Of a stretch of 64,000 nt of DNA, positions 1-64,000 are shown in pieces (the first letter of the stretch is position 1; the number at the start of each line of letters is the position of its first letter). Source of the stretch: Candidatus Latescibacterota bacterium. Lineage in GTDB: Bacteria > Latescibacterota > UBA2968 > UBA8231. Below the pieces are notes generated by a model that saw only the letters and a list, made by a program, of their open reading frames with translations, had not been told where the DNA came from and did no database searches. The stretch covers positions 3,360,001 through 3,424,000 of the forward strand of contig OZ241889.1 of assembly GCA_965203355.1 (NCBI GenBank). Direction: 5' to 3'. The position numbers and the translations under genes are program-made.

Positions 1-441
1 TGGCCCGGTCACGCGCCGGCCCACCCGACCGCGTGCGTGGTGGTGAACATCTCTCCGCACGATGTGACCGAAGAAAACGGGGCGGTGGAGCTGTGGCCGG
101 GGACGCATCTACACACTTTCCCGGCCACAGTGATCGACGAGAAAACCGAAGCGGCGCAAAGGAAGGTTGCTCCCCCCGTAAGCGGGTGCGCGAAAAAGGG
201 CAGCGTACTCATTCGGGACATTAGGCTCTGGCATCGAGGGGTTCCGAATCGCTCGGCTCGGCCGCGGCATATGATCGCGCAGGTTCAATGTATCTCTTGG
301 TACAGGAATCGCGGACCGCTGATGTTCAACACCGGTTGCGAAAGGGCCTTTCCCGATGATTGCGGTCTAAATCACAATGCGGAATTCATTGAAGAGCCGA
401 TTGATTATCTATTGCTCAATCGGTCGGGGGACAAAAAGTAG
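1..441 (+). CDS. Phytanoyl-CoA dioxygenase (PhyH) family protein, 5'-partial
   Basis: Frame is open to the window edge. Motifs VNISPHDVTEENGAVELWPGTH and GSVLIRDIRLWHRGVPNRS match the Fe(II)/2OG PhyH C-terminal half. Confidence 0.85.
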   Translation, partial: WPGHAPAHPTACVVVNISPHDVTEENGAVELWPGTHLHTFPATVIDEKTEAAQRKVAPPVSGCAKKGSVLIRDIRLWHRGVPNRSARPRHMIAQVQCISWYRNRGPLMFNTGCERAFPDDCGLNHNAEFIEEPIDYLLLNRSGDKK

Positions 442-494
442 CGAGCGGCGACTCGGCGCGATACCGCCCCGGGCCGTCCAAGCTGGTATTAATT

Positions 495-1154
495 TCAGCC
501 GCCAAAATTATAGGACACAGCCAGTTTCAGCCGCCGTCCCTTGGGGTCGTGGGTGAAGCCGTCATACGCTTGCTCAATGTTCACCAGCGGCGGCCGAGTG
601 CCGAGCAGGTTCATCCCGGACAGCGCGATGTGGACGCCTTCGGACACGTCCCAGAGAAAGCTCACATCCCAAGTGGCAAACGAGTCAATGGTGCCGAATA
701 GCTCTCTAACTTTCTCTGTATCGGAAGCCATCGATCCCCGGTCTTTGTACGACGAAATGTAGTTCAAAAAGCTCACGAGGCGGTAGCCTTCCCAGTGATA
801 GCCCGCCGACACCCGCCCCTTCAATCTCGGCAGCGAAGTCGCAATGGGATTGCCAAAGTTTAGATAGCCGGCCGCGTCTGTTCCCTCTTGCAATACTAGA
901 TTGCCAAACATCAGAGCCTTCGTCCGGTACTCCAACGTGTACGTAGCATCCAAGCCGAGCGAAAATTCCCCGGCGCCAGCCGCCGTGCGCCCACCCAAAT
1001 GCAAATCAATGCCCGAGGTCTTGACCCCTGGCCAATTGATGATATCAACTTGCACTCGCTCGAGTTCGGAGGCCGCGCACGTGCCCGTGCCGACCCCGTC
1101 TGGGCAGACAATGAACTGCTTCAGGGCCTCCTTATTCGCTTCGTCGGCATATAA
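495..1154 (-). pseudogene. TonB-dependent receptor, C-terminal beta-barrel fragment truncated at IS end
   Basis: Motifs IINWPGVKTSGIDL, IDSFATWDVSF, NLLGTRPP and DPKGRRLKLAVSYNF are typical of TonB-receptor C-termini. The frame continues upstream of 1055 (YADEANKEALKQFIVCPDG...) to the IS boundary. Plug domain and most of the barrel are absent. Confidence 0.8.
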
Positions 1155-2082
1155 GAAGCGTTTTTAAAATTCATTTTTTTTAGCGATTCGCTTGAGTATC
1201 AAATGGATCATCGCGATTTGGATAAAGGCTTCACTATTGCAAGTTAGGTGCTCGTAGTCTTTGGCATGGACTCGATAGTTGAGTAGCCAAGCAAACGTTC
1301 GTTCGACGACCCAACGACGAGGGAGCACCTCAAAGCCGGAGCCTTGTCTGGATACGACTTCAAGGTCTATTTTGTGCGTTTTTTTTTTGAGCCACCCATT
1401 GCCTAAGCGGCGCGCCTTTATAGGCTCCATCCACCCACAGCTTGCGTAACCTTTGTACCGTGGGTGAAAAGTAGGTTTTCAACAAGGTCTTCAAGCCGTC
1501 GGCATCCGAGGTCGAAGCAGCGGTCACCACACACTCAATCAGACGACCCTCGGTGTCGACCAACAGATGGCGTTTGCGTCCTTTAACCTTCTTGCCGGCA
1601 TCGTATCCAACACTTTTACCTTGGGTGGCCGTGGTAACGCTCTGCGCGTCCACGATCCCCGCCGACGGGGTCGGTGCCCGGCCGTGCTGGATGCGATCCT
1701 GCCTGGTTAGGGCGTCGAGTATCTGTGGCCAAACCCCTTGTTGACGCCAGCGATTGAAGTAGCCATACACCGTTTGCCAAGGCCCAAAACACCGCGGCAG
1801 CATCGGCCAAGGACACCCGGTTTTAGCCCGATACAGTAGACCATTCATCACCAAACGCACCGCCCGAGGTGGCCGACCCGGACCCCCTTGACGCCAACGG
1901 CCCCGAGGCAGCAGACGAGCAAGTAACAGCCATTGTGCATCGGTCAAATCCGTCGCATATTCTACACCGGGCGTACCCATATATAACCCCCCTTTCAGGC
2001 TTTGTGATGAAACCTAAAGGTCGGTTCATGGGTACGTCCTTTCAAGGGAAAATCAACTAAAAGTGAATTTTAAAAAGGCTTC
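1155..2082 (-). mobile_element. IS5-family insertion sequence (IS1031-like), 928 bp
   Basis: Terminal inverted repeats GAAGCGTTTTTAAAATTCATTTT (1155-1177) and reverse complement of 2060-2082 match at 21/23. TAA flanks both sides (1152-1154, 2083-2085). A DDE transposase lies inside. Confidence 0.92.
1164..1980 (-). CDS. IS5-family DDE transposase split by a +1 frameshift at an A10 run
   Basis: ORF 1360-1980 ([43 protein letters not shown]) plus ORF 1164-1430 ([12 protein letters not shown]). T10 lies at 1379-1388 on the + strand; removing one base gives a single 271-aa ORF. Confidence 0.88.
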
Positions 2083-2179
2083 TAAGAGAAAATTTATAGG
2101 TGTTGTCTGAGTCGGGTTTTGGTGAAGAAAACAAGAGCGACAAAAAGGTCGCTATGGATAGATAAGAACCGTTTCGCAT
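2083..2179 (-). pseudogene. Orphan gene start with signal-peptide-like N-terminus, possibly the 5' end of the TonB receptor
   Basis: AGGAG RBS (2185-2189) then ATG at 2179: MRNGSYLSIATFLSLLFSSP..., running into the IS end. Confidence 0.4.
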
Positions 2180-2293
2180 TTTTGCTCCTTCTCAATTAGA
2201 TATATAAATAGTGATAGCCTATTAGTTCGCTTTCGTCAAAGATGACCTCATTGATGACGTATGACGCCGCTGGTGTGGTAGGCCGCGGTTGGG

Positions 2294-2737
2294 TCAGAGC
2301 TTGATGACGGCGACGAGGACGCCGGTAATGGTCACTAACGTGCCCATCATCCACAGGAAATAGGTGTCCATGCGCTTGTGGACGGCGCGAATCTGCTCGC
2401 TCAAGTCGCGGTTGGTCTCGTCGATGCGCTTATTGGTTTCGTCGATGCGGTTGCCCAAGTCGCGGCTGGTCTCTTTGATGCTATCGTTCAATAAGCGGTT
2501 GGTCTCGTCGATGCGGTTGCCCAAGTCGCGGTTGGTCTCTTTGATGGCATCATTCAATAAGCAGTTGGTCTCGTCGATGCGGTTGTGGACGATTCCTATT
2601 TCGGTGCGTAGGGCTTGGATGTCGTCGTGCGATTGGGTGCGTAGGGCTTGGATGTCGTCGTGCAGATAGCTAATACTCCAAGGCATTTCTTCGGGGGCGG
2701 GGATCGCACGAGGTTGCGGGTCGACGCTTTTGCTCAT
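2294..2737 (-). CDS. Hendecad-repeat coiled-coil protein with C-terminal membrane anchor (DUF1640/CCDC90/Bdr-like architecture)
   Basis: 11-residue repeats RIDETNRDLGN / HDDIQALRTQS. C-terminal TM segment YFLWMMGTLVTITGVLVAVIKL. AGGAG RBS upstream. Confidence 0.7.
   Translation of the reverse strand: MSKSVDPQPRAIPAPEEMPWSISYLHDDIQALRTQSHDDIQALRTEIGIVHNRIDETNCLLNDAIKETNRDLGNRIDETNRLLNDSIKETSRDLGNRIDETNKRIDETNRDLSEQIRAVHKRMDTYFLWMMGTLVTITGVLVAVIKL
2410..2663. repeat. Coding tandem repeats, 33-bp period
   Basis: Repeated gttggtctcgtcgatgcggttg / ctctttgatg units. A 28-bp exact repeat occurs at 2603-2630 and 2636-2663. Confidence 0.85.
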
Positions 2738-2934
2738 GGCTACAGCTCCTGTGTCAGAAGAGGTTATTGAAATATAAACCGAGTGCTAACAAACACCAAC
2801 AAGTGGCTTGTTGTACATAGCAATATTGATGCCAGCGTCGATAGTCTGATAAAGCGGCTTGTGAGCGACGCCCACTGGGTCGAATCGCATCCATCAATGG
2901 ATACTAAAGGGCACTAAGAAGCACGTTGCGTTTC

Positions 2935-3987
2935 TTAGATCCACCCGTGCTGAGTGGTCACGGGCGCGCCGGAAGCTTGGGTCTGCCAATGCGGCTTGCG
3001 GCCGATTTTGACCTCGCGGCGGGTGAGAGACGAGGCTTCGGCGGCGAAGAGGATTTCCATGATGTGCCGCCCGTATTGGCCGTGGGTCGGCGGCTCGATG
3101 TTGTGCATAATGGCCTCGGCAAAACTCTTCCACTCGTGGTACATCTCGGTCGGCGCGTCCTCAAATGGGACGTCTGTCCACGTATCGCCCTGCCCTATTT
3201 TGACGTATTTCTCGCCGTGTTGGCTGAAGCGCAGCGAGCCGTTGGCGCAGATCACTTGGCATTCAAAGTTCGGCGCTCCGTCTGCGTATCCCACGGCAAC
3301 GGCCGTGCCGGCGAGGCCATTCTTGTAGCGGATAAAGGCTGTGGCCGAGTCGTCGCTGGCTTGGTAGTGAGCGCGAGTGCCAATGGCGGCCGAGACCGAC
3401 GCGGCTTGCGAAGCCATCACCCACGTGAGCCGATCGACGACGTGGACGCCGTTGGTCAACCACATGCCGCCGCCGTGAAAGCGACTGCGGTATTGGGGCC
3501 GACGGCCGGCAAAGTTCCAGTTTTTCGACATGTAGCTGACCGCCGTAATCACCGGGCCGAGTTGGCCGGAGTCGAGGATTTCCTTGGCCTTGAGGCTGGT
3601 GCTGTAAAAGTGTTGCGACAGCCCGACCATCAGCTTGACATTGTTCTCGGCGGCCGCGGCTACCATGGCATCGCATTGCGCTAGATCGATGGCCATGGGC
3701 TTTTCGACGAGGACGTGTTTGCCGGCGCGGCAGGCGTCGATGGTTAGCTGGTGGTGTAGCTGGTGGCCGAGCACGATGGCGACCGCATCGACGTCGGCGT
3801 CGGCCAAGAGTTCGCGGTGCGTTGAATAGCCCTTGGGGATGTGGTATTGGTCCATGTACTCGCGCCGCTTCTCGGCGAAGAGATCGGCGACTGCAACGAC
3901 TTCTACTGGGTCGAGTTGGGCGATTGCATCGCAGTGAGAGCGGGCGATGCCGCCGAGGCCAATGAGGCCGCCTTTGAGCGTTGTCAT
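2935..3987 (-). CDS. Gfo/Idh/MocA family oxidoreductase
   Basis: Rossmann motif GLIGLGGIA, AGKHVLVEKPMA, GGGMWLTNGVHVVD. Confidence 0.93.
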   Translation of the reverse strand: MTTLKGGLIGLGGIARSHCDAIAQLDPVEVVAVADLFAEKRREYMDQYHIPKGYSTHRELLADADVDAVAIVLGHQLHHQLTIDACRAGKHVLVEKPMAIDLAQCDAMVAAAAENNVKLMVGLSQHFYSTSLKAKEILDSGQLGPVITAVSYMSKNWNFAGRRPQYRSRFHGGGMWLTNGVHVVDRLTWVMASQAASVSAAIGTRAHYQASDDSATAFIRYKNGLAGTAVAVGYADGAPNFECQVICANGSLRFSQHGEKYVKIGQGDTWTDVPFEDAPTEMYHEWKSFAEAIMHNIEPPTHGQYGRHIMEILFAAEASSLTRREVKIGRKPHWQTQASGAPVTTQHGWI

Positions 3988-4061
3988 AGGATGTCCTTTA
4001 GTGTGAATGAGAAAATGCTAAGTATAGACGGCGGTTTGATCGGCGACAAATTAGCGCATGT

Positions 4062-4090
4062 TTGCACCAAAATAGATAATGCCCTAAGAT
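4062..4090 (+). promoter_or_regulatory. Putative sigma70 promoter (TTGCAC-17-TAAGAT), probably giving a leaderless mRNA
   Basis: The -10 box ends 6 nt before the ATG at 4097, and no SD sequence is present. Confidence 0.45.
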
Positions 4091-4096
4091 GCCCTA

Positions 4097-6040
4097 ATGC
4101 CCGGTAATTTTACCTATCGCTCGTTCGCCGTGGGCGCGTTGCTCTCGCTGGCGATCAACATGTTCTTCGCCTACGCCCGGCTGGCGATGGCCACCGCGGG
4201 CATGTCCTCGGATTACATCACCGCCGGCGCGGTTTTCCTGTTTTTCCTGGTGGTGGCTTTTATCAATCCCGCGCTCAAGCTAATGCGCCGTTCTTGGGGC
4301 TTTAATCGCTCCGAATTGATCGTCATTTACGCGATGATGATCATCGGCTCGGCGATTCCTACGTGGGGATTTACGGGCAATTTGATCGCCATGTTGCCCA
4401 ACATTTACTACTATGCTACGCCCGAAAACAACTGGTCGGAATTGTTGCATCCTTATGTCCGCGAGTGGATGGTGCCGCAGGATCCAGACGCGATCAAGTA
4501 TTTCTTCGAGGGCTTGCCCAAAGGGCAACCCATTCCTTGGGAACACTGGATGGTGCCGCTGGCGGCTTGGGTCTCGTTCATTTTGGCGATCTACTTGATG
4601 ATGATTTCCATTGCGTCGATCGTCCGCCGCCAATGGGTTGACTACGACCGCTTGACCTTTCCGCTGTTGCAGTTACCTATCGACTTGACCGAAGAAGGCC
4701 AGCGCGGGGCCATCATCGGGCCGCTGTTCAAAAAGCCGCTTTTGTGGATCGGGTTTGCGCTGCCTTTTGTGCTACACAGTACCAACGCCCTAAACCACTA
4801 TTTTCCCTTTATCCCAGCGGTGCAGTTGCGCCACAACATCTCGCTGTTTAACAACGCGCTGGGGCTGACGACGAATGTGAACTTCGCGGCGCTGGGGCTG
4901 GCGTACTTTTTGAGCTTAGACGTGGGGTTGAGCATTTGGCTTTTCCACTTGTTGACCAAAGCGCAGATCACCACTGAGAATGTCCTCGGCTATTCACTGC
5001 CCGGCCGCCGCGATCTGTTTATGGAAGGCTCGATGTCGGTGTCCTACGAGGGGATGGGGGCCATGCTGGTGCTGGTGCTCTACGGGCTGTGGAACAGCCG
5101 CGGCTATCTGCGACGGGTCTGGCGCAAGGCGCTGTACAACGAGGGCGGGCTAGACGATTCGCAGGAGATACTCTCGTATCGGGCGGCGCTCATCATCTTG
5201 GTTTTGGCCAGCGCGTACGCTACCGTCTGGCTGACCTTATCGGGCATACCGTGGTGGGTGGCGCTGTTTTTTCTTTTTGTCGCCTTTTGCATCTTCTACG
5301 GATTGACGCGCATTGTCGCCGAGGGTGGGTTGGGTTTTGCGCGGGCGCAGATGACGGCGCAGCCGTTTGTGATTGATGCCGTGGGCACGGAGGCGATTGG
5401 GCCGTCCGGGTTGGTGAGTTTGGGGATGACCTTTAGCTGGGCGGGCGACCTGCGGACTATGGTGATGGCCTCGGCGATCAACGGGCTCAAGCTGGCCGAT
5501 GTGGGCCAAGTGCGCGGGCGACCGCTGTTTTGGGCGTTGATGCTCTCGATTGTGGTCGGCTTGGCTGGCTCGATCTGGATGGTGGTGTGGATGGGCTACC
5601 AGTACGGGGGAATCAATTTAGACTGGTGGTTCTACAATCGCTTCGGCGAGATCATCCACGGCGACTCGGCCTACAAGATCGCCAATCCAAGGCACCCCTT
5701 AAACGACTTTGGCGAGATCGGGCCGCGCTTCATGTTCGCGGGCATTGGCGCGGCGCTCATGGGGCTGTTGATGTACGCCCGGCACCACTTTCTCTGGTGG
5801 CCGGTACACTACCTCGGCTTCCCCATCGGCGCGACCCTGACGATCATCTGGACGTGGTTTGGGATTTTCATCGGCTGGGTTCTCAAGGCCCTAGTGCTCA
5901 AATACGGCGGCGTGACGCTCTACCGGCAGCTACGGCCTTTGTTTTTAGGGTTGATTTTAGGACACATTTTTGTCTCGGGATTCTGGGTGTTCTTCGACTA
6001 TGTCACCGGGGAGACCGGCAATCGAATTCCGATTTTTTGA
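4097..6040 (+). CDS. Polytopic membrane transporter-like protein (DUF6785/DUF6784 family)
   Basis: Many TM helices; family motifs YYATPENNW, RRQWVDYDRLTFPL, RIVAEGG, WWPVHYLGF, RPLFLGLILG. Paralogue of 21154-23052. Confidence 0.75.
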   Translation: MPGNFTYRSFAVGALLSLAINMFFAYARLAMATAGMSSDYITAGAVFLFFLVVAFINPALKLMRRSWGFNRSELIVIYAMMIIGSAIPTWGFTGNLIAMLPNIYYYATPENNWSELLHPYVREWMVPQDPDAIKYFFEGLPKGQPIPWEHWMVPLAAWVSFILAIYLMMISIASIVRRQWVDYDRLTFPLLQLPIDLTEEGQRGAIIGPLFKKPLLWIGFALPFVLHSTNALNHYFPFIPAVQLRHNISLFNNALGLTTNVNFAALGLAYFLSLDVGLSIWLFHLLTKAQITTENVLGYSLPGRRDLFMEGSMSVSYEGMGAMLVLVLYGLWNSRGYLRRVWRKALYNEGGLDDSQEILSYRAALIILVLASAYATVWLTLSGIPWWVALFFLFVAFCIFYGLTRIVAEGGLGFARAQMTAQPFVIDAVGTEAIGPSGLVSLGMTFSWAGDLRTMVMASAINGLKLADVGQVRGRPLFWALMLSIVVGLAGSIWMVVWMGYQYGGINLDWWFYNRFGEIIHGDSAYKIANPRHPLNDFGEIGPRFMFAGIGAALMGLLMYARHHFLWWPVHYLGFPIGATLTIIWTWFGIFIGWVLKALVLKYGGVTLYRQLRPLFLGLILGHIFVSGFWVFFDYVTGETGNRIPIF

Positions 6041-6053
6041 GGAGGAAAAATCA

Positions 6054-7082
6054 ATGCAAGCAGCAGACCGAGCAAGCATTGGCCCGCACGGCTTGGAGGT
6101 AACGCGCTTGGGGTTGGGCGGCACGACCTTTGGCAATATGTACTCGGTGCTGAGCGAGCAGGAGGGGTTGGCCGTGCTAGACGCGGCCTTTGCGGCTGGG
6201 GTGCGCTACTTTGACACGGCGCCGCTGTACGGTTACGGCCTGAGCGAGACGCGCTTGGGGCCGGGGCTGGCGCGCTACAACCGCGACGAGATCGTCCTGT
6301 CCTCGAAAGTGGGCTATGCGCTGGCCGAGCGAAAGCCCGGCGACCGCTACGTCGAGCTGTTCGTCGACGCGCCTGAGATGACCAGCTATTTCGATTACTC
6401 GCGCGACGCGGTGCTGCGTTCGATTGAGGGGAGTTTGGCGCGGCTCAAAATGGATCGCCTCGACATGGTGCTGATCCACGACCCGGACGAGTCGAGGAGC
6501 ATTGAGCCGGATTGGACGCCGGGCGAGCGGGGATACTTCGATCAAGTGATGGCCGAAACCTATCCTGCGCTCGACGAGCTGCGCCAGCAAAAGGTGATCA
6601 AGGCCCTCGGCTTGGGCATGAACCAGTGGCAGATGCTGGCCGACTTTGCCCGGGCTGGGGATTTCGACGCCTTTTTGCTGGCTGGCCGCTATACGCTGTT
6701 GGAGCAGGAATCGCTGCGCGAGTTGTTGCCGCTGTGCTTGGAGCAGGGGGTGCGGATCGTCATTGGCGGGCCGTACAATTCGGGCATTTTGGCTACCGGA
6801 GCGGTCGCCGGTGCGCGTTACAACTACGCGCCCGCACCGCGCGATGTGCTGGAAAAGGTGCGCCGCATTGAAGCGGTTTGTGCGCGGCACCGGGTGCCTT
6901 TGCCGGCCGCGGCGCTGCAATTTCCCTTTGGCCATCCGGCCGTGGCGACCGTCATTCCCGGGGCGCGGACCGTCGCGGAAGTCACCGCCAATGTGGATTG
7001 CTTAGCGCACGCCATTCCCGCCGACTGTTGGGCCGAGCTCAAACGAGAAGGGCTGATCGATGCGGCGGCGCCCACGCCTTAG
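6054..7082 (+). CDS. Aldo/keto reductase (D-threo-aldose/L-fucose dehydrogenase-like)
   Basis: YFDTAPLYGYGLSE, SSKVG, FDYSRD, IHDPD, LLAGRYTLLEQ. GGAGG RBS before the ATG at 6054. Confidence 0.9.
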   Translation: MQAADRASIGPHGLEVTRLGLGGTTFGNMYSVLSEQEGLAVLDAAFAAGVRYFDTAPLYGYGLSETRLGPGLARYNRDEIVLSSKVGYALAERKPGDRYVELFVDAPEMTSYFDYSRDAVLRSIEGSLARLKMDRLDMVLIHDPDESRSIEPDWTPGERGYFDQVMAETYPALDELRQQKVIKALGLGMNQWQMLADFARAGDFDAFLLAGRYTLLEQESLRELLPLCLEQGVRIVIGGPYNSGILATGAVAGARYNYAPAPRDVLEKVRRIEAVCARHRVPLPAAALQFPFGHPAVATVIPGARTVAEVTANVDCLAHAIPADCWAELKREGLIDAAAPTP

Positions 7083-7119
7083 TTTAGGTATTCCCCATTC
7101 ACGACGAGGAGTAAGCACC

Positions 7120-9603
7120 ATGTCCAACTGGCCGATGCTCAAGCACTACGATCGCGATCATCTCGCCCGCATTGCCATGCCCATTGGCGGCATTGGCACG
7201 GGCACGGTTTCACTGGGCGGACGCGGGGATTTGCGCGATTGGGAACTGATGAACCGCCCGGCCAAGGGATTTGTGCCAAAGCGCGAAGGGAGCCGAGAAG
7301 GCGGCCCATTTTTTGCCCTGTACGCCAAACCCGCTGGCGGCCCTTCCGTCGCCCGGGCGCTCGAAGGGCCGGTGGATGTAGCCTCATACCAAGGTGCGAG
7401 CGGCAGTGTGGCGGTCAATCACGGCTTGCCGCGCTTTGCACACTGTGCGTTTGCCGCGGCCTATCCGCTGGCCGCGGTCCAGCTGTCCGATCCACAAGTT
7501 CCGGTCGCGGTTTGTCTCGAAGCGTTTAACCCGCTCATTCCCGCCAACGCCGATGACAGCGGCATCCCCATCGCGGTGCTGCGCTATACGCTGACCAATC
7601 GGACCAACAAGCGCGTTTCGGCTTCGGTGTGCGGCTCGCTGCCCAATTTCATTGGCAACGATGGCGTGGAAGCGTTGGCGCGGGCCAATCGCAACAGCTT
7701 TCGCCAAGCCAGGCATTGTCAGGGCATTTTCATGAATAGCGAAGGGGTTGATCCGGGCGCCATCAGCTACGGCACGATGGCCCTGACCACCACGGCCAAA
7801 ACCGGCCTTACCTATCGCACGGCTTGGAAAAAAGCCGGGTGGGGCACGTCGCTGCTCGACTTTTGGGACGACTTTGCCGCCGACGGACGAGTGGAAAATC
7901 GCCCCAGCGAAGGAGCGGACATGCCGAGTGCGTCGCTCGCGGTGCGCACCACCATTTTGCCCCGGGCGCACAAGACCATCGCCTTTTTGCTAACGTGGCA
8001 CTTTCCCAATCGGCACACGTGGTCGCCGGGCGACGATCCCTATATTGGCAACTACTATGCGAAGCACTATGGCAATGCGTGGGACGTGGCCGACCAAACC
8101 GCGCCGAGGCTCAAAAAGCTCGAGCAACAGACCGTGCGCTTTGTCTCCGCCTTCGCGGCCAGCGACCTGCCCGCGGTCGTAAAGGAAGCCGCTCTGTTCA
8201 ATCTCAGCACCCTGCGGACGCAAACGTGCTTTCGCACGCCCGATGGACGTTTATTTGGCTGGGAAGGATACAACGATCACAGCGGCTGCTGCATGGGTTC
8301 CTGTACGCATGTGTGGAATTACGAGCAAAGTACGGCGTTCCTCTTTGGCGAGCTGGCCCGCACGATGCGCGATACCGAATTCAAGTACGCCACCGACGAC
8401 CAGGGCCTGATGAACTTTCGCGTCCACTTGCCGCTCAGCCGCGCCCAAGAATTTGGCAAAGCCGCGGCCGACGGTCAGCTCGGCTGCATTATGAAAGTCT
8501 ATCGCGACTGGCAGCTTTGCGGCGACGATGCCTTCCTACAATCGCTTTGGCCAAAGGTCAAAAAGGCCCTTGAGTTTTGCTGGATCGAAGGGGGATGGGA
8601 CGGCGATGGCGACGGGGTTATGGAGGGCTGTCAGCACAATACCATGGATGTTGAATACTACGGCCCTAATCCACAAATGGGGATCTGGTATCTGGGTGCT
8701 CTGCGCGCCGGCGAGGAAATGGCGGCCTACCTGGGCGAAGCCGACTTTGCCCAAACCTGCCGGCGGCTCTACAAGCGTGGCCGCGCCTACCTTGACGAGC
8801 AATTGTTCAATGGCGAATACTACGAGCATCGCATTGAGCCACCGCAAAAAGTGGCCGCATCGCTGCGGTTGGGCATGGGCGCGGCCGAACTCTCCGATCC
8901 CGATTACCAACTCGGGCGCGGTTGTCTGGTCGATCAGCTCGTCGGCCAGCTTTTCGCCCACGTCTGCGGCTTGGGCTATCTAACCAAACGCGCCCACGTG
9001 CGCCAAACGCTCAGGAGCATCCGCCAGTACAACCACCGCAAAAAGCTGACGGGTCACTTCAACTGCATGCGCTCTTATGCCTTGGGCGATGAAGCGGCCT
9101 TGCTCATGGCGAGCTATCCCCACGAGCGGCCCGACAACCCCTTTCCCTATTTCACGGAAGTGATGACCGGGTTTGAATACACGGCGGCGATTGGCATGCT
9201 CTACGAGGGGCAGCGCAAAAACGGGCTGCAAACCATGCGCGACATTCGCAATCGCTACGATGGAGCCAAACGCAGTCCCTTTGACGAAGCCGAATGCGGT
9301 CATCACTACGCCCGGGCCATGGTGGCTTGGGCCGGGGTGCTGGCGCTGACGGGGTTTCATTATTCGGGGGTTACAAAGTCCATCGCCTTTGCCGCCGAGC
9401 TAGGGCGCTTTTTCTGGTCCAATGGCGCTGCTTGGGGTACGGTGCGGATTGCCCGGTGCGCGTCGGGCTATCGCATTGTCTTGGATGTTTTGTATGGGCA
9501 GATCAAAGTTAAGCATTTCAGGCTGACCGGCGTGGGCGAGCACACCTTTGATCGGGTGCTCGTGCTGCGCGAGCATAGTCAGCGGACTTTTGTCGTGGGA
9601 TGA
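7120..9603 (+). CDS. GH116 glycoside hydrolase (non-lysosomal glucosylceramidase-like)
   Basis: MPIGGIGTG, WEG...GCC.GSCTHVWNYEQ, AADGQLG, QHNTMDVE, ECGHHYARAM. GAGGAG RBS. Confidence 0.9.
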   Translation: MSNWPMLKHYDRDHLARIAMPIGGIGTGTVSLGGRGDLRDWELMNRPAKGFVPKREGSREGGPFFALYAKPAGGPSVARALEGPVDVASYQGASGSVAVNHGLPRFAHCAFAAAYPLAAVQLSDPQVPVAVCLEAFNPLIPANADDSGIPIAVLRYTLTNRTNKRVSASVCGSLPNFIGNDGVEALARANRNSFRQARHCQGIFMNSEGVDPGAISYGTMALTTTAKTGLTYRTAWKKAGWGTSLLDFWDDFAADGRVENRPSEGADMPSASLAVRTTILPRAHKTIAFLLTWHFPNRHTWSPGDDPYIGNYYAKHYGNAWDVADQTAPRLKKLEQQTVRFVSAFAASDLPAVVKEAALFNLSTLRTQTCFRTPDGRLFGWEGYNDHSGCCMGSCTHVWNYEQSTAFLFGELARTMRDTEFKYATDDQGLMNFRVHLPLSRAQEFGKAAADGQLGCIMKVYRDWQLCGDDAFLQSLWPKVKKALEFCWIEGGWDGDGDGVMEGCQHNTMDVEYYGPNPQMGIWYLGALRAGEEMAAYLGEADFAQTCRRLYKRGRAYLDEQLFNGEYYEHRIEPPQKVAASLRLGMGAAELSDPDYQLGRGCLVDQLVGQLFAHVCGLGYLTKRAHVRQTLRSIRQYNHRKKLTGHFNCMRSYALGDEAALLMASYPHERPDNPFPYFTEVMTGFEYTAAIGMLYEGQRKNGLQTMRDIRNRYDGAKRSPFDEAECGHHYARAMVAWAGVLALTGFHYSGVTKSIAFAAELGRFFWSNGAAWGTVRIARCASGYRIVLDVLYGQIKVKHFRLTGVGEHTFDRVLVLREHSQRTFVVG

Positions 9604-9617
9604 AAGGAGCATACAAC

Positions 9618-9872
9618 ATGACGCGCTACACCCGCATTGGCCTGACCGGGGCCAACGGCACCATCGGCCGCGTGCTGCTGGCCGGCTTGGCCGCCGAATA
9701 CGAGTTCAAAGCGTTCACGCGCCGCCCGGTTGATTTTCCCACCACTATAGTCAACTTCGACCGCGCCGCTGAGGTCGAAGGGGCTTTTGCGGGCTTGGAG
9801 GCAACCGAGAAAAACTTGGGTTATGTGCCGCAAGACGATGCCGAGGAGTACTTTCGCCAAGTGGAAGGGTAG
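9618..9872 (+). pseudogene. NAD-dependent epimerase / uronate dehydrogenase-like gene with large in-frame internal deletion
   Basis: N-terminal IGLTGANGTIG...FAGLEA is joined directly to the family C-terminus LGYVPQDDAE. Only 84 aa; the catalytic core is missing. Confidence 0.75.
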
Positions 9873-10073
9873 TTCGCGGAACGTCCGTACGCCCGCGGCG
9901 ACGTCCAACAATGGCGAAACGAATTGGTGCCGATTGACGGAGCGTCCGCCCGCCGCGCCGTCTTGAACAATAGCTTTCTTGGGCGTATCTTCTAGGACTA
10001 CCATTTTGTCCTCTGTATTTGCTAGATAATTCTAGACAAAGTCGGGGACTTTACCTTTAGAAAGGATTCAGGC

Positions 10074-11021
10074 ATGACTTTCCCCCCCACATCGCAAATT
10101 CGCGTAGTTCCCTTGCTCATCGCAGCCTTCAGCATTCTGCTGCCGCAGATGGCGTCGGCTGGTGCTTGGACGCTTGGAAAGGGCCACGTGTGGAGCAAAA
10201 TCACCTACATGTCGCTATCGACGGACGAGCATTACGATAATGACGGCAAGGCGCAGACCATTCCCGCCCGCTATAAGTCTAAGCAGGTCTATTTCGACCT
10301 TCGCTATGGCGTGACGGACCAGATCGACCTCGGTCTCTTGGTTCCCTATATCAGCAATGAGTTTGTCGATGTTAGTCCCGAGCATCCTTTCTATGGAGAA
10401 CCAGATAAAAAGGATTCGGGCTTGGGCGATCTGCGCGGATTTGCCAAAGTCAATCTCTTGAACCGGGCCGGTCGAGTGGGCACCCTGAGATTTGGCTTCA
10501 AAGCCCCCATGGGCGACTATAGGGAAGTGCCCGAGGCCCTTTCCATAACCGGTGGCCAATGGGACTTTGACATTGCCGCGCAAATCGGCGGTTCTTTTCA
10601 TCCCGTTCCCATGTACTCCAATGTCGATTTTGGGTATCGCTGGCGCGGAAAATACGAGGATGACGACACCGAGCCGGTCGATCGCAGCTACACCCCGGGT
10701 GGAGAGTTCTTTTTTAACGTTGAGCTAGGCTATAGCCCGATGGACAAATTCCTCGTCGCCCTCAAGGGCGAAGGCTTCATCGGCGCGGAGTACGATGCCA
10801 TAAACAACCCCGGCAACGAAGAGCAGCTCAGCCAAAGCGTCTCCTATGTGGTGCCGACGGTTTTGGTTGCTGTCACGCCCAACTGGAGTGTTGAAGGTGC
10901 CGTGCGCATGGCGCTCGCTGGCAAGCGGTATTTCGCTGGCCCGACCTATGCGGTGGGGCTTTCTTACTCGGGCAACATGCTTGGGAAAGCGATTGATCAG
11001 GCGACTCTTTCGTCTATGTAG
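10074..11021 (+). CDS. Secreted outer-membrane beta-barrel / transporter-family protein (MetA-pathway-like)
   Basis: Signal peptide ending ASA-GAW; YGVTDQIDLGL, SGLGDLR, GFKAPMG; alternating beta-strand pattern near the C-terminus. Confidence 0.6.
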   Translation: MTFPPTSQIRVVPLLIAAFSILLPQMASAGAWTLGKGHVWSKITYMSLSTDEHYDNDGKAQTIPARYKSKQVYFDLRYGVTDQIDLGLLVPYISNEFVDVSPEHPFYGEPDKKDSGLGDLRGFAKVNLLNRAGRVGTLRFGFKAPMGDYREVPEALSITGGQWDFDIAAQIGGSFHPVPMYSNVDFGYRWRGKYEDDDTEPVDRSYTPGGEFFFNVELGYSPMDKFLVALKGEGFIGAEYDAINNPGNEEQLSQSVSYVVPTVLVAVTPNWSVEGAVRMALAGKRYFAGPTYAVGLSYSGNMLGKAIDQATLSSM

Positions 11022-11042
11022 TAGAAAAAGTTTTTCATACCC

Positions 11043-11081
11043 ACAGGGGGAGGGATCTTTGGATCTCTTCCCCTGTTTTTT
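11043..11081 (+). terminator. Rho-independent terminator
   Basis: Hairpin ACAGGGGGAGGGATC...GATCTCTTCCCCTG followed by T6. Confidence 0.8.
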
Positions 11082-11101
11082 GTTTAGCGAGGAGCAGCGA
11101 C

Positions 11102-11893
11102 ATGAGTACCCCGAACATTACTTTGGCTTCGGGCCACGCCATTCCGCAGTTGGGCTTGGGCACTTGGATGTTGCGCGGCCAGCCGTGCAAAGACGTGGTC
11201 AAAGAGGCCCTCGAACTGGGTTATACGCATTTGGACTCGGCTTGGATGTACCAGAATCAGGACGCCATCGGCCAGGTTCTCAAGGAGGTTGGGGCCGACC
11301 GGGACCGGCTCTTCATCACTTCTAAAATCTGGCATTCGCACTTGGAGTACGAGGCGACCTTGGCGCAGATGGAGGAGATCCTGCGCGATCTGCAAACCGA
11401 ATACGTCGATCTTTTGCTCATTCACCATCCCGGGCACGGCGTACCCGTCGAGCGCACCTTGGCCGCTTTTGAAAAAATCCACCAAGCCGGCCAGGCCAAA
11501 AGCATTGGCATCAGCAATTTCAGCGCAGCGCAGACCGATCGCGCACGGGCCGCTACCGGCTTGCCGATTTGCACCAATCAGGTGGAATACCATCTGCGCC
11601 ACAATCGCGCCAGGCTGCGCCGCCATTGCCACGCCCACAACGTGGTGCTGACGGCGCATCGCCCGCTGGCCCAAGGCGAACTGGCCCGCGACGAGGTTCT
11701 GCAACAGGTGGCTGCCGATCGCGGCAAGACCCCAGCGCAAGTAGCGTTGAAATGGCTTTTGCAAAAGGACCTGATCGTCATCCCCAAGGCCAGCTCAACG
11801 GCCCATTTGCGCGATAATCTGGCCTTGTTCGACTGGCAGCTAGGGGACGAGGAAATGGCGCGTCTCGACGGCGTGGGGACCGATCCGGACTAG
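11102..11893 (+). CDS. Aldo/keto reductase (2,5-diketo-D-gluconate reductase-like)
   Basis: IPQLGLGTW, HLDSAWMY, FITSKIW, IGISNF, NQVEYH, IPKASS. Confidence 0.92.
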   Translation: MSTPNITLASGHAIPQLGLGTWMLRGQPCKDVVKEALELGYTHLDSAWMYQNQDAIGQVLKEVGADRDRLFITSKIWHSHLEYEATLAQMEEILRDLQTEYVDLLLIHHPGHGVPVERTLAAFEKIHQAGQAKSIGISNFSAAQTDRARAATGLPICTNQVEYHLRHNRARLRRHCHAHNVVLTAHRPLAQGELARDEVLQQVAADRGKTPAQVALKWLLQKDLIVIPKASSTAHLRDNLALFDWQLGDEEMARLDGVGTDPD

Positions 11894-12010
11894 ATCGTCG
11901 TGGTTGGTTCAGGAATAGCACAACGCATACTCGACAACGCCCAAGATTAGGCCGATCGTTGGACCCACCAAACCCAGAAAATCCCAAAGACGAGGACGCA
12001 GGAGAAACGG

Positions 12011-13834
12011 GTGGTTGATAGATACGCCATGATCGCTGGGCTACGGGCCGGGCACTTGGGCTGGCTCGTCTTCGCCCTCGCCTTCGCGGTGCGGGTCGCC
12101 TATGTCTTCGAAGCGGATGCGAGTCCGCTTTTTGCCCATCCGGCGGTCGATGCCAAGACGTACACGCACCACGCCCAGCGTTTGGCAGCGGGCAACTGGT
12201 TGGGCGTTGGCGAGGGGCCGTTTTGGCAGCCGCCGCTCTATCCGTACTGCCTCGGGGCGGTAAAAGCTCTTTTTCCCGCGTCGTTTTTTTATGCCGTGCG
12301 CTTGGTCCAGGCCCTGCTAGGGGCGCTGGTCTGCGCGATGAGTTGGTGGCTCGGGCGCACCTTGTTCAATCCGGCCGTGGGGGTTTTGGCGGGGATTGGC
12401 GCGGCGCTGTGTGGGCCGCTGATTTTTTTCGACGGCGAGTTGCTGCCGGCTTCACTCGCCGCCTTCGTCGATCTGCTGGCCCTAGTGCTGCTTGTGCGCG
12501 TCTGGCGTCGCCCGACCCATTGGGGATTTTGGGGGGCTGGGGTGGCCTTTGGCCTGGGTGCGTTGGCCGTGCCGACCGTGCTGACTTTTGCGGTCGCCGT
12601 GCCCATCGCTCTCCTGTGGAGTGCGCCCCGGCGGCCGGGTTTGGGCTGGGCTGGTGCGTTTTCACTCGGAGTCGTATTGGCCATCGCGCCGGTGGCGTGG
12701 CGCAACCTCGCCATTGGCGGCGACGGGGTGGGGATTTCCTACAACGCGGGGATCAACCTGTACATCGGTAATAACCCCGACTATGCCGAGACGGTGGCCA
12801 TCCGCCCGGGATGGGAGTGGGACGATTTAGTTACCCAACCGGCGCGGGCGGGGATTGAGCGGCCAGCGGCTAAGTCGGCTTACTTTGCCGAGCGAGTTTG
12901 GGACTACATCCGCGGCGATCCAACGGGGTGGCTGGGGCTGATGGGGCGCAAGCTATGGGCGTTTTGGCACGGCGACGAGCGGGGGCGCAATCAGCCGATT
13001 TACTTCTGGCGCACGTACTCAACGGTGCTGTCGGCGACGCTGTGGAAAGCGGGCCTTGCCTTCCCCGTTGGCTTAGTGGCCCCTTTGGCCCTGTGGGGCA
13101 TGTTGCTGAGTCTGCGGCGGATTGGGCCGACGTGGCCGCTGCTGTACGTGCTGTGCTACTGTTTGGGGGTGGTGGCGTTTTTTGTGGCGGCGCGCTATCG
13201 GGTGCCCGTGCTGCCGGTGCTCATGGTCTTTGCCGCCTATGGGGTGTGGGTGCTGTGGGACTGGGGACGGGCGGGCTGTTGGCGCGACGCCGGGCTGGGG
13301 TTGGCCGTCTGTTTGGTCTTTGCGTTGGCGGCCAACCGGTCGCTAACGCCGATGGACATGGAAGGGGATGCGGCCATTCACTACAATTTGGGCAATGCGT
13401 ATGCCGAGGCCGGCGACAAAGAGCGCGCCCGAGCGGCGTTTGAGCGGGCCGTGGCCGAGGATCCCGAGTACTGGCAGGCCTGGTTAAATTTGGGCGGGGT
13501 CGAGGCGGCGTTGGGCGATCTCGCTCGCGGGGAAGAAATTTTTGCGCGGGTGGCGCAAAAGGCCCCGCGGCGAGTCGAGCCGTGGATGAACTTGGCGCAC
13601 GTGCGGATCATGCAGCGAGACTTGGAGGGCGCCTTTAGCTGTTACGAGTCTGCGCTCGCGGCGAATCCCAACTTCCTCCCGGCCTACGCGGAGATGATCC
13701 GCCTCTACGGGCAACGGGGCGATCTGGCCCGCGCCGCGCACGTCCTCCAACGAGCCGTTGATCGGTTGCCCGCCGAGCGCGGGCGGCTAGAGCGGCTGTA
13801 CGGACAGCTACTCAACGCGGCTGGACGACCTTGA
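12011..13834 (+). CDS. GT-C (PMT/ArnT-like) membrane glycosyltransferase with C-terminal TPR domain
   Basis: DAKTY, PFWQPPLYPY, NAGINLYIGNNP, RYRVP; many TMs; TPRs (HYNLGNAY, AWLNLG). The start may be 12029. Confidence 0.75.
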   Translation: MVDRYAMIAGLRAGHLGWLVFALAFAVRVAYVFEADASPLFAHPAVDAKTYTHHAQRLAAGNWLGVGEGPFWQPPLYPYCLGAVKALFPASFFYAVRLVQALLGALVCAMSWWLGRTLFNPAVGVLAGIGAALCGPLIFFDGELLPASLAAFVDLLALVLLVRVWRRPTHWGFWGAGVAFGLGALAVPTVLTFAVAVPIALLWSAPRRPGLGWAGAFSLGVVLAIAPVAWRNLAIGGDGVGISYNAGINLYIGNNPDYAETVAIRPGWEWDDLVTQPARAGIERPAAKSAYFAERVWDYIRGDPTGWLGLMGRKLWAFWHGDERGRNQPIYFWRTYSTVLSATLWKAGLAFPVGLVAPLALWGMLLSLRRIGPTWPLLYVLCYCLGVVAFFVAARYRVPVLPVLMVFAAYGVWVLWDWGRAGCWRDAGLGLAVCLVFALAANRSLTPMDMEGDAAIHYNLGNAYAEAGDKERARAAFERAVAEDPEYWQAWLNLGGVEAALGDLARGEEIFARVAQKAPRRVEPWMNLAHVRIMQRDLEGAFSCYESALAANPNFLPAYAEMIRLYGQRGDLARAAHVLQRAVDRLPAERGRLERLYGQLLNAAGRP

Positions 13835-15440
13835 GCACTTGATTGGCGGCGACCTTGTCTAAGGTCTGATGCGTCCCGTCCGGCCAGCGGATTGCCACTT
13901 GGGCGCTCGTGGCGGTGCCCAACCCGAAGTGGAGACGCGGGTCGTGGCTGGCCAGATAGCTGCCGCCGGATTGACGCTCCTGCACTTGGCGCATTCCAGC
14001 GGCGATTACCTCCACGCGCGTGCCGAGCGCATCGGGGTGCATTTTTCCCACCAACAGGATTTGCAGCCAGTGATGGGCATTGCCGCCATCGTTGCGCAAC
14101 AGCCGGGGCCGCGCCGCTACGGTGGTCACTAGCAGGTCTATATCGCCGTCGTCGTCGTAGTCGGCGACAGCGGTGGCGCGGCCGACATTGGCCTTTTGAA
14201 AATCCGGGCCCATCGCGGCCGAAACGTCGGCAAAGCGGCGGCCCGCGTCGTTGCGGAATAGCTGGTTGGGTTGCCGATAGGTCTGGCTCGAGTCCACTTC
14301 GGCAATGCGGTCGATGACGTGACCATTGGCGGCGAAGAGGTCGAGGTCGCCGTCGTTGTCGTAGTCGAAGAATTTAGTCCCAAAGCCGAGGGGGCGATAC
14401 GAGGGATCGGCCAGGCCGAGCCGCTGGGTGGCGACGGCGAATTGGCCTTGGCCGTCGTTGCGGTAGAGGGCGTTGGTCTCAAAGGCAAAGTTGGTGACGA
14501 AGAGGTCGAGGTCGCCATCGCGGTCGTAGTCGCCAAAATCAACGCCCATGCCGGCGTCGGCATGCCCGTGCTCGTTGTAGCGCGTACCAGCGGTCAAGCC
14601 CACTTCGGCGAAGGTGTTGTGCTGGTTGGCGTAGAGGAAGTTCATGGTGCCGTCGTTGGCCACGTAGATGTCGGTGTCGCCGTCGCCATCGTAGTCGGCC
14701 AGCGCAACGCCCAGCCCCTTGCCCTTGAGTGCGATGCCGACGGCCGCGGTGACGTCGGCGAAGGTGTGGCCGTCGTTGCGGTAGAGGAGGTCGCCGGTGG
14801 GATCGTACGCGCTCGGCGCGCAGTACGAGCGCACTGGCCCCTGCTGGCAGACGGCTTCGGCGTCGAGGGCGTAGCGCACGTAATTGGCGACGAACAGGTC
14901 GAGATCGCCGTCGAGATCGTAGTCGAGGAAGCCCGCACTAGAACCCCAGCGCGGGTCCGCTAGCCCAGCCGACGTTTGAGCGAAGCTGCCTTGGTCGTTG
15001 CGGTAGAGGGCGTTGGGGCCGTAGTTGGCGACGAATAGGTCGGTGTCGCCATCGCCATCGTAGTCCGCGGTCGCGACGCCAAAGCCGTAGCCGGGGTCGG
15101 CGCTGCCGCTGTGGGCGGTGACGTCGGCGAAGGTGCCCGCGCCCGCGTTGCGATAGAGCCGATTGACCGGCCGTGGCTCCGGGGCATGGCCGGTCAGATA
15201 GGTGCCGTTGGCGAGGTAGAGGTCGAGGCGGCCGTCGCCATCGTAGTCGAGGAAGGCGGCTCCAGCCCCGAAGGTTTCGACGTAATAGTATGCGCCGGAA
15301 AAGCCATTGTAGTGGACGAAGTCGATGCCAGCGGCGTCCCCGGCATCGGCCAAATGCACTGGGGGTGCTGGGGGGGCTTTAGGGGCACAGGCGCAGAGGA
15401 TGCTGGCGAGGGCCAGCCCTCGCATCTTGTCGTTCATCAA
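13812..15440 (-). CDS. CRTAC1-like lipoprotein (FG-GAP repeats plus ASPIC/UnbV domain)
   Basis: Repeated DYDGDGDLDL/YRN motifs, C-terminal GSYLASHDPRLHFGLG...WPDG, lipobox-like LCAC. Confidence 0.9.
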   Translation of the reverse strand: MMNDKMRGLALASILCACAPKAPPAPPVHLADAGDAAGIDFVHYNGFSGAYYYVETFGAGAAFLDYDGDGRLDLYLANGTYLTGHAPEPRPVNRLYRNAGAGTFADVTAHSGSADPGYGFGVATADYDGDGDTDLFVANYGPNALYRNDQGSFAQTSAGLADPRWGSSAGFLDYDLDGDLDLFVANYVRYALDAEAVCQQGPVRSYCAPSAYDPTGDLLYRNDGHTFADVTAAVGIALKGKGLGVALADYDGDGDTDIYVANDGTMNFLYANQHNTFAEVGLTAGTRYNEHGHADAGMGVDFGDYDRDGDLDLFVTNFAFETNALYRNDGQGQFAVATQRLGLADPSYRPLGFGTKFFDYDNDGDLDLFAANGHVIDRIAEVDSSQTYRQPNQLFRNDAGRRFADVSAAMGPDFQKANVGRATAVADYDDDGDIDLLVTTVAARPRLLRNDGGNAHHWLQILLVGKMHPDALGTRVEVIAAGMRQVQERQSGGSYLASHDPRLHFGLGTATSAQVAIRWPDGTHQTLDKVAANQVLKVVQPR

Positions 15441-15665
15441 ACAGCCAGCGACCGTCGTGCGACAGACAAATTCCCGCGCCGGACCAGCCTAGCGCCGTAG
15501 TTGCAAATCACGTGATTGCTCTCGGTGGAGTGTGAGGGGCCTTTGAACGGTAATAAAATATATAGGCCGCCGCGTTTGCCAGCGGATGCGCACTCCCGCT
15601 TGCGCGACGGGGATGCGGATTATTTAATGGTGGCGTCACTTAACCCCTAAACAGGAGAATGGACC

Positions 15666-15857
15666 ATGCCGTTTATCAGCGTGAAGATGCTCGCGGGGCG
15701 TTCTGTCGAGCAGAAGCGGGCCTTAGTGGAAGCACTGACCGAGGCCATAGTGGATACCTGTAACGCGCCCCGCGAGGGGACGACGGTCGTGCTTGAAGAA
15801 TGCGAGCGCGAGCACTGGGCCATTGGTGGGGTGCTGGTGGCGGACCGCCCGCAATAA
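15666..15857 (+). CDS. 4-oxalocrotonate tautomerase family protein
   Basis: Catalytic Pro1 (MPFI), GRSVEQKR, HWAIGG; 63 aa; AGGAG RBS. Confidence 0.9.
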   Translation: MPFISVKMLAGRSVEQKRALVEALTEAIVDTCNAPREGTTVVLEECEREHWAIGGVLVADRPQ

Positions 15858-16236
15858 GGTGGACGCCGCCGCGGACGTGGAAGGACGGCCGAGCGGACCT
15901 CCTCGTCCGTCAGCATCCTATCGCTTGAGGGCTGCTTCCCGAACAGCCAGATCATCGAATAGAAGGGATGCGGCCAGTATGGCTTTATGCTGGCGTTCGG
16001 CTAATTATCGCGAATTTAGGTCTTAATAAGGCATCCTTTTCAACGACTGAGGCTTCGACGCTTTGAGGTAAGCAACAGTATGCTAAAGACCTGTATCCAG
16101 CTTGTGCTGACGCTGGCTTGGCTGGTAGGCGGGGCAGACGAGTGTAGCGGCTCACCGGTCGCGTATCTTTTGGTGCTTGCGGTTGGCGGGCTATTGCACT
16201 GAAGAGGAAGGCCGGGATGGCGTAATGGTCGCCGCG

Positions 16237-17942
16237 TTAGACCCTGTGGCCGTGTTGCCCTCGCATGTAAAAGGTGCCGTTTGGGTTCATGCCGGGGAAT
16301 CTCCACGTGCCGGGGTTGATGGGCCAAGGTAGAACATCGGCGCGATCTGCCCATTCGCGGTAGCCCTGTTCCATTTCCCGAACCCGGTCTTTTTCTCGCT
16401 CTGCTAAGTTGTCGAGTTCGGTGCGATCTTCTTCCATGTTGTAGAGTTCCCAGTCGCCTGGGCCGCTGGTTTCGCAGACTAGTTTCCACGGCCCGCGGCG
16501 GATGGCGGCATTGCCCTCGTGTTCCCAGTACATAGGCTTTTCGCGCGACCATTCGCGGCCTTTGAGGAGCGCGAGGAAGCTCTCGCCTTCGAGGGGCGTA
16601 ATGGCGTGGCTGTCGTATTCGGCGGGATAGGATGCGTCGGCCGCGTCGATGAGGGTGGCGGTGATGTCGATGATCTGGGCCGGGGTGTGCGTCAAGTCGG
16701 GTTGTTTGATGGTGGCTGGCCAACGGACAATACAGGGGGTGGCGATGCCGCCTTCGTGGACCCAGCGCTTGTAGCATGACTGCTTCAAATGCTTTAACTT
16801 TCACCCTGACCGGTGGCGATGCCGCCTTCGTGGACCCAGCGCTTGTAGCGGCGGAAAGGGGTGGTGCTGACATTGGCCCAAGGCACGTCATAGCTCATGT
16901 ACGTATCCGCGGCGCCGGGCATCAGGCCGGGGATGTTGCCCATTTGCACGGGTCGCCCGTCGTGCGTCGTCAAGCCCGGCAAAAAGACCCAGTCAATGCG
17001 GTTGCCGTCCTCGCACAAGAATTCAGCGCAGCCGCCGTTGTCCGAGAGGAAAACGACTATGGTGTTATGCTCCACGTTGAGTTCGCGGAGTTTGGCGAGG
17101 ATGCGACCGATGCCTTGGTCCATGCGATCGACTTGCGCTGCGTACACGGCCATGCGCCGGTCTTCCCAGTCTGGGTCGGCCACTTCATGCCAAGGAGGGG
17201 CGTCCGCATCGCGGGGCGATATGTCCCAGTGGGCGCTGACGATTTCTAGGGCTTTGAGCGTTTCGTGTCGAGCGGTGCGGGCTGCGTCCCAGCCGCCTTT
17301 GCGGTACTGGCCTTGGTAGCGGGCGATGTCCTCTTCAAAGGCGTGGAGCGGCCAGTGCGGTGCTGTGTACGCAACGTACATGAAGAAGGGCTGGTCGGTG
17401 CTTTCGGCGATGAAGTCAACGGCGTGGTCGGCGATGGCGTCGGTGAGGTAGAAGTCGGTGGGGTCGGCGTCGATAGGTTGGCCGTCGAGGGTGCAGGTGC
17501 GCCCGCCAAAGTAGCCGCTGTTGGCGCCGAGGCCAAACAGGCGGTCGAAGCCGTGCTGCATCTCGGGGGGGATGTCGGTGCTGGCGGGTCTTTTGCCGCA
17601 GTGCCACTTGCCCGACATTAGCGTGCGATAGCCGCGCTCCTTGAGCACTTGGGCGATGGAGACGGCCGAGTGGCGCAGGTAGCCGCCATAACCGGGGGCG
17701 TTGGGGATGCCGCCGGCCATGTGGCCGATGCCGGCTTGGTGTGGATAGAGACCGGTCAGCAGGGCCGCGCGCGAAGGGCAGCACCGGGCGAAATTGTACA
17801 TCTGCGAGAAGCGCAGCCCCTCGGCGGCGAGGCGGTCTAGGTTGGGGGTGCGGATTTCTGAGCCGTAGCAGCCGAGGTCGGAATAGCCCATGTCGTCGGC
17901 GAGGATGAGGACGATGTTGGGACGCTGGGACGCGGTGGTCAT
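16237..17942 (-). pseudogene. Arylsulfatase (formylglycine-dependent) disrupted by a 74-bp insertion
   Basis: PNIVLILADDMG, CCPSR, GKWH, APHWP, SDNG. YKRWVHEGGIAT occurs in both ORF halves; deleting 74 bp restores a 543-aa ORF. Confidence 0.9.
16738..16849. repeat. Exact 38-bp direct repeat flanking a 36-bp unrelated insert (repeat-spacer-repeat unit)
   Basis: GGTGGCGATGCCGCCTTCGTGGACCCAGCGCTTGTAGC at 16738-16775 and 16812-16849. Insert ATGACTGCTTCAAATGCTTTAACTTTCACCCTGACC at 16776-16811. Confidence 0.95.
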
Positions 17943-18022
17943 GGCGGAACTCCTGCTGGGCAAGTTGGGAATTCAGAATTGCGAATTAAATTAACAATTT
18001 TTAAAAAGAAAGAAGATGTTTT

Positions 18023-18958
18023 ATGGCTATAAAGCATGGATTGACCGCCGAGGAACGCGCAAAGTATGCACAAGACGGGTTCTTTATTCGCTCAGCTGCC
18101 TTTGATGCTTGTGAGATGGATGCACTGCGCGACAGCATCGAAGCACTCGTAGAACTCATCGAGACTGCTGACGTGTTGACGGAAAAACAAAAGCAAATAA
18201 TTCTGAAGCGCAATGTCAGAACCGAGGTGCCCTCTGGGCCTGCGTCCTTAAACAGTATATGGCGACTTCACACGTTCAGCGCATTGGTGCGATCGCACAT
18301 TCGCGACCCAAGGCGACTGGATGCGGTTGCCGAGATCGTCGGGCGCGATTTGTTCTGTCCAAACGATCTGTATTTTTTCAAACCCCCGGGCACCGGGCGG
18401 CCTATTGCGTGGCATCAGGACTCGTGGTATTTCCGCAATACGTATGTCAGTAGCATCGGCGACGCTATAGACCAATCGACGATTGGAACTTGGCTGGCGC
18501 TCGATGGTGCAGATGAAGAAAACGGATGCTTGTGGGTGATCCCCGGCAGTCACCGCTTGGGCGTGATAGATCACCGTCAGGTCGAGAGCGATGATTATCT
18601 ATTGCAAAAAAGAGTGACCGTGGCCGACGAGATGGAAGAACAGGCCATACCGGTAGCCGTGCCAAAGGGTGCCTTGGTGTTTTTTAACAATGCGCTATTG
18701 CACCGCAGTACACCCAATAGATCCGATCGGTTTCGGCGGGCTTATATCGTGCATTACATGAAGGCGACTATCCAACATGCTGGGAACAGACAAAGGATTC
18801 CCGAAGGCGCGGAGCATTGGGGCACACCTGAGATGTACATCTGCGGACGGCAATTGCCCGGGTGCGTACAAACAACGCTTGAGAAAGACAGCATGGATTG
18901 GGACAAAGCGTTGGAACGGACCTTGACAGAAGATGACATTAGGGTTTCGGAGCCGTAG
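18023..18958 (+). CDS. Phytanoyl-CoA dioxygenase (PhyH) family protein
   Basis: YAQDGFF, FFKPPG, WHQD, WLALD..ENGCLWVIPGSH, LLHRSTPNRS. Confidence 0.93.
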   Translation: MAIKHGLTAEERAKYAQDGFFIRSAAFDACEMDALRDSIEALVELIETADVLTEKQKQIILKRNVRTEVPSGPASLNSIWRLHTFSALVRSHIRDPRRLDAVAEIVGRDLFCPNDLYFFKPPGTGRPIAWHQDSWYFRNTYVSSIGDAIDQSTIGTWLALDGADEENGCLWVIPGSHRLGVIDHRQVESDDYLLQKRVTVADEMEEQAIPVAVPKGALVFFNNALLHRSTPNRSDRFRRAYIVHYMKATIQHAGNRQRIPEGAEHWGTPEMYICGRQLPGCVQTTLEKDSMDWDKALERTLTEDDIRVSEP

Positions 18959-18969
18959 CAGCCGAAGCC

Positions 18970-19230
18970 GAGGGAGTCCAGCTTTTTGATTTGGCAACAG
19001 ATCCCAGCGAGACCCGAGATGTATCGGAGGACCCGGCATACGCTTCAGTGGTAGCCGACATGAAAGCCCGGCTGCGGGCGGAACGCGAAAAAGCGGGCCT
19101 GACAGACGAAATAGAACGACAGATTTTTAATAGCGGAAACGTAACACACACGCGCAAACAGATGAATGCATTGCTGGCGATGGTACATGCCAATACCGCC
19201 GAGAACCAGCCCGCTTCTCGTCGGGGTTGA
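18970..19230 (+). pseudogene. C-terminal remnant of a sulfatase-family gene
   Basis: QLFDLATDPSETRDVSEDPAYASVVADMKARL is the typical sulfatase C-terminal motif. No N-terminus; an in-frame stop lies at 18940. Confidence 0.6.
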
Positions 19231-19307
19231 TAGGCTAGAACACAGAAGCCGGTGCGACATTTCCTTTCACCGTATATGTTCAGCCGTTTGTCTAACGAGG
19301 AGACGAT

Positions 19308-21124
19308 ATGTACGAGCAATTAGCAATACACTACGAAGGGCAGACCGAATTCGTCGCCACCGATCAGCAACCCAAACCCTTGCGGCTATTTGTCACTTGT
19401 CCGGCGGGCTTGGAAGCGGGTGCCGACGTGCGCGTTTCGATCAGTTCGTTTCATTCCTATTCTCGCCAGTGGACGCTTGCAGATCCTTTTGTCGAAGGAG
19501 GGGAGGGCGTGGTGGTGTTGGGGCACGGGTTGGCACGCGACTGGACCGACATGACGCGGGGCGGCGATGGGCCGGCTGGTGGTGGATTGGTGGGAAGGCC
19601 GATCAACGAACTCTACTTGTGTACCATTCAAGTTACCAAATCGCTGGGCGCGGGCGCGCGGCTGGTCTTTCCCTTTGGCGTGGTGCCGTCGCCGCACGCG
19701 GATATAAGCGGGGCCCTGCAAGTGCGAGTGCGACGACCTGAAGCCGAGGTTTTCGAGAAAGTGGGCGATCCCATGCCGCTGAGTAATGCGCCCGGTCCTC
19801 TGACGCGGCTGGAAGGGCGAGTCTCGGCTACGGCGGATGCACAGGGAAAGCGTCGGGCCGTAGTCTTTGCGACGGACGATCATCTCAATCCAATACCCGG
19901 CTACCGGGGGCGGTAACTCTACAGGCCGATGGCTCGGTCGCCGGGCTACCCGCCGAAGTGGAGATTGGCGCTGATGGGCGGGGCGTGGTGGAGGGCATGG
20001 CCGTGCAGGCCGAGGGCCCCGTCCGCATCACCGTGCGCGATGTGGAGCGCGGTTTAGCCGCGCAGAGCGGTCCGGCGCGTGTAGTCGGCGTGCGCGGGCA
20101 CTACTTCGGCGGCATCCACTTTCACACGCGGCTTTCGGTGGATGGCGATCGAGAGCCGCGTGCGGCCTACGCCTATGCCCGCGACTTTCTCAACCTCGAC
20201 GTGATCGCGATGACCGACCACGCGCCCATTGGCCCGGGATGGGCCGAGTGCTTGGCGGTCAATGAGGAATTTTACGAGCCGGGTCGCTTTGTGACGATCC
20301 CGGCGTGGGAAAGCTCCAATGCCTACGGGCACGCCAACCTCTATTTGCGGACGCCCGCAGTCGATGGCGGCACTTGGCACTGGCAACCGGATCTGTGCCC
20401 CTCGGAAGTGGTTTGGGACGCGGACGTGGTCATGGTGCCGCATCACCCCAACTGCGGCCAGCCCATCGAGTACGGCAAGCACCGCGCGGTCATGGGCAAG
20501 ACGTTTTACTGGTCGCAATACCACTGGGAATTTCCCAACCAGCGCGCCAGACTGGTGGAAATCGTCCAAGGGCGGGGCAATTTTGAAGCCGACGCCCCGG
20601 ACGAGTACTGGGGTATTCGCCTAGGCGCGTTGGGTGCTTCGGTGCAGGACGCTTTTGCCCAAGGCTGGCGCTTGGGGTTTGTGGCCGGGACCGACAATCA
20701 TCAGGGACACCCAACGCAAAAGCCGGGCGGCTACGTGGGGATGACCTGCTTCCGGGCGACGGAGTTGACCCGCGAGGCCGTGTGGCAGGCGATGGACGAG
20801 CGCTGGACCTACGCGACTTCGGGGGTGCCGATCGTCTGCGATTATACCGTCAATGGGGTGCGCTCGGGCGCGGCGGGTGGGCTGGCAGCCGGTGAAAAGG
20901 TGCATTTTTCCGCTAGCCTACACGGGACGGCGCCGATTGAGCGAGTGGAAATCATGGCCAACGGGCGGTGCGTCTGGCACGACGCGCCCAATGCTTGGGA
21001 CGTGGAAATCGACGGAGCCGAGTTGCCCGCACCCGAGGGCGCGTGGGCCTATTACTATCTGCGGCTGCGGCAACAGGATGGGCACCGGGCGTGGCTGAGT
21101 CCGGTGTGGTTGGATCGAGGATGA
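19308..21124 (+). pseudogene. PHP/DUF3604-like metallohydrolase, split by a single-base frameshift near 19906-19913
   Basis: GGIHFHT, AMTDHA, GHANLY, VPHH, GFVAGTDNH, AYYYLRLRQQDGHRAWLSPVW. Adding one base at CGGGGGCGGTAACT fuses ORF 19308-19916 with 19958-21124. Confidence 0.7.
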
Positions 21125-21153
21125 ACCGAGGATGCGCTTGGAGCGGTGAGCGG

Positions 21154-23052
21154 TTAGAAATAGTAAAATGAATAGACCAAAGACGAGCCCCCCACGCCGA
21201 CGCAAGCTCCCATGATAAACCCCAAAAAGAGCGGCCGCATCTTTCGGTAGAGCACGACCCCTCCGTAGCTGATCAGAACCGATTTAACAAGCCAAGCGAG
21301 GAACATCCCAAACCAATCGCCGCGCACGGTATTGGTCAGGGCTACGGCCAGCCCCACCGGATGCAGTGGCCAGCCGGCCAGGCGATGCTGGGCGAAGGAA
21401 AGCAGTCCGGCGAGTCCCGCGCCAATGCCAGTAAATAGGGTGGTCAGGTGTTGCGGCGGGTGCGGGTTATTGACCGTTTTGGCGACCCAACCCCACTTGC
21501 TCAGCGGCGAGTTGATGTAGTACCAGCGGAAGCCGTGCATCATACCGTGCTGATAGCCTAGCCATATATAGACCACGATGGTGGTGACCGCGCTGACCAC
21601 GAGGGCGGAGGCGAGGAAGAACAGCAGCTTGCGGGCACTGATCTTTTCCTTGACTTCCTCGCAGACCTTGAAGGCGTGGGCCATCGTGCCCATGAAGAAC
21701 AGTTGCACGTCCGCGGCCCAGACCATGTTGAGCCCCATAGCGGTGAGTCCCTTATCGCCGAAATAAGCCGTGCCGAAGATGTTGGTAAAAAGCGGCGGGA
21801 TGGAATGGGGCGCGCGCAGCCGCCCCAAGCCGGTTTGCACCAGCAAGCGCGCGGTGCCCAAAAATACCAACAGCGCGACCAGCAAAAAGGCCAAGCTCCA
21901 GCCGAGGGAGAGTCCAGTGGCGTGAAGGAAGTACGCCATATAGCCCAAGCCGCCCACTCCCATAAGCGCCGAGATGCGCGGCGAGGGCAGGTGTGAGTCC
22001 GGGCCTTTTGCGCCGCTGGCGATAGCGTGCCACTGGTTTTTGAGAAAGTCGCGCGAAATCCACAGCGACGAGAGGATCAAAAAGATGAGGGCTCCCATCT
22101 GCTGATGCGACATCAGCACGGAGACCTGCTGGTGCGGCTGGGCCGGGAGGTTGACGACAACGCCTAAAAAGCCCAACAGGCCGTGTTCGAGATAGACGAG
22201 GATGTGAAAGAGCCAGACGCTCAAGAGCACATTGAGGTTGAGCAGATAGCCTAGGCCGACGACGAGGAAGTTGACGTTGAGCCCATAGGAGATACCGAGG
22301 CGGCGCAAAAAAATGCGCGTGGACGGGATGCCGAAGTTGTCAATGGTCTCAAAGTCGAACACTTGGTCGAGCATGTTGACGGTCGGGATGAGCGCGGCGA
22401 TGAAAAAACCGACCCAGAACAGCGGATTCCGAAAGAGGCTTTTAGCTGGATTTTCCACGCTCTCGACCATCGCCGTTGGCACTACGGCCAAGGGATAGAC
22501 CAAGCGCTCGCGGCTGGCCCACTGGTGATGGAGCAGGGCGATGAGCGAGAAACTGATCAAGAAGAAGGCGACCATGAACAGGCCCCAGAAGACAGCCGGG
22601 CCGAGCCAAGCGTCCCACGGCAGCGGCGCCCCGGCGGGCGCTCCCTCGAAGAGGTTGCGAATCATCGCTAGGTCGCGTGGAGCGGCCCAGTCGGGAATGT
22701 AGTCCCAGAGCAGTTCGCGCCAGTTGTTTTCCGGGGTGGCGTAGTAGAAGACGCCAGCGAGCAGGGGAATAAAATAACCGCCAAAGCCCATAGTCGGCAT
22801 GACTGTGGCCACCATCAGCGCGGCGTAGATGAGGGCAAAAGTCGAAGTCGGCAGCCGCAGGAAGGGCCGAATCAGCGCGAGCAGGAGGGCGGTAAGCGCG
22901 ACCCAGAACAGGGCGAAGATAACGCCAACGGTGTTGAAGTGGTCGGCGTAGCCCGAGTAGTGGTCGAGCAGGATGTAGCTGCGCACCCCAATGAAGTTGT
23001 GGCCGACGCACAGCGCCATGGCCAGCGTCCATTCGAGGGCCGAGCGCATCAC
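21154..23052 (-). CDS. Polytopic membrane transporter-like protein (DUF6785/DUF6784 family)
   Basis: YYATPENNW, HQWASRERLVYPL, WPLHPVG, RPLFLGFIMG. Paralogue of 4097-6040. Confidence 0.75.
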   Translation of the reverse strand: MMRSALEWTLAMALCVGHNFIGVRSYILLDHYSGYADHFNTVGVIFALFWVALTALLLALIRPFLRLPTSTFALIYAALMVATVMPTMGFGGYFIPLLAGVFYYATPENNWRELLWDYIPDWAAPRDLAMIRNLFEGAPAGAPLPWDAWLGPAVFWGLFMVAFFLISFSLIALLHHQWASRERLVYPLAVVPTAMVESVENPAKSLFRNPLFWVGFFIAALIPTVNMLDQVFDFETIDNFGIPSTRIFLRRLGISYGLNVNFLVVGLGYLLNLNVLLSVWLFHILVYLEHGLLGFLGVVVNLPAQPHQQVSVLMSHQQMGALIFLILSSLWISRDFLKNQWHAIASGAKGPDSHLPSPRISALMGVGGLGYMAYFLHATGLSLGWSLAFLLVALLVFLGTARLLVQTGLGRLRAPHSIPPLFTNIFGTAYFGDKGLTAMGLNMVWAADVQLFFMGTMAHAFKVCEEVKEKISARKLLFFLASALVVSAVTTIVVYIWLGYQHGMMHGFRWYYINSPLSKWGWVAKTVNNPHPPQHLTTLFTGIGAGLAGLLSFAQHRLAGWPLHPVGLAVALTNTVRGDWFGMFLAWLVKSVLISYGGVVLYRKMRPLFLGFIMGACVGVGGSSLVYSFYYF

Positions 23053-23267
23053 TTGCTTCCCTGCCGCCCGGCCTCCCAGTCGTCGATCAACGCACGGAAG
23101 TTGTCCAAGCCGATAAAACGGGGGTCCTTGGTCCAGCCAGACCAGTCGGTCAGGCCGTAGGCAAACCCGAGCAGGGTCGGTAGAGCGAAAAAGGCTAGGT
23201 AGAGGAATACGGCGGGGCCGCAGAGCAGGACGGAGGCCGTGGATTTTTCGCTGAAAGCTCGCTGCAT
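23049..23267 (-). pseudogene. N-terminal remnant of carbohydrate ABC permease
   Basis: PAVFLYLAFFALPTLLGFAYGLTDWSG...FIGLDNFRALIDD is the first TM and loop of CUT1 permeases; the ORF ends after 72 aa. Confidence 0.75.
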
Positions 23268-23427
23268 GGCGCAGGTGTAGTAACCAAAGGGGCCGCGGAT
23301 GTCAAGCGGCGGCCGGGCCTTTTCGACTCGGCGGCGCTCGGCCTGACAGGCTATATGCGCGAAGTACTGACGCGGTACCGCAGGCACAATGCGGCCGGGG
23401 AGCGTCGAGGAGCAAAAAAGCCCGAGC

Positions 23428-24255
23428 TCACATCTGGAAGCCGCCGGCTACTACCAGCGATACGCCGGTGAGGTACTCCGCTTCTGCTGAAGCGAGGAAG
23501 GCCACGGTGCGGGCTACATCTTCGGGTGTGCCGATGCGGCCCAAGGGGGTTTGCGCTGCTAGGTCGTGGACTAGGGCCGCCGTGGTGTCGGCGTCTGGCT
23601 CGCGGCGTTGGGCGAGGCCCGCGGCGATATAGTGGGTGCGCTCGGTGAGGGTGTTGCCCGGGCAGACCGCGTTGACGTTGATCCGGTGAGGGGCAAGCTC
23701 GCCAGCGAGGGATTGGGTAAAGCCGATGATGGCGAATTTGGACGTGCAGTACGCGGCGTAGCGCGGCAGCCCTTGGCGGCCGGCCGTAGAGGCCATGTTG
23801 ATGATTTTGCCGCCATCGCCGCGGTCGATCAGGTGCCGGGCCACGGCGCGCGAGCAGAGAAAGGTGCCCTTGACGTTGACGGTTTGCACCTGATCCCAGG
23901 CGGCTTCGCTTAGATCGACGACCGGGACGCGATCCGGGCCGGGGCGCGAGCCCGCGTTGTTGACTAGCAGGTCGATGCGGCCAAAGCGCGCGAGCGCGGC
24001 TTGCACCATGCCCTCGACTTGGGCGGCGTCGGACACGTCGGCTTCTACCGCGAGGGCCTGCCGACCGGCGGCTTCGCTTTCGGCGACGAGAGCGGACAGG
24101 CCGCCCCAGCCCGTCTCGCTATAGGGCCGAGCGCGCAAGTCGTTGACCACGAGGTCGCAGCCTTCGCGCGCCAAGCGCTGGCAGATGGCGCGGCCAATGC
24201 CGTGTTCGCCGCCCGCGCCAGTGACGAGGGCGACTTTGCCGTTGAGATTGTACAT
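23428..24255 (-). CDS. Short-chain dehydrogenase/reductase (SDR)
   Basis: VALVTGAG..HGIG, LVNNAG, YCTSK (YxxxK), VNAVCPG. Confidence 0.93.
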   Translation of the reverse strand: MYNLNGKVALVTGAGGEHGIGRAICQRLAREGCDLVVNDLRARPYSETGWGGLSALVAESEAAGRQALAVEADVSDAAQVEGMVQAALARFGRIDLLVNNAGSRPGPDRVPVVDLSEAAWDQVQTVNVKGTFLCSRAVARHLIDRGDGGKIINMASTAGRQGLPRYAAYCTSKFAIIGFTQSLAGELAPHRINVNAVCPGNTLTERTHYIAAGLAQRREPDADTTAALVHDLAAQTPLGRIGTPEDVARTVAFLASAEAEYLTGVSLVVAGGFQM

Positions 24256-24390
24256 GGGTTTCTCCGCATGATTAAGGAGTTGAGGGGCGGCGTGTAAAAC
24301 GCCAAGTAGTGCTTGCGTGCGTCCGTCAACAGAGCAAAGCGGTGGCGGGCTGGTTTGTCGTTCATTGGAGCCGGGAATTCCACCAAGAAC

Positions 24391-25758
24391 CTATTCGAGA
24401 CGCCGATTTTCTCCTGTAATTGCAATGGGAAACCACAGGAGTTGCAGGGCATCTTGTCGCACCTCGACGGAGAGGTCGCCCGGCGGTTCCGCGGTTTCAA
24501 TTGAGTACGAGCGGTGCAGGACCTTGGCTGGAGTCAATGAGGTAGTGTCTCGAACGGCCACTTTGCCATCCACCGACACTTCGATGACGACATTGGGCAT
24601 CTCGAGCGCGGGCGAAAGGGCGATGTTCAGCAACCCATCGTCTAAACTGCCGCGGACCGCGCCGACCTGCGAAGCCGCACTCATCCCCTTCGTTCCCCAG
24701 TAGCTATACATCCACTCCGTCCACGCGAGCGAGGCTCCGGGTGGGAGTGGCTGCGTCTCATCGGGAAAAAGTACCGACGTGCCACCCCACATCTCGACAT
24801 AGCCCTTGTTGGGCTGGCCGGAGCCCATGGGAATCCCGGTCGGATGGAAGCCGTAGGTCCATACATCGACCCCTGGGTTGAGGACGGGATCGAAGACGCG
24901 GACCACGCCCTCCTCAGCGTCGTGGGAGTAGGCGCTGTAATAGCCGGCCGTCAATCCGTCGGCCATGATATCGCCGGCCTTCCACCCTCGGATGTAGCGC
25001 AACGGGTTCTCGCTCCAGACCTGTGGACTCGGCCCTAGGTTTTTTTGCCAGCGGTCGGCGATCCGGATGCTCTTTGTGGGGATGATGAACTCGGTGTTGT
25101 CGGTCAGCTCGTTCTCACCGCCAGGAGTCCACATGGGATTGACCCAGTGGGCGAACTGAACGGTGTCGGCTCTTGGATTGTGAAGGCGGATCTGGGCCTC
25201 CAGTGCGGCTGAGCCTTGATGGACAGTCAGTCTGACTCGCTGGGTCAATCCTGTCAGCGGCTCCGTCGTTGCCATCGACATAGAAACCCGTTCTGGGTGA
25301 TCTTCCAAGATCTCCCACGTCCAGGGCAGCGCGAAGGTCGTGCCGTGTTCGTAGCCCGGAAGTGTGTACTCGATCCCGCCGATCCAGAGCCACCAGCCAG
25401 TGGGATTGTTTGCCCCGCCGGGGCGCACAATGTCGTTTTTCCACAGCGCGTCGTGGCTGGTCCGCTTGTCAATGAGGGAGTACACTCGTCCCATCTCCGG
25501 CAGCACCTCTACGCGCACATAGTCGGATTCGAGCACCACGCGCCTATGCTGCTTGTCGACGATGCGCGTCCAGTCGATGCGCTCGAAATTTAGATGGGGA
25601 AGTGGGTCGCCTTCGTCGTAGTAAATCGCCGGCTCGTAATCGACTTGAGGGATGTCGATGTGGTCGACGACAATGGATGTGGCGGCGCTTGGGGAAATTG
25701 CCGACAGGGCCAGAATCAGGGAGAGTACGAGCGGAAGAACTCGGCGTCGAGTCATCAT
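24391..25758 (-). CDS. Secreted DUF5107-like (galactose mutarotase-like fold) protein
   Basis: Signal peptide; VVLESDYVRVEVLPEMGRVYSLIDK, WIGGIEY, HWVN, VWTYG, YVEMWGG. Confidence 0.65.
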   Translation of the reverse strand: MMTRRRVLPLVLSLILALSAISPSAATSIVVDHIDIPQVDYEPAIYYDEGDPLPHLNFERIDWTRIVDKQHRRVVLESDYVRVEVLPEMGRVYSLIDKRTSHDALWKNDIVRPGGANNPTGWWLWIGGIEYTLPGYEHGTTFALPWTWEILEDHPERVSMSMATTEPLTGLTQRVRLTVHQGSAALEAQIRLHNPRADTVQFAHWVNPMWTPGGENELTDNTEFIIPTKSIRIADRWQKNLGPSPQVWSENPLRYIRGWKAGDIMADGLTAGYYSAYSHDAEEGVVRVFDPVLNPGVDVWTYGFHPTGIPMGSGQPNKGYVEMWGGTSVLFPDETQPLPPGASLAWTEWMYSYWGTKGMSAASQVGAVRGSLDDGLLNIALSPALEMPNVVIEVSVDGKVAVRDTTSLTPAKVLHRSYSIETAEPPGDLSVEVRQDALQLLWFPIAITGENRRLE

Positions 25759-27323
25759 TTCATCCTATGGCTATTCATCGCTGGTGTAGAGGACGGCCAG
25801 GTCTTGTTGCTGAATTTTGCGATGGCTTGGGCTGCCGCTGCCGAGTCGCCTGCCTGCCGGTACGCGAGCACGAGCCCCCGCTGTGCCGATGGCTGATCGG
25901 GATCTTGGGCTAGCGCTTGTTCGTATCGTTCGGCTGCGGTATGGGCATCGCCTTGTTGCAACTCGAGGTTTCCCAGCGCAATGAAAACATCGGCTGAATT
26001 CTCGGACAACTCCAGCGCCCGTTCGTACGCCTCTCGACTTAGGTCGATGTAGCCGCTAGTGGCATAGGCCGTGCCTAGGTTGTACCACGCCAAGCCATAG
26101 TCTGGCTTGAGATTCAGGGCTTGGCGGTACGCCGAAATCGCCTCGCTCGGGCGACCTAGTCGGATGTGGGCATTGCCGAGGTTCTGCCAGGCGCGGGCGT
26201 TGTCCGGCTGGAGCGACAAACCGTCGCGCAGGTGTCTAACGGCTCCCGCGTCGTGCCCGAGGCGAACGTAGAGGCGGGCGAGTTTGAAGTGTGTACTGGG
26301 ATTACGGCCCGGCTGGGCTAGCGTGCGCAGGTTCTCGATCTCAGCTATGTGCGGCTCAATTCGCCGATGGGTGGTGTGCTGTTCCTCGGCGTCCCGACTA
26401 CGACCTAGCTGGCGGTACGCGGAAGCCAACTGAAGACGAACATCGGGATGCACTGGGTCGAGTTCGAGAGCCTTCTCAAGAGCCGCGGCCGCTTCGACAT
26501 GCTTTTCCAACCGGGCTTGGGATATTCCCAGACCGATGTGCGCCTCCACTGAAGCGGGGTCGAGATTGACTGCTGTCGAAAATGCTTTGAGGGCCTGGTG
26601 GGCTCGTCCTACTTGTAGGAGGGCGCGGCCTACGGCTACCTCGTATCTGACGCTGTCTGGTGCCAAGGCGATGGCTCGCTGGAGGAGGTCCAAACTTTCC
26701 GCACAGCGACTTAGGTGTTCGCACTGGAGAGAACCCAAGGCGAAGATCGCCTCGTGAGACGTGGGCTCCAATTCCACCGCTTGCTCCAGCGAGGTATGGG
26801 CTGCCGCTACATCCCCCCGAGCCACCTGCACTACACCCATCAGCTTGTGCAGCGTTGAGCGGGCCGAATCGAGCGCGATGGCTTCGGCGAGTGCGAAGTG
26901 GGCGTTGTCGAGTTGTCCGACCCCGAGCCACGCCACCGATAGGCTCTCTAACGTCTCGGCATTGCGCTTGACCGCGACCGCGCGCTGCGCTAGGGCGAGT
27001 GCCGTGGTGTGATCGCGGATTCGGGCCAGAACCTCGCTGAGACCCATCAGGGCCCCCACGTGCAGACTATCCGACCGCAGCACCCCTTGGAACTGATCCA
27101 TTGACTGATCCACGTGCCCCAAGTCGAACAGTACGCGGGCAAGCGACGTCCGGGTCTCGGTATCTGTGGGGTGTTCGCGCAGTTGTTCTTCATACGTCAG
27201 CCGCAACCGTCCCAATTCGTCCGCTGTGGGCGGCGCGTCCGCAGCAGGGCGTTGGCTTTCGCACCCGACGAGCACCCCGATCAGGGCTAGGAACCACGCT
27301 TGTACTCTCACCGGGGCGTCCAT
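25755..27323 (-). CDS. Tetratricopeptide-repeat lipoprotein
   Basis: Lipobox VLVGC and many TPRs (AWQNLGNAH, AWYNLGTAY). The start overlaps the end of the upstream FG-GAP gene. Confidence 0.88.
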   Translation of the reverse strand: MDAPVRVQAWFLALIGVLVGCESQRPAADAPPTADELGRLRLTYEEQLREHPTDTETRTSLARVLFDLGHVDQSMDQFQGVLRSDSLHVGALMGLSEVLARIRDHTTALALAQRAVAVKRNAETLESLSVAWLGVGQLDNAHFALAEAIALDSARSTLHKLMGVVQVARGDVAAAHTSLEQAVELEPTSHEAIFALGSLQCEHLSRCAESLDLLQRAIALAPDSVRYEVAVGRALLQVGRAHQALKAFSTAVNLDPASVEAHIGLGISQARLEKHVEAAAALEKALELDPVHPDVRLQLASAYRQLGRSRDAEEQHTTHRRIEPHIAEIENLRTLAQPGRNPSTHFKLARLYVRLGHDAGAVRHLRDGLSLQPDNARAWQNLGNAHIRLGRPSEAISAYRQALNLKPDYGLAWYNLGTAYATSGYIDLSREAYERALELSENSADVFIALGNLELQQGDAHTAAERYEQALAQDPDQPSAQRGLVLAYRQAGDSAAAAQAIAKFSNKTWPSSTPAMNSHRMK

Positions 27324-29080
27324 GGCTCGCCTTCTACAATGCGCACAAAGTGCCCTGCCGACACGGGCCCCACGGTTTGCGATTCGCCCGCTGGCCAACG
27401 AGTCAGGATGCGGTCCACTGCGGTCCGGTGCCCGAGGCCAAAGTGTAGTCGCAGATCATTGTGAGACAGGTAACTGCTGCCCCCTCGCACCTCGGCCGTT
27501 TGCCGCAGGTCAGCGGAGAATACCGTGACGCGTGCCCCGATTCCACTGCGATTGCTTCGCGTACCCTCCACCTCGACAGAAATCCAGTTGGCGCGGTTGC
27601 CGCTGTCGTTTCTGAGCAGGTGCGGACGCTGATTGTTATTGGACACGAACAGGTCGACATCTCCGTCGTTGTCGTAGTCAGCCGCGGCTGAGCCGCGTCC
27701 TACGCCGGCTGAGAACGCCGTCAGACCACTCGCCGCGGTCACGTCGGTGAACGTGCCGTCGCGATTGTTGAGAAAGAGCTGGTCGTGCTGTGCATAGCGC
27801 GGGCCGGCGCTGTCGAGAATTTCGATGTTGGGCTCGACATGGCCGTTGGCGAGGAACAGATCGGGATACCCGTCGTTGTCGATATCGACGAAATCGGTCC
27901 CGAAGGTGAGCGTTTGATAGGTCGGCCCGCCGAGGCCGCTCGGTGCGGTGTGGTCTGCGAATTGACCCGCTCCGGCATTGTGCAGCAGTCGGCAGGGTTC
28001 CCACTGGAAGTTGCACACGCCTAGGTCGAGCCGCCCGTCGCGATCATAATCGGCCCAATCAGTGCCCATGCCCGCCTCCGGGACCCCATCGGGACTCGTC
28101 GAGACGCCGGCCGATACCCCGACTTCGGCGAATCGAGATCCGTCGTTGCGGAACAGGAAATTTGGCTCGTGATCGTTGGCGACATAGAGATCAAAGTCGC
28201 CGTCGTCATCGTAGTCGGCAAATCCCACGCCTAGCTGCCGACCCGCTTCGGTCCAGAGCCCTATCGAGTCGGTGATGTCCGTGAAACCGAGGTCGCCGTC
28301 GTTGCGGAACAGAGCCCCGGAGTCACCGGGATAGGCACCAGGGCCACAGTAGATCTGAATCAGTCCGCGATAGCATTCCGGGCGATCATCTCCGACGATC
28401 CGCACGTCGTTGGCGACGTACAAATCTAAATCACTGTCGAGATCGATGTCGGCGAAGGCCGTACTCGTCGATACTCGCCGATCGCCGGTCCCCGACCATT
28501 CGGTCACGTCTGCAAAGCGGCCATTGCCTAGATTTCGATAGAGCCGATTGGCCCCCCAGTTCGTGACATAGAGGTCCGCATGGCCATCGTTGTCGATGTC
28601 CCCAACGCCGACCCCCATGCCGAAGCTGGTGTCGGCGACCCCTGCTGCCGCTGCCCTATTGACGAAGGTCCCGTCGGTCTGATTCACGAATAGCGCGTTG
28701 GCGGGCAGGTGAGCGGTGAGGACGCCGGGGCTAGCAGCGCTGTTCACGACGTAGAGATCCGGGAAACCGTCGCCGTTGAAATCGGCAAATGCGGCACCTG
28801 AGCCATGGGTTTCGGGATAGTGGTAGGCCCCGGCCGCGCCATTGAAGTGGCGGAACTCGATCCCGGACTCGGCCGCGACCTCGCTGAATCGAGGGGAGGT
28901 AAGAGCCGATTCCTCCTCGGCACCACAGCCCGACAAAACGGGTGCTGTCACCAAAGCAGCTTGCAGTGCCAGACGGACTAGATAGGCCCTATTCGATTGG
29001 TCTTTGTCTGCGCAGCTATATCGCTGTTGTGTATTGTAATTCATAGGTTGGTCCGCCGAGCACCGATGATCCGAATCCAC
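27308..29080 (-). CDS. CRTAC1-like lipoprotein (FG-GAP repeats plus ASPIC/UnbV domain)
   Basis: Lipobox VLSGC, DFNGDGFPDL-type repeats, SSYLSHNDLRLHFGLG...RWP. The true start is probably downstream of 29080. Confidence 0.9.
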   Translation of the reverse strand: MDSDHRCSADQPMNYNTQQRYSCADKDQSNRAYLVRLALQAALVTAPVLSGCGAEEESALTSPRFSEVAAESGIEFRHFNGAAGAYHYPETHGSGAAFADFNGDGFPDLYVVNSAASPGVLTAHLPANALFVNQTDGTFVNRAAAAGVADTSFGMGVGVGDIDNDGHADLYVTNWGANRLYRNLGNGRFADVTEWSGTGDRRVSTSTAFADIDLDSDLDLYVANDVRIVGDDRPECYRGLIQIYCGPGAYPGDSGALFRNDGDLGFTDITDSIGLWTEAGRQLGVGFADYDDDGDFDLYVANDHEPNFLFRNDGSRFAEVGVSAGVSTSPDGVPEAGMGTDWADYDRDGRLDLGVCNFQWEPCRLLHNAGAGQFADHTAPSGLGGPTYQTLTFGTDFVDIDNDGYPDLFLANGHVEPNIEILDSAGPRYAQHDQLFLNNRDGTFTDVTAASGLTAFSAGVGRGSAAADYDNDGDVDLFVSNNNQRPHLLRNDSGNRANWISVEVEGTRSNRSGIGARVTVFSADLRQTAEVRGGSSYLSHNDLRLHFGLGHRTAVDRILTRWPAGESQTVGPVSAGHFVRIVEGEPWTPR

Positions 29081-29176
29081 GGCGATTCAAGTTACTTATC
29101 CGGCCAAGATAGAGTCAAGCGCGTGTAGGGATGTAGTCGCGTCTTGCGCTTGGCTGACTCACTAGTCGAAAGAGGC

Positions 29177-29205
29177 TTGAACTGCTGACTGCATTTTTAT
29201 ATAAT
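29177..29205 (+). promoter_or_regulatory. Putative sigma70 promoter of the 29332-46482 operon
   Basis: TTGAAC-17 bp-TATAAT. Confidence 0.6.
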
Positions 29206-29331
29206 GATCACTTCGCCAACCTGCATTAGGTTGATTCACAAGTTGCGTGGATGCTCACTTTTCCGCGCCAATCCTACCGTTTTCCTTCAAGCTGTAAGGG
29301 TGAAGAGAAGACACGAACGAGAGGAGCTCTC

Positions 29332-30225
29332 ATGCGTAAGAAAGCAGTTCTAGGGACCATGGTCCTCGGCGCTGTGCTGCTGGCAGGTTTCGCCAGGCCG
29401 GTGGCGGCATACGAAAACTGCAACGGCGTCGGCTATTTTGCCCTGCAAGTGCCCAATCCAGGATCCATGAACCCCGATGGCGATGGCAGCGATTGGGGTT
29501 GGTTCGATCCAGATTTCGTCGTCGGGCCCGATGAGTTGTGCGACGTGATCGGCGAAGGTGAGTTTCCATCGCGTAGCGACCTCGACATCGCGCACCACGT
29601 CGGCTGGACGCCAGAGCCGGACAATCGGCTCTATGTATTCACGCGCGTCCTCGACGACACGCTGAACGCCGACGTCACCGAACTGAACGATGGTTGGCAC
29701 GACGATGACCTCGAGCTGATTTTGGATCCGGATCACGGCGTGTGGAACGAGGCGCCTGATGCCCTCCGCACCGGACACCAGCAGTGGACCTTCCACTACG
29801 CCCGTCCCGGTGGTTACCCCCTCGTGTCCTTTTTGCGTTGGAACCAACCGGCGGAGATGCAGTGGGGCCCCGAGACCGGTGCTGTTGAAGGGGCCGTCTC
29901 GGTCTCTCCAGCGGGTGCCGGGCACTTGGCCACTGACGTGACGGTGAACTACGAAGTCCGCATGGAGGCCTACGATCCGTACATGCCGGATGGCCGCGAT
30001 GCAAGCGTCCGCTGGGTCTTCGAAGCCGGCCAGACGATCGGCATGTCCCTGAGCCTCAACGAGGCGGACGGTGGCGGCCGAACGCATCAGATTACGACGC
30101 ACATCCAAAATGGCGGGGCGCATAGCTCGGAATTCACCTCGGAATTCACCTTGCTAAGCACCGATGAGTACGCTACGGCCGTTGAGGCGAGCAGTTGGGG
30201 CGCAGTAAAGGCACTGATGCGGTAA
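29332..30225 (+). CDS. Secreted CBM9/DOMON-like protein with C-terminal TAVEASSWGAVK motif
   Basis: Signal peptide; DGDGSDW, GWTPEPDNRLY, WHDDDLELILDPDH, YEVR, GQTIG. Paralogue of 47856-48752. GAGGAG RBS. Confidence 0.6.
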   Translation: MRKKAVLGTMVLGAVLLAGFARPVAAYENCNGVGYFALQVPNPGSMNPDGDGSDWGWFDPDFVVGPDELCDVIGEGEFPSRSDLDIAHHVGWTPEPDNRLYVFTRVLDDTLNADVTELNDGWHDDDLELILDPDHGVWNEAPDALRTGHQQWTFHYARPGGYPLVSFLRWNQPAEMQWGPETGAVEGAVSVSPAGAGHLATDVTVNYEVRMEAYDPYMPDGRDASVRWVFEAGQTIGMSLSLNEADGGGRTHQITTHIQNGGAHSSEFTSEFTLLSTDEYATAVEASSWGAVKALMR

Positions 30226-30254
30226 GCAAAAAAGACGCCGCTATCTTTCATCTG

Positions 30255-30287
30255 AGGGGGGAGGACTGTTCTCCCCCCTTAACTTTC
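30255..30287 (+). terminator. Strong hairpin after the first operon gene (partial terminator or stabiliser)
   Basis: Stem AGGGGGGAG...CTCCCCCCT with a weak U tail (TTAACTTT). Confidence 0.55.
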
Positions 30288-30321
30288 TAACGCATATCCG
30301 ATCCTGCGCGGAGAGGTTGTT

Positions 30322-31044
30322 TTGAGACCGCTTTTTAGCTGCTTATTGATTTTGGTTGCGTTCGGCTGTGGGCGCTATTTTCCGGGGTCTCTCCAGCCCC
30401 GACCTAGTTCCGAACAGGGCGAACACATGGTGGTCCACGACGACGGATCAGTGGCCTATGTATTCGAGAGGCTCGATATCGCGATTCGACCGATGACGGA
30501 CGCGGAACTCAATCGCAGTTTCGCCACAAGGTCGGCCGACGGCCCCCTATCTACCAATCCCTTCACATTCGGTGATTGGACCCCCCCGGGCGAGTCGTTT
30601 ACGCCCCAGCGATTTACCGTATTCCTCCTTCGGGTCAAGAACTATGCGTATCCGAAGGTCAAGATCGATCCCGCTAGGATCGAGTTGCGATCCGCCAGCG
30701 AGCGTTCCTACAAGCCCCTGACATTTCTCGAAATCAGTGAGTACTATCGAGCGTACGCGTTGGCTTGGGCCGGAAACTACTATGCGCGTATGCGCGAGCG
30801 CGAGGATCTCTTGCGTCTCCATATGTATGCTGACAAGATGATCTTCAGTGGCCAAGAGTACGAAGGCTTTCTCGTATTTCCGCCCATGCCACCAGACGTG
30901 ATCGAGTTGGCTGTCCACGTCGACGACGTTGCCATTCGTTTCAACTATGCTGATGAGCCCGTGGAGACCGTGGACCTGACCTACGGATTCCAACGCGAGG
31001 TCTTCAGGGGATACCAGCCACCCGCCACCGTCTCGGCACGCTGA
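30322..31044 (+). CDS. Hypothetical lipoprotein
   Basis: Lipobox VAFGC; NPFTFGDW, VKNYAYPKV, GFLVFPP. Confidence 0.7.
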   Translation: MRPLFSCLLILVAFGCGRYFPGSLQPRPSSEQGEHMVVHDDGSVAYVFERLDIAIRPMTDAELNRSFATRSADGPLSTNPFTFGDWTPPGESFTPQRFTVFLLRVKNYAYPKVKIDPARIELRSASERSYKPLTFLEISEYYRAYALAWAGNYYARMREREDLLRLHMYADKMIFSGQEYEGFLVFPPMPPDVIELAVHVDDVAIRFNYADEPVETVDLTYGFQREVFRGYQPPATVSAR

Positions 31045-31045
31045 C

Positions 31046-32929
31046 GTGCCTCTCACGGCCAAACGCGCGGATGTAGCTATCCCGCTTGTCCTGACGTTCC
31101 TCTTGAGCATTGATGCAGGCGGCCAGCTCGAAACCGTGCGCATCGGACAGGGCGGCGACACTTGGCAAAGCATGGCGCTCGTAGTGGCCGGTGCGCAGGT
31201 AACGGCCGATTCGCTGCTGCCAGCCGGCTTCAAGGTCAACGAGAATATCGTCGCCGCCGTTCGCTGGACGGATGTGGGCACGGGCCCAGACGAGTTTATA
31301 CCCGAGGGCGGAGCGCGGGTGTGGGCACGCGTTGCCGACGGTCAGCCCAATGACGTCCTCATCGACGGCAAGCCAAATACATCCACTGGGGAGCGATTTC
31401 AGATTCCTGGCCAGTCCCAAGACGGTCGGATATTCGTCTTTGATTTAGGGGCCTCGTTTCCCGTCGAGCAGATTGCCTTCTTCCCCAACCCGGCCGATAG
31501 CACGGCCTTCCTGCGGGCTTACGAGCTCAAGGTTAGCGACGGGCGCTCTTTTGACGCGGACGAGCGGCCGATCTACGAGACCATAGCGCGGGTCGAGGTC
31601 GCCAGCGAGGTTCGGACGGAGGTCGAGTTTCCGCGGCAGTTGGTCCGGTATATCCGCTTGGAAACGCTGGAACCGAATCCCTTTGACATCGCCGAGATTG
31701 AGGTGTTCGGGCGGGGATTTGTGCCGCGTGCTCAGTATCTCTCCAATTTCATTGATTTCGGCGGCGGCGGGCGCAACTTTGGTCGCCTAACAGTTGACGC
31801 GACCCGCGTGTCCACTGAGCCCAATGTGGGTTCGGACGATCCGGTTCAGGCGGTGTTACAGGTGCGGGCGGGCAGCGACACTTCGCCTGAGTCCTATTTC
31901 CAGATAAATCTTGAAACCGGCAGTGAGACGGAGATTTCAGAGGAGGCTTACCAGAGCCTCATAGACCGCGAGCGCACGGCGAGATACGATGCAGAAAACT
32001 GGAGTGCGTGGTCGAATCCGGTGTCGATCGATTCGACGGGTTCCTACGAACTCAGCCTCGATTTTTTGCCGATGCCGAGGCCCTTCTTCCAGTTCAGGTT
32101 CTTCTTTGAGGGCACTGCGACCGACGTGATTCGGATTGACGCTCTGGAATTCACCCACTCGCCCCCCCTCGCCCAAGGGACGCGCGCCGAGATCGCCCTT
32201 GTCGGCGATCCTTTTCCGCAGGCAGGCGTGGCCACCGTCGCTACGGGACAGCCGGCGACCTTGGAATACGCTTTGACTGCGGAGTTGTCCGGCGATGAGG
32301 GATTCGATGGTTTGCGCATCGCAACGCCGGGTGCTGTTCAGTTGGAATCCGTGCTGATCGGCGACGACCGAGAGCAAGTGATCGTCGACAGCCTCGTTGT
32401 CGACGACAGCGGCATGTCGCTCTTCTTTCCGAGCCGCCGGATTACGGCAGAGAGCAACGCCACGCTCTTCGTGCGGTTCACGGCAACGCCCTTGCGATAC
32501 ACGACCCTATTTCAGGGTTGGCTCTTAGATTCGGTTGGCGCGGTTCCGCAGCGGGTTGCCCCCGGGGATGCCACCAACCTGCTCGGCACGAATTCCGTCC
32601 TCGTCTTCGGTTCCCTTGGCGATCCGCTTGGCCGATTCGACTTGGGCACCGGTGTCGTGACCCCGAATGGAGACGGGCGGAACGACGACTTGGCGTTGCG
32701 GTACGACCTCGTATTCCTCATTGAACCCGCGCAAATAGGCATTACAGTACACGATCTCTCGGGTCGGCTCGTTCACACCCTCCGGCAAGAGGAGCAGGCG
32801 GCAGGCAGCTACTTAGCCACGTGGACCGAGGCCCACAGACTGGTGCCGGGGCACTACATCGTCCGACTGCACGTCGAAACGCAGACCAAGACGTTTGAGC
32901 GCCTCCGGATCGTGGCGGTGTCCTACTGA
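31046..32929 (+). CDS. Secreted protein with discoidin-like domain and FlgD/CHU_C-like C-terminal Ig domain (paralogue 1)
   Basis: LIDGKPNT, FDLG..FP, AEIEVFGRG, WSAWS, TPNGDGRND, HDLSGRLV, PGHYI, terminal VSY. Confidence 0.75.
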   Translation: MPLTAKRADVAIPLVLTFLLSIDAGGQLETVRIGQGGDTWQSMALVVAGAQVTADSLLPAGFKVNENIVAAVRWTDVGTGPDEFIPEGGARVWARVADGQPNDVLIDGKPNTSTGERFQIPGQSQDGRIFVFDLGASFPVEQIAFFPNPADSTAFLRAYELKVSDGRSFDADERPIYETIARVEVASEVRTEVEFPRQLVRYIRLETLEPNPFDIAEIEVFGRGFVPRAQYLSNFIDFGGGGRNFGRLTVDATRVSTEPNVGSDDPVQAVLQVRAGSDTSPESYFQINLETGSETEISEEAYQSLIDRERTARYDAENWSAWSNPVSIDSTGSYELSLDFLPMPRPFFQFRFFFEGTATDVIRIDALEFTHSPPLAQGTRAEIALVGDPFPQAGVATVATGQPATLEYALTAELSGDEGFDGLRIATPGAVQLESVLIGDDREQVIVDSLVVDDSGMSLFFPSRRITAESNATLFVRFTATPLRYTTLFQGWLLDSVGAVPQRVAPGDATNLLGTNSVLVFGSLGDPLGRFDLGTGVVTPNGDGRNDDLALRYDLVFLIEPAQIGITVHDLSGRLVHTLRQEEQAAGSYLATWTEAHRLVPGHYIVRLHVETQTKTFERLRIVAVSY

Positions 32930-32952
32930 GAAAGTAGGCGAGAGGAGGATTT

Positions 32953-35022
32953 ATGCGCACGCGAACGATGCTTGCCACGACGATTCTGCTCGTCGCGACA
33001 GCGGTTGTAGGCTACGGTCAGCGCCGCGTCGTGCAGATCGGTGGGGCGGCGGGAGACTTCTCGTGGTCACAGGTGCGTCAGAAGGCCGTCGCCCTCGATG
33101 ATACGACCGCTCCGGGTGCCTTGCAGCCGAGAGAGCTGCGGCCATGGGAAAACATCATGGTCGGCCCCGGGGCCTTCGCCAATATATTCGGCTTATCTTG
33201 GGCGGAGGGACAGGTAACAGGTAAGGCCTTCGGTTTCCAAGCGGGCGTTGACCCGCGTTTCTGGCACGGTGGCTACAGCCGCGAGGAGGCCGCGATCATC
33301 GATGGCGATCCCGAGACGGCAATCTCGCTGCGGCAGCTAATCGGCGAGGGGCCGGTACAAGTATTCAACCAGATTCTGCGCTTGCAGGAAGAAGTTTGGA
33401 CCTTTGATCTAGTGTTGGAAACGCCGATCAACCGGATCCTATTCTTTCCTCGGCAATCGGGTGTTGATAAGCGCGGCATTCCCAACAAGCAGGGATCGCC
33501 GCGGGCGTATCGTCTCTCGATACAGAACGAGGCGGAAGAATTTCTCCTCGAAGGCTCCGAGCCGGTCCCCAAGCGGACCCTTGCCACCCTTATCGAGGAA
33601 ACCAAGTCCAACGCGAAAAGCCGAATTGACGTCAGCTTTCCGCTGCAGCCAGCCAGATTTATCCGACTCGATTTGAGTTTGGCGGACCAGTTCTACAGCA
33701 TGGCTGAGTTCCAGGTCTATGGCGAGGGCGTCCCGACCCATGTAAGCTACGTTTCCACCGCCATTCCAATCGACGAGCCGGTCAACTTCGGCGAGATTAC
33801 CTACTCTTTCCGCCCGCTGCGACGAGACCGGGAAGCGGACGCGCTCGTCGAAGACCCCGCAGGCGACGCCCGCCTACTCATAGAAACCCGTTCCGGCACT
33901 GACGACACCCCGTTGGCTTACTACGTCGTCGATGACTTCGGGCGCGACAAGGAGGCGACAGAAGCGGAATGGCAGCGCGCTTCGTTGCCCCGGCGAGAGA
34001 GTCTCACCGTCCGCTATCCCAATCAGCGCAGTGTCGTCCTCGACGACGAGACCAACTGGTCGCCGTGGTCTTCACCCTATCGCTCATCTGGCCAGTTGAA
34101 CCGATCCCCGGATGGTCGCCAGTATTTGCAGTTCCGGGCGACGTTCCTGACGGGCGACGTGCTGTCCATTGGTCGGCTAGATTCCCTACAGTTCGAGGTT
34201 TCTCCGCGGCTCGCCTCGTCGCTCATTGGTGAGGTTTCCCTAGCAGATGCTGTTTCGACGGGCCTGACGACTGGGGAGCAGCCCGCGGAATTTCCCGTTG
34301 GAGAGCGACGTCTGCTCCACTTTGACATCGCGGCGGACTTCTCCAACGATTCACAGGGATTCGATGCCGTGCGGCTGACGGTCCCCTTTGGCACTCGCTT
34401 CAAGGGGCTGAGGATGGGCGATGCGGACCTCGTGGCAGTGGTGCCCGACAGCGTGTGGCCCGGGGACGGGATCGCCACCGATGGCGAGCTTTTCATCTCC
34501 TTCGCCTCCAATCGGGTGTCACGCGGCAATGATAGGCCCGTCCGCATTGATCTCGAATCCGCTCTTTTTACCTCTTCCGCGATCTTCGCCGGGGAAGTCG
34601 TCGATGCTGCCAGTGCCAACCTGCCCCAGTCGGTGGACGGGGGGAATGCCCGGGACGAGGTCCCCACCAACAGTCTGCAGGTTTTCTCGCGCGATGCGAG
34701 GACGACCGTTCTCGATGGGGTCCGTCTCATGCAGGTGGCGCTGACACCGAATGGGGACCGGGTGAACGACGAAATCCACGTCGAGTTCAGCGTTCTCTTC
34801 GTGGACGAAGCCGATGTGACCGTAAAGGTTTACGATGTCGCCGGACGCTATGTTGCGCTTCTAGACGCTGAGAATCGGGGCCGATCGGCTCAGCAGGTGT
34901 CTTGGGACGGTTTCGATGATGACCGCAACCTAGTCCCGCCAGGCCTGTATCTGCTTGTGATCGCGGTACATACCCAAAGAGAGCTCGCCCGGCAGCTACT
35001 GACAGTACCCGTCGTCTATTGA
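32953..35022 (+). CDS. Secreted protein with discoidin-like domain and FlgD/CHU_C-like C-terminal Ig domain (paralogue 2)
   Basis: IIDGDPET, FDL..FFPR, AEFQVYGEG, WSPWS, TPNGDRVND, YDVAGRYV, WDG, PPGLYL, terminal VVY. Confidence 0.75.
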   Translation: MRTRTMLATTILLVATAVVGYGQRRVVQIGGAAGDFSWSQVRQKAVALDDTTAPGALQPRELRPWENIMVGPGAFANIFGLSWAEGQVTGKAFGFQAGVDPRFWHGGYSREEAAIIDGDPETAISLRQLIGEGPVQVFNQILRLQEEVWTFDLVLETPINRILFFPRQSGVDKRGIPNKQGSPRAYRLSIQNEAEEFLLEGSEPVPKRTLATLIEETKSNAKSRIDVSFPLQPARFIRLDLSLADQFYSMAEFQVYGEGVPTHVSYVSTAIPIDEPVNFGEITYSFRPLRRDREADALVEDPAGDARLLIETRSGTDDTPLAYYVVDDFGRDKEATEAEWQRASLPRRESLTVRYPNQRSVVLDDETNWSPWSSPYRSSGQLNRSPDGRQYLQFRATFLTGDVLSIGRLDSLQFEVSPRLASSLIGEVSLADAVSTGLTTGEQPAEFPVGERRLLHFDIAADFSNDSQGFDAVRLTVPFGTRFKGLRMGDADLVAVVPDSVWPGDGIATDGELFISFASNRVSRGNDRPVRIDLESALFTSSAIFAGEVVDAASANLPQSVDGGNARDEVPTNSLQVFSRDARTTVLDGVRLMQVALTPNGDRVNDEIHVEFSVLFVDEADVTVKVYDVAGRYVALLDAENRGRSAQQVSWDGFDDDRNLVPPGLYLLVIAVHTQRELARQLLTVPVVY

Positions 35023-35029
35023 GGATTTA

Positions 35030-37381
35030 ATGACTATGGCAAAAACAAGCTGGTGCGTCATCGCCATGGCCGCGTGGCTGTCGTCCGGTCACGCCTTAGC
35101 CGATGAACTTCGCTTCGGTCGTCGCAGCGATTGGCAGCAGTGGACAAGCCCGACTGGGGCCATTCAGTTGCGGCAAGACGGCAAGGTCGAGCTGGGGTGG
35201 TACGGAACGGACACCGATCCGATGGACAATATGTCCCTGTTCTCACATCCCACCCGGAAAAGTGGTGCGGTCTTTGGCGGCTTGACGGCACACTCGAACA
35301 ACCGCGCCGCTCGGTTTCTCTTCGATAACGACCACGACACGTGGTGGCAGCCTGATGCTGGTGCCGATCCCGACAATGCGTGGATACACATCGACCTAGG
35401 GCGCCTCGTCCTGCTGAAGGATATCCGCTTGGTCTTTCCCGACACCCTCGACGTACGCCCCTTCCGGGATTTCTCGGTTTTTGTCAGCGAAGGTTCGACG
35501 GTGTCTCCGTCCGCGGATGTCTGGCGATTCCAGCGCGTTTTCACGACCGCCGAGCCCAACGAGTTGGGCGAGATCGTCATTCCCTTGTCGATTGAGGATT
35601 TTGGCGACGTGGCGACCGGCGATAATCTGGTGACGGGCAAGTCGCTGGACTTCATGCCCGTGCATTACATCCGCTTTCTTCCGCACGAGGTTGGCGAAGG
35701 CGCGGCGCTGGCCGAGATCGAAGTGACCGCGATCGGCGATAATATCGCGTTGACGACCTTTGATCGGGGAGGGACGATCCGCTCGGGACGCCCAAAAGTG
35801 GAAGAGCTCCGCGATGGAACTGTGGACAATGCTTGGCCCTTGATTGCAAATAACCTCAATCGCTTCTGGCAGGATGGCGGGATGTGGTTTGAGTGGGATC
35901 TGGGCGCCCTCTTCCACGTCAGCCGGATCGTGTTGTACCAGTGGCCGCCCAATCATCTAGGGCGCACGACATTCGGAATCGGCGGTACCAACAACGGGTA
36001 CAATCTGGAGATGACGGATGGGACGCCGATCGCCCGGGACGATTCATTCCGCAGTCCCTTTGACTACACGCGCATTTCGCTCGTCGACAACAGCCGGGCC
36101 CCGGTGCGCTACGTTTTCGACCACCAACTAGAAGATCGAGTGGGCCGCTATCTGTTTTGGAACCACTTTGATGTCCAGGACAGAAATGTTGGCTATATCA
36201 TGCTGGAAGTATTCATCTATTCCGCTGGCTACCCGGCACAAGCGGCCTTGACCTCCGACTTCATTGACCTCGGGGGCGCCAAGAGCATTACGGGGATTGC
36301 ATGGGATGCCGACACCCCGCCGGGGACCCGAATCACGGTACAGACTCGCACGGGCAATGAGCTCGACGTGGAGCGATTCTTCTTCAAGAAGAACGGCGAG
36401 CCGATCACCGAGGCGCAGTACAACAAGCTGCCCAAAGTGGTCCGGGGTGAGATCGTCGAAGTGCCCAAAGAGGGTGCGGACTGGAGTGGTTGGAGTGAGC
36501 CACACCTTTCGTCAGGCGAGTCCTTTCGGTCGCCCACCCCTAGACGACTCTTGCGAATGCGGGTGAGTCTGGAGACCGACGATCCGGCAATCACTCCGGT
36601 CCTCAACGCAGTGACTCTGCGCTTCGACGAAGCACTCGTGCAAAAAGGCGTTGAGGCTGCGATCTATCCACGGGAGGCGCGCGCTGGCGCGTGGCAGGAT
36701 TTTCGCTACGTGCTGCAACCCACCTTCACAGCCGGAGACCAGGGCTTTGATCGCGTGATTCTGCCTGTGCCAGGGGAAGTGCGGAATGTGTTGCTGCGCA
36801 TCAATGGTGAAGAAGCCGAAGCGGCGGTCGAAGCCACCGTGGACACGCTCGTCGTCGCCATGCCCCGCCGGACGCTGCGGGACTCGGTGGAGGTGATGTT
36901 CACGGCGCGACCGCTGAACAATCCCACCCGCTTCCTCGCATCCGTGGCGAACTCGGCACAACCGGATAATCGGCAAGAAGTGCGGCCGCTAGCGATCGAC
37001 GACGATGGCGATGGCGAGTTCGACCGCACGGACCGAGAGGCCCTTTTCGTCTTCTTGCCGAACACAACCTCAGGAGGTACTATCCGCAATCTCGTTGCAT
37101 CGAGCCGCGTCATCACGCCCAACGGCGACGCTATCAACGACCATTTGCACATTACCTTCGATCTATTTCGCACCAAAGTCGCTACCGAGCTACGGCTCTA
37201 CAACTTGTCAGGGCACTTGCTCAGGGTCATCGCCAGCCAGTCCGGAGCGACGCAGCAGCTAGTGTGGGATGGAATGGTGGATGATCGGCCTGCACCACCC
37301 GGGATCTATGTCTGCCGCATAGCGGTGCCGGCAGAGGCCGGGCCGGAGGCCAAAACGCTGCTGGTAAGTGTCGCCTACTAG
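35030..37381 (+). CDS. Secreted protein with two discoidin-like domains and FlgD/CHU_C-like C-terminal Ig domain (paralogue 3)
   Basis: LFDNDHDTWW, IDLGR, WDLGA, WSGWS, TPNGDAIND, YNLSGHLL, WDG, PPGIYV, terminal VAY. Confidence 0.75.
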   Translation: MTMAKTSWCVIAMAAWLSSGHALADELRFGRRSDWQQWTSPTGAIQLRQDGKVELGWYGTDTDPMDNMSLFSHPTRKSGAVFGGLTAHSNNRAARFLFDNDHDTWWQPDAGADPDNAWIHIDLGRLVLLKDIRLVFPDTLDVRPFRDFSVFVSEGSTVSPSADVWRFQRVFTTAEPNELGEIVIPLSIEDFGDVATGDNLVTGKSLDFMPVHYIRFLPHEVGEGAALAEIEVTAIGDNIALTTFDRGGTIRSGRPKVEELRDGTVDNAWPLIANNLNRFWQDGGMWFEWDLGALFHVSRIVLYQWPPNHLGRTTFGIGGTNNGYNLEMTDGTPIARDDSFRSPFDYTRISLVDNSRAPVRYVFDHQLEDRVGRYLFWNHFDVQDRNVGYIMLEVFIYSAGYPAQAALTSDFIDLGGAKSITGIAWDADTPPGTRITVQTRTGNELDVERFFFKKNGEPITEAQYNKLPKVVRGEIVEVPKEGADWSGWSEPHLSSGESFRSPTPRRLLRMRVSLETDDPAITPVLNAVTLRFDEALVQKGVEAAIYPREARAGAWQDFRYVLQPTFTAGDQGFDRVILPVPGEVRNVLLRINGEEAEAAVEATVDTLVVAMPRRTLRDSVEVMFTARPLNNPTRFLASVANSAQPDNRQEVRPLAIDDDGDGEFDRTDREALFVFLPNTTSGGTIRNLVASSRVITPNGDAINDHLHITFDLFRTKVATELRLYNLSGHLLRVIASQSGATQQLVWDGMVDDRPAPPGIYVCRIAVPAEAGPEAKTLLVSVAY

Positions 37382-37443
37382 TAGTTTAGAAAGGTTGATT
37401 TAATGACGATACGCGGTGGGAAACTAACACGGGAGAGTTGGAC

Positions 37444-40080
37444 ATGAAGTGCAAATGGGTCGGTCCCATCTTAGCTGTTTTGCTACTGCAGGGGACGTCA
37501 GGTGGAGCAGTCGAAGTCGGTCTGTTCAATCCCTACATCACGGAAGGAGCCCGAATCAGTCCTGAGACGCTGGTTCCAACTTTGCGGAAGTGGTATCTGC
37601 CCCAAGCACTCTATTCACTATACGGCTGGCAGGGGAGTGCTTACACCAACTATGCTCGGGACCAGTACCGGCGCTATGTGAGAACCGAACTTGAAGGCGA
37701 CCGCTACTACGACCTCTACGGCAATTACTTCACCAAAGGCTGGAACATCTACAACTTCACGAATGAGTATCCGAGGGATTTCGGGAGCGGAATATGGAAA
37801 GATCCCAACTTCAGCCAGTGGTTCAATCGTCTCATCGTAGTCTCTGGAGCCAAGGGGCAGTTCCACACCGCTCTGACCATCGGCGAGGGCATTCGCTCCA
37901 CGATGACGCCGCTCACTTTCTCCAAACCATTGTTCGACGGGCTGCAATGGGACTTCCAGACCGATAAATACGGAGTGAGCATCTTGGCGGCGCGAGCCGA
38001 TTCGCCCGGGCGCGTGGCCGTCGCTGTCGACCAAGGAGCGGCGCGCCAAACGACTTTCACTCAATTACTCGGCTTGAATGGAAGCATGGCTGTCGGCGAT
38101 TTCGCTACATTGGGTGGAACCTATCTGACGACCTTTCACCAAAACTCGGCCCTCTCCCTCGACGAAAATTCGCTGCGTGGCGTCCTCGGCGGTCGCCTGA
38201 ATGCGGGAAATGTCCAGCGGCTGATCGTGCGACTAGCAGACGACTCACCAGAGGATGGCGTCGGCGGTGCCCTACTGCTCCGCGAGCGCATTTTCATCAA
38301 TGGCGTTGAGCATCCCGAGATCGACCCGATCATCGAAGGGGGGGTGGCGCGCGAGGGCCTGCTAGAGGCCAGTGGTTCCAATACGGTCACCCTGACGTAT
38401 AACATTGAGACTGATTTCCGGCCGGGCCCCGATGAGGCGATCACTGATTTCCGGGAGATTGAGCGCATCGAAATAGGGCTGGTCGTGGCCAACGACTATC
38501 TCGTAGAAGTCGCGTCGAACTTGCAAACCAACGCGGCGCTGGAGCCCGCCTTCCTGCCCGTCGCCCAAGCAGAGGGCAACGTCACGGATGCTTCTAACCA
38601 GCGATTCATCCGCTTTCAGTACGGGGTCCCGTCGAGCAACGAACTGCGAGGAGTGAATCTGGCGATTAGCGATGTGGGGGGGTTCAATCTCCGCTCTGAG
38701 TACGTGAGTAATCGGCGCAACCGACGGTTCCCCAACCAAACCATCCGCAGCAACCAAGCCCTCGCTCACGATGCGTCTGAGGCTTATTACGCTACGGCAT
38801 CGCAGATCGCGTACCCCTTCTTCGGCTACGGGGAACTGTTCAGCGTCGAGCCTGGGTACTCGACGTCTATGTTCATCCCGGACTCGCAAGGTTTCATTGA
38901 TTACGAAGACGAGAAGAATTATCTCTACGAGCTCATCGACGATAACGACGACCAAGATCGCTTTCCCGACTGGCAGCGTCGCGCCGTGAATCTGAGTGCC
39001 CTGTTTCCGAACCAGAATCAATTCCCCGACCGGGAGGTGTTTCCGGGCCTCGACGAGAACCAAGACTTCATCTCCGACTTCAATCAGAATCAGAACAACC
39101 AGCCTGACTACAGCGAGCCGTTCTTCCGCTACCACGTCGATCCGCCCGAGTTCCTTTTCGGCACGGACATGAACAACAATACCGTTGTAGATCGTTTCGA
39201 GAACGACACGGAACCGGATTATCCGTACAAGCGGGACCGCAAGGGATACAATCTCTACGTTGGCGTCGAACTGATGCCGAACAGCCGCCTCATGGTCGGG
39301 CGCTCGCGGATGGAACAACACTCCAGCGACCGTCGGGCCGCTTCCACCTACGGGCTGCTGACGCTGAAGAAGGAATATCCGCAGCGCAGCTTGTCGATTC
39401 AGTTGATGGAGTTCGTCCGCGCCGTCCAGGACGATATCGCCGACGATCTCATCCAGTGGGTGCAGCCAGCCTTCTCGCCCGGTACGATGCAGGACTTCAG
39501 CGATCCTTTGATCGCACAGGATACCTTTATCAACACGCTCTACCTACAGGTAGATTGGAATTCGTTCGTCACGACGCAGACAAAGCTCAAGTACGACGCC
39601 TACAATCAGCAGAGGGATGCGGCGGCGGGAACGCGGGATGAGCGGTTCTTGGGTCTAATCAACAAGGCCGATCGTCAATTCTGGGCAACGGAGACGGTGC
39701 TTTTGTGGCCTCAGTGGAAGCAGCGGTTTTCGTCCCGGACCCCGACCAACCCACGCGAGCGTAGTACGCGCGATCTGGCAGAGCTCTTCTTCTTGCTCGT
39801 CAGCTATAGCATCTCCCCGCAGATGACGCTCGGTTTTGGCACCGAGTACGAGCTTTTCAATAACCTGAAGAGCCGCCCGGACGGTGGTGCCGTTGACTAC
39901 CAAGACGACTTCAGCCGATTGACTTTGGCGTCGCAGTTTTCCAATCAGGCGGCGTATCTGGGCTACGAGTTGACCGCGAACATCGGCATACGGTGGACGC
40001 GACGCAGCGTTCGCGGAGAAGATGCCGACACGAACACCATGATCTTCGTGGACGTGTTTGCGGGCCTCGGAACCGATTGA
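37444..40080 (+). CDS. Large secreted protein, putative outer-membrane beta-barrel with acidic Ca-binding-like loops
   Basis: Signal peptide; aromatic-rich alternating strands in the C-terminal third; DDNDDQDRFPD / DENQDFISD / DMNNNTVVD motifs; ends IFVDVFAGLGTD. Confidence 0.6.
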   Translation: MKCKWVGPILAVLLLQGTSGGAVEVGLFNPYITEGARISPETLVPTLRKWYLPQALYSLYGWQGSAYTNYARDQYRRYVRTELEGDRYYDLYGNYFTKGWNIYNFTNEYPRDFGSGIWKDPNFSQWFNRLIVVSGAKGQFHTALTIGEGIRSTMTPLTFSKPLFDGLQWDFQTDKYGVSILAARADSPGRVAVAVDQGAARQTTFTQLLGLNGSMAVGDFATLGGTYLTTFHQNSALSLDENSLRGVLGGRLNAGNVQRLIVRLADDSPEDGVGGALLLRERIFINGVEHPEIDPIIEGGVAREGLLEASGSNTVTLTYNIETDFRPGPDEAITDFREIERIEIGLVVANDYLVEVASNLQTNAALEPAFLPVAQAEGNVTDASNQRFIRFQYGVPSSNELRGVNLAISDVGGFNLRSEYVSNRRNRRFPNQTIRSNQALAHDASEAYYATASQIAYPFFGYGELFSVEPGYSTSMFIPDSQGFIDYEDEKNYLYELIDDNDDQDRFPDWQRRAVNLSALFPNQNQFPDREVFPGLDENQDFISDFNQNQNNQPDYSEPFFRYHVDPPEFLFGTDMNNNTVVDRFENDTEPDYPYKRDRKGYNLYVGVELMPNSRLMVGRSRMEQHSSDRRAASTYGLLTLKKEYPQRSLSIQLMEFVRAVQDDIADDLIQWVQPAFSPGTMQDFSDPLIAQDTFINTLYLQVDWNSFVTTQTKLKYDAYNQQRDAAAGTRDERFLGLINKADRQFWATETVLLWPQWKQRFSSRTPTNPRERSTRDLAELFFLLVSYSISPQMTLGFGTEYELFNNLKSRPDGGAVDYQDDFSRLTLASQFSNQAAYLGYELTANIGIRWTRRSVRGEDADTNTMIFVDVFAGLGTD

Positions 40081-41687
40081 TGACGAGCATCTTGGTACGC
40101 GTCGTTATCTTGCTGACAGCGGGACTGCTGGCCTGCGGACAGGCCGAACAATACGAGCCGCAGCCTGTTGTCGTCGCCATCATTGACCGGGATACGATCG
40201 ATGTCGAGGCATACAACGAGATGGCGACGACGCTTTTCGCCTCTTCCCATCGCGGCCAAGACCCCGCCAGTCTCGACACGAGGCGTCAACTGCTAAATGC
40301 GATGATAGACAGACAGCTTCTGGTGCTGGAGGGACAACGCAGGAAGCTGGATGCAGCGCCTAAAATCGCAACGGCCCTTGGGCAGCGCGAGCGCAAACTC
40401 CTCTGGCGTGCGCTGTTCAACGCGGTCGCGGTCGACGCGGGGCTCGATACGTCAGGCATCCAGACCTTTGCTGTGGAAGAAGGCTTCACCGAAGAGGTGC
40501 TGCTCCAACACGTGATGCTGGCGAATGAGGCCGATGCGTGGAACGTCCTCGAGGCGCTCGATGCGGGCGAACCGATGGATGTGCTCGCGGTCGAACGTTC
40601 AACCCACCACGAGACCGGGGCCTTGGGAGGCTACTTCAGCTACATGTCTGTATCCGAGGTGCTCCCGGAGGTCAGAGAGCAGATTTTGTCGCTAGCACTT
40701 GGTCAAACCTACCCGGAGCCCCTGACTTCCCGCTACGGGATTCACGTGTTCCGTCTAATTGATCGGCGCCCCGCCGACCTGGCGAGTAGGTGGGATGCTG
40801 TGCTTGAGGAGTTCCGCGTAAGCGAGAGGAGCCGCGTCTTTGAGTCCTTCGCCGACAGCTTGGCGAATGCGCATGGCCTAGTCTGCGTGCCTGCGATCGA
40901 AGACCGCCTAGCATCGGATACGCTCTGTACTTGGGCGGATGGCCAGCTCTTGTCATCCAACGTCGACTGGGCCGCTGCCGAGGATGATCGGCAGCGTTGG
41001 TTGCGCATGAAGGCCCGGGATCAACTGGTCATTGAGGAAGCCAAGCGTCGTGGCATGGACCGCGAACTCGTGGTGCGCGATCAGGTCGAGGCGCTGAGGG
41101 AAGAAATGATGATCGACAGTCTCCAGCAGGTTGTCGTTGGCCGCATTGAGATATCGGATGCCGAAAAACGGGCGTACTACGAGGAACACCCTGAGTTGTA
41201 TGGCCCGCGTCCAACGGTTCGCGTGGCTGAGGTCCTCGTCGCGGATCGTACGCTGGCGCAACGACTCCGCGGCCAAGCAGAGGCGGGTGCCCCGGTCGAT
41301 TCCCTAGCGCGGGTACACAGCATTCGCGAAGTTACGAAAAAAAGAGGCGGGTCGATGTGGCTCGTCACGAGAGACAATCCGCTCTTAGGCGATCTCGCGC
41401 CCCTCGCGCTCGACTCGGAAGTGGGTACGCTCCTAGGCCCTCTCGAAGTACCTGGCGGGTATTCCGTTTTGCGCATCGCCGAAAAGAGCCAGACTCCAGC
41501 GCGACCCTATGAGGCCGTGGAACGGAACATTGAAGCCATTCTCCGTCTGCGCACCGAGCATCAAAAGATGGACTCGCTGCTCGTCCAACTCCGCGTGGAC
41601 TTCGCCGACGAGGTCGCGGTCCATGAAGACGCACTGGACTCCGTACTAACCGATTGGGAAGGTCGCGAAGATGATGCCCAAAATTGA
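40080..41687 (+). CDS. SurA/PrsA-like peptidyl-prolyl isomerase lipoprotein with two PpiC domains
   Basis: Lipobox LLAC, LNAMIDRQLL, LAVERS...GG, PLTSRYGIHVF, LARVHS...GG, GPLEVPGGYSVL. TGATG overlap with the upstream gene. Confidence 0.82.
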   Translation: MTSILVRVVILLTAGLLACGQAEQYEPQPVVVAIIDRDTIDVEAYNEMATTLFASSHRGQDPASLDTRRQLLNAMIDRQLLVLEGQRRKLDAAPKIATALGQRERKLLWRALFNAVAVDAGLDTSGIQTFAVEEGFTEEVLLQHVMLANEADAWNVLEALDAGEPMDVLAVERSTHHETGALGGYFSYMSVSEVLPEVREQILSLALGQTYPEPLTSRYGIHVFRLIDRRPADLASRWDAVLEEFRVSERSRVFESFADSLANAHGLVCVPAIEDRLASDTLCTWADGQLLSSNVDWAAAEDDRQRWLRMKARDQLVIEEAKRRGMDRELVVRDQVEALREEMMIDSLQQVVVGRIEISDAEKRAYYEEHPELYGPRPTVRVAEVLVADRTLAQRLRGQAEAGAPVDSLARVHSIREVTKKRGGSMWLVTRDNPLLGDLAPLALDSEVGTLLGPLEVPGGYSVLRIAEKSQTPARPYEAVERNIEAILRLRTEHQKMDSLLVQLRVDFADEVAVHEDALDSVLTDWEGREDDAQN

Positions 41688-41711
41688 AGAGTACTTGGCT
41701 TTGCAAATATC

Positions 41712-42932
41712 ATGCCCGTCGTTCTCGTCTTCTGCCTACTGAGTGCTTGCGAGCGGCTTGGGCCCGATCGACAGGCGGCTCGGCAGCCGGAAGCCGCCCG
41801 AGCCCTCCTCGACAGTGCGCTTGAGTACTCGGCTCGCGGTGAATCCACTGAAGCGATTCTACTGCTGCGACGGGCGGTACAGCTCGATCCACGGGATCCG
41901 GTCATCCACTACGATCTCGGCAACAATCTGGCGCGGCAGGGGCGTCTCAACCAAGCGGCCGCGTCGTACCAACAAGCGATAGCCCTCGAGCCTAATTACG
42001 CGGCCGCCCATTACAACCTAGCTTCTGTGCATTCCGCAGCGGGACGGCGCGAAGAGGCCGAAGAACGGATGGTGCGGGCGATTGAGGTCGATAGCGGCTA
42101 TCAGCCCGCCCACAAGGCTTTGGCGCAGTTGCGGGAACGGCGCGGCGACTACGACGGGGCCATTGAAGCCCTGGAGATTGCAGTGGGGATCCGTCCCGAC
42201 GACGTGGAGGCACGCAACCTACTGGGCTATCTGCTGGGGAAGCAGGGGCGACGGGATGCGGCCGCCGTGGTTTTGCAGAGAACGCTACAGATCGACTCGA
42301 CCCACGCAGACACTTGGGCACACTTAGGTGCGCTACAACTCGCCGCTAAGGATTTCGCGAGTGCGCGCCCGTATCTCGAGATGGCCGTTCAGTTCAATGC
42401 GCACCATACGAAGGCGCACTTCGATCTAGCCAACTGTCTGATGCGCTTGGGGCAGAAGGAGAGCGGGCGAAAGATGATGCGCCGGTTCGAGATGTTGAGA
42501 TCGATCGACGCGGATATTGTCAAGTTCCGCGAGGCGATCCGCCACGATCCCGCCGATCCGGCTCTGTATCGGGGATTGGCCCGCCTGTACGCGAGCGGGG
42601 GCGAGCCGGACAAAGCGATTCAGCTCTATCGGCAGGCTATCGCACGAGATGCCGAATTTGCCGCTGCCCACAACAACTTGGGAAACCTCCTGCTACGGCA
42701 GAATCGACCCGAAGAGGCGGCGCGGGCCTATCGAGCCGCTTTGCACGCCGACTCCACCTACGCCTTTGCCCACAATGGGATCGGCACCGTCAACTTACTC
42801 GCCGGGAATAGGACCGGTGCCCTGGAGGCCTTTGAGCGTGCCGTCGAATTAGACTCCGCGAACCAAACATTCGCCGACAACCTCAGATCGGTCCAGATAC
42901 TACAACACGCGGAGGAATCGCATGATCGCTGA
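41712..42932 (+). CDS. Tetratricopeptide-repeat lipoprotein
   Basis: Lipobox LSAC; TPRs IHYDLGNNL, AHYNLAS, AHNNLGNLL. Confidence 0.88.
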   Translation: MPVVLVFCLLSACERLGPDRQAARQPEAARALLDSALEYSARGESTEAILLLRRAVQLDPRDPVIHYDLGNNLARQGRLNQAAASYQQAIALEPNYAAAHYNLASVHSAAGRREEAEERMVRAIEVDSGYQPAHKALAQLRERRGDYDGAIEALEIAVGIRPDDVEARNLLGYLLGKQGRRDAAAVVLQRTLQIDSTHADTWAHLGALQLAAKDFASARPYLEMAVQFNAHHTKAHFDLANCLMRLGQKESGRKMMRRFEMLRSIDADIVKFREAIRHDPADPALYRGLARLYASGGEPDKAIQLYRQAIARDAEFAAAHNNLGNLLLRQNRPEEAARAYRAALHADSTYAFAHNGIGTVNLLAGNRTGALEAFERAVELDSANQTFADNLRSVQILQHAEESHDR

Positions 42933-43965
42933 ACGACCTCACATGAAGATCAGACCTATCGCCCTAGCTGCGATGATTTTGGCGCTGGTCGCGAGCAACG
43001 GGTGTGGACCGCAGGCCGCTGAATCCCCCGAAACCGATTCCGCGCCGTCGGGTGAGGAGGAGATCCGGTTGGGGTTTCTGGTGAAAATGCCGGAGGAACT
43101 GTGGTTTCAGAACGAATGGAGATTCGCCCAGCAGTGCGCCGACAAGTACGGATTTGAGCTAATAAAAATTGGCGTCCCAGACGGGGAGAAACTCCTCGCG
43201 GCCATTGACGTCCTCGCGGCCAAGGGAGCCCAGGGCTTTGTCGTTTGTACACCGGACGTTCGGCTGGGGCCAGCCGTGATGGCCAAAGCCGGTAGCCACA
43301 ACATGAAAGTGTTCACGGTGGACGATCAGTTCGTCGGCGCGGATGGCGAGTTTATGGACGTCCCTTACATGGGCATTTCAGCCGAGGAAATCGGGCGCCA
43401 AGTGGGGCGAGAACTCCACAAAGAGTTCGCCAATCGCGGCTGGCCGTTAGAGGAAACGGGGGCGCTTGGGATCGCATTCGACGAACTCGACACCGCACGC
43501 GACCGCATCGAGGGGACGATCGACGCACTGGTCGAGGCGGGCTTCCCGCGGGAGCGCATCTACCTAGGGGCGGAGAAGACCACCGACATTCCAGGGGCTT
43601 TCGATGCGGCCAACATCGTCCTGACCCAGTACCCATCGATCAAACGCTGGTTGGTGTTCTCGATTAATGACGAAGGGGTCCTTGGCGCAGTGCGCGCCCT
43701 AGAAGGGCGCGGGTTTGGCGCGGCCGAGACCATTGGTATTGGCATTGGTGCTGGTACGGGGCTGACCGAATTTGAGAAGGAAGAACCGACGGGGTATTTC
43801 GCCACCTGTATGATTAGCCCCCGCCGTCATGGGTACGAAACGACGGAATTGCTCTACAGATGGGTCAAGGAGGGTATTGCTCCGCCCGCCGACACGCGCA
43901 CTGCTGGCGTCATGGCCTACCGCGATGACTACAAAGAAGTCCAGATAAAGCTGGGGCTTGAGTAG
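42922..43965 (+). CDS. araF: L-arabinose ABC transporter substrate-binding protein
   Basis: LGFLVKMPEELWFQNEW, VPDGEK, GAQGFVVCTPDVRLGPA, TVDDQF, ELDTARDR, DIPGAFDAA closely follow AraF. Confidence 0.88.
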   Translation: MIAERPHMKIRPIALAAMILALVASNGCGPQAAESPETDSAPSGEEEIRLGFLVKMPEELWFQNEWRFAQQCADKYGFELIKIGVPDGEKLLAAIDVLAAKGAQGFVVCTPDVRLGPAVMAKAGSHNMKVFTVDDQFVGADGEFMDVPYMGISAEEIGRQVGRELHKEFANRGWPLEETGALGIAFDELDTARDRIEGTIDALVEAGFPRERIYLGAEKTTDIPGAFDAANIVLTQYPSIKRWLVFSINDEGVLGAVRALEGRGFGAAETIGIGIGAGTGLTEFEKEEPTGYFATCMISPRRHGYETTELLYRWVKEGIAPPADTRTAGVMAYRDDYKEVQIKLGLE

Positions 43966-45489
43966 ATGCCCGTGCCGGTCCCGGAACCCTCGGCGCCTCC
44001 GGCCGTTGAGTTTCACCGCGTCTCGAAGGCATTTCTAGGAGTTCGCGCCCTGGCGGACGTCTCGTTCGCGGTTTGCCCGGGGGAAGTTCGCGCCCTAATC
44101 GGCGAGAACGGGGCGGGAAAGTCCACGCTGCTGAAGATCTTGAGCGGGGTCTATCGGCCCGATGCCGGAAGCGTGGTTCTGGATGGGCGCGCCCGCGTTT
44201 TTCATTCGACGGCGGAAGCCTTGGACGCCGGCGTTGCCGTCATCCATCAGGAACTCCAACTCGTCCCCGAAATGGCTGTGGCCGAAAACCTCTACCTCGG
44301 CCATCTCCCCGCAAGACTCGGGGTCGTGGATCGCCGGCGTCTGCGCGAAGCCGCGCACCGCACCCTAGAACGTTTGGGTGAGGCCATTGACCCGGCCGTC
44401 AAAGTCGGTAGCCTGCCCATCGCGCAACGGCAGATGGTCGAGATCGCCAAAGCCCTGACTCGCGGTGCGCGGGTGTTGGCTTTGGACGAACCCACTAGCA
44501 GCCTTTCCGCCCGAGAAGTGGAACGCCTCTTTGCGACCGTGGCCGAACTCAAGCGCAATGGCTGTGCCGTACTCTACGTCAGCCACCGCATGGACGAACT
44601 GTTCCGCGTGTGCGATTCCGCGACAGTCCTCCGCGACGGTCGCCATGTTGAGACGTTTCACTCTTTGGCAGGAGTATCCCACGACCTGCTAGTCAACCGC
44701 ATGGTCGGCCGCGATATTGCCGATGTCTTCGACTATCGATCTAGTATGCAGCAAGAGACTGCGCTGGAAGTTGTGGGGGTAGAGGGGCCGGGGCTTTCGC
44801 GGCCGGCCTCTTTCGCTGTCGCGAAAGGCGAGATCGTCGGCCTATTTGGGTTGATCGGTGCGGGCCGCAGCGAGTTGCTGCGCTTGGTGTTTGGCGCGGA
44901 ACCCATGCGGGCTGGCGTGGTAAAAGTTTGCGAGCGGCAAATCCCGAGCTCTTCCCCGCACGACTCGATCCGCTCGGGCGTGGCTTTTTGCCCAGAAGAC
45001 CGCAAAAAGGACGGCATCGTGCCCACAGCGTCCGTGCTTGAGAACCTGAACCTCGTCGCCCGGGGTCGCATGGCCCGGCTCGGCTTTGTCGTCAACCATG
45101 TTTGGGAGAGACGCAACGCCCATGATCAGATTAAGCGACTTGGGATCCGCACCCCGTCGGTGGCGCAGAAGATCGTCAACTTGTCTGGCGGAAATCAGCA
45201 AAAAACCATTCTCGCACGGTGGCTGTCTGAGGACGTCAAGGTGCTGCTGCTGGACGAGCCTACGCGCGGTGTGGATGTCGGTGCCAAGAGCGAGATCTAC
45301 GCCATTATCCGCGATCTGGCTGAGCGCGGGGTGGGGGTGGTGTTGGCATCCAGCGATCTCCCGGAAGCCCTCGGCGTGGCGGATCGTTTGCTGGTGATGC
45401 GCGAAGGTGCCATCGTAGCCGCCATGGCCCGCGGCCAAGCCGATGAGGCAGCGGTCCTGCGGTTGGCACTGCCGGTGTCTCCTTCTTAA
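43966..45489 (+). CDS. araG: L-arabinose ABC transporter ATP-binding protein
   Basis: Two ABC domains; GENGAGKSTLLKILSG, QELQLVPEM.VAEN, CPEDRK, LSGGNQQK..LARWLSE. Confidence 0.88.
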   Translation: MPVPVPEPSAPPAVEFHRVSKAFLGVRALADVSFAVCPGEVRALIGENGAGKSTLLKILSGVYRPDAGSVVLDGRARVFHSTAEALDAGVAVIHQELQLVPEMAVAENLYLGHLPARLGVVDRRRLREAAHRTLERLGEAIDPAVKVGSLPIAQRQMVEIAKALTRGARVLALDEPTSSLSAREVERLFATVAELKRNGCAVLYVSHRMDELFRVCDSATVLRDGRHVETFHSLAGVSHDLLVNRMVGRDIADVFDYRSSMQQETALEVVGVEGPGLSRPASFAVAKGEIVGLFGLIGAGRSELLRLVFGAEPMRAGVVKVCERQIPSSSPHDSIRSGVAFCPEDRKKDGIVPTASVLENLNLVARGRMARLGFVVNHVWERRNAHDQIKRLGIRTPSVAQKIVNLSGGNQQKTILARWLSEDVKVLLLDEPTRGVDVGAKSEIYAIIRDLAERGVGVVLASSDLPEALGVADRLLVMREGAIVAAMARGQADEAAVLRLALPVSPS

Positions 45490-45513
45490 ACCCGGCTGAC
45501 AGAGGAAAGAACG

Positions 45514-46482
45514 ATGACGAAATCTACGAACTCGCCACCAACTTCCCCCGGCGCCATGGCCCTTCTCTGGGAGAGCACAGGCATGCTGGTGGTTTTCGCT
45601 GTGCTGTTTGTAGCATGCTCGCTGTTTGTCGAGGACTTTTTCTCGTGGGTGAACGTGAAGGGTTTGGCGTTGGCGGTGTCGCAAATCGGCATGGTTGGAT
45701 GCACGATGCTGTTCTGTTTGGCGTCGGGGGATTTCGATTTGTCAGTCGGCTCGGTCGTGGCTTGCGCGGGAGTCGTGGCGGCGGTTGTGACCAACGCGAT
45801 GGACAGTGTCCTGTTGGGCATGTTGGCAGGCGTGTTGATCGGTGGCACCGTCGGGCTTTGCAACGGCGTTGTGATCGCGCGATTTCGCATCAACGCGTTG
45901 ATCGCGACGCTGGCGACGATGCAGATCGTACGCGGTTTGGGCTTCATCATCTCAGGGGGCCGGGCTGTCGGTGTGGCCGATTCGGGATTCTTCGCCTTGG
46001 GTGCGTCGTCGTTGCTGGGCGTCCCGACGCCGGTCTGGATTGCGTTGGTATGCTTCGTGGTATTTGGGTTTTTGCTCCAGCGGACCACCTTTGGCCGCAA
46101 TACTTTGGCCATTGGCGGCAACAAAGAGGCCGCCCGGCTCTCTGGTATCCCGGTGGCGCGGCTCAAGACGATCATCTTCAGTGTACAGGGTCTGATGGCT
46201 GGGTTCGCGGGGGTGGTCTTGGCCTCGCGCATGACCAGCGGCCAGCCGAAGCCGCCTGAGATGTTCGAACTCCAAGTCATCTCGGCCTGCGTTTTGGGTG
46301 GGGTGTCCTTGACTGGCGGCGTGGGATCAATCGGCTGCGTCATAGCCGGCGTCCTCATCATGGGCGTGGTTGAGAACGCGCTGAATCTGCTCAACGTCCC
46401 GACCTTCTATCAGAACGTGGTTCGGGGTTTCATCCTATTGGTCGCCGTGATGCTCGATCAACTCAAAAATCGCGCCCGCTGA
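45514..46482 (+). CDS. araH: L-arabinose ABC transporter permease
   Basis: GMLVVFAVLF, MLFCLASGDFDLSV, TTFGRNTLAIGGN, ASRMTSGQP, ISACVLGGVSL. Confidence 0.9.
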   Translation: MTKSTNSPPTSPGAMALLWESTGMLVVFAVLFVACSLFVEDFFSWVNVKGLALAVSQIGMVGCTMLFCLASGDFDLSVGSVVACAGVVAAVVTNAMDSVLLGMLAGVLIGGTVGLCNGVVIARFRINALIATLATMQIVRGLGFIISGGRAVGVADSGFFALGASSLLGVPTPVWIALVCFVVFGFLLQRTTFGRNTLAIGGNKEAARLSGIPVARLKTIIFSVQGLMAGFAGVVLASRMTSGQPKPPEMFELQVISACVLGGVSLTGGVGSIGCVIAGVLIMGVVENALNLLNVPTFYQNVVRGFILLVAVMLDQLKNRAR

Positions 46483-46574
46483 CGAGTTTGACCGCTCGGC
46501 GCGTTCCAACTTTCTTTTTGGCCTTCCTCAGCGACAACCCTGTATCCTCGCTAGATAACGACAAGGAGCGCGAA

Positions 46575-47726
46575 ATGGACAAGGTGAGAATTGGCATCAT
46601 CGGTCTCGGCGGCATGGGCAACAGCCACGCCAGCTATCTCTCGCAAGGCCAGATCAACGGGGCGGAACTCGCGGCTGTCGCCGATGTTGATCCGGCCCGG
46701 CTCGCGGATGTGCAAGACAAATACGGCGCGGGTGTGCAAGCGTTTGCCGGGGCGGATGCGCTGTTTGCCGCCCAATGCGTGGACGCGGTGATCGTCGCCA
46801 CCCCCCACTACTTCCATCCCCCGCTGGTGATCCAAGCGCTCGAAAACGGCCTACACGCGATGAGCGAAAAGCCGGCTGGAGTCTATACGCGCCAAGTCCG
46901 GGCGATGAACGAGGCCGCCGCCCAAAGCGACCGGGTCTTTGGCATGATGTTCAACCAGCGTGCGCGCGGCGAGCATCAAAAGCTAAAGTCGCTGGTTGCA
47001 TCCGGCGAACTGGGGCCGATTCGGCGCACCATCTACATCATCAACAACTGGTTCCGCGCCCAGAGCTACTACGATTCAGGCGGCTGGCGGGCGACTTGGG
47101 CAGGTGAGGGCGGCGGCGTGTTGGCCAACCAATGTCCGCACAACCTCGACCTATGGCAGTGGATTTGCGGGATGCCGCAGCGGGTGCGGGCCTTTTGTCG
47201 CTTTGGACAATACCACGAGATTGAGGTTGAAGACGACGTAACGGCCTATGTCGAATACGAGAATGGTGCTACGGGTGTTTTTATCACTTCGACGGGCGAG
47301 GCTCCGGGGACGAATCGGCTGGAGATTTCGGCGGACCGCGGCAAGGTGGTGTTGGAGGACGGCAAAATCACCTTTTGGCGCACGACCGAGTCGGCGCGCA
47401 AGTTCCTCGTGGAGTGGCCGCATGGGTTTGGCAGCCCAGAGGTCTGGAAGTGCGAGGTCCCGGGCGGCGGCGGCGAGGAGCACAAGGGGATTACCCAGAA
47501 CTGGGTGCAAGCCATCCGCACGGGGTCGCCGCTGTTGGCGGCGGGGACTGAGGGGATCAACGGCGTGGAGTTGGCTAATGCGATGTTGCTTTCGACGTGG
47601 ACGGACGATTGGGTGCCTATTCCGGTGGATGAGGATTTGTACTACGAGGAATTGCAAAAGCGGGTGGCTACCTCCGCGGCGAAGCAGGAAGGCGGCAGGG
47701 TGATGGAGGTGCAGGGGACGTTTTAA
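46575..47726 (+). CDS. Gfo/Idh/MocA family oxidoreductase
   Basis: IGIIGLGGMG, ATPHYFH, SEKPAG, WRATWAGEGGGVL.NQCPH.LD. AAGGAG RBS. Confidence 0.93.
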   Translation: MDKVRIGIIGLGGMGNSHASYLSQGQINGAELAAVADVDPARLADVQDKYGAGVQAFAGADALFAAQCVDAVIVATPHYFHPPLVIQALENGLHAMSEKPAGVYTRQVRAMNEAAAQSDRVFGMMFNQRARGEHQKLKSLVASGELGPIRRTIYIINNWFRAQSYYDSGGWRATWAGEGGGVLANQCPHNLDLWQWICGMPQRVRAFCRFGQYHEIEVEDDVTAYVEYENGATGVFITSTGEAPGTNRLEISADRGKVVLEDGKITFWRTTESARKFLVEWPHGFGSPEVWKCEVPGGGGEEHKGITQNWVQAIRTGSPLLAAGTEGINGVELANAMLLSTWTDDWVPIPVDEDLYYEELQKRVATSAAKQEGGRVMEVQGTF

Positions 47727-47855
47727 TAGTGGCCACTGATTAGCGTGGAGAGCAAAGATAGTACAATATAATCGGGGGACATTGCGTCCCATTAACCAAG
47801 GTCGCCTATGCACAGGCGATTCGCACCTAAAAGCAAGCCTAAAGGAGGTGCTTTT

Positions 47856-48752
47856 ATGCGACTCATCCGTACGTTTTGCCTCATGCTGGCCCTAGCGCTG
47901 GCTGGCACGGCCCATGCTCACATCGGCGAAAAGGTCTTTCTGATCTTCGAGATTCCAGACGCCGACTTGGGCAGTATCGACCTCTTTGATGGGGACATCT
48001 CCGACTGGGAGGATGTGGTCGGCGATGCTTCGCTCGCGCCGCCGGACTTTTTTGCCGATCCAACCGTTGGCGACGGGGCGCAGTACAATCCGGCCGATCT
48101 GGACTACCGGATCTGGCTAGGTTGGAACGACACCAACAATCGGCTCTATTTAGCGGCCGAGCGCATTGATGACGTTTACATCAACGAGTACGCTGGCGGC
48201 GCGCCCGCTTCGGTGTGGCAGTACGACTCGGTCGAGTTTATGGTAGATGGAGACCACTCGGGCGGCCAGTACAATTTCAACAACGACGAGACCATGACCG
48301 ACGAGGAGAAGGCACTCAATCAGAACCGCCAAGCCCAGAAGTGGAACGCGATTTTCGACGTGCCCGATGGACGATTTTTGGGCTATCCCGGCCGGGCTAG
48401 TTGGCTCAGCTCGCCCCCCTTGAGCGACGGCGGCGGTAGGTCTGTCGGCGGCGGGCCAACCGTGTCGGTGCTCGAAATCTACGTCACGCCCTATGACGAT
48501 ATCGTCTTCAGCGACCAAGCGGCCAGCGTGGCTACAGACCTAGAGGCCGGTAACATCATTGGCTTCCAGATCGCCATGCCGGACTTCGATACCGCGCCTC
48601 AGGAATACCGGGCCTATCACACCCTCTCCGGCCAAGCGGCGACCTTCCGCTTTGCCGAGCGTTTCGTCGATGGCCAGCTAGTCGGTGCCGACGACGCGAC
48701 GGCGGTGGCCGATCGGTCGTGGGCGCGGATCAAGGCGAGTTTTAGCGAGTAG
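47856..48752 (+). CDS. Secreted CBM9/DOMON-like protein with C-terminal TAVADRSWARIK motif
   Basis: Signal peptide AHA; DGDISDW, GWNDTNNRLY, WQYDSVEFMVDGDH, GNIIG. Paralogue of 29332-30225. AAGGAGG RBS. Confidence 0.6.
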   Translation: MRLIRTFCLMLALALAGTAHAHIGEKVFLIFEIPDADLGSIDLFDGDISDWEDVVGDASLAPPDFFADPTVGDGAQYNPADLDYRIWLGWNDTNNRLYLAAERIDDVYINEYAGGAPASVWQYDSVEFMVDGDHSGGQYNFNNDETMTDEEKALNQNRQAQKWNAIFDVPDGRFLGYPGRASWLSSPPLSDGGGRSVGGGPTVSVLEIYVTPYDDIVFSDQAASVATDLEAGNIIGFQIAMPDFDTAPQEYRAYHTLSGQAATFRFAERFVDGQLVGADDATAVADRSWARIKASFSE

Positions 48753-48764
48753 GTTTTCAGCGTT

Positions 48765-48811
48765 ACCCCCTGCGAGAGAGGGAGTACTTCTCTCACAGGG
48801 GGTGTATTTTT
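48765..48811 (+). terminator. Rho-independent terminator
   Basis: Stem ACCCCCTGCGAGAGAG...TTCTCTCACAGGGGGT followed by GTATTTTT. Confidence 0.7.
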
Positions 48812-48832
48812 GGGTAGGTACTCGAAACCAGC

Positions 48833-51130
48833 TTGAAAACAACAACACCTAACAAAGCCATCGGCTGGACGGTCGTCGTGCTTTGGCTGCTTTGCGGCTC
48901 GGCGACAGCGCAAGCGACGACGCGCATTGAAGTGCCCATTTTTGAGGGCGGCGCGGGACTCGATTTTTTCTTTTTCGCAGCCCGCGAATACGAAAAGGTC
49001 CGTCCCGAAGTACAGGTCGATCTATACGGCGACCCGCGCATCGCCGACAAGGTGCGAGTGCGGATTCTCGAAGGGACGTTCCCGGAAGTTAGCAACGCGG
49101 GTCTCAATTATTGGGCGCTGATCCGCAATGGCGAAATCCTACCCCTCGACGAGTTTTTGGACGGCCCGAGCTGGGACGGGGACCGGACGTGGCGCGCATC
49201 CTTCCTGCCCGGCAGTCTCGACCGCTATGCGTATCAAGGCAAGATATACGGCCTCCCGTTCCTCTACTCGGTTTACGCCGTTTGGTACAACAAGAACATG
49301 TTTGAAGAACACGGCTGGGAACCGCCGCGCACTTGGGACGAGTTTTTCGCGCTCTGCGAGCAAATTCGCGCCGCCGGGGTCTGGCCGCTGGCCTTTCAGG
49401 GGCGTTATCCAAGCTACATCGGCGGCGTGACCGACAACGCCTATTATCACTTGGCCGGCCGCGCGCGGTTCTACGAGCAGAAGGAGCTCGTGCCGGGCAG
49501 TTTTGCCAACCCGGAATACGCGACCGCACTCGGGCTTATTCAGCGCACGGCGCAGGCGTACTTCCAGCCCGGCGCGCTCGGCATGAGCCACACCGAGGCG
49601 CAGCTTGAGTTTTTCTTGGGGCACACTGCGATGGTCTTTTGCGGCTCTTGGCTCAAAAGCGAGATGATGGGCAAAATCCCCGATGGCTTTCGCTTGGGAG
49701 CGTTTAATCTGCCCGTGGTCGAGGGTGGGGTTGGCGAACCCGGTGCCATATATACGGGTGCCGGGTATTACTTTGTCTTCAAAAACAGCGCCCAGCCCGA
49801 GTTGGGCGTGGATTTTTTGCGCTTTATGACCTCGCGGGAGATGGCCGGCACCTTTGCCGAGATGCGCGATATTTTGGTGGCTGTCGATGGGGCGATGGCC
49901 GGGCGGACCAGCGCAGACTTGCAGGACTTAGTGGCGCTGGCGCAGCAGGCTTCTACGGCCTATGGCAGTGCCCCGGGCGAGGGTTTCCCGGAGATGGACC
50001 AGTTCCTCAATGATGTGCGCTTCAAGATCGTCAATGGGCAGATGACGCCCGAGGAAGGGGCCAAAGCGCTGGAGTCGGCGGCTGAAGCGGTGCGCAACCG
50101 CAGCCAACATCCGGATCGGATTACCATCCGCCACCTGTGGAAGCCCGCACTGCTGTTGGGCCTGTTGGCGCTGGCGATGGGCTATTGGTTTTACACGACG
50201 GCGCGGCAATGGCGCACGCGACAGATCGGCCAAGCTCCTCGACCTACTAGCACGGTGCGCCTGCCTTGGACCGGGGTGGTGTTTTTCGTCGGTCCGGCGG
50301 CGGCGTTCTACACGCTCTTCGTGGTGGTGCCCAGCATCAAGGCTTTCGTCTGGAGCGCGATGCGCTGGGATGGGCTGACCGAGATGGCCTTCGTCGGGCT
50401 GTTGCACTTCCAGCGGCTGCTGTTTGAGAGCGATGAGTTCTGGATCGCGCTGTCGAACAATCTCTTCATCATGTTCGTCATCCCGCTCTGCGTATTGCCG
50501 TTGTCGCTTTTTTTGGCCGTGTGCATCAGCCGCGAGGTCGTAGGGGCTAAGCTCTTCCGCATCGTCTTTTTCTTTCCCAACATACTCGGCGGAGTCGCGG
50601 CGACTTTGCTATGGATGCACTTGTACAATCCACAGGGCGGACCGATCAACACGGTGTTGGTCGCATTGGGATTGGAGGGGTTTGCGGGGTTTGCGTGGCT
50701 GGCACAGGACAATCTTTACTGGGCGCTGATTCCCATGTCGATTTGGGGCGCGGCTGGGTTCAACATGGTGCTGTTTTTGGCGGCGATGGAGAGCATTCCG
50801 CAGAGCATGTACGAGGCGGCTGACATCGACGGGGCCTCGGCTTGGCGGCAGTTTTGGTCGATTACTATACCGCTGATTTGGGAGGTCTTGTCGATAGCGA
50901 TCGTTTTTATGATCATCGGCGGCATGAAGGCGTTTGAGGTGATTTGGCTGCTGACCAATCAGCGGCCGACGACCGACAATCACGTGATTGGTACGCGGAT
51001 GGTGCAGGCGATGTTCACCGAGTTTAAGGTCGGGGAGGCTACGGCGATTGCCGTGCTGCTCTTCTTGATCGTCTTCTTTGGCACTACCGCGACCTTGCGT
51101 GCCATGAAGCGCGAAGCGGTGGAGTTTTGA
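48833..51130 (+). CDS. Carbohydrate ABC transporter, fused substrate-binding protein and permease
   Basis: N-terminal SBP family 1 (PIFEGG, YGLP, WYNK, PRTWDEF) continuous with permease (FVGPAA, FFFPNIL, IPQSMYEAADIDGA). Confidence 0.85.
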   Translation: MKTTTPNKAIGWTVVVLWLLCGSATAQATTRIEVPIFEGGAGLDFFFFAAREYEKVRPEVQVDLYGDPRIADKVRVRILEGTFPEVSNAGLNYWALIRNGEILPLDEFLDGPSWDGDRTWRASFLPGSLDRYAYQGKIYGLPFLYSVYAVWYNKNMFEEHGWEPPRTWDEFFALCEQIRAAGVWPLAFQGRYPSYIGGVTDNAYYHLAGRARFYEQKELVPGSFANPEYATALGLIQRTAQAYFQPGALGMSHTEAQLEFFLGHTAMVFCGSWLKSEMMGKIPDGFRLGAFNLPVVEGGVGEPGAIYTGAGYYFVFKNSAQPELGVDFLRFMTSREMAGTFAEMRDILVAVDGAMAGRTSADLQDLVALAQQASTAYGSAPGEGFPEMDQFLNDVRFKIVNGQMTPEEGAKALESAAEAVRNRSQHPDRITIRHLWKPALLLGLLALAMGYWFYTTARQWRTRQIGQAPRPTSTVRLPWTGVVFFVGPAAAFYTLFVVVPSIKAFVWSAMRWDGLTEMAFVGLLHFQRLLFESDEFWIALSNNLFIMFVIPLCVLPLSLFLAVCISREVVGAKLFRIVFFFPNILGGVAATLLWMHLYNPQGGPINTVLVALGLEGFAGFAWLAQDNLYWALIPMSIWGAAGFNMVLFLAAMESIPQSMYEAADIDGASAWRQFWSITIPLIWEVLSIAIVFMIIGGMKAFEVIWLLTNQRPTTDNHVIGTRMVQAMFTEFKVGEATAIAVLLFLIVFFGTTATLRAMKREAVEF

Positions 51131-51132
51131 GC

Positions 51133-51990
51133 ATGGCAGAACGAGAAAAGTTTTCCATTGCCAAACCTTTGGTCTATTTAGTGCTATGCGGCTATCTGAC
51201 GGTTGTGGTCTATCCGATGCTGTGGCTTTTGTACACGGCACTAAAGACGGACCGCGAGATTTTCCTCAATCCCTTTAGCCTGCCCGAACTCGGCGATTTG
51301 CAATGGATCAACTTTGTCAACGCTTGGACTAAGGGGCACTTCGGCGACTACTTTTTTAACAGCGTCTTTTTGACCGTCTCGACGGTGGCCGTCTCCATGC
51401 TGCTGGCGGCACTAGCGGCCTATGCGCTGGCGCGTTTTAGCTTCTTTGGCGTGAGGCCGATGTTTTTCTACTTCTTGGCCGGGCTGATGATTCCGTTGCA
51501 ACTGTCGATTGTGCCGCTCTTTTTTCAGATGAAGGACTTTGGCCTGCTCAACTCGCGGCTGGGTATCTTGATGGTCTATGTGGCCTTTGGGATGCCGTTT
51601 GCCATCTTTATCCTCACCGGGTTTTTCAAGTCTTTGCCCTCGGGGTTGCACGAGTCGGCGCTGATTGATGGGGCCGGGGAGTTTCGGGCGTTTTGGTCGA
51701 TTATGCTGCCGTTGGCGCGGCCGGGGCTTATCACGGTGGGCATCTTCGCCTTTTTGGGGACTTGGAACGAGTTTTTCATGGCCTTTATGTTCCTGTCTGG
51801 GGAGGGGTCGCAGGCGTTGCGGACGCTGCCGTTGGGGCTGGCTAATATCACCATTGTCAGTCAGTATCGCAGCGATTGGGGCATGGCCTTTGCCGGATTG
51901 GTGCTGATCATGGCGCCGACGATGCTGGTGTATGCTTTCTTGCAGCAATATCTGACGAAGGGGATTACTGTTGGGGCGCTTAAGGGGTAG
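51133..51990 (+). CDS. Carbohydrate ABC transporter permease
   Basis: YFFNS, AAYALAR, EAA loop LHESALIDGA, WNEFF, QQYLTKGITVGALKG. Confidence 0.93.
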   Translation: MAEREKFSIAKPLVYLVLCGYLTVVVYPMLWLLYTALKTDREIFLNPFSLPELGDLQWINFVNAWTKGHFGDYFFNSVFLTVSTVAVSMLLAALAAYALARFSFFGVRPMFFYFLAGLMIPLQLSIVPLFFQMKDFGLLNSRLGILMVYVAFGMPFAIFILTGFFKSLPSGLHESALIDGAGEFRAFWSIMLPLARPGLITVGIFAFLGTWNEFFMAFMFLSGEGSQALRTLPLGLANITIVSQYRSDWGMAFAGLVLIMAPTMLVYAFLQQYLTKGITVGALKG

Positions 51991-51994
51991 GGGT

Positions 51995-52315
51995 GCGGAG
52001 TACCGCCGCATGGTCGCTGCGCTTGCGGACGCGGCCGATTCTGCTGCCATCGAACGGGCGTGGGCCGAGGACGCAGCCGGCGAGACGATTCCGGGCGAAG
52101 TCGTAAAGGCCATTCTCGCTGGAGAATCGGCCTTGCGCGTGTGGCGGAAGCACCGCGAATTCACGCTGGACGAGTTGGCTGAGCAAGTGGGCGTCTCAAA
52201 AGGGTATTTGTCGCAGATTGAGAACGGACAGAAGTCCGGGACACTCAGCCTATTTCGCCGACTCGCGGGTGTGCTCAATGTAGCGCTGGACGAGTTAGCA
52301 CACCCAACGAGCTAA
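51995..52315 (+). pseudogene. XRE-HTH antitoxin (HigA-like), probably 5'-truncated and without toxin
   Basis: EYRRMVAALADAAD...IPGEVVKAILAGESALRVWRKHR..TLDELAEQVGVSKGYLSQIENG. It begins immediately after the permease stop with no clear RBS. Confidence 0.6.
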
Positions 52316-52503
52316 TGGGACCTTAGAGATTCATACTCGCGCAACTGCCCTTCTAAGCCGGCGATCTGACTGCTCAGGGCCTCGCGTTGCGCCTTGACAA
52401 TAAGCGGATGTACTCCGTCGGCCTCGCCGAGGCTCTGCAAGGTCTGTGAGAACCGATTTGCCTGCGCTTTGGTGAGTCGGTATTGCCTTTCGTTTTTGAT
52501 CAT
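52312..52503 (-). pseudogene. N-terminal part of an XRE-family regulator/antitoxin, HTH lost
   Basis: MIKNERQYRLTKAQ...QLREYESL is an N-terminus normally followed by an HTH domain; here it stops at 63 aa. Confidence 0.55.
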
Positions 52504-52558
52504 TGGAAGCCTCCCAAGTCTAGGGCAATAATCCCTTTAGATTCGATTCTCCCATAGT

Positions 52559-52885
52559 TCAGTCTCGGCAGACATAGACGGTCTTGCCCTCGCGTAGCGC
52601 GTGAGAAATAAAAGAAAGAGGCGACTGTTGGCCTTTTTCTATTTCGTCCGGGGTGTATACCAGCAAGTCCATGCCGAATGGATACGGGCGTAGCGATTTA
52701 TAGAGGGCGCGGCTGCGTTTGAAGCGCGGTAGGTCGCTTGGGGCGATCACGAGTAAATCGACGTCACTATGCTCGGTAGCCTCGTCTCGGGCATAGGAGC
52801 CGAATAAGATGACCTGCTCGGCGTCTGCTTGGCGACCAATGCGTTCGGCGACGCGCCGTATGTCTTGCTCGCGGATTTTATTCAT
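52559..52885 (-). CDS. Minimal nucleotidyltransferase (MNT) antitoxin
   Basis: VILFGSYAR...SDVDLLVI, DLLVYTPDE, EGKTVY. An overlapping 12-codon stub MSAETELWENRI lies where a HEPN gene is expected. Confidence 0.88.
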   Translation of the reverse strand: MNKIREQDIRRVAERIGRQADAEQVILFGSYARDEATEHSDVDLLVIAPSDLPRFKRSRALYKSLRPYPFGMDLLVYTPDEIEKGQQSPLSFISHALREGKTVYVCRD

Positions 52886-53046
52886 TGGAAGCCTCTCATT
52901 TTTAGAGGATAGGACGGCGACTAGGAGCCGTCAATTTTCTATCTTGCCGGCGTCATCTGTTTGCGAGTAGGTTATGGGTAACTAAGATAAATGTAGGAGC
53001 CAGCCCTTGACCTCGCCGGGATCGGCGGTAGAATTGACGTGATTTT

Positions 53047-53688
53047 ATGAAACGAAAAGTGAAATACATCGCCTGGGTCCTCGCGCTACTCGGCGGCAGC
53101 GTTTCCGCCGAAGAAGCCGAGTCCCGCCGCGTCATGCTCTTTTTTGGCGATAGCTTGACCGCTGGCTATGGCCTCGACCGCGAACAGGCTTTCCCGGCCT
53201 TGGTACAGGCGCGGATCGATTCGCTCGGCTGGAACTTTGAGGTTTTCAATGCCGGGCTTGGCGGCGAGACTTCGGCCGGTGGCTTGCGCCGCATTGATTG
53301 GCTCTTGCGCCGCCCGATTGACGTTTTCGTCCTCGAGTTGGGGGCCAACGACGGCCTGCGCGGCATAGACCCCAAAGACACCCACGCCAACTTGCAACAA
53401 ATCGTCGAGCGGGTGAAAGCGAAAAATCCCGCCGCGGCCTTGGTCATCGCCGGGATGCAGATGCCACCCAATATGGGCGCGAAATACACCGAGGCGTTTG
53501 CGGCGATTTTTCCGGCGTTGGCCAAAGAAAACGGCGCGGCCTTGATTCCCTTTTTGTTAGAAGGCGTGGCCGACCAGCCCGCGCTGAATCTGCCCGACGG
53601 CAACCATCCCAACGTCGAAGGCCATCGGATTGTCGCCGAAACCGTGTGGGCGACGCTGGGGCCGGTGCTGGAGGCGTTGCGCCGCTAA
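53047..53688 (+). CDS. tesA: Arylesterase / acyl-CoA thioesterase I (SGNH hydrolase, TesA-like)
   Basis: GDSLTAGYG, GETSAGG, ELGANDGLRG, PPNMG, DGNHPN. Confidence 0.85.
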   Translation: MKRKVKYIAWVLALLGGSVSAEEAESRRVMLFFGDSLTAGYGLDREQAFPALVQARIDSLGWNFEVFNAGLGGETSAGGLRRIDWLLRRPIDVFVLELGANDGLRGIDPKDTHANLQQIVERVKAKNPAAALVIAGMQMPPNMGAKYTEAFAAIFPALAKENGAALIPFLLEGVADQPALNLPDGNHPNVEGHRIVAETVWATLGPVLEALRR

Positions 53689-56210
53689 CCGAGCGAGCGC
53701 AGGACTTCGAGGGGTGGGCTGCTGTGGACGCCGCGACTGGAGATCATGCCAACGGCGACCGTTAGCAGGCTGACCGCGGCAACGGCGAGGATCAGCGGCA
53801 GGTAATAGGGCGCGAAGCTGATCTCGAAGAGATAGCGGCTCAAAGCCCAGACGCCCCCCAGCGACAAAATCGCCCCGGTCGCCGCCGCAAAAGCTCCCAA
53901 AAACAGATATTCGAGCGCCATGATCGCTACCACTTGGCGGCGGCTGGCTCCCAAGGTCTTGAGCAAGACGCTTTCCTCAATGCGTTGGTAGCGGCTGCTG
54001 GCAATCACGCCGACGAGCACGATCAGGCCAACCGAGACGCTGAAAAAGGCCATAAAGCGCACCACTAGCGCAACCTTGTCGAGGATGGTATCGACCGTGC
54101 TGAGGATGCTGCCGAGATCGATGACCGAGACATTGGGAAACCGCTGCACGGTGGCCTGCTGCAAGGCGGCCATTTGCGCGGTCGTGGCAGCGCGGGTGAC
54201 GAGGACGTGGGATTGCGGTGCGGCTTCGAGGATGCCGGGCGGGAAGACCACCAGAAAGTTGGGCATGATGCGCTGCCAGTTGACTTGGCGCAGGCTGCCG
54301 ACGACCACCTCGATCGGGACGCCTTGGACATCAAAGGTCAGGGAGTCGCCGACGCCAACGTCCAAAGAAGAAGCGACGTTTGTTGCCAAGGAGACGTAGA
54401 GGGTGTCGCCCGCAGGTTGGCTGCGCCACGTGCCGGCGACGATTTCTTCGGTGTTGGTGAGGGAATCGCGGTACGTTGCGCGATACTCGTGCCGCAAGGC
54501 CCAGTTGCCGCGTCGGTCGCTAGCGGTGGTGTCGCGGAGCATGGCGCGGACGGGTTGGCCCTTGACGCTGTGGATGTGCATGGTGACGATGGGCATCTGT
54601 TGCAACAGCGGCAGTTCCATCCCGGCGACGAGGGTGTTCAGCGCTTGGCGCTGGTCGTTTTGGATGTCGAAGAGCACGACGTTGGGATTTTGGTCGGAGC
54701 CGACGCTTTTGATATAGGACAGCAGGTTACTCTGGGTGAGGAAAAGGGTGCTGAGCAGAAAAGTCCCCAGCCCGAGGCCCAACATCAGCAGCGTAGTCTG
54801 GTTGTTGGGCCGGTAGAGATTGGCCAAGCCCTGACGCCAGATATAGCTCCAAGAGGCGGGAAAAAATCGCCGGGTGCCGTAGATGATCGAGCGGGCGGTC
54901 AGCGTTAGGAGCGCAAAAGCGACGCCAACCCCGCCGACAAAGCCGAAAGCCAGCGGCCAGCGGTCGGTGAGCCGGTAGGCAAAAAGCACCGTCGTCAAAA
55001 CGATTCCCAAGTACAAAGCCCAGCGCAGCAGGCCGCTGTCGGCGGGATTGGCGTCTTCAAACGAGGCGCGCAAAGTCAGCAGCGGCGAGGTCTTGTGGAT
55101 GGCCAGCAGGGGCCGAGCAGCAAACAGCAGCGACAGGCTAATGCCGAGGCCGAGGCCCTCCAAGACCGCAAGCCGATCAAAACGCGGCTCGACTTGGAGG
55201 GGCAGCACGTCGGCGAGGACGTTGGGGAGCAGGTAGAGGACCCCGACCCCGAGCAGGACGCCCATGAGCGAGCCGACCAAGCCCATGCCGCCGGCTTGGA
55301 TTAGATAGATCGAGACGGTCTGCCGGGCGGTGGCACCGAGGCTGCGCAGCACCGCAACGGTGGGCAACTTCTGCCGCGTATAGGTGTGAATGGCGCTGGC
55401 CACGCCCACGCCGCCGAGTAGCAGGGCGATAAAGCTGCCGAGGTTTAAGAAGCGATAGAGGTTGTTGAGGGTGCGGCCGAGGCGGGCTTTGCGGCTCTCG
55501 ATGGTTTCGAGCCGGAGGCGGTCGCCTCGGGTGTGCGGCCGGATGGACTTGGCTATCGCTTGGACATCCCGCTCGGGGAAGCGGAAGAATGCGGTGTACG
55601 TGACGCGGCTGCCTCGTTGGATCAGGCGGGTGCGGTCGAGGTAGGACATCGGGATGTAAACGCGCGGTTGGATGTCGCTGAAGAGGGCGTTCTCGCCGGG
55701 TATGCGCAGGAGCCGCCCGCCAATGCAAAAGACCGTGTCGCCGATCTTGATGGAGTCGCCGACCGCCGCGTCAAACTGCAACATGAGGGCGTCGTCAACG
55801 AGGGCGTGAGGCTGGGTGCGGAAGTGCTGCGCGGCTTCGGCCGGTGCCGTTTTTAGCTCGCCGTAAAAGGGGAAAGGGCCGTCAAGGGCGCGGATCTGGG
55901 CGAGGCGGGTACTGTGGGTCTTGGGCAGGTAAATCATGGAATTGAAGGCGATTTGGCGCGCCTGAACCCCGCCGAGCGAGTCCACGAGCGTCTCGGTGGC
56001 GGGCGCGAAGGGCTGGCGGCTCGTCAAGGCCATATCGGCACCTAAGAGCTCGGCGGCTTGTTGGTCCATGGCCTCTTGCAACGTGGAACTGAGGCTGCCC
56101 AAGCCGACGAGCGCACCGATGCCGATGGAGATCGCAGAGGTAAAAAGCAGGAGTTTGCGGTGGTGGCTGCGGCTATCGCGCCAAGCCATTGTACCGAGCC
56201 AAGCCATCAT
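53685..56210 (-). CDS. ABC transporter permease, YbbP/FtsX-like
   Basis: MAWRD, LLGAD, FPFYG, LGGVGVA, LRSLGA, FDIQ, LRQVNW..PNF, LKTLGAS, PPLEVLR. Confidence 0.9.
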   Translation of the reverse strand: MMAWLGTMAWRDSRSHHRKLLLFTSAISIGIGALVGLGSLSSTLQEAMDQQAAELLGADMALTSRQPFAPATETLVDSLGGVQARQIAFNSMIYLPKTHSTRLAQIRALDGPFPFYGELKTAPAEAAQHFRTQPHALVDDALMLQFDAAVGDSIKIGDTVFCIGGRLLRIPGENALFSDIQPRVYIPMSYLDRTRLIQRGSRVTYTAFFRFPERDVQAIAKSIRPHTRGDRLRLETIESRKARLGRTLNNLYRFLNLGSFIALLLGGVGVASAIHTYTRQKLPTVAVLRSLGATARQTVSIYLIQAGGMGLVGSLMGVLLGVGVLYLLPNVLADVLPLQVEPRFDRLAVLEGLGLGISLSLLFAARPLLAIHKTSPLLTLRASFEDANPADSGLLRWALYLGIVLTTVLFAYRLTDRWPLAFGFVGGVGVAFALLTLTARSIIYGTRRFFPASWSYIWRQGLANLYRPNNQTTLLMLGLGLGTFLLSTLFLTQSNLLSYIKSVGSDQNPNVVLFDIQNDQRQALNTLVAGMELPLLQQMPIVTMHIHSVKGQPVRAMLRDTTASDRRGNWALRHEYRATYRDSLTNTEEIVAGTWRSQPAGDTLYVSLATNVASSLDVGVGDSLTFDVQGVPIEVVVGSLRQVNWQRIMPNFLVVFPPGILEAAPQSHVLVTRAATTAQMAALQQATVQRFPNVSVIDLGSILSTVDTILDKVALVVRFMAFFSVSVGLIVLVGVIASSRYQRIEESVLLKTLGASRRQVVAIMALEYLFLGAFAAATGAILSLGGVWALSRYLFEISFAPYYLPLILAVAAVSLLTVAVGMISSRGVHSSPPLEVLRSLG

Positions 56211-56896
56211 GGGATTAGCTGATCGTCGGCGACTCGGCCGCCTTGGAGGCGGATGATGCGCTGGGTGAGGCGGGCCAGTGTCTGGTCGTGGGTGACCAAA
56301 ATTAGGGTGGCCTTGGATTCTTGGTTGAGGCTAAAGAGCAAGTCCCGCACTTTGCCGCTGGTGCCGTCGTCGAGGTTGCCGGTAGGCTCGTCGGCAAAGA
56401 GGAGGGCCGGGCGGTTGACAAAGGCCCGCGCCAGCGCCACGCGCTGCTGCTCGCCTCCTGAAAGCTGCGCTGGGTAATGGTGCAGCCGGTCGCCTAAGCC
56501 CACTCGGTCGAGGAGGTCGCGGGCGCGCTCGCGGGCGGCTGGCTCGCGGCGCAATTCGAGCGGCACCATGGCGTTTTCGAGGGCGCTGAGGGTGGGGATG
56601 AGCTGGAAGTTTTGGAAAACGAAGCCGACTTTTGCGCTGCGGAGGTGTGCGCGTTGGTCTTCGTCGAGACGGCCTAAATCCACCCCGTCGAGCGCGACCG
56701 ATCCCGAACTCGCGCGATCCAAGCCCGCGCACAATCCGAGCAGCGTGGTTTTGCCGCTGCCCGAAGGGCCGACGACCGCGCAGGTCGATCCGGTTGCGAG
56801 GGCGAAACTCACATCGTCGAGGACGGTCAGGGCGTTTGCGCCGGTGCCGTAGGTTTTGGTTAGGTGTTGGACGTTTAGGGCTATTGGGTCGCCCAT
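56207..56896 (-). CDS. ABC transporter ATP-binding protein, YbbA-like
   Basis: GPSGSGKTT, GFVFQNFQL, HYPAQLSGGEQQRVA, ADEPTGNLD, VTHD. GGAGG RBS before 56896. Confidence 0.92.
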   Translation of the reverse strand: MGDPIALNVQHLTKTYGTGANALTVLDDVSFALATGSTCAVVGPSGSGKTTLLGLCAGLDRASSGSVALDGVDLGRLDEDQRAHLRSAKVGFVFQNFQLIPTLSALENAMVPLELRREPAARERARDLLDRVGLGDRLHHYPAQLSGGEQQRVALARAFVNRPALLFADEPTGNLDDGTSGKVRDLLFSLNQESKATLILVTHDQTLARLTQRIIRLQGGRVADDQLIP

Positions 56897-57792
56897 GATG
56901 CCTCCTCTGTGGACTGGCGGTTTAGGATGCGTAACAAGCGGTCGGGATAGTCGGTGATTAGGCCATCGACGCCCAGGGCTAGGTAGTGCTGCATGGCGGC
57001 GGGATCGTTGATGGTCCAGACGTGGACGTGGACGTTGTGGGCATGGGCGCGGGCGATGAAACGCTGGTCTATCAGATCGATTTTGCCCAACCGGGCCGGG
57101 AACTGAAAGGCTTGGCTTACCGGGTGGTACGCGGCGTCGAGCCGCAGCCAGTGGAGCAAGATAAAGGACATGCCCGCCGATGCAGCAGCCGAAGTCGCCA
57201 CTTCGGGGCAAGCTTGGCGCAAGTGCGCTAAAGGGCGGCTGTGAAAGGAAGCGGCGATGACGCGCTCGCTTAATTCAAAGCGGCGGATCGTTCCGCAGAA
57301 GTCGCGTGCTAGCGCAGCGGAATCGTCCTTGATTTCGATGAGAAAGCGCGTGTTGGGAAAAGCGGTGAACACCTCGGCGAGCGTGGGGATTGCGACCCCT
57401 TGGCCGCGATAGGGAAAGGTTTGGCCGCTTGGACTGAAGTGGTAGCCCGCGTCTAACTGCTTCAACTGGGCGAGGCTCAAGCTATCGGCCGCGCCTTGGC
57501 CGTTGGTCGTGCGGTCAACGCGCCGGTCGTGCAGGACGATGAGCGCGCCGTCGCGGCTTTGGCGCAAGTCCATTTCTAGCACATCGACGCCCAAGGCGAC
57601 CGAGCGGGCAAAGGCCGTTAGGGTGTTTTCCGGTGCCAGCCCCTTGCCGCCGCGGTGTGCAATGACCAAAACGTCCCCGGTCTCAAAGTAGGGATGCGGC
57701 TCTACCGGGTGCGATGTTAGGGCGAAGGCACCGTACAACACTCCGGCTAAAAGCAGCAAGGCGAGCAAGGCCCGCTTGAGGAATACGCGCAT
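56881..57792 (-). CDS. Glycerophosphodiester phosphodiesterase
   Basis: N-terminal anchor; IAHRGG..APENT, LEMDL, IEIK, WTIND, ITDYPD. Confidence 0.92.
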   Translation of the reverse strand: MRVFLKRALLALLLLAGVLYGAFALTSHPVEPHPYFETGDVLVIAHRGGKGLAPENTLTAFARSVALGVDVLEMDLRQSRDGALIVLHDRRVDRTTNGQGAADSLSLAQLKQLDAGYHFSPSGQTFPYRGQGVAIPTLAEVFTAFPNTRFLIEIKDDSAALARDFCGTIRRFELSERVIAASFHSRPLAHLRQACPEVATSAAASAGMSFILLHWLRLDAAYHPVSQAFQFPARLGKIDLIDQRFIARAHAHNVHVHVWTINDPAAMQHYLALGVDGLITDYPDRLLRILNRQSTEEASWATQ

Positions 57793-57901
57793 GGGTGGTG
57801 TCGGGGTTCTTTCGGGGAGTTCGCAAGAATATATTAGGTGGCTGGTTACGAGCAAGTTTTGAACGGTCCGTTTTTTCATAGACAATGGAAAGGAGTCGGC
57901 G

Positions 57902-58066
57902 ATGCGCCTATTGACCACGGATGGGGATCGGATTTCTCGTGCGAGCACTGGTTGGAAAACGCGACCTATTCAGCACTTGGCGGTGTTCACCGAAGAATTG
58001 GGGCTGAGTGTGGCTGAACAGGAGCAAGTGTTGGGGGCGACAGCTAGGCGGCTGTTTTTTAATTGA
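57902..58066 (+). pseudogene. Degenerate C-terminal remnant of an amidohydrolase-family gene
   Basis: WGSDFSCEHWLENATY in one frame, HLAVFTEELGLSVAEQEQVLGATARRLFF in another. Confidence 0.5.
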
Positions 58067-58072
58067 CAAGTC

Positions 58073-58100
58073 TTTACTGAAAGCCTAAATAAGTTATAAT
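58073..58100 (+). promoter_or_regulatory. Putative sigma70 promoter upstream of the P450 cassette
   Basis: TTTACT-16-TATAAT; a TTGACA also lies at 58063. Confidence 0.4.
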
Positions 58101-58485
58101 TCACAGCGGCGGAGATACAAAACCCCGCGGCTTGCGGCACGCTCAGGCGGATTAACAGGACATGGGCACAGCGTCAATATCACAAAGAATACCATCGCTG
58201 GGATCGGTGCCTTGTTCTACGCTTGCAATAACGCCGAGGCTTTATCGTCATAAATCGTTAAAAAACAATGATTTACCCCCCCCCCCCAACTCCGATTTCT
58301 TGGGCATTAAGCTCTAGCATTCATCAGCTTATTCTCCTCCCGCCCCTTCCTAAGCAGAAGCGGGAAGAGGTATTGCTCTGCTCTGCCGCATCGGCAAGGC
58401 ACCCGCGGAGACATACCAAAAACGCACCGAGACAACTTGAGACTTCAAAATGTAGCACTACCCGGCATCGAGTTAGGTTGACACA

Positions 58486-60486
58486 ATGAAGGCTCTCACC
58501 TTTGCCGAGGAACTCTGCCTGCTCTTACAGGACGACGCCTTGGGTCAACTCCATCCGCTCGAGGGGCGGACCTTGGCCTTCGGCCTTGCGACCGCGACGT
58601 TGCTGGAGCTGGCTCAGCATGATCGCATAGACACCGATCTGGCCCATCTTCAGCTTATTGACCCGACGCCGCTGGGCGATCCCATCGCTGATCCCGCCTT
58701 GGCCCTGATCGCGGGAAACTCGGAGACTAACACTCCCCAATACTGGATTCGCCGCCTAGGGTTGCAGTTGGGCCCGCAGATACTTGACGCGGCCCGAGAA
58801 CGCCTATGCGAGCGGGGCATTCTGGAACGGGACCCGGGCGACCACTTCTTCTTGGCCCCGGCTGTGGCGCACGCGAAGCGCTATCCCGGCGTGCCGGGCG
58901 ACAGCGCGGAAGAGGTTCAGGTGCGCGTCATGCGGATTCTCTTCAACGAGGATGTCCCCCAACCGTGGGAGGCCGACCTGATCGGTCTCGCCGCTGCCTG
59001 CCGCGCATTCGAGAAGGTGCTGAGCGCCCGGGAACTCGACCGGGTGGGCGCCCGGATTGAGGCGGTGAAGTCGCTGAATCTCCTGTGCCGGGCGGGCCGT
59101 ATCGCCATCGACGAGGACTTGGCGGCCAGCCGGACCGCTCCCGATCTGCAGTACAAGCCGATTCCCAAGGTGCCCGGATTGCCGTTGATCGGCAACGCCC
59201 TCGGCATGACTGGCGACCTGAACGATTTCTTTACCAAGCTTCATCGGCGACACGGGCCGATCTTTCGCATTCGGTTGCCGGGTCGTCGCGTCGTCGTCTT
59301 GGCCGGCCGGGAGGCGAATGCTTTCGTACTTCAGCATGCGCGTACGCACTTGCGCTCAAACCGGGAGTTCAGCGAGTTCTGCCGGGCCATGGAGACCGAT
59401 CGCGCCCTGATATCAATGGACGGTGCCGATCACGTCAAGCTCAGGCGCGTGGCTCAGGCCGGCTACTCAAGGGCGGTCATTGAGCGAGACATAGGTCAGG
59501 CGATAGAAATAGCCCGGCGCCATGTGACCTCTTGGCCAGTGGGACAGCGGCTGCGGGCGTTCGAGACCATACAGCGGATCGTAACCGAGCAGGTAGGCAT
59601 CTTGGCAACCGGCCTGTCGCCGCGCGACTACATCGATGATCTCAAGTACTACTTCGATACGTTGGTTTTGACCGTCCGACGCGACCGTCCTCGGTTCATG
59701 TACGCGCACCGCATGCCTCGGGTTAGGGGCCGGATACGGGCGCTCTGCCAGCAGGTGATTGAGCTGCACGACCCCGACCTGCGGAAGGGGTGTCCACGCG
59801 ACGTCATCGACGCCTTTCTGGAGTTGCACCGCCAAGATCCGCAATTCCTGCCCGAAACCGACCTCATGTCCGCCGTGGTCGGGCCGTACATTGCCGCCGT
59901 GGATACTGTGGCTGGGACGTTGGGTTTTGCCGTTCTGCGTCTGCTCTCCGAGCCCAAGTACCTAGCGATACTTAGGGCCGAGGCGGATGCGCTCTTCGCC
60001 AACGGTATGCCCGACGCCCAGGACGTTCGCGCCCTGGTGAACACCCATGCCTTCGTGACCGAGGCACTTCGCTGTTACCCGACCGTGCCGGCAATGGTTC
60101 GCACCGTTTGCAATGGCTTTGAGTTCCAAGGGCACTACGTTCCCGCCGGAACCACGATCATGGTAGCGACCACGGTGGTTCACAAAGATCCCGAGTATTA
60201 CCCGGACCCCGACCGTTTTGAGCTCGAACGGCACCTGCCGCCCCGGACGGAATCAAAGCAGAAGGGTGCGTTTGCTCCGTTCGGCATCGGGCCGCACACC
60301 TGCCTAGGCGGAGCATTCGGTCAAGTGCAGATGGCGACGGTCATCGCCACGATGCTGCGCTACGGAGCGTTTGAGTGCGACCCCGCGCCCGAGAATGGCG
60401 TGATCCGGGCTACGGGCTATCCTTCATATCGTCCGCACCGCAAGGTCGGATTCCGTCTCGTTAGCCGCAGAAACGAAGGGGGTTGA
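58486..60486 (+). CDS. GPP34 (GOLPH3/Vps74-like) domain fused to cytochrome P450
   Basis: N-terminus LTFAEELCLLL.DD..G, ATLLELA..RID, PLGDPI.D.AL, L.ERGIL (GPP34). P450 motifs: PGLPLIGN, I-helix AAVDT, EALR, heme ligand FGIGPHTCLG. Confidence 0.85.
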   Translation: MKALTFAEELCLLLQDDALGQLHPLEGRTLAFGLATATLLELAQHDRIDTDLAHLQLIDPTPLGDPIADPALALIAGNSETNTPQYWIRRLGLQLGPQILDAARERLCERGILERDPGDHFFLAPAVAHAKRYPGVPGDSAEEVQVRVMRILFNEDVPQPWEADLIGLAAACRAFEKVLSARELDRVGARIEAVKSLNLLCRAGRIAIDEDLAASRTAPDLQYKPIPKVPGLPLIGNALGMTGDLNDFFTKLHRRHGPIFRIRLPGRRVVVLAGREANAFVLQHARTHLRSNREFSEFCRAMETDRALISMDGADHVKLRRVAQAGYSRAVIERDIGQAIEIARRHVTSWPVGQRLRAFETIQRIVTEQVGILATGLSPRDYIDDLKYYFDTLVLTVRRDRPRFMYAHRMPRVRGRIRALCQQVIELHDPDLRKGCPRDVIDAFLELHRQDPQFLPETDLMSAVVGPYIAAVDTVAGTLGFAVLRLLSEPKYLAILRAEADALFANGMPDAQDVRALVNTHAFVTEALRCYPTVPAMVRTVCNGFEFQGHYVPAGTTIMVATTVVHKDPEYYPDPDRFELERHLPPRTESKQKGAFAPFGIGPHTCLGGAFGQVQMATVIATMLRYGAFECDPAPENGVIRATGYPSYRPHRKVGFRLVSRRNEGG

Positions 60487-60555
60487 GTCTCCCTCGGTGG
60501 CTTGACGATGCGCGGGCGGGATTGAATCGGTCCATGTGCGTGGGAGGCTAATACT

Positions 60556-61662
60556 ATGGCTCGATCAGAAGAGTTCAATCCGATGTCGATGGCGCCTTTG
60601 CGCGTTTGGTGCCGGCTTCTCGCCAAGGTGGGCGGCGTGAAGCATCCCTACCGGGCCAGGCTCAGGCAGGCACTCATCACCAGTCTGATTACGGCCGTTC
60701 CACGCTGGCTGGAATGGGGTTTATACGGCCTGCCGGTCGCGCGGACCCGAATCACCAAGCCCCCCATTATCATCCTCGGCTTTCCGCGCTCGGGCACGAC
60801 TTTCCTCCACAACCTCTTGGCACACGACCCGGACTTAGGATATTGTTCCAACTATCAGGCCGCGATCCCATTCTGCCTGATTGGCGGGGAGCGCTTAAAG
60901 AGGAAGTTGGCGTCCCGGGTGCCCCAAAACCGGGGCATCGACAACATGGCGGCCGATATGGATCTGCCTCAGGAAGAGGTCTTCGCGCACGCGATGCATT
61001 CGCACCGTTCAGTCACACACGCATTCACCTTTCCCTCGCTGACGGAAGAACTGGGCCGGAAGTACGTGCTCATGGAGGCCAGCGACGCCGAGGTGCGTGC
61101 GTGGCGCAGGGGCTACATGAAGGTTGTGAAAAAGGCGACCTACATGCACGGTGGCAGGCGCGTCGTACAGAAGGCCACCCCAAATCTGGGGCGACTCCCC
61201 CAGATCATGGAGATGTTTCCGGGAGCCTACTACATACACATCGTTCGCAATCCCTACGATCTGTATCCGTCGTACATGCACATGCTGTCCACGCTGACTA
61301 AGTCGTACACTATGGAAGAATACGATCCGGCCGAGTTGGAGGCCGGGGCCGTCCGCATGTACCAGCGAATCATGCAGAACTACCTGAGGGACAGGTCATC
61401 TATTCCGCCCGACCGGTTCATCGAGATGCGTTTCGAGGATTTGCGTCGGGATCCAATGGGGGAGATTGGTCGGATTTACCGGAGCTTCGGCTTCGACTGG
61501 GAGAGAGCCGAAGCTCCGATCGCGGACTACGTCGCCACGCTGTCGTCGTACAAGCAGAACCAGTACGATCCCGATCCCCGCGTCCGCGAACAGGTCGATG
61601 CACACTGGAGGTTCGCGGTCGATGAGTGGAACTATGGCTCGCCGCCACCCGAGACCCCGTAG
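60556..61662 (+). CDS. Sulfotransferase (Sulfotransfer_3, Stf3-like)
   Basis: PAPS-binding PIIILGFPRSGTTFLHNLL, NRGIDNM...PQEE, IHIVRNPY..YPS, RFEDL, YKQN. Confidence 0.88.
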   Translation: MARSEEFNPMSMAPLRVWCRLLAKVGGVKHPYRARLRQALITSLITAVPRWLEWGLYGLPVARTRITKPPIIILGFPRSGTTFLHNLLAHDPDLGYCSNYQAAIPFCLIGGERLKRKLASRVPQNRGIDNMAADMDLPQEEVFAHAMHSHRSVTHAFTFPSLTEELGRKYVLMEASDAEVRAWRRGYMKVVKKATYMHGGRRVVQKATPNLGRLPQIMEMFPGAYYIHIVRNPYDLYPSYMHMLSTLTKSYTMEEYDPAELEAGAVRMYQRIMQNYLRDRSSIPPDRFIEMRFEDLRRDPMGEIGRIYRSFGFDWERAEAPIADYVATLSSYKQNQYDPDPRVREQVDAHWRFAVDEWNYGSPPPETP

Positions 61663-61721
61663 CATACCATGTTGTTCCTCCCGAAAGGGCAGGCCGGGGA
61701 AGCACTCGAGAGCGGCCTGAT

Positions 61722-62573
61722 ATGAGCGTGGTGGTAGTCATTGGCTCGGCGACGATTGACCGCGTGGTGCAAGAAGGCATAAGCGCGTGCAAACGCGGGG
61801 GGGTGGTTGCGTATGCTGGGTTGACCTTTGCCGAGTTGGGCGTGGAGACGCGGATATTGACCAACATCGCCGCGGCTGACCGGGCGATGCTGGCGGCGTT
61901 GCAGCAGCGGGGTATTGCCGTCTATGTGGGCGAGAGCGCGGCGACGACCTGTTTTGTCAACTACGTGGATGGCGACGCACGGCATCAGGCGTTGCTCGCT
62001 TGTGCCGCGCCGATTGCCGCAGCGCAACTCGGGCCGGTGCTCGCCGGCGCGACGCACGTGCATTTGGGGCCGCTCCACCCGCGCGATCTGGCCGAGGATA
62101 TGCTGACGGCGATAGACGGCGTGGTGAGCTTGGACATCCAGGGCTATGTGCGGCGGATTGAGGGGACGCAGGTGTGCCAAGGGGTTGCTGACGATCTGTA
62201 TGCCGCTCTGCAATGCGCGGACTATGTCAAAACTTCCAATGATGAATTAGAACTCGTGCTCGCCGATTGCGGCCTGACGCTAGATCGGTTGATGCGCGAG
62301 TACTCGGTGGCAGAGTGGATCGTCACCGAAGGTTCGCACGGCGGCTGGGTGGCAAATCGGCCGGGACAACGGACGAAGTTTGCGTCGGCTCCGGTGGCGA
62401 TGGTGGCCGATCCAACCGGGGCTGGAGACGTGTTTTTCGCCGCGTATTTGGCGCATCGGTTGCATCGAGGCGTGGGGATTGATACGGCCGCTCAACGTGC
62501 GGCGGCGTTGGCTGCGCGCCAAGTGGAGGGTGGGTTTATCGACGAGGTGACGTTGCGTTTGGAAGGGGAGTGA
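61722..62573 (+). CDS. PfkB family carbohydrate kinase
   Basis: IGSATID, GGVVAYAG, LDIQG, VTEGSHG, DPTGAGDVFFAAY. Confidence 0.88.
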   Translation: MSVVVVIGSATIDRVVQEGISACKRGGVVAYAGLTFAELGVETRILTNIAAADRAMLAALQQRGIAVYVGESAATTCFVNYVDGDARHQALLACAAPIAAAQLGPVLAGATHVHLGPLHPRDLAEDMLTAIDGVVSLDIQGYVRRIEGTQVCQGVADDLYAALQCADYVKTSNDELELVLADCGLTLDRLMREYSVAEWIVTEGSHGGWVANRPGQRTKFASAPVAMVADPTGAGDVFFAAYLAHRLHRGVGIDTAAQRAAALAARQVEGGFIDEVTLRLEGE

Positions 62574-62575
62574 AA

Positions 62576-62668
62576 TGTTATCGAGAGGAGGATGCAGTGA
62601 TCAGGATTATTTCAGCTCGGAAGGCTAACAGAAACGAACAGCGAGAATACGAAGGATTCATGGGATGA
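62576..62668 (+). pseudogene. BrnT toxin C-terminal remnant
   Basis: CYREEDAVIRIISARKANRNEQREY, stop overlapping the antitoxin ATG (ATGA). The N-terminal two-thirds are missing. Confidence 0.8.
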
Positions 62669-62871
62669 GAAAAGAATACGATTTCTCAAAGTCCGTCCGG
62701 AATCCCTATGCAAAGCATTTTAAGAAACAGATTACGCTTCGTCTGGGGACGGATGTGATTGCGTATTTCAAGGATCTGGCGGGCGAAACCGGTATTCCAT
62801 ACCAGAGTTTGATCAATCTGTATCTACAGGATTGCGTTCAGACCAAGAAAAAGCTCAAGTGGGCATCGTGA
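62665..62871 (+). CDS. BrnA-family antitoxin (RHH)
   Basis: MRKEYDFSK..RNPYAK..KKQITLRL..DVIAYFK..A.ETGIPYQSLINLYL.DC. Confidence 0.9.
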   Translation: MRKEYDFSKSVRNPYAKHFKKQITLRLGTDVIAYFKDLAGETGIPYQSLINLYLQDCVQTKKKLKWAS

Positions 62872-62881
62872 GCTAAGAAAT

Positions 62882-63715
62882 TCAGCACTCAGCACCGCGC
62901 ACCTCACCGCCGAAGTGCTGCATGCGCTCGTCGGTGTCAATCTGATCGGTGCTGGCGGGTCGGTAGTGTAGCTGGAGGGCGCGGCGCATTTTTTGCGAGG
63001 GGTTGGTCGGGCTGCCGTGGTGGGTCATGCCGTGCCAGAGCAGGCAACCACCGGGAGCAAGGGGTACGAAGACGTCGCGCTCGGTCTGGACGTCGGTGTC
63101 GCAAATCTGCCAATCGCGGCGCTTGAAGTGATGGACCGGGCCTTCGCGGTGCGTACCGGGCAGGATGTGTAGGCAGCCGTTATCCGCGTCGGCGTGGTCG
63201 AGGGCAATCCAGACGCCGATGATGGTGGCGCCCAAAGGATAGTTGAAATACGCACAGTCTTGGTGCCAGGGTTTCTCCCGGCCCCTAGGCGGCTTGAGCA
63301 GGGCCATCTCTTGGAATAGAACGGGGGTGTCGTCCATCAGGCGGGCGAGGACGTCCAAGAGCGCTGGGGCGGTGGCGAGCGGTTGGAAACGCTCATCCCA
63401 ATCGACAAAATTCATCAGTTTGCGCACCGCGCCACGCCGTGCTGTGCCCGTCAGCTTTTGGCCCTGAGCGGACGCTTCGAGTTGGACGCCGCGAAATTCG
63501 GGCTTTTTGCCGTCGATCAGGTCGTACACGGCGTCGCCCGCGTCGGCGACTTGGTCGGGCGAAAATGCCTCTGCTATAGCGAGGTAGCCTTGCTCGTGAA
63601 AGAAGGCTAGCTGCTCGGGGCCGATGTCGGCGAAGCAAGCGACTTGCTGGGCCTGGGCGTCGCAGCGGTAGAGCGCCGGGGCGCCGTCGTCGATGATGGG
63701 TTCGGCACTCGTCAT
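62882..63715 (-). CDS. Phytanoyl-CoA dioxygenase (PhyH) family protein
   Basis: FHEQGYL, LLKPP.GREKPWHQD, WIALD..DNGCL.ILPGTH, THHGSPTN...RRALQLHY. Confidence 0.93.
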   Translation of the reverse strand: MTSAEPIIDDGAPALYRCDAQAQQVACFADIGPEQLAFFHEQGYLAIAEAFSPDQVADAGDAVYDLIDGKKPEFRGVQLEASAQGQKLTGTARRGAVRKLMNFVDWDERFQPLATAPALLDVLARLMDDTPVLFQEMALLKPPRGREKPWHQDCAYFNYPLGATIIGVWIALDHADADNGCLHILPGTHREGPVHHFKRRDWQICDTDVQTERDVFVPLAPGGCLLWHGMTHHGSPTNPSQKMRRALQLHYRPASTDQIDTDERMQHFGGEVRGAEC

Positions 63716-63927
63716 GTCTGTTCCGCTGATTGGTCCCGGACCAAGATTGCCATGGGAATTAGCACGCAGTAGCCGACGACGAGGAGCACTGGCGCTAGGG
63801 TGAGGGAGAGAAAACCCTCGGCTGGCGGGATGCGCAAAAACACATAGCCGAGCGCGATCACGGCTAAGCCTACTAAGGCCAAGGACCAGTTTTTGCGCGT
63901 AAAAGGCAAGTCGCTGTGTAGGGCCAT
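63712..63927 (-). CDS. Small two-TM membrane protein (DUF3098-like)
   Basis: PFTRKNW...GL.VI.LGY...SLTLAP.LLV.GY. Confidence 0.6.
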   Translation of the reverse strand: MALHSDLPFTRKNWSLALVGLAVIALGYVFLRIPPAEGFLSLTLAPVLLVVGYCVLIPMAILVRDQSAEQT

Positions 63928-63941
63928 GACGTGGGCCTCGC

Positions 63942-64000
63942 TTAGCGCGACCGCTTTTCGCGGATGCGGGCGGCGCGACCTTTGCGACCGCGCAAGTAAA
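63942..64000 (-). CDS. rplS: 50S ribosomal protein L19, 3' end (partial)
   Basis: The minus strand translates YLRGRKGRAARIREKRSR-stop, the conserved L19 C-terminus. Confidence 0.85.
   Translation of the reverse strand, partial: YLRGRKGRAARIREKRSR

What the first reader, a model, noticed from the sequence alone, without database searches (positions are those of the whole stretch)
16738..16849. Candidate natural neo-CRISPR: off-target spacer integration that knocked out an arylsulfatase
Seen: an exact 38-bp duplication of sulfatase coding sequence (26/38 GC) flanks a 36-bp insert (15/36 GC) unrelated to the gene. The net +74 bp frameshifts the gene, and removing it restores a 543-aa ORF with an intact CxPxR motif, so the event looks recent. 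It can be parsed as a 37-bp repeat plus 37-bp spacer: GTGGCGATGCCGCCTTCGTGGACCCAGCGCTTGTAGC starts with GT, ends TTGTAGC (compare the ATTGAAGC/ATTGAAAC ends of many 36-37 bp CRISPR repeats) and has an imperfect GGTGGC/GCCGCC palindrome at its left edge. Established: Cas1-Cas2 integration duplicates a repeat-length target around a 30-40 bp spacer, and off-target events (neo-CRISPR arrays) have been shown experimentally in E. coli. Typical IS target duplications are far shorter. Inference: a CRISPR integrase encoded elsewhere in the genome acted as an insertional mutagen, capturing foreign DNA inside a host gene.
Basis: partly seen in the sequence, partly recalled or inferred. Interest (0 to 1): 0.85.

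Follow-up and report, generated by a model that had tools for sequence, protein, structure and literature searches.

The report
CRISPR-sized insertion breaking a sulfatase gene
A sponge-symbiont bacterium carries a real 74-base insertion that breaks a sulfatase gene, and its dimensions look like a CRISPR "memory" inserted at the wrong place, which would be a rare natural example of that enzyme acting as a mutagen.

Summary
An exact 38-bp direct repeat (16738-16775 and 16812-16849) flanks an unrelated 36-bp AT-rich insert. Removing the 74 bp restores a 543-aa sulfatase.

The allele is real. Contigs of three runs from three studies carry the insert junctions at 100% identity. A ~97% strain and 13 of 13 orthologues in relatives have the empty site.

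The organism is a sponge-associated Candidatus Latescibacterota. Its own genome is not held, so its cas genes could not be checked.

In relatives, Cas1 is in 22 of 30 genomes. A type I-G system (Cas4/Cas1 fusion, 36-nt repeat ending ...TTGAAGC, spacers 36-41 nt, mode 37) is in 8 of 30, including 4 of the 5 closest searched. One relative has a 37-nt repeat with modal 37-nt spacers (period 74, as here).

The dimensions therefore fit off-target Cas1-Cas2 integration. Weaknesses:
- No protospacer or PAM was found.
- The target resembles the repeats only marginally (p~0.05).
- A borderline 24/26 match to a low-GC phosphatase gene in one relative spans the repeat/insert junction. This hints at foreign origin but also at 5-nt microhomology, which would favour a template-switch or end-joining rival.

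Verdict: off-target spacer integration is the best explanation (~0.55). It is unproven.

The parts
16738..16775 (+). Left copy of the 38-bp target-site duplication. It is native sulfatase coding sequence, antisense to the gene, encoding part of RYKRWVHEGGIATP.
   Evidence: The same 38-mer is present once in 9 of 13 orthologues, and with 1-2 changes in the other 4.
16776..16811 (+). 36-bp insert unrelated to the gene. It is 42% GC and carries the premature stop for the sulfatase frame (TAA on the minus strand at 16794-16796). Candidate spacer.
   Evidence: Absent from 13 of 13 orthologues and from a ~97% strain in run X1. No exact match in three public collections.
16812..16849 (+). Right copy of the 38-bp duplication.
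16237..17942 (-). Arylsulfatase gene (PF00884) interrupted by the 74-bp insertion. It is otherwise intact: 543 aa once the 74 bp are removed.

Best explanation
A CRISPR adaptation integrase (Cas1-Cas2) encoded elsewhere in this Latescibacterota genome carried out a full-site integration of a 36-38-nt prespacer at a non-CRISPR site inside the sulfatase gene. The most likely enzyme is the type I-G Cas4/Cas1-Cas2 that is common in the genus, or a system with 37-nt repeats. The two 3'-OH ends of the prespacer attacked opposite strands about one repeat length apart. Gap filling then duplicated the 36-38 bp between the attack points. This produced repeat-spacer-repeat geometry (period 74) and a frameshift with a stop codon in the sulfatase. 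The structure is an insertional mutation, not a working mini-array. Shown: the structure, its reality in reads, the empty site in relatives, and the presence of matching CRISPR systems in relatives. Inferred: that the strain itself has such a system, and that this system made the insertion.
For: (1) Geometry. An exact 38-bp target duplication flanks a 36-bp non-homologous insert. Cas1-Cas2 is the only well-characterised bacterial enzyme known to me (recalled) that duplicates a 28-37-bp target around a 30-40-bp insert.
(2) Clean empty site in 13 of 13 orthologues and in a ~97% strain (run X1 contig joins 16737 to 16812).
(3) Lineage CRISPR dimensions. The I-G repeat is exactly 36 nt, with spacers of 36-41 nt (36 nt in 9 of 41, 37 nt in 18 of 41, 38 nt in 5 of 41). 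The I-B-like repeat is exactly 37 nt, with 37-nt spacers in 23 of 67, giving period 74.
(4) Prevalence. Cas1 is in 22 of 30 relatives. The I-G repeat family is in 8 of 30, including 4 of the 5 closest relatives searched. The cas genes were typed by NCBIfam (Cas4g/Cas1g 772 bits, Cas2, Csb2, Cas7g, Cas8g1). The I-G locus is syntenic on its array side between two species.
(5) The duplicated site ends CTTGTAGC, against ATTGAAGC for the I-G repeat (6/8). Only 0.5% of window 8-mers per strand match as well. Its borders are G...C.
(6) The insert is compositionally foreign (42% GC; 3.4% of window 36-mers are that low).
(7) Literature, passages read. G. sulfurreducens I-U/I-G Cas4/1-Cas2 integrates predominantly 36-bp spacers next to a repeat ending AGC (PMC6547450). 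P. furiosus Cas1-Cas2 makes full-site off-target integrations at sites with G/C one repeat length apart that are only 43% identical to the repeat (PMC6698737). Off-target genomic integration in E. coli is credited to Nivala et al. 2018 by citing papers.
Against: The strain's own genome is not held, so cas1-cas2 in this strain is unverified. 8 of 30 relatives have no Cas1 hit, including one of the closest, G004. No cas gene is among the 39 window ORFs of 220 aa or more that I scanned.

The duplication is 38 bp, not 36 or 37. It fits only if 1-2 spacer-end bases match the flank by coincidence (roughly 0.4 for one base and 0.2 for two, my arithmetic), or if the ruler is imprecise off-target.

Overall identity of the site to three relatives' repeats is at best 17/37. 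5.0% of all window 38-mers do as well. The leader-side flank shows no convincing similarity (by eye). The site does not fold like the I-G repeat (z 0.21 against -2.56).

No protospacer was found: 0 exact matches in genome, viral and metagenome collections, 0 of 60 relatives at up to 3 mismatches, and only chance-level hits in phages and plasmids.

The best partial match (G006, 24/26, E 6e-4 per genome, ~0.04 over 60 genomes) includes the last 5 nt of the duplicated site. If it is real, the donor shared GTAGC with the target. Cas1-Cas2 integration does not predict this, and microhomology-driven mechanisms do. In that orientation the PAM position would read AGC, not the TTN reported for I-G.
Confidence: 0.55

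Rival explanations
1. The event is CRISPR-independent. One route is microhomology-mediated template switching during replication: the nascent strand leaves the sulfatase template after ...GTAGC, copies ~36 nt from an AT-rich donor gene that shares GTAGC, and returns 38 nt upstream. The other route is end-joining capture of a filler fragment at a staggered break. In either case the match to CRISPR dimensions is coincidence.
For:: the best match to the insert in 60 relatives (G006, 24/26) runs across the repeat/insert junction, covering GTAGC plus insert nt 1-21. It lies in a low-molecular-weight phosphatase-like gene (PF01451) inside a 33-44% GC island. The match falls on the family's conserved motif CTGNIFRS-MTAE[YF]AL, and similarity stops where the family becomes variable. 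This makes real homology plausible, and with it a 5-nt microhomology. No protospacer or PAM was found to support the CRISPR reading.
Against: The match is borderline (about 0.04 after 60 genomes). It was detectable only because the 5 flank bases matched, which is a selection effect. The G006 gene is absent from the other 29 of 30 relatives searched, so its presence in this strain is unknown. No donor holds the whole 36-mer. Microhomology at the return junction is untested. This mechanism gives no reason for a 38-bp duplication and a 36-bp insert to both fall within 1-2 nt of the lineage's repeat and spacer lengths. I know of no precedent (recalled) for such small duplication-plus-distant-template insertions in bacteria.
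Confidence: 0.27
2. The structure is the remnant of a mobile element that makes long target duplications, such as the IS1634/IS1549 group. After insertion, almost all of the element was deleted, leaving 36 bp between the two duplicated copies.
For: IS1549 and IS1634 are reported to make direct repeats of 8-514 bp (PMC2266710, passages read). A 38-bp duplication is therefore not impossible for an IS.
Against: The insert has no terminal or internal inverted repeat. The ends match 5/15, and the best self-versus-reverse-complement score is below 99.6% of shuffles. The whole 36-mer (3 mismatches or fewer) and a 60-nt query spanning it gave no multi-copy, IS-like family of hits in 60 relatives. No transposase is among the 39 window ORFs scanned. 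The scenario needs two rare events that leave both copies of the duplication untouched.
Confidence: 0.05
3. The structure is an assembly or sequencing artefact, for example a chimeric read or a misjoin at a repeat.
For: A 38-bp repeat breaks k=31 graphs, and no single contig spans the whole structure in X20, X23 or X24.
Against: Contigs from three runs in three different studies each contain the same 96-nt insert-bearing piece with 0 differences. Its depth is comparable to the flanks. At most one of those runs can be the source of the window's assembly.
Confidence: 0.02

Closest known systems
Off-target ('neo-CRISPR') spacer integration by E. coli type I-E Cas1-Cas2 (Nivala, Shipman & Church 2018, Nat Microbiol). 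The paper is not held and is known here only through citing papers.
   Same: A repeat-length target duplication around a spacer-length insert at a non-CRISPR chromosomal site, with the potential to disrupt host genes.
   Different: That work used overexpressed Cas1-Cas2 in the laboratory with ~28-bp duplications (length recalled, not checked). Here the event is natural and sits in an uncultured sponge symbiont. The dimensions are 36-38 bp, pointing to a I-G or I-B-like integrase, and the allele is established in a strain seen in three datasets. Citing text says Nivala found only circumstantial evidence in two other species.
In vitro off-target full-site integration by Pyrococcus furiosus Cas1-Cas2 (PMC6698737).
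   Same: Integration at non-CRISPR sites whose borders are G/C exactly one repeat length apart, with only partial (43%) identity to the repeat. Here the borders are G...C, and identity to a relative's 37-nt repeat is 43-46%.
   Different: That was in vitro on plasmids with a 30-bp repeat. Here the similarity is statistically marginal, and it is measured against relatives' repeats, not the strain's own.
Canonical adaptation by type I-G (I-U) Cas4/Cas1-Cas2 of Geobacter sulfurreducens (PMC6547450).
   Same: Predominant 36-bp spacers and a repeat ending AGC next to the spacer. Relatives of this organism encode the same fused Cas4g/Cas1g.
   Different: Canonical integration is leader-proximal in an array and selects TTN PAMs. 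Here the site is a coding sequence, and no PAM could be read.
IS1634/IS1549 insertion sequences with long variable target duplications (PMC2266710).
   Same: Long direct repeats flanking inserted DNA (8-514 bp).
   Different: Those flank a 1.5-2 kb element with a transposase. Here only 36 bp lie between the copies, and there are no inverted termini.

Membership tests
Product of Cas1-Cas2 off-target (non-canonical) spacer integration | Exact direct duplication of the target flanking a non-homologous insert, with the empty site seen in relatives | tested here: met
   Empty site in 13 of 13 orthologues and in the run X1 strain.
Product of Cas1-Cas2 off-target (non-canonical) spacer integration | Duplication length equals the repeat length of a CRISPR system in the same genome | tested here: inconclusive
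   The strain's own genome is not held. Relatives have repeats of exactly 36 nt (I-G) and 37 nt (I-B-like and another family) against the observed 38 nt. The fit needs 1-2 coincidental bases or ruler slack.
Product of Cas1-Cas2 off-target (non-canonical) spacer integration | Insert length lies within the spacer length distribution | tested here: met
   36 nt matches 9 of 41 I-G spacers and 15 of 67 I-B-like spacers in relatives. The 37- and 38-nt parses are also within range. The comparison is with relatives, not the strain itself.
Product of Cas1-Cas2 off-target (non-canonical) spacer integration | cas1 and cas2 encoded in the same genome | not testable with these tools
   No whole genome is held. 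The closest species held are only ~90-91% identical. Cas1 is in 22 of 30 relatives. None is among 39 window ORFs.
Product of Cas1-Cas2 off-target (non-canonical) spacer integration | Insert traceable to a protospacer in foreign DNA with the system's PAM | tested here: inconclusive
   0 exact matches. 0 of 60 relatives at 3 mismatches or fewer. Chance-level hits in phages and plasmids. One borderline 24/26 partial match in a low-GC island.
Product of Cas1-Cas2 off-target (non-canonical) spacer integration | Target site shares sequence features with the cognate repeat or leader | tested here: inconclusive
   The 3' end is 6/8 to ATTGAAGC (0.5% of 8-mers per strand). The whole-site best is 17/37, matched by 5.0% of window 38-mers. 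No leader likeness was seen.
Functional CRISPR array | Repeats of a CRISPR family with a leader and adjacent or genomic cas genes; repeat RNA folds or processes like the family | tested here: not met
   There are only two copies, and they are conserved sulfatase coding sequence. No array or Rfam hit in the window. The fold is not better than shuffles (z 0.21) and is unlike the I-G hairpin.
Insertion-sequence footprint | Terminal inverted repeats or identifiable IS ends between short target duplications | tested here: not met
   No inverted repeat in the insert. The duplication of 38 bp is far above the 4-13 bp listed for IS4-related families, apart from the two atypical elements IS1549 and IS1634.

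The most novel reading that the evidence does not exclude
This is a natural 'wrong-address' CRISPR memory. The adaptation integrase of an uncultured sponge symbiont (probably the I-G Cas4/Cas1-Cas2) inserted a foreign 36-38-nt prespacer into a conserved sulfatase codon block. It duplicated a repeat-length target and killed the gene, and the allele then became established in a symbiont strain found in three independent host datasets. It would be the cleanest natural case so far of CRISPR adaptation acting as an insertional mutagen and creating the seed of a new repeat-spacer-repeat unit. The empty site is preserved in 13 related species.
Probability: 0.55. Interest if true: 0.75.

Novelty: new member of a known kind. 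Interest (0 to 1): 0.6.

Why it matters
Off-target integration by Cas1-Cas2 is well documented in vitro and under overexpression. Its occurrence and cost in wild populations are almost undocumented. Citing text reports only circumstantial natural evidence in two species.

A verified natural event would do three things:
- It would show that adaptation machinery imposes a mutational load on host genes.
- It would give a real example of how new repeat-spacer-repeat units could be seeded.
- It would provide a defined 38-bp off-target substrate for studying the ruler and site preference of I-G or I-B-type integrases.

The question is directly testable, because matching systems and the empty site are available in related complete genomes.

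If the rival is right, the case instead documents an unusual small duplication-plus-templated-insertion in a bacterium. That would be a lesser curiosity.

Tried and rejected
Own-genome checks were impossible: no whole genome is held. The closest held species are ~90-91% identical over window 31046-37381 (60 relatives searched).

Protospacer searches:
- Exact 36-mer: 0 in genome contigs, viral contigs and metagenome contigs.
- blastn against phages gave 30 records, none covering 80% or more, best E about 1.
- blastn against plasmids gave 3 records, best E about 4.
- At 3 mismatches or fewer, 0 of 60 relatives.
- None of 204 spacers extracted from five arrays of relatives resembles the insert (only a 9-nt chance hit).

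Donor search through the phosphatase family:
- The search for related loci with the G006 protein found no relative in metagenome contigs (190 pattern hits, 0 confirmed) or in viral contigs (13 hits, 0 confirmed).
- With a 29-sequence alignment, 4 viral contigs encode CTGNVFRS-type phosphatases, but none matches the insert.
- Of 389 homologues at E of 1e-5 or better, only the best 120 were listed and examined. None contains a 6-mer of the insert's peptide. The other 269 were not seen.

A second junction-spanning hit (G016, 21/22, E 0.004 per genome, ~0.26 over 60 genomes) is treated as chance. It sits in a cluster of GC-rich hits to the same query end.

The excess depth of the 38-nt repeat contig in X20 and X23 (3.7x and 3.3x the insert contig, rather than 2x) first suggested extra copies. 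It is more simply explained by co-resident relatives, because 9 of 13 orthologues carry the identical 38-mer. Contigs cannot tell whether a wild-type allele coexists in the same strain.

A scan of 1.65 Mb of held DNA (108 sources) found no other two-copy exact repeat of 30 bp or more around an unrelated insert outside CRISPR arrays and tandem repeats. This is not a lineage-wide scan. Fetching whole relatives' genomes to look for further events was judged too costly for the expected yield and was not done.

Leader comparison was by eye only. Supplementary files of papers were not consulted.
Full report
**What is there.** At 16738-16775 and 16812-16849 the window holds two identical copies of a 38-nt sequence, 74 nt apart start to start. 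Between them lies a 36-nt stretch unrelated to either. The bases immediately outside the copies differ, so the duplication is exactly 38 nt. The insert has 15/36 GC in a window of 60% GC, and only 3.4% of window 36-mers are that AT-rich.

The structure sits in an arylsulfatase gene on the minus strand (PF00884). With the insert, the frame runs through 377 native codons and ends at a stop inside the insert. Removing the 74 nt in silico gives a 543-aa protein with the CCPSR motif (ATG 17942, stop 16237). This is the length of the two orthologue clusters found at 93% identity. There is no other lesion in the gene.

**Is it real?** Yes. Of 24 runs listed for window 15800-18200, five hold 95-98% of the sampled words (X20-X24, three studies). 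Two sponge-metagenome runs hold about a third. I laid X20, X23, X24 and X1.
- In X20, X23 and X24 the k-mer contigs break exactly as expected for a 38-nt repeat. One contig ends 30 nt into the left copy. A 96-nt contig covers 16746-16841, which is repeat tail, insert and repeat head, with 0 differences. A 38-nt contig equals the repeat. A fourth contig starts 8 nt into the right copy.
- The insert-bearing contig has depth 436, 151 and 3, like the flanks.
- In X1 a contig of a strain about 97% identical joins 16737 directly to 16812, which is the empty site.
- Contigs cannot show whether a wild-type allele coexists in the insertion-bearing strain.

The repeat contig is deeper than twice the insert contig in X20 and X23. 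The identical 38-mer is present in 9 of 13 related species, so co-resident relatives are a sufficient explanation.

**Who is it?** The closest sulfatase orthologues (90-93% amino-acid identity) are in MAGs titled Candidatus Latescibacterota, several of them complete 6.2-7.3 Mb chromosomes. Two records are titled Gemmatimonadetes. All 13 orthologous loci have one copy of the 38-mer region and no insert.

No whole genome is held for the window. Among 60 relatives the best DNA identity over a 6.3-kb window segment is 90-91%. The strain's own species is therefore not available to me.

The window itself is ordinary chromosome. It carries sugar and sulfate metabolism genes, TPR and FG-GAP proteins, and ABC transporters. 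No cas gene, transposase or integrase is among the 39 ORFs of 220 aa or more. There is no CRISPR-like array and no Rfam match.

**CRISPR systems of the lineage.**
- Cas1 (PF01867) is found in 3 of 5 and then 22 of 30 relatives.
- I fetched the surroundings of seven Cas1 hits. Every one has an array beside it.
- Two species share a type I-G locus: fused Cas4g/Cas1g at 772 bits, Cas2, Csb2, Cas7g and Cas8g1, with a Csm module next to it in one of them. Its repeat is exactly 36 nt. It reads ATTTCC...CATTGAAGC in the leader-to-array direction.
- The I-G spacers are 36-41 nt. Of 41, 9 are 36 nt, 18 are 37 nt and 5 are 38 nt.
- This repeat family (3 mismatches or fewer) occurs in 8 of 30 relatives. 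That includes G005, G006, G007 and G013, four of the five closest relatives in that sample.
- The array-distal flank and the cas4/1-cas2 genes of the I-G locus are collinear between two species.
- One species also has a I-B-like system (Cas1, Cas2, Cas3, Cas5b, Cas7/Cst2). Its repeat is exactly 37 nt, and 23 of its 67 spacers are 37 nt, so the modal period is 74 as in the window. This repeat is in only 1 of 30 relatives.
- A third 37-nt repeat ends ATTGAAAC, with spacers of 37-48 nt. Arrays with 28-29-nt repeats also occur.

**How well does the event fit?** The insert length is inside the spacer distributions. The duplication is 1-2 nt longer than the relatives' repeats. A 37+37 parse needs one spacer-end base to equal the flank by chance. 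A 36+38 parse needs two.

The duplicated site ends CTTGTAGC, 6/8 to the I-G repeat end. Only 0.5% of window 8-mers per strand are within two mismatches of ATTGAAGC or ATTGAAAC. Its borders are G...C.

Over its full length the site matches the relatives' repeats at best 17/37 and 16/37 (both orientations of the 37-nt parse against the I-B-like repeat). 5.0% of all window 38-mers reach 17 against one of the three repeats, so this is marginal. The site's RNA fold is no better than shuffles, and its small hairpin is not placed like the I-G stem. I do not expect a processed crRNA, and I read the structure as a mutation rather than a working mini-array.

Published biochemistry fits the picture. The I-U/I-G Cas4/1-Cas2 of G. 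sulfurreducens integrates mainly 36-bp spacers beside a repeat ending AGC, with a TTN PAM (PMC6547450, passages). P. furiosus Cas1-Cas2 performs full-site off-target integration at sites with G/C one repeat length apart that are only 43% identical to the repeat (PMC6698737, abstract and passages). Off-target genomic integration in E. coli under Cas1-Cas2 overexpression is attributed to Nivala et al. 2018 by three papers I read passages of. The original paper is not held.

**Where did the insert come from?** It was not found. See Tried and rejected for the zero or chance-level results. It has no inverted-repeat character.

A 60-nt query spanning the insert with 12 nt of repeat on each side gave one notable hit among 60 relatives. 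This is G006, 24 of 26 nt, E 6e-4 for one genome and roughly 0.04 for all 60.
- The hit covers the last 5 nt of the left repeat copy (GTAGC) plus insert nt 1-21.
- It lies in a low-molecular-weight phosphatase-like gene (PF01451) within a 33-44% GC island of a ~60% GC genome.
- That gene has no DNA homologue in the other 29 of 30 relatives searched.
- In that gene the matched bases encode RS-MTAAYAL. This is the conserved motif CTGNIFRS-MTAE[YF]AL of a subfamily seen in 120 listed homologues. Similarity ends where the family becomes variable. The insert's first frame reads MTASNALTFTLT.
- Genes with this motif class occur on 4 viral contigs, but none matches the insert.

If the match is real, the insert came from AT-rich accessory or mobile DNA, which suits a spacer. 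However, the donor would also share GTAGC with the target's end. Cas1-Cas2 chemistry does not predict that. A microhomology-guided template switch or end joining does. The hit was only detectable because those five bases matched, so I treat it as a lead that keeps the rival alive, not as evidence that decides.

**Weighing.** The CRISPR reading explains why both lengths fall within 1-2 nt of the lineage's repeat and spacer sizes. It draws on an enzyme family shown to be common in the genus and known to make exactly this kind of product off-target. The rival explains the possible junction microhomology, but it gives no reason for the dimensions. An IS footprint lacks any IS feature, although IS1549 and IS1634 can make 8-514-bp duplications (PMC2266710). 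An artefact is excluded by three studies' contigs.

| Explanation | Confidence |
|---|---|
| Off-target spacer integration | 0.55 |
| CRISPR-independent microhomology or break-repair event | ~0.27 |
| IS remnant | ~0.05 |
| Artefact | ~0.02 |
| Something unconsidered | remainder |

**Novelty and interest.** The mechanism is a known kind. A natural, population-established instance inside a conserved gene, with empty sites in 13 related species and a matching I-G system in the genus, would be a new and unusually clean member. My two literature searches for natural cases and the citing-paper passages turned up only the statement that Nivala et al. had circumstantial evidence in two other species. 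I did not see the original paper or any supplements. Interest is 0.6: real, testable and uncommon, but the key link, the strain's own integrase, is still missing.

Noticed in passing
L108 (G006:C1:2698000-2709000), about 500-7000; gene at L108:5060-5557 (-): A 33-44% GC island sits in a ~60% GC Latescibacterota chromosome. It carries an LMW-phosphatase-like gene, a metallophosphoesterase, an NTP transferase and an inositol monophosphatase. The phosphatase gene is unique among 30 relatives and holds the 24/26 junction-spanning match to the insert.
   Followed up: partly
window 2397-2663: Tandem repeats with a 33/66-nt period (up to 93% matches) and a second 33-nt pair at 2600-2663. They are probably a repetitive coding segment and are unrelated to the finding.
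   Followed up: no
window 16812-16849 in runs X20 and X23: The 38-nt repeat contig is 3.7x and 3.3x as deep as the insert contig, not 2x (it is 2.0x in X24). The identical 38-mer occurs in 9 of 13 related species, so co-resident relatives with the intact gene are the likely cause. Extra copies in the strain are not excluded.
   Followed up: partly
G003:C1:1697021-1697056; G007:C1:65985-66020; G013:C60:1772-1807; G009:C401:31350-31385: Solitary copies of the I-G repeat with 2-3 mismatches lie away from the arrays. One is in G003, which has no Cas1 hit. They may be decayed array remnants or repeats on the far side of the cas operon.
   Followed up: no
L089:2718-7415 (G005): A type III-A (Csm2-Csm4, Cas10/Csm1, CARF/ring-nuclease-like) module is inserted between cas4/1 and the I-G effector genes, next to a single array. 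The syntenic I-G locus in G001 differs in this middle part.
   Followed up: partly
window 16040-16891 (-): This 283-aa ORF overlaps the sulfatase C-terminal half in another frame and has no Pfam hit. It is a spurious frame. The true C-terminal frame is that of ORF 16237-16788.
   Followed up: yes
window 4097-6040 and 21154-23052; 13812-15440 and 27308-29080; 18023-18958 and 62882-63715: Paralogous gene pairs occur within 64 kb: DUF6785+DUF6784 proteins, FG-GAP/ASPIC proteins and PhyH dioxygenases. Sulfotransferase, sulfatase and GH116 genes are also present. Together they form a sulfated-glycan utilisation neighbourhood.
   Followed up: no
L111-L114 (IMG/VR contigs): Four viral contigs encode LMW-phosphatase-like proteins with the CTGNVFRS motif (FVCTGNVFRSKTAAALA...). 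This phosphatase motif class therefore does travel on viral DNA.
   Followed up: partly

Follow-up and report, generated by a model that had tools for sequence, protein, structure and literature searches.

What kind of surface system is encoded by a compact set of genes for secreted proteins in an uncultured Latescibacterota bacterium, and is it tied to the uptake of one particular sugar? A first-pass annotation of the window (the whole stretch of 64,000 nucleotides analysed here, from contig OZ241889.1) read positions 24391-46482 as a self-contained outer-membrane machine coupled to pentose uptake. This interpretation is borne out in part: the genes form a conserved unit and include a predicted large barrel, while the fixed link to pentose does not hold and the machine is probably not self-contained.

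Gene content of the locus

All genes previously listed for 24391-46482 are real and correctly placed. The plus-strand run, proposed to be one long operon, is indeed co-directional and tightly spaced (neighbours overlap by up to 11 nt or lie at most 96 nt apart), and it is longer than had been thought, continuing past 46482 to about 51990; the added genes encode an oxidoreductase, another CBM9-like protein and a further sugar ABC system. The divergent minus-strand run ends with the gene for a DUF6785/DUF6784 membrane protein. N-termini were inspected by eye for signal peptides and lipoboxes.

21154..23052, minus strand: polytopic membrane protein with DUF6785 and DUF6784 (Pfam, 295.5 and 70.9 bits)
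23428..24255, minus strand: short-chain dehydrogenase (Pfam adh_short_C2, 200 bits)
24391..25758, minus strand: secreted DUF5107 protein (Pfam, 60.1 bits; signal peptide)
25755..27398, minus strand: TPR lipoprotein (Pfam TPR families; lipobox LVGC)
27308..29080, minus strand: FG-GAP/UnbV-ASPIC (CRTAC1-like) beta-propeller lipoprotein (Pfam, 149.6 and 68.8 bits; lipobox LSGC)
29251..30225, plus strand: secreted CBM9-like protein (Pfam CBM9_1, 20.4 bits, below the cut-off of 23.4)
30322..31044, plus strand: 240-aa lipoprotein of an unnamed family (lipobox Cys)
31046..32929, plus strand: paralogue A, 627 aa (discoidin, beta-sandwich domains, T9SS-type C-terminal domain)
32953..35022, plus strand: paralogue B, 689 aa (four beta-sandwich domains, T9SS-type C-terminal domain)
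35030..37381, plus strand: paralogue C, 783 aa (duplicated discoidin region, T9SS-type C-terminal domain)
37438..40080, plus strand: 880-aa predicted outer-membrane beta-barrel of about 26 strands (AF2 model, fold matches)
40080..41687, plus strand: lipoprotein with two parvulin PPIase domains (Rotamase_2, 67.5 bits; Rotamase, 42.2 bits; lipobox LLAC)
41712..42932, plus strand: TPR lipoprotein (Pfam TPR families; lipobox LSAC)
42922..43965, plus strand: Peripla_BP_1 periplasmic binding lipoprotein of a sugar ABC importer (Pfam)
43966..45489, plus strand: AraG-type ATPase (NCBIfam AraG, 738.7 against a cut-off of 689)
45514..46482, plus strand: AraH-type permease (NCBIfam AraH, 492.8 against a cut-off of 378)
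46488..47726, plus strand: Gfo/Idh/MocA oxidoreductase (Pfam)
47808..48752, plus strand: second CBM9-like secreted protein (Pfam, 17.2 bits; family HMM, 83 bits; shared C-terminal motif)
48833..51990, plus strand: second sugar ABC system, a CUT1 binding protein-permease fusion followed by a second permease (Pfam)

No TonB receptor or glycoside hydrolase was found inside 24391-46482, in agreement with the earlier reading. A GH116 gene lies elsewhere in the window, at 7060-9603.

A conserved cassette in many copies

Searching for the gene set in other genomes, as had been suggested, shows that its parts recur together in most related loci. We analysed the 80 best of at least 551 related loci and counted parts in the 52 with full 10-kb flanks; since the same loci served to build the HMMs and many of the 80 belong to related genomes, these counts are not independent. 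Par-family genes (those of paralogues A, B and C) are present in 51/52, with two or more in 50/52, followed by the lipoprotein and TPR genes (46/52 each), the CBM9-like gene (44/52), FG-GAP/UnbV (38/52) and the PPIase (34/52). Barrel and Par genes also occur together in all 20 further, more diverged loci of one genome, where the PPIase is found in 17 and the CBM9-like gene in 14. Across paralogous loci the divergence of the parts tracks that of the barrel (rho = 0.87 for ParC and 0.71 for ParA). The copy number is very high: in one complete relative genome, 51 match pieces represent 38 full-length barrels, spread over about 30 loci and more numerous than the 23 receptors with a Plug domain that this genome encodes. 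Of 150 genomes sampled from the phylum, 94 have the barrel.

These genes form a conserved unit, a cassette that uncultured Latescibacterota carry in many copies, the present region being one of them. The FG-GAP/UnbV, TPR and DUF5107 genes had been regarded as divergent from the operon; all are present on the minus strand, but the first two are recurring parts of the cassette and more than neighbours. The DUF5107 protein, whose HMM found no counterpart among the ORFs of the 52 full-flank loci, is specific to this locus, as is the short-chain dehydrogenase cargo. The literature searched contained no description of a cassette combining barrel and lectin, in keeping with the view that the system is undescribed.

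A predicted large outer-membrane barrel

Sequence searches of Pfam, NCBIfam and the PDB returned no match for the 880-aa protein; in the Pfam search neither a Plug or TonB-receptor domain nor PF11751 (PorP/SprF) was found. Its AF2 model is all-beta with long hairpins, and the fold matches are large outer-membrane barrels only, which supports the earlier assignment. The best are SlpA at the top (Z 14.8, 402 aligned residues), MtrB (E 6.6e-8), ushers (Z 12.7 and 11.8, 312-316 aligned residues) and LptD, though usher scores are no better than those of porins, and TM-scores against barrels of the MtrB/LptD/SlpA type are low (0.25-0.33). We thus predict a large outer-membrane barrel of roughly 26 strands, belonging to an undescribed family with 688 representative relatives. 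In the conservation profile its N-terminal segment stands out as conserved, and a loop rich in Asp and Asn carries EF-hand-like motifs. SusD had no match in the complete relative genome, consistent with a system that operates without SusC/D.

Three paralogues with T9SS-type tails

Judging by sequence, the three proteins described earlier as FlgD-tailed are true paralogues (pairwise identity 27% for A and B, then 24 and 25%; E = 5e-44, 8e-22 and 3e-16, respectively), and their tails are sorting domains of the T9SS type. Paralogue A matches F5_F8_type_C (Pfam, 23.1 bits) and TIGR04183 Por_Secre_tail (24.3 bits, cut-off 23), paralogue B CHU_C and FlgD_ig (28.7 and 27.0 bits, cut-off 27 for both), and paralogue C PF22633 (28.9 bits, cut-off 27.8) and, just under the cut-off of 27, CHU_C (26.6 bits). 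The C-terminal domain (CTD) matches sit at the extreme C-termini, with borderline scores that do not settle whether the proteins are type A or type B cargo. The AF2 model of paralogue B (pLDDT 83.5) is all-beta, contains no enzyme domain and matches non-catalytic Ig/lectin arrays. The paralogues combine beta-sandwich and discoidin domains with T9SS-type sorting domains and are non-catalytic.

Checking for T9SS core genes, also proposed at first pass, covered relatives of the source genome: SprA and PorU exceed curated cut-offs in 3/3 close relatives, and SprA does so in 144 of the 150 genomes of the phylum sample. Because the paralogues carry T9SS-type CTDs and the relatives encode SprA and PorU, the machine is probably not self-contained. 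In the complete relative genome, 79 of 144 CHU_C matches fall within 10 kb of a barrel, surroundings that make up 11.5% of that genome.

Other parts of the cassette

The CBM9-like protein at 29251-30225 has a likely start at 29332, and its family profile matches the CBM9 of T. maritima Xyn10A (E 3.5e-6). A conserved C-terminal motif of the TAVE..SWGxIK type is present in 63/68 family members, compared with 8/3055 other ORFs. The 240-aa lipoprotein has no Pfam or NCBIfam match and yields only unnamed lipoprotein clusters in the Atlas; its lipobox Cys is invariant in 16/16 aligned relatives. The PPIase, previously called SurA-like, is nearer to EpsD/PrsA-type models than to SurA (NCBIfam, 72 against 15.8 bits). 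It is the most diverged part of the cassette (22-32% identity across paralogous loci), and is the cassette's own putative foldase or chaperone.

Variable importers

The genes annotated as araFGH include clear AraG and AraH; the binding protein at 42922-43965 reaches no AraF model, its best NCBIfam match being RbsB with 19.8 bits. Among nine orthologous loci the araGH-type genes behave as a 3.5-kb insertion or deletion: the importer is intact in five, fragmentary in one (L062) and absent from three (L005, L007 and L008). It is a variable add-on outside the cassette core, and the coupling to pentose uptake is not constant. The Gfo/Idh/MocA oxidoreductase follows in all nine loci. The second ABC system has an NgcE-like NCBIfam match of 226 bits, below the cut-off.

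The linked transporter does vary, as the first-pass annotation had asked: paralogous cassettes adjoin CUT1 ABC, MFS or DUF6785 genes instead of araGH-type genes, so that importer genes of four kinds recur next to cassettes, as do enzymes of the sugar-acid or inositol type. The DUF6785/DUF6784 protein, with about 10-12 hydrophobic segments, is a candidate inner-membrane importer; its family occurs in 18 of the 80 related loci by clustering, in 15/52 full-flank loci and in 6/20 further loci of one genome. Each 20-kb flank contains an estimated eight or so genes from outside the cassette, a density at which a transporter close by would not be rare by chance alone.

Comparison with known systems

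PorP/SprF barrels are far smaller than 880 aa (the PF11751 model has 273 positions), whereas the cassette barrel is predicted to have about 26 strands. Unlike type B/PorP-SprF systems, the cassette has three paralogous cargo proteins per barrel, and fixed extras in the CBM9-like protein, lipoprotein, PPIase, FG-GAP and TPR proteins. Since the barrel is unrelated to PorP/SprF and about three times larger, a role as surface anchor for the paralogues may be proposed by analogy only. According to excerpts of PMC12618676 and PMC9143113, genes for type B cargo are linked with cognate PorP/SprF shuttles, on which they depend. As far as those excerpts go, the cassette resembles the SprB-SprF and PG1035-PorP pairs in that genes for CTD cargo adjoin a dedicated outer-membrane barrel gene, and both occur in lineages with T9SS core genes and have non-catalytic, adhesin- or lectin-like cargo. 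Against about 30 cassette loci per genome, 12 type B substrates are given for F. johnsoniae in the same excerpts (PMC12618676).

With SusC/SusD loci the cassette shares its many copies, its modularity, a large outer-membrane barrel with a lipoprotein and non-catalytic surface proteins of glycan-binding type, and downstream uptake and catabolic genes that vary. It differs in having no Plug, TonB-receptor domain or SusD, in surface proteins that bear T9SS tails rather than lipoboxes, in a PPIase of its own and, in frequency tallies, in having no linked glycoside hydrolases. No glycoside hydrolase family is among the 25 most frequent families of the 139 and 36 flanking proteins of related loci, and hence the cassette does not qualify as an enzyme-linked PUL.

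MtrB, LptD-LptE and SlpA, which match best in fold, are partner-housing barrels of 26 to 30 strands, and by analogy the co-encoded lipoprotein could plug or cap the cassette barrel, although neither the cytochromes of MtrB nor an LPS-transport context is seen at the cassette.

Possible functions

We tentatively favour, as a reading a little short of probable, a carbohydrate-capture complex in which lectin-like proteins delivered by the T9SS are held by a cognate barrel and feed variable importers. The dispensability of the importer in orthologous loci, the lack of glycoside hydrolases among the most frequent flanking families and the borderline CTD scores count against this reading.

It is less likely, though worth serious consideration, that the complex is a surface adhesin or coat that serves only for attachment, whether to particles, to hosts or to other cells, or for forming a surface layer, the neighbouring transporters being unrelated to it. 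Discoidin, FG-GAP/CRTAC1-like and Ig-like domains are typical of adhesion, in fold the barrel comes closest to SlpA, which anchors the S-layer, orthologous loci can lack the ABC genes, no hydrolase is linked in the tallies, and the type B cargo known with PorP/SprF partners is adhesive, according to the excerpts of PMC12618676. However, about 30 loci per genome are very many for adhesins, and a fixed part, the CBM9-like protein, is a relative of a sugar-binding module. Coupling to an importer is also operon-level here, where the TPR lipoprotein gene overlaps the binding-protein gene by 11 nt, and elsewhere CUT1, MFS and DUF6785 genes and the sugar-acid or inositol-type enzymes recur beside cassettes.

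Rather improbable is a private export device, in which barrel, PPIase and TPR lipoprotein would act as translocon or insertase for the three paralogues without the general T9SS, comparable on a small scale to SprA+PPI+SprE or to a chaperone-usher pair. To our knowledge, every known barrel of at least 22 strands contains a plug or passenger. The cassette barrel is usher-like in size, with ushers among its fold matches, and the strong divergence of the PPIase is expected for a client-specific chaperone. The extended translocon of F. johnsoniae, as described in excerpts of PMC10994853, likewise groups a large barrel with a PPI subunit and a TPR lipoprotein, SprE. Nevertheless, the cargo tails match T9SS sorting-domain models and the lineage retains full-size SprA and PorU. 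The cassette barrel is predicted to have about 26 strands and not 36, shows no sequence relation to SprA or ushers, and resembles ushers no better than porins in fold; the cassette encodes no PorV-like carrier, motor or energy source, PapD-like chaperone or pilin subunits. Finally, a chance neighbourhood of unrelated envelope genes is contradicted by recurrence in at least 50/52 full-flank and 20/20 further loci, by the correlated divergence of the parts and by the enrichment of CTD genes near barrels, and is extremely improbable.

For the favoured carbohydrate-capture complex, we suggest that the three paralogues would cross the inner membrane via Sec, be aided in folding by the parvulin lipoprotein and leave through the T9SS translocon. 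The barrel would then receive and hold them at the surface, as the small PorP/SprF barrels of Bacteroidota do with type B cargo. The paralogues may bind a glycan or glycoside jointly with the lipoprotein and the CBM9-like protein, and the barrel may double as the passage across the outer membrane. Solute uptake would be left to whichever inner-membrane importer is linked: here the AraGH-type ABC importer with its own binding protein and then the second, CUT1 system, and at other cassettes a CUT1 ABC, MFS or DUF6785 protein.

Organization of the gene cluster

Two gene runs diverge in the window according to the ORF map, and the plus-strand run opens at 29251 with twelve genes, whose spacing varies between an overlap of 11 nt and a gap of 96 nt. 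The genes listed in the first-pass annotation are borne out by the ORF map and by Pfam, but the unit delimited there (24391-46482) is truncated at both ends, because the minus run extends further to a DUF6785/DUF6784 gene and the plus run continues to 51990. No clear internal terminator was seen between 34000 and 53900 in a promoter and terminator scan, which is a weak predictor.

Genes of the two divergent runs, in window positions
21154-23052, minus: DUF6785/DUF6784 membrane protein, further along the minus run
23428-24255, minus: short-chain dehydrogenase, further along the minus run
24391-25758, minus: DUF5107 protein (Pfam)
25755-27398, minus: TPR protein (Pfam)
27308-29080, minus: FG-GAP/UnbV protein (Pfam)
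29251-30225, plus: CBM9-like protein, opening the plus run
plus, after the CBM9-like gene: lipoprotein of 240 aa
plus, after the lipoprotein gene: three paralogues of 627, 689 and 783 aa (ParA, ParB and ParC)
37438-40080, plus, after the paralogues: 880-aa protein
plus, next: lipoprotein with two parvulin domains (the PPIase), then TPR lipoprotein (Pfam)
plus, next: Peripla_BP_1 binding protein, then ATPase, then permease (Pfam)
plus, to 51990, run continued: Gfo/Idh/MocA oxidoreductase, second CBM9-like protein (47808-48752), CUT1-type ABC system

Elsewhere in the window, a second pair of TPR and FG-GAP/UnbV genes is located at 12011-15440 with no barrel gene nearby, and a single 666-aa ORF at 58486-60486 carries both a GPP34 (Golgi phosphoprotein 3) domain and a cytochrome P450, which is an unusual fusion.

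The 880-aa protein

The 880-aa protein matches no Pfam or NCBIfam model at E ≤ 0.01, and a profile built from 31 of its relatives retrieved no PDB chain at E ≤ 1. About 25 long strands can be seen in its all-beta AF2 model (pLDDT 69.9), which we read, from the secondary-structure string alone, as a predicted 26-strand barrel. Fold searches returned large outer-membrane barrels only, none of them clearly ahead of the rest (MtrB, E = 6.6e-8; SlpA, Z = 14.8 over 402 aligned residues; ushers, Z about 12; LptD; porins), and together with the predicted model they agree with the earlier designation of this product as a putative barrel. A Pfam scan of ten distant relatives gave one sub-threshold match to SlpA_C (16.8 bits) and nothing else. 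The family has 688 representative relatives at E ≤ 0.001, all of which are called 'hypothetical' where they are named.

Conservation among 31 paralogues peaks in the stretches where model confidence is lowest, namely an N-terminal segment (about residues 41-100) and an Asp/Asn-rich segment (about 501-600) that contains EF-hand-like DxNxNxxIxxxE loops. The coincidence of high conservation with low confidence, together with these loops, suggests a shared partner or a calcium site. Strand parity, counted from the C-terminus in the secondary-structure string of the model, would place the Asp/Asn-rich stretch on the outward face.

Par paralogues and accessory proteins

ParA, ParB and ParC share 24-27% pairwise identity (E from 5e-44 to 3e-16), contain discoidin-type domains and match T9SS sorting-domain models at the extreme C-terminus. 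The ParA tail is recognised by TIGR04183 (24.3 bits, cut-off 23) and the ParB tail by CHU_C (28.7 bits, cut-off 27), while that of ParC falls just under the CHU_C cut-off (26.6 bits against 27); in all three the match runs to the last residues and is compatible with type A or type B sorting. The AF2 model of ParB (pLDDT 83.5) consists of four beta-sandwich domains and has no enzyme fold; in fold searches it resembles lectin and Ig arrays and, in its tail, the FlgD Ig-like domains, which were also the only hits of a PDB profile search with this paralogue. The initial description of three paralogous FlgD-tailed proteins is upheld by the pairwise identities and, for the tail, by ParB.

The family profile of the CBM9-like protein hits the CBM9 module of T. 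maritima Xyn10A (1i82_A) with E = 3.5e-6 and 30.1 bits, which argues by sequence for a relation to characterised CBM9 modules, while the single sequence scores 20.4 bits in Pfam, under the 23.4 cut-off. The proteins encoded at 29251-30225 and 47808-48752, like their counterparts in the best 80 of at least 551 related loci, end in the motif TAVE-xx-[ST]W[GA]x[IV]K, located in roughly the final 15 residues and present in 63 of 68 family members versus 8 of 3055 other ORFs. This peptide could act in docking or sorting, with the TPR proteins of the cassette as one conceivable partner.

The 240-aa lipoprotein belongs to an unnamed family. It has no Pfam match, a PDB profile search gave nothing meaningful (best E 0.23), and the Protein Atlas places it among unnamed clusters with weak leads to DUF4352, LssY_C and DUF5067 (0.76-0.81). 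Neither this lipoprotein nor the barrel is covered by a domain model, and DUF6785 is likewise uncharacterised.

Recurrence and copy number

In species-representative genomes, at least 551 coding stretches for the barrel were confirmed, and the best 80 were analysed as related loci; these come mostly from Latescibacterota, with some Gemmatimonadota-labelled bins and one Planctomycetota-labelled bin. When all ORFs of these 80 loci were compared with the window proteins, the gene set was seen repeatedly, in several gene orders.

Cassette parts found with family HMMs at 52 loci with full flanks; the counts depend in part on related genomes, and the HMMs were themselves derived from those loci
Par genes: 51 of 52 (two or more in 50)
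Lipoprotein: 46 of 52
TPR: 46 of 52
CBM9-like: 44 of 52
FG-GAP/UnbV: 38 of 52
PPIase: 34 of 52

As an out-of-sample test we used one complete chromosome (6.4 Mb) of a relative, G001, whose orthologue is 95% identical. The 51 match pieces in this genome merge into 38 full-length barrels at about 30 loci, and 11.5% of the chromosome lies no more than 10 kb from a barrel. Twenty of its more diverged loci all possess the barrel together with Par genes, often with two barrels in tandem, and the other parts are present less regularly (PPIase in 17, CBM9-like in 14, TPR in 13, DUF6785 in 6, FG-GAP in 5 and the lipoprotein in 4). The G001 loci L087, L089-L091 and L094-L099 are examples of the many diverged cassettes with a tandem barrel pair, usually without the 240-aa lipoprotein. 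Across the phylum, the barrel was found in 94 of 150 sampled genomes. Loci with a barrel more similar to that of the window also have more similar ParC and ParA proteins (rho of identities = 0.87 and 0.71, respectively, for loci that are not independent points), as would follow from joint duplication of whole cassettes.

Importers and other variable neighbours

The transporter of the window had been named araFGH. Its ATPase and permease are indeed assigned to the NCBIfam equivalogs AraG (738.7, cut-off 689) and AraH (492.8, cut-off 378), but the binding protein falls short of every AraF model; it scores 136.9 bits with Peripla_BP_1 and only 19.8 against 337 with RbsB. Of nine orthologous loci with 92-95% barrel identity, five retain all three ABC genes intact, one has them in fragments and three lack them; in these last the oxidoreductase directly follows the TPR gene. 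In the fragmented locus (L062:15853-18480) the binding protein has 109 aa, the ATPase is split into two parts and the permease has 119 aa, which may reflect either gene decay or assembly errors. Paralogous cassettes are flanked by CUT1 binding proteins and permeases, by MFS transporters or by DUF6785/DUF6784 proteins, the last being polytopic with about 10-12 hydrophobic segments and present in 18 of the best 80 of at least 551 loci. Hence the linked transporter does vary: the araGH-type ABC system is absent from some orthologues, and CUT1, MFS or DUF6785 proteins occur elsewhere.

A second DUF6785/DUF6784 gene in the window heads an apparent operon (4097-9603) with an aldo-keto reductase and a GH116 gene (7060-9603). 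The association with this beta-glucosidase-type enzyme hints that the DUF6785 family imports glycosides. Consistent with the first-pass annotation, Pfam recognises no glycoside hydrolase within 24391-46482, and this GH116 is 20 kb off; none is included in the 25 most frequent families listed in tallies of 139 and 36 flanking proteins. Frequent neighbours of the cassettes are xylose-isomerase-like TIM barrels, DHDPS-family proteins, Gfo oxidoreductases, enolase-superfamily proteins, sulfatases and PhyH dioxygenases. Upstream in the window (16794-21124) there are genes for a sulfatase, a PhyH dioxygenase and a DUF3604 protein, and PhyH and sulfatase genes are also found beside other cassettes.

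Type IX secretion genes

The search for T9SS core genes covered three close relatives. SprA and PorU exceed their curated cut-offs in all three, and the PorV-like gene adjoining PorU scores 151 bits, under its cut-off of 250. In the phylum sample, SprA is matched in 145 of 150 genomes at E ≤ 1e-10 (144 over the cut-off), and its near-universal presence makes co-occurrence with the barrel uninformative. Four barrel-positive genomes have no SprA match, and three of them have PorU above the cut-off. Genes for sorting-domain cargo are genetically linked to the barrel: 79 of the 144 CHU_C stretches in G001 (E ≤ 0.001) are found within 10 kb of a barrel, versus 11.5% of the genome.

Comparison with known systems

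SusC of a SusC/SusD PUL has an N-terminal Plug, whereas the 880-aa protein has no match in Pfam or NCBIfam at E ≤ 0.01; likewise, a SusD-like lipoprotein would be expected beside the barrel, but the 240-aa lipoprotein is without a Pfam match. SusD (PF07980) was not detected in G001 by a search that was positive in a control genome, in agreement with the original view of a system without SusC/D. The same chromosome has 23 Plug-domain receptors over the cut-off versus 38 barrels. At 495-1980 in the window, a C-terminal fragment of a TonB-dependent receptor adjoins an IS4/5-type transposase and is probably a disrupted receptor gene.

The closest precedent is the pairing of type B T9SS cargo with PorP/SprF barrels that act as its cognate shuttles (PMC12618676, PMC9143113). 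There the partner barrel is PorP/SprF (PF11751), whereas the 880-aa protein has no PF11751 match and hence falls outside that family; the PF11751 profile gave no match in G001 but was equally silent in every control genome. As to chaperone-usher systems, no cassette protein has an usher, PapD-like or pilin match in Pfam, and the fold likeness of the barrel to ushers (Z = 12.7) is no higher than that to porins. Two further candidates were rejected, a PEP-CTERM/EpsD link (EpsD and PrsT scores far under the cut-off, no exosortase) and a Slam-type system, which rested solely on promiscuous TPR matches. The 2015 Latescibacteria genome paper assumes passage across the outer membrane via non-specific porins (PMC4454575). 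Our literature search, confined to article texts, found no published description of the cassette.

Possible function and significance

We tentatively favour, at slightly less than an even chance, a surface complex that binds carbohydrate and passes it to the linked importer, and in which the cassette's own barrel holds T9SS-exported, lectin-like Par proteins. The composition of the cassette, its linkage, copy number and fold class, the sorting tails and the T9SS genes of relatives are established by the data, and the export route, the anchoring, the ligand and its passage are inferred from them. By analogy with known T9SS cargo, the Par proteins would be exported by the T9SS and then received and held by the cognate barrel. 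The CBM9-like protein and the 240-aa lipoprotein would be additional subunits, and the lipoproteins of the PPIase, TPR and FG-GAP types possible periplasmic helpers. The complex may bind carbohydrate and hand it over, perhaps through the barrel, to the importer encoded next to it.

A pure adhesin or coat role seems unlikely. Less probable still is a private export device for the Par proteins, an idea encouraged by the F. johnsoniae translocon, in which a barrel is likewise combined with a TPR lipoprotein and a PPI subunit (PMC10994853).

The surface complex can be extended to a broader joint reading, which we consider doubtful as a whole. The cassettes would then be the main means of nutrient capture in Latescibacterota and a third way of outer-membrane import beside porins and TonB-dependent/SusCD transporters. 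Their 26-strand barrel would be TonB-independent and loaded through the T9SS with exchangeable lectin subunits, which would dock on an invariant loop of calcium-binding type, and each of the approximately 30 loci per genome would have its own glycan or glycoside as target and hand it to a different inner-membrane importer, DUF6785/DUF6784 included.

With 11.5% of the G001 chromosome within 10 kb of a barrel, and 38 barrels against 23 Plug-domain receptors, the phylum-wide investment in an uncharacterised envelope machine marks a gap in our understanding of how a widespread uncultured phylum feeds or attaches. If the barrel partners T9SS cargo, the cargo-shuttle principle would extend beyond Bacteroidota and beyond PorP/SprF, and the cassettes would offer a defined and repeated system in which to study the targeting of sorting domains. 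Solute conduction by the barrel, if it occurs, would add a new route of import across the outer membrane.
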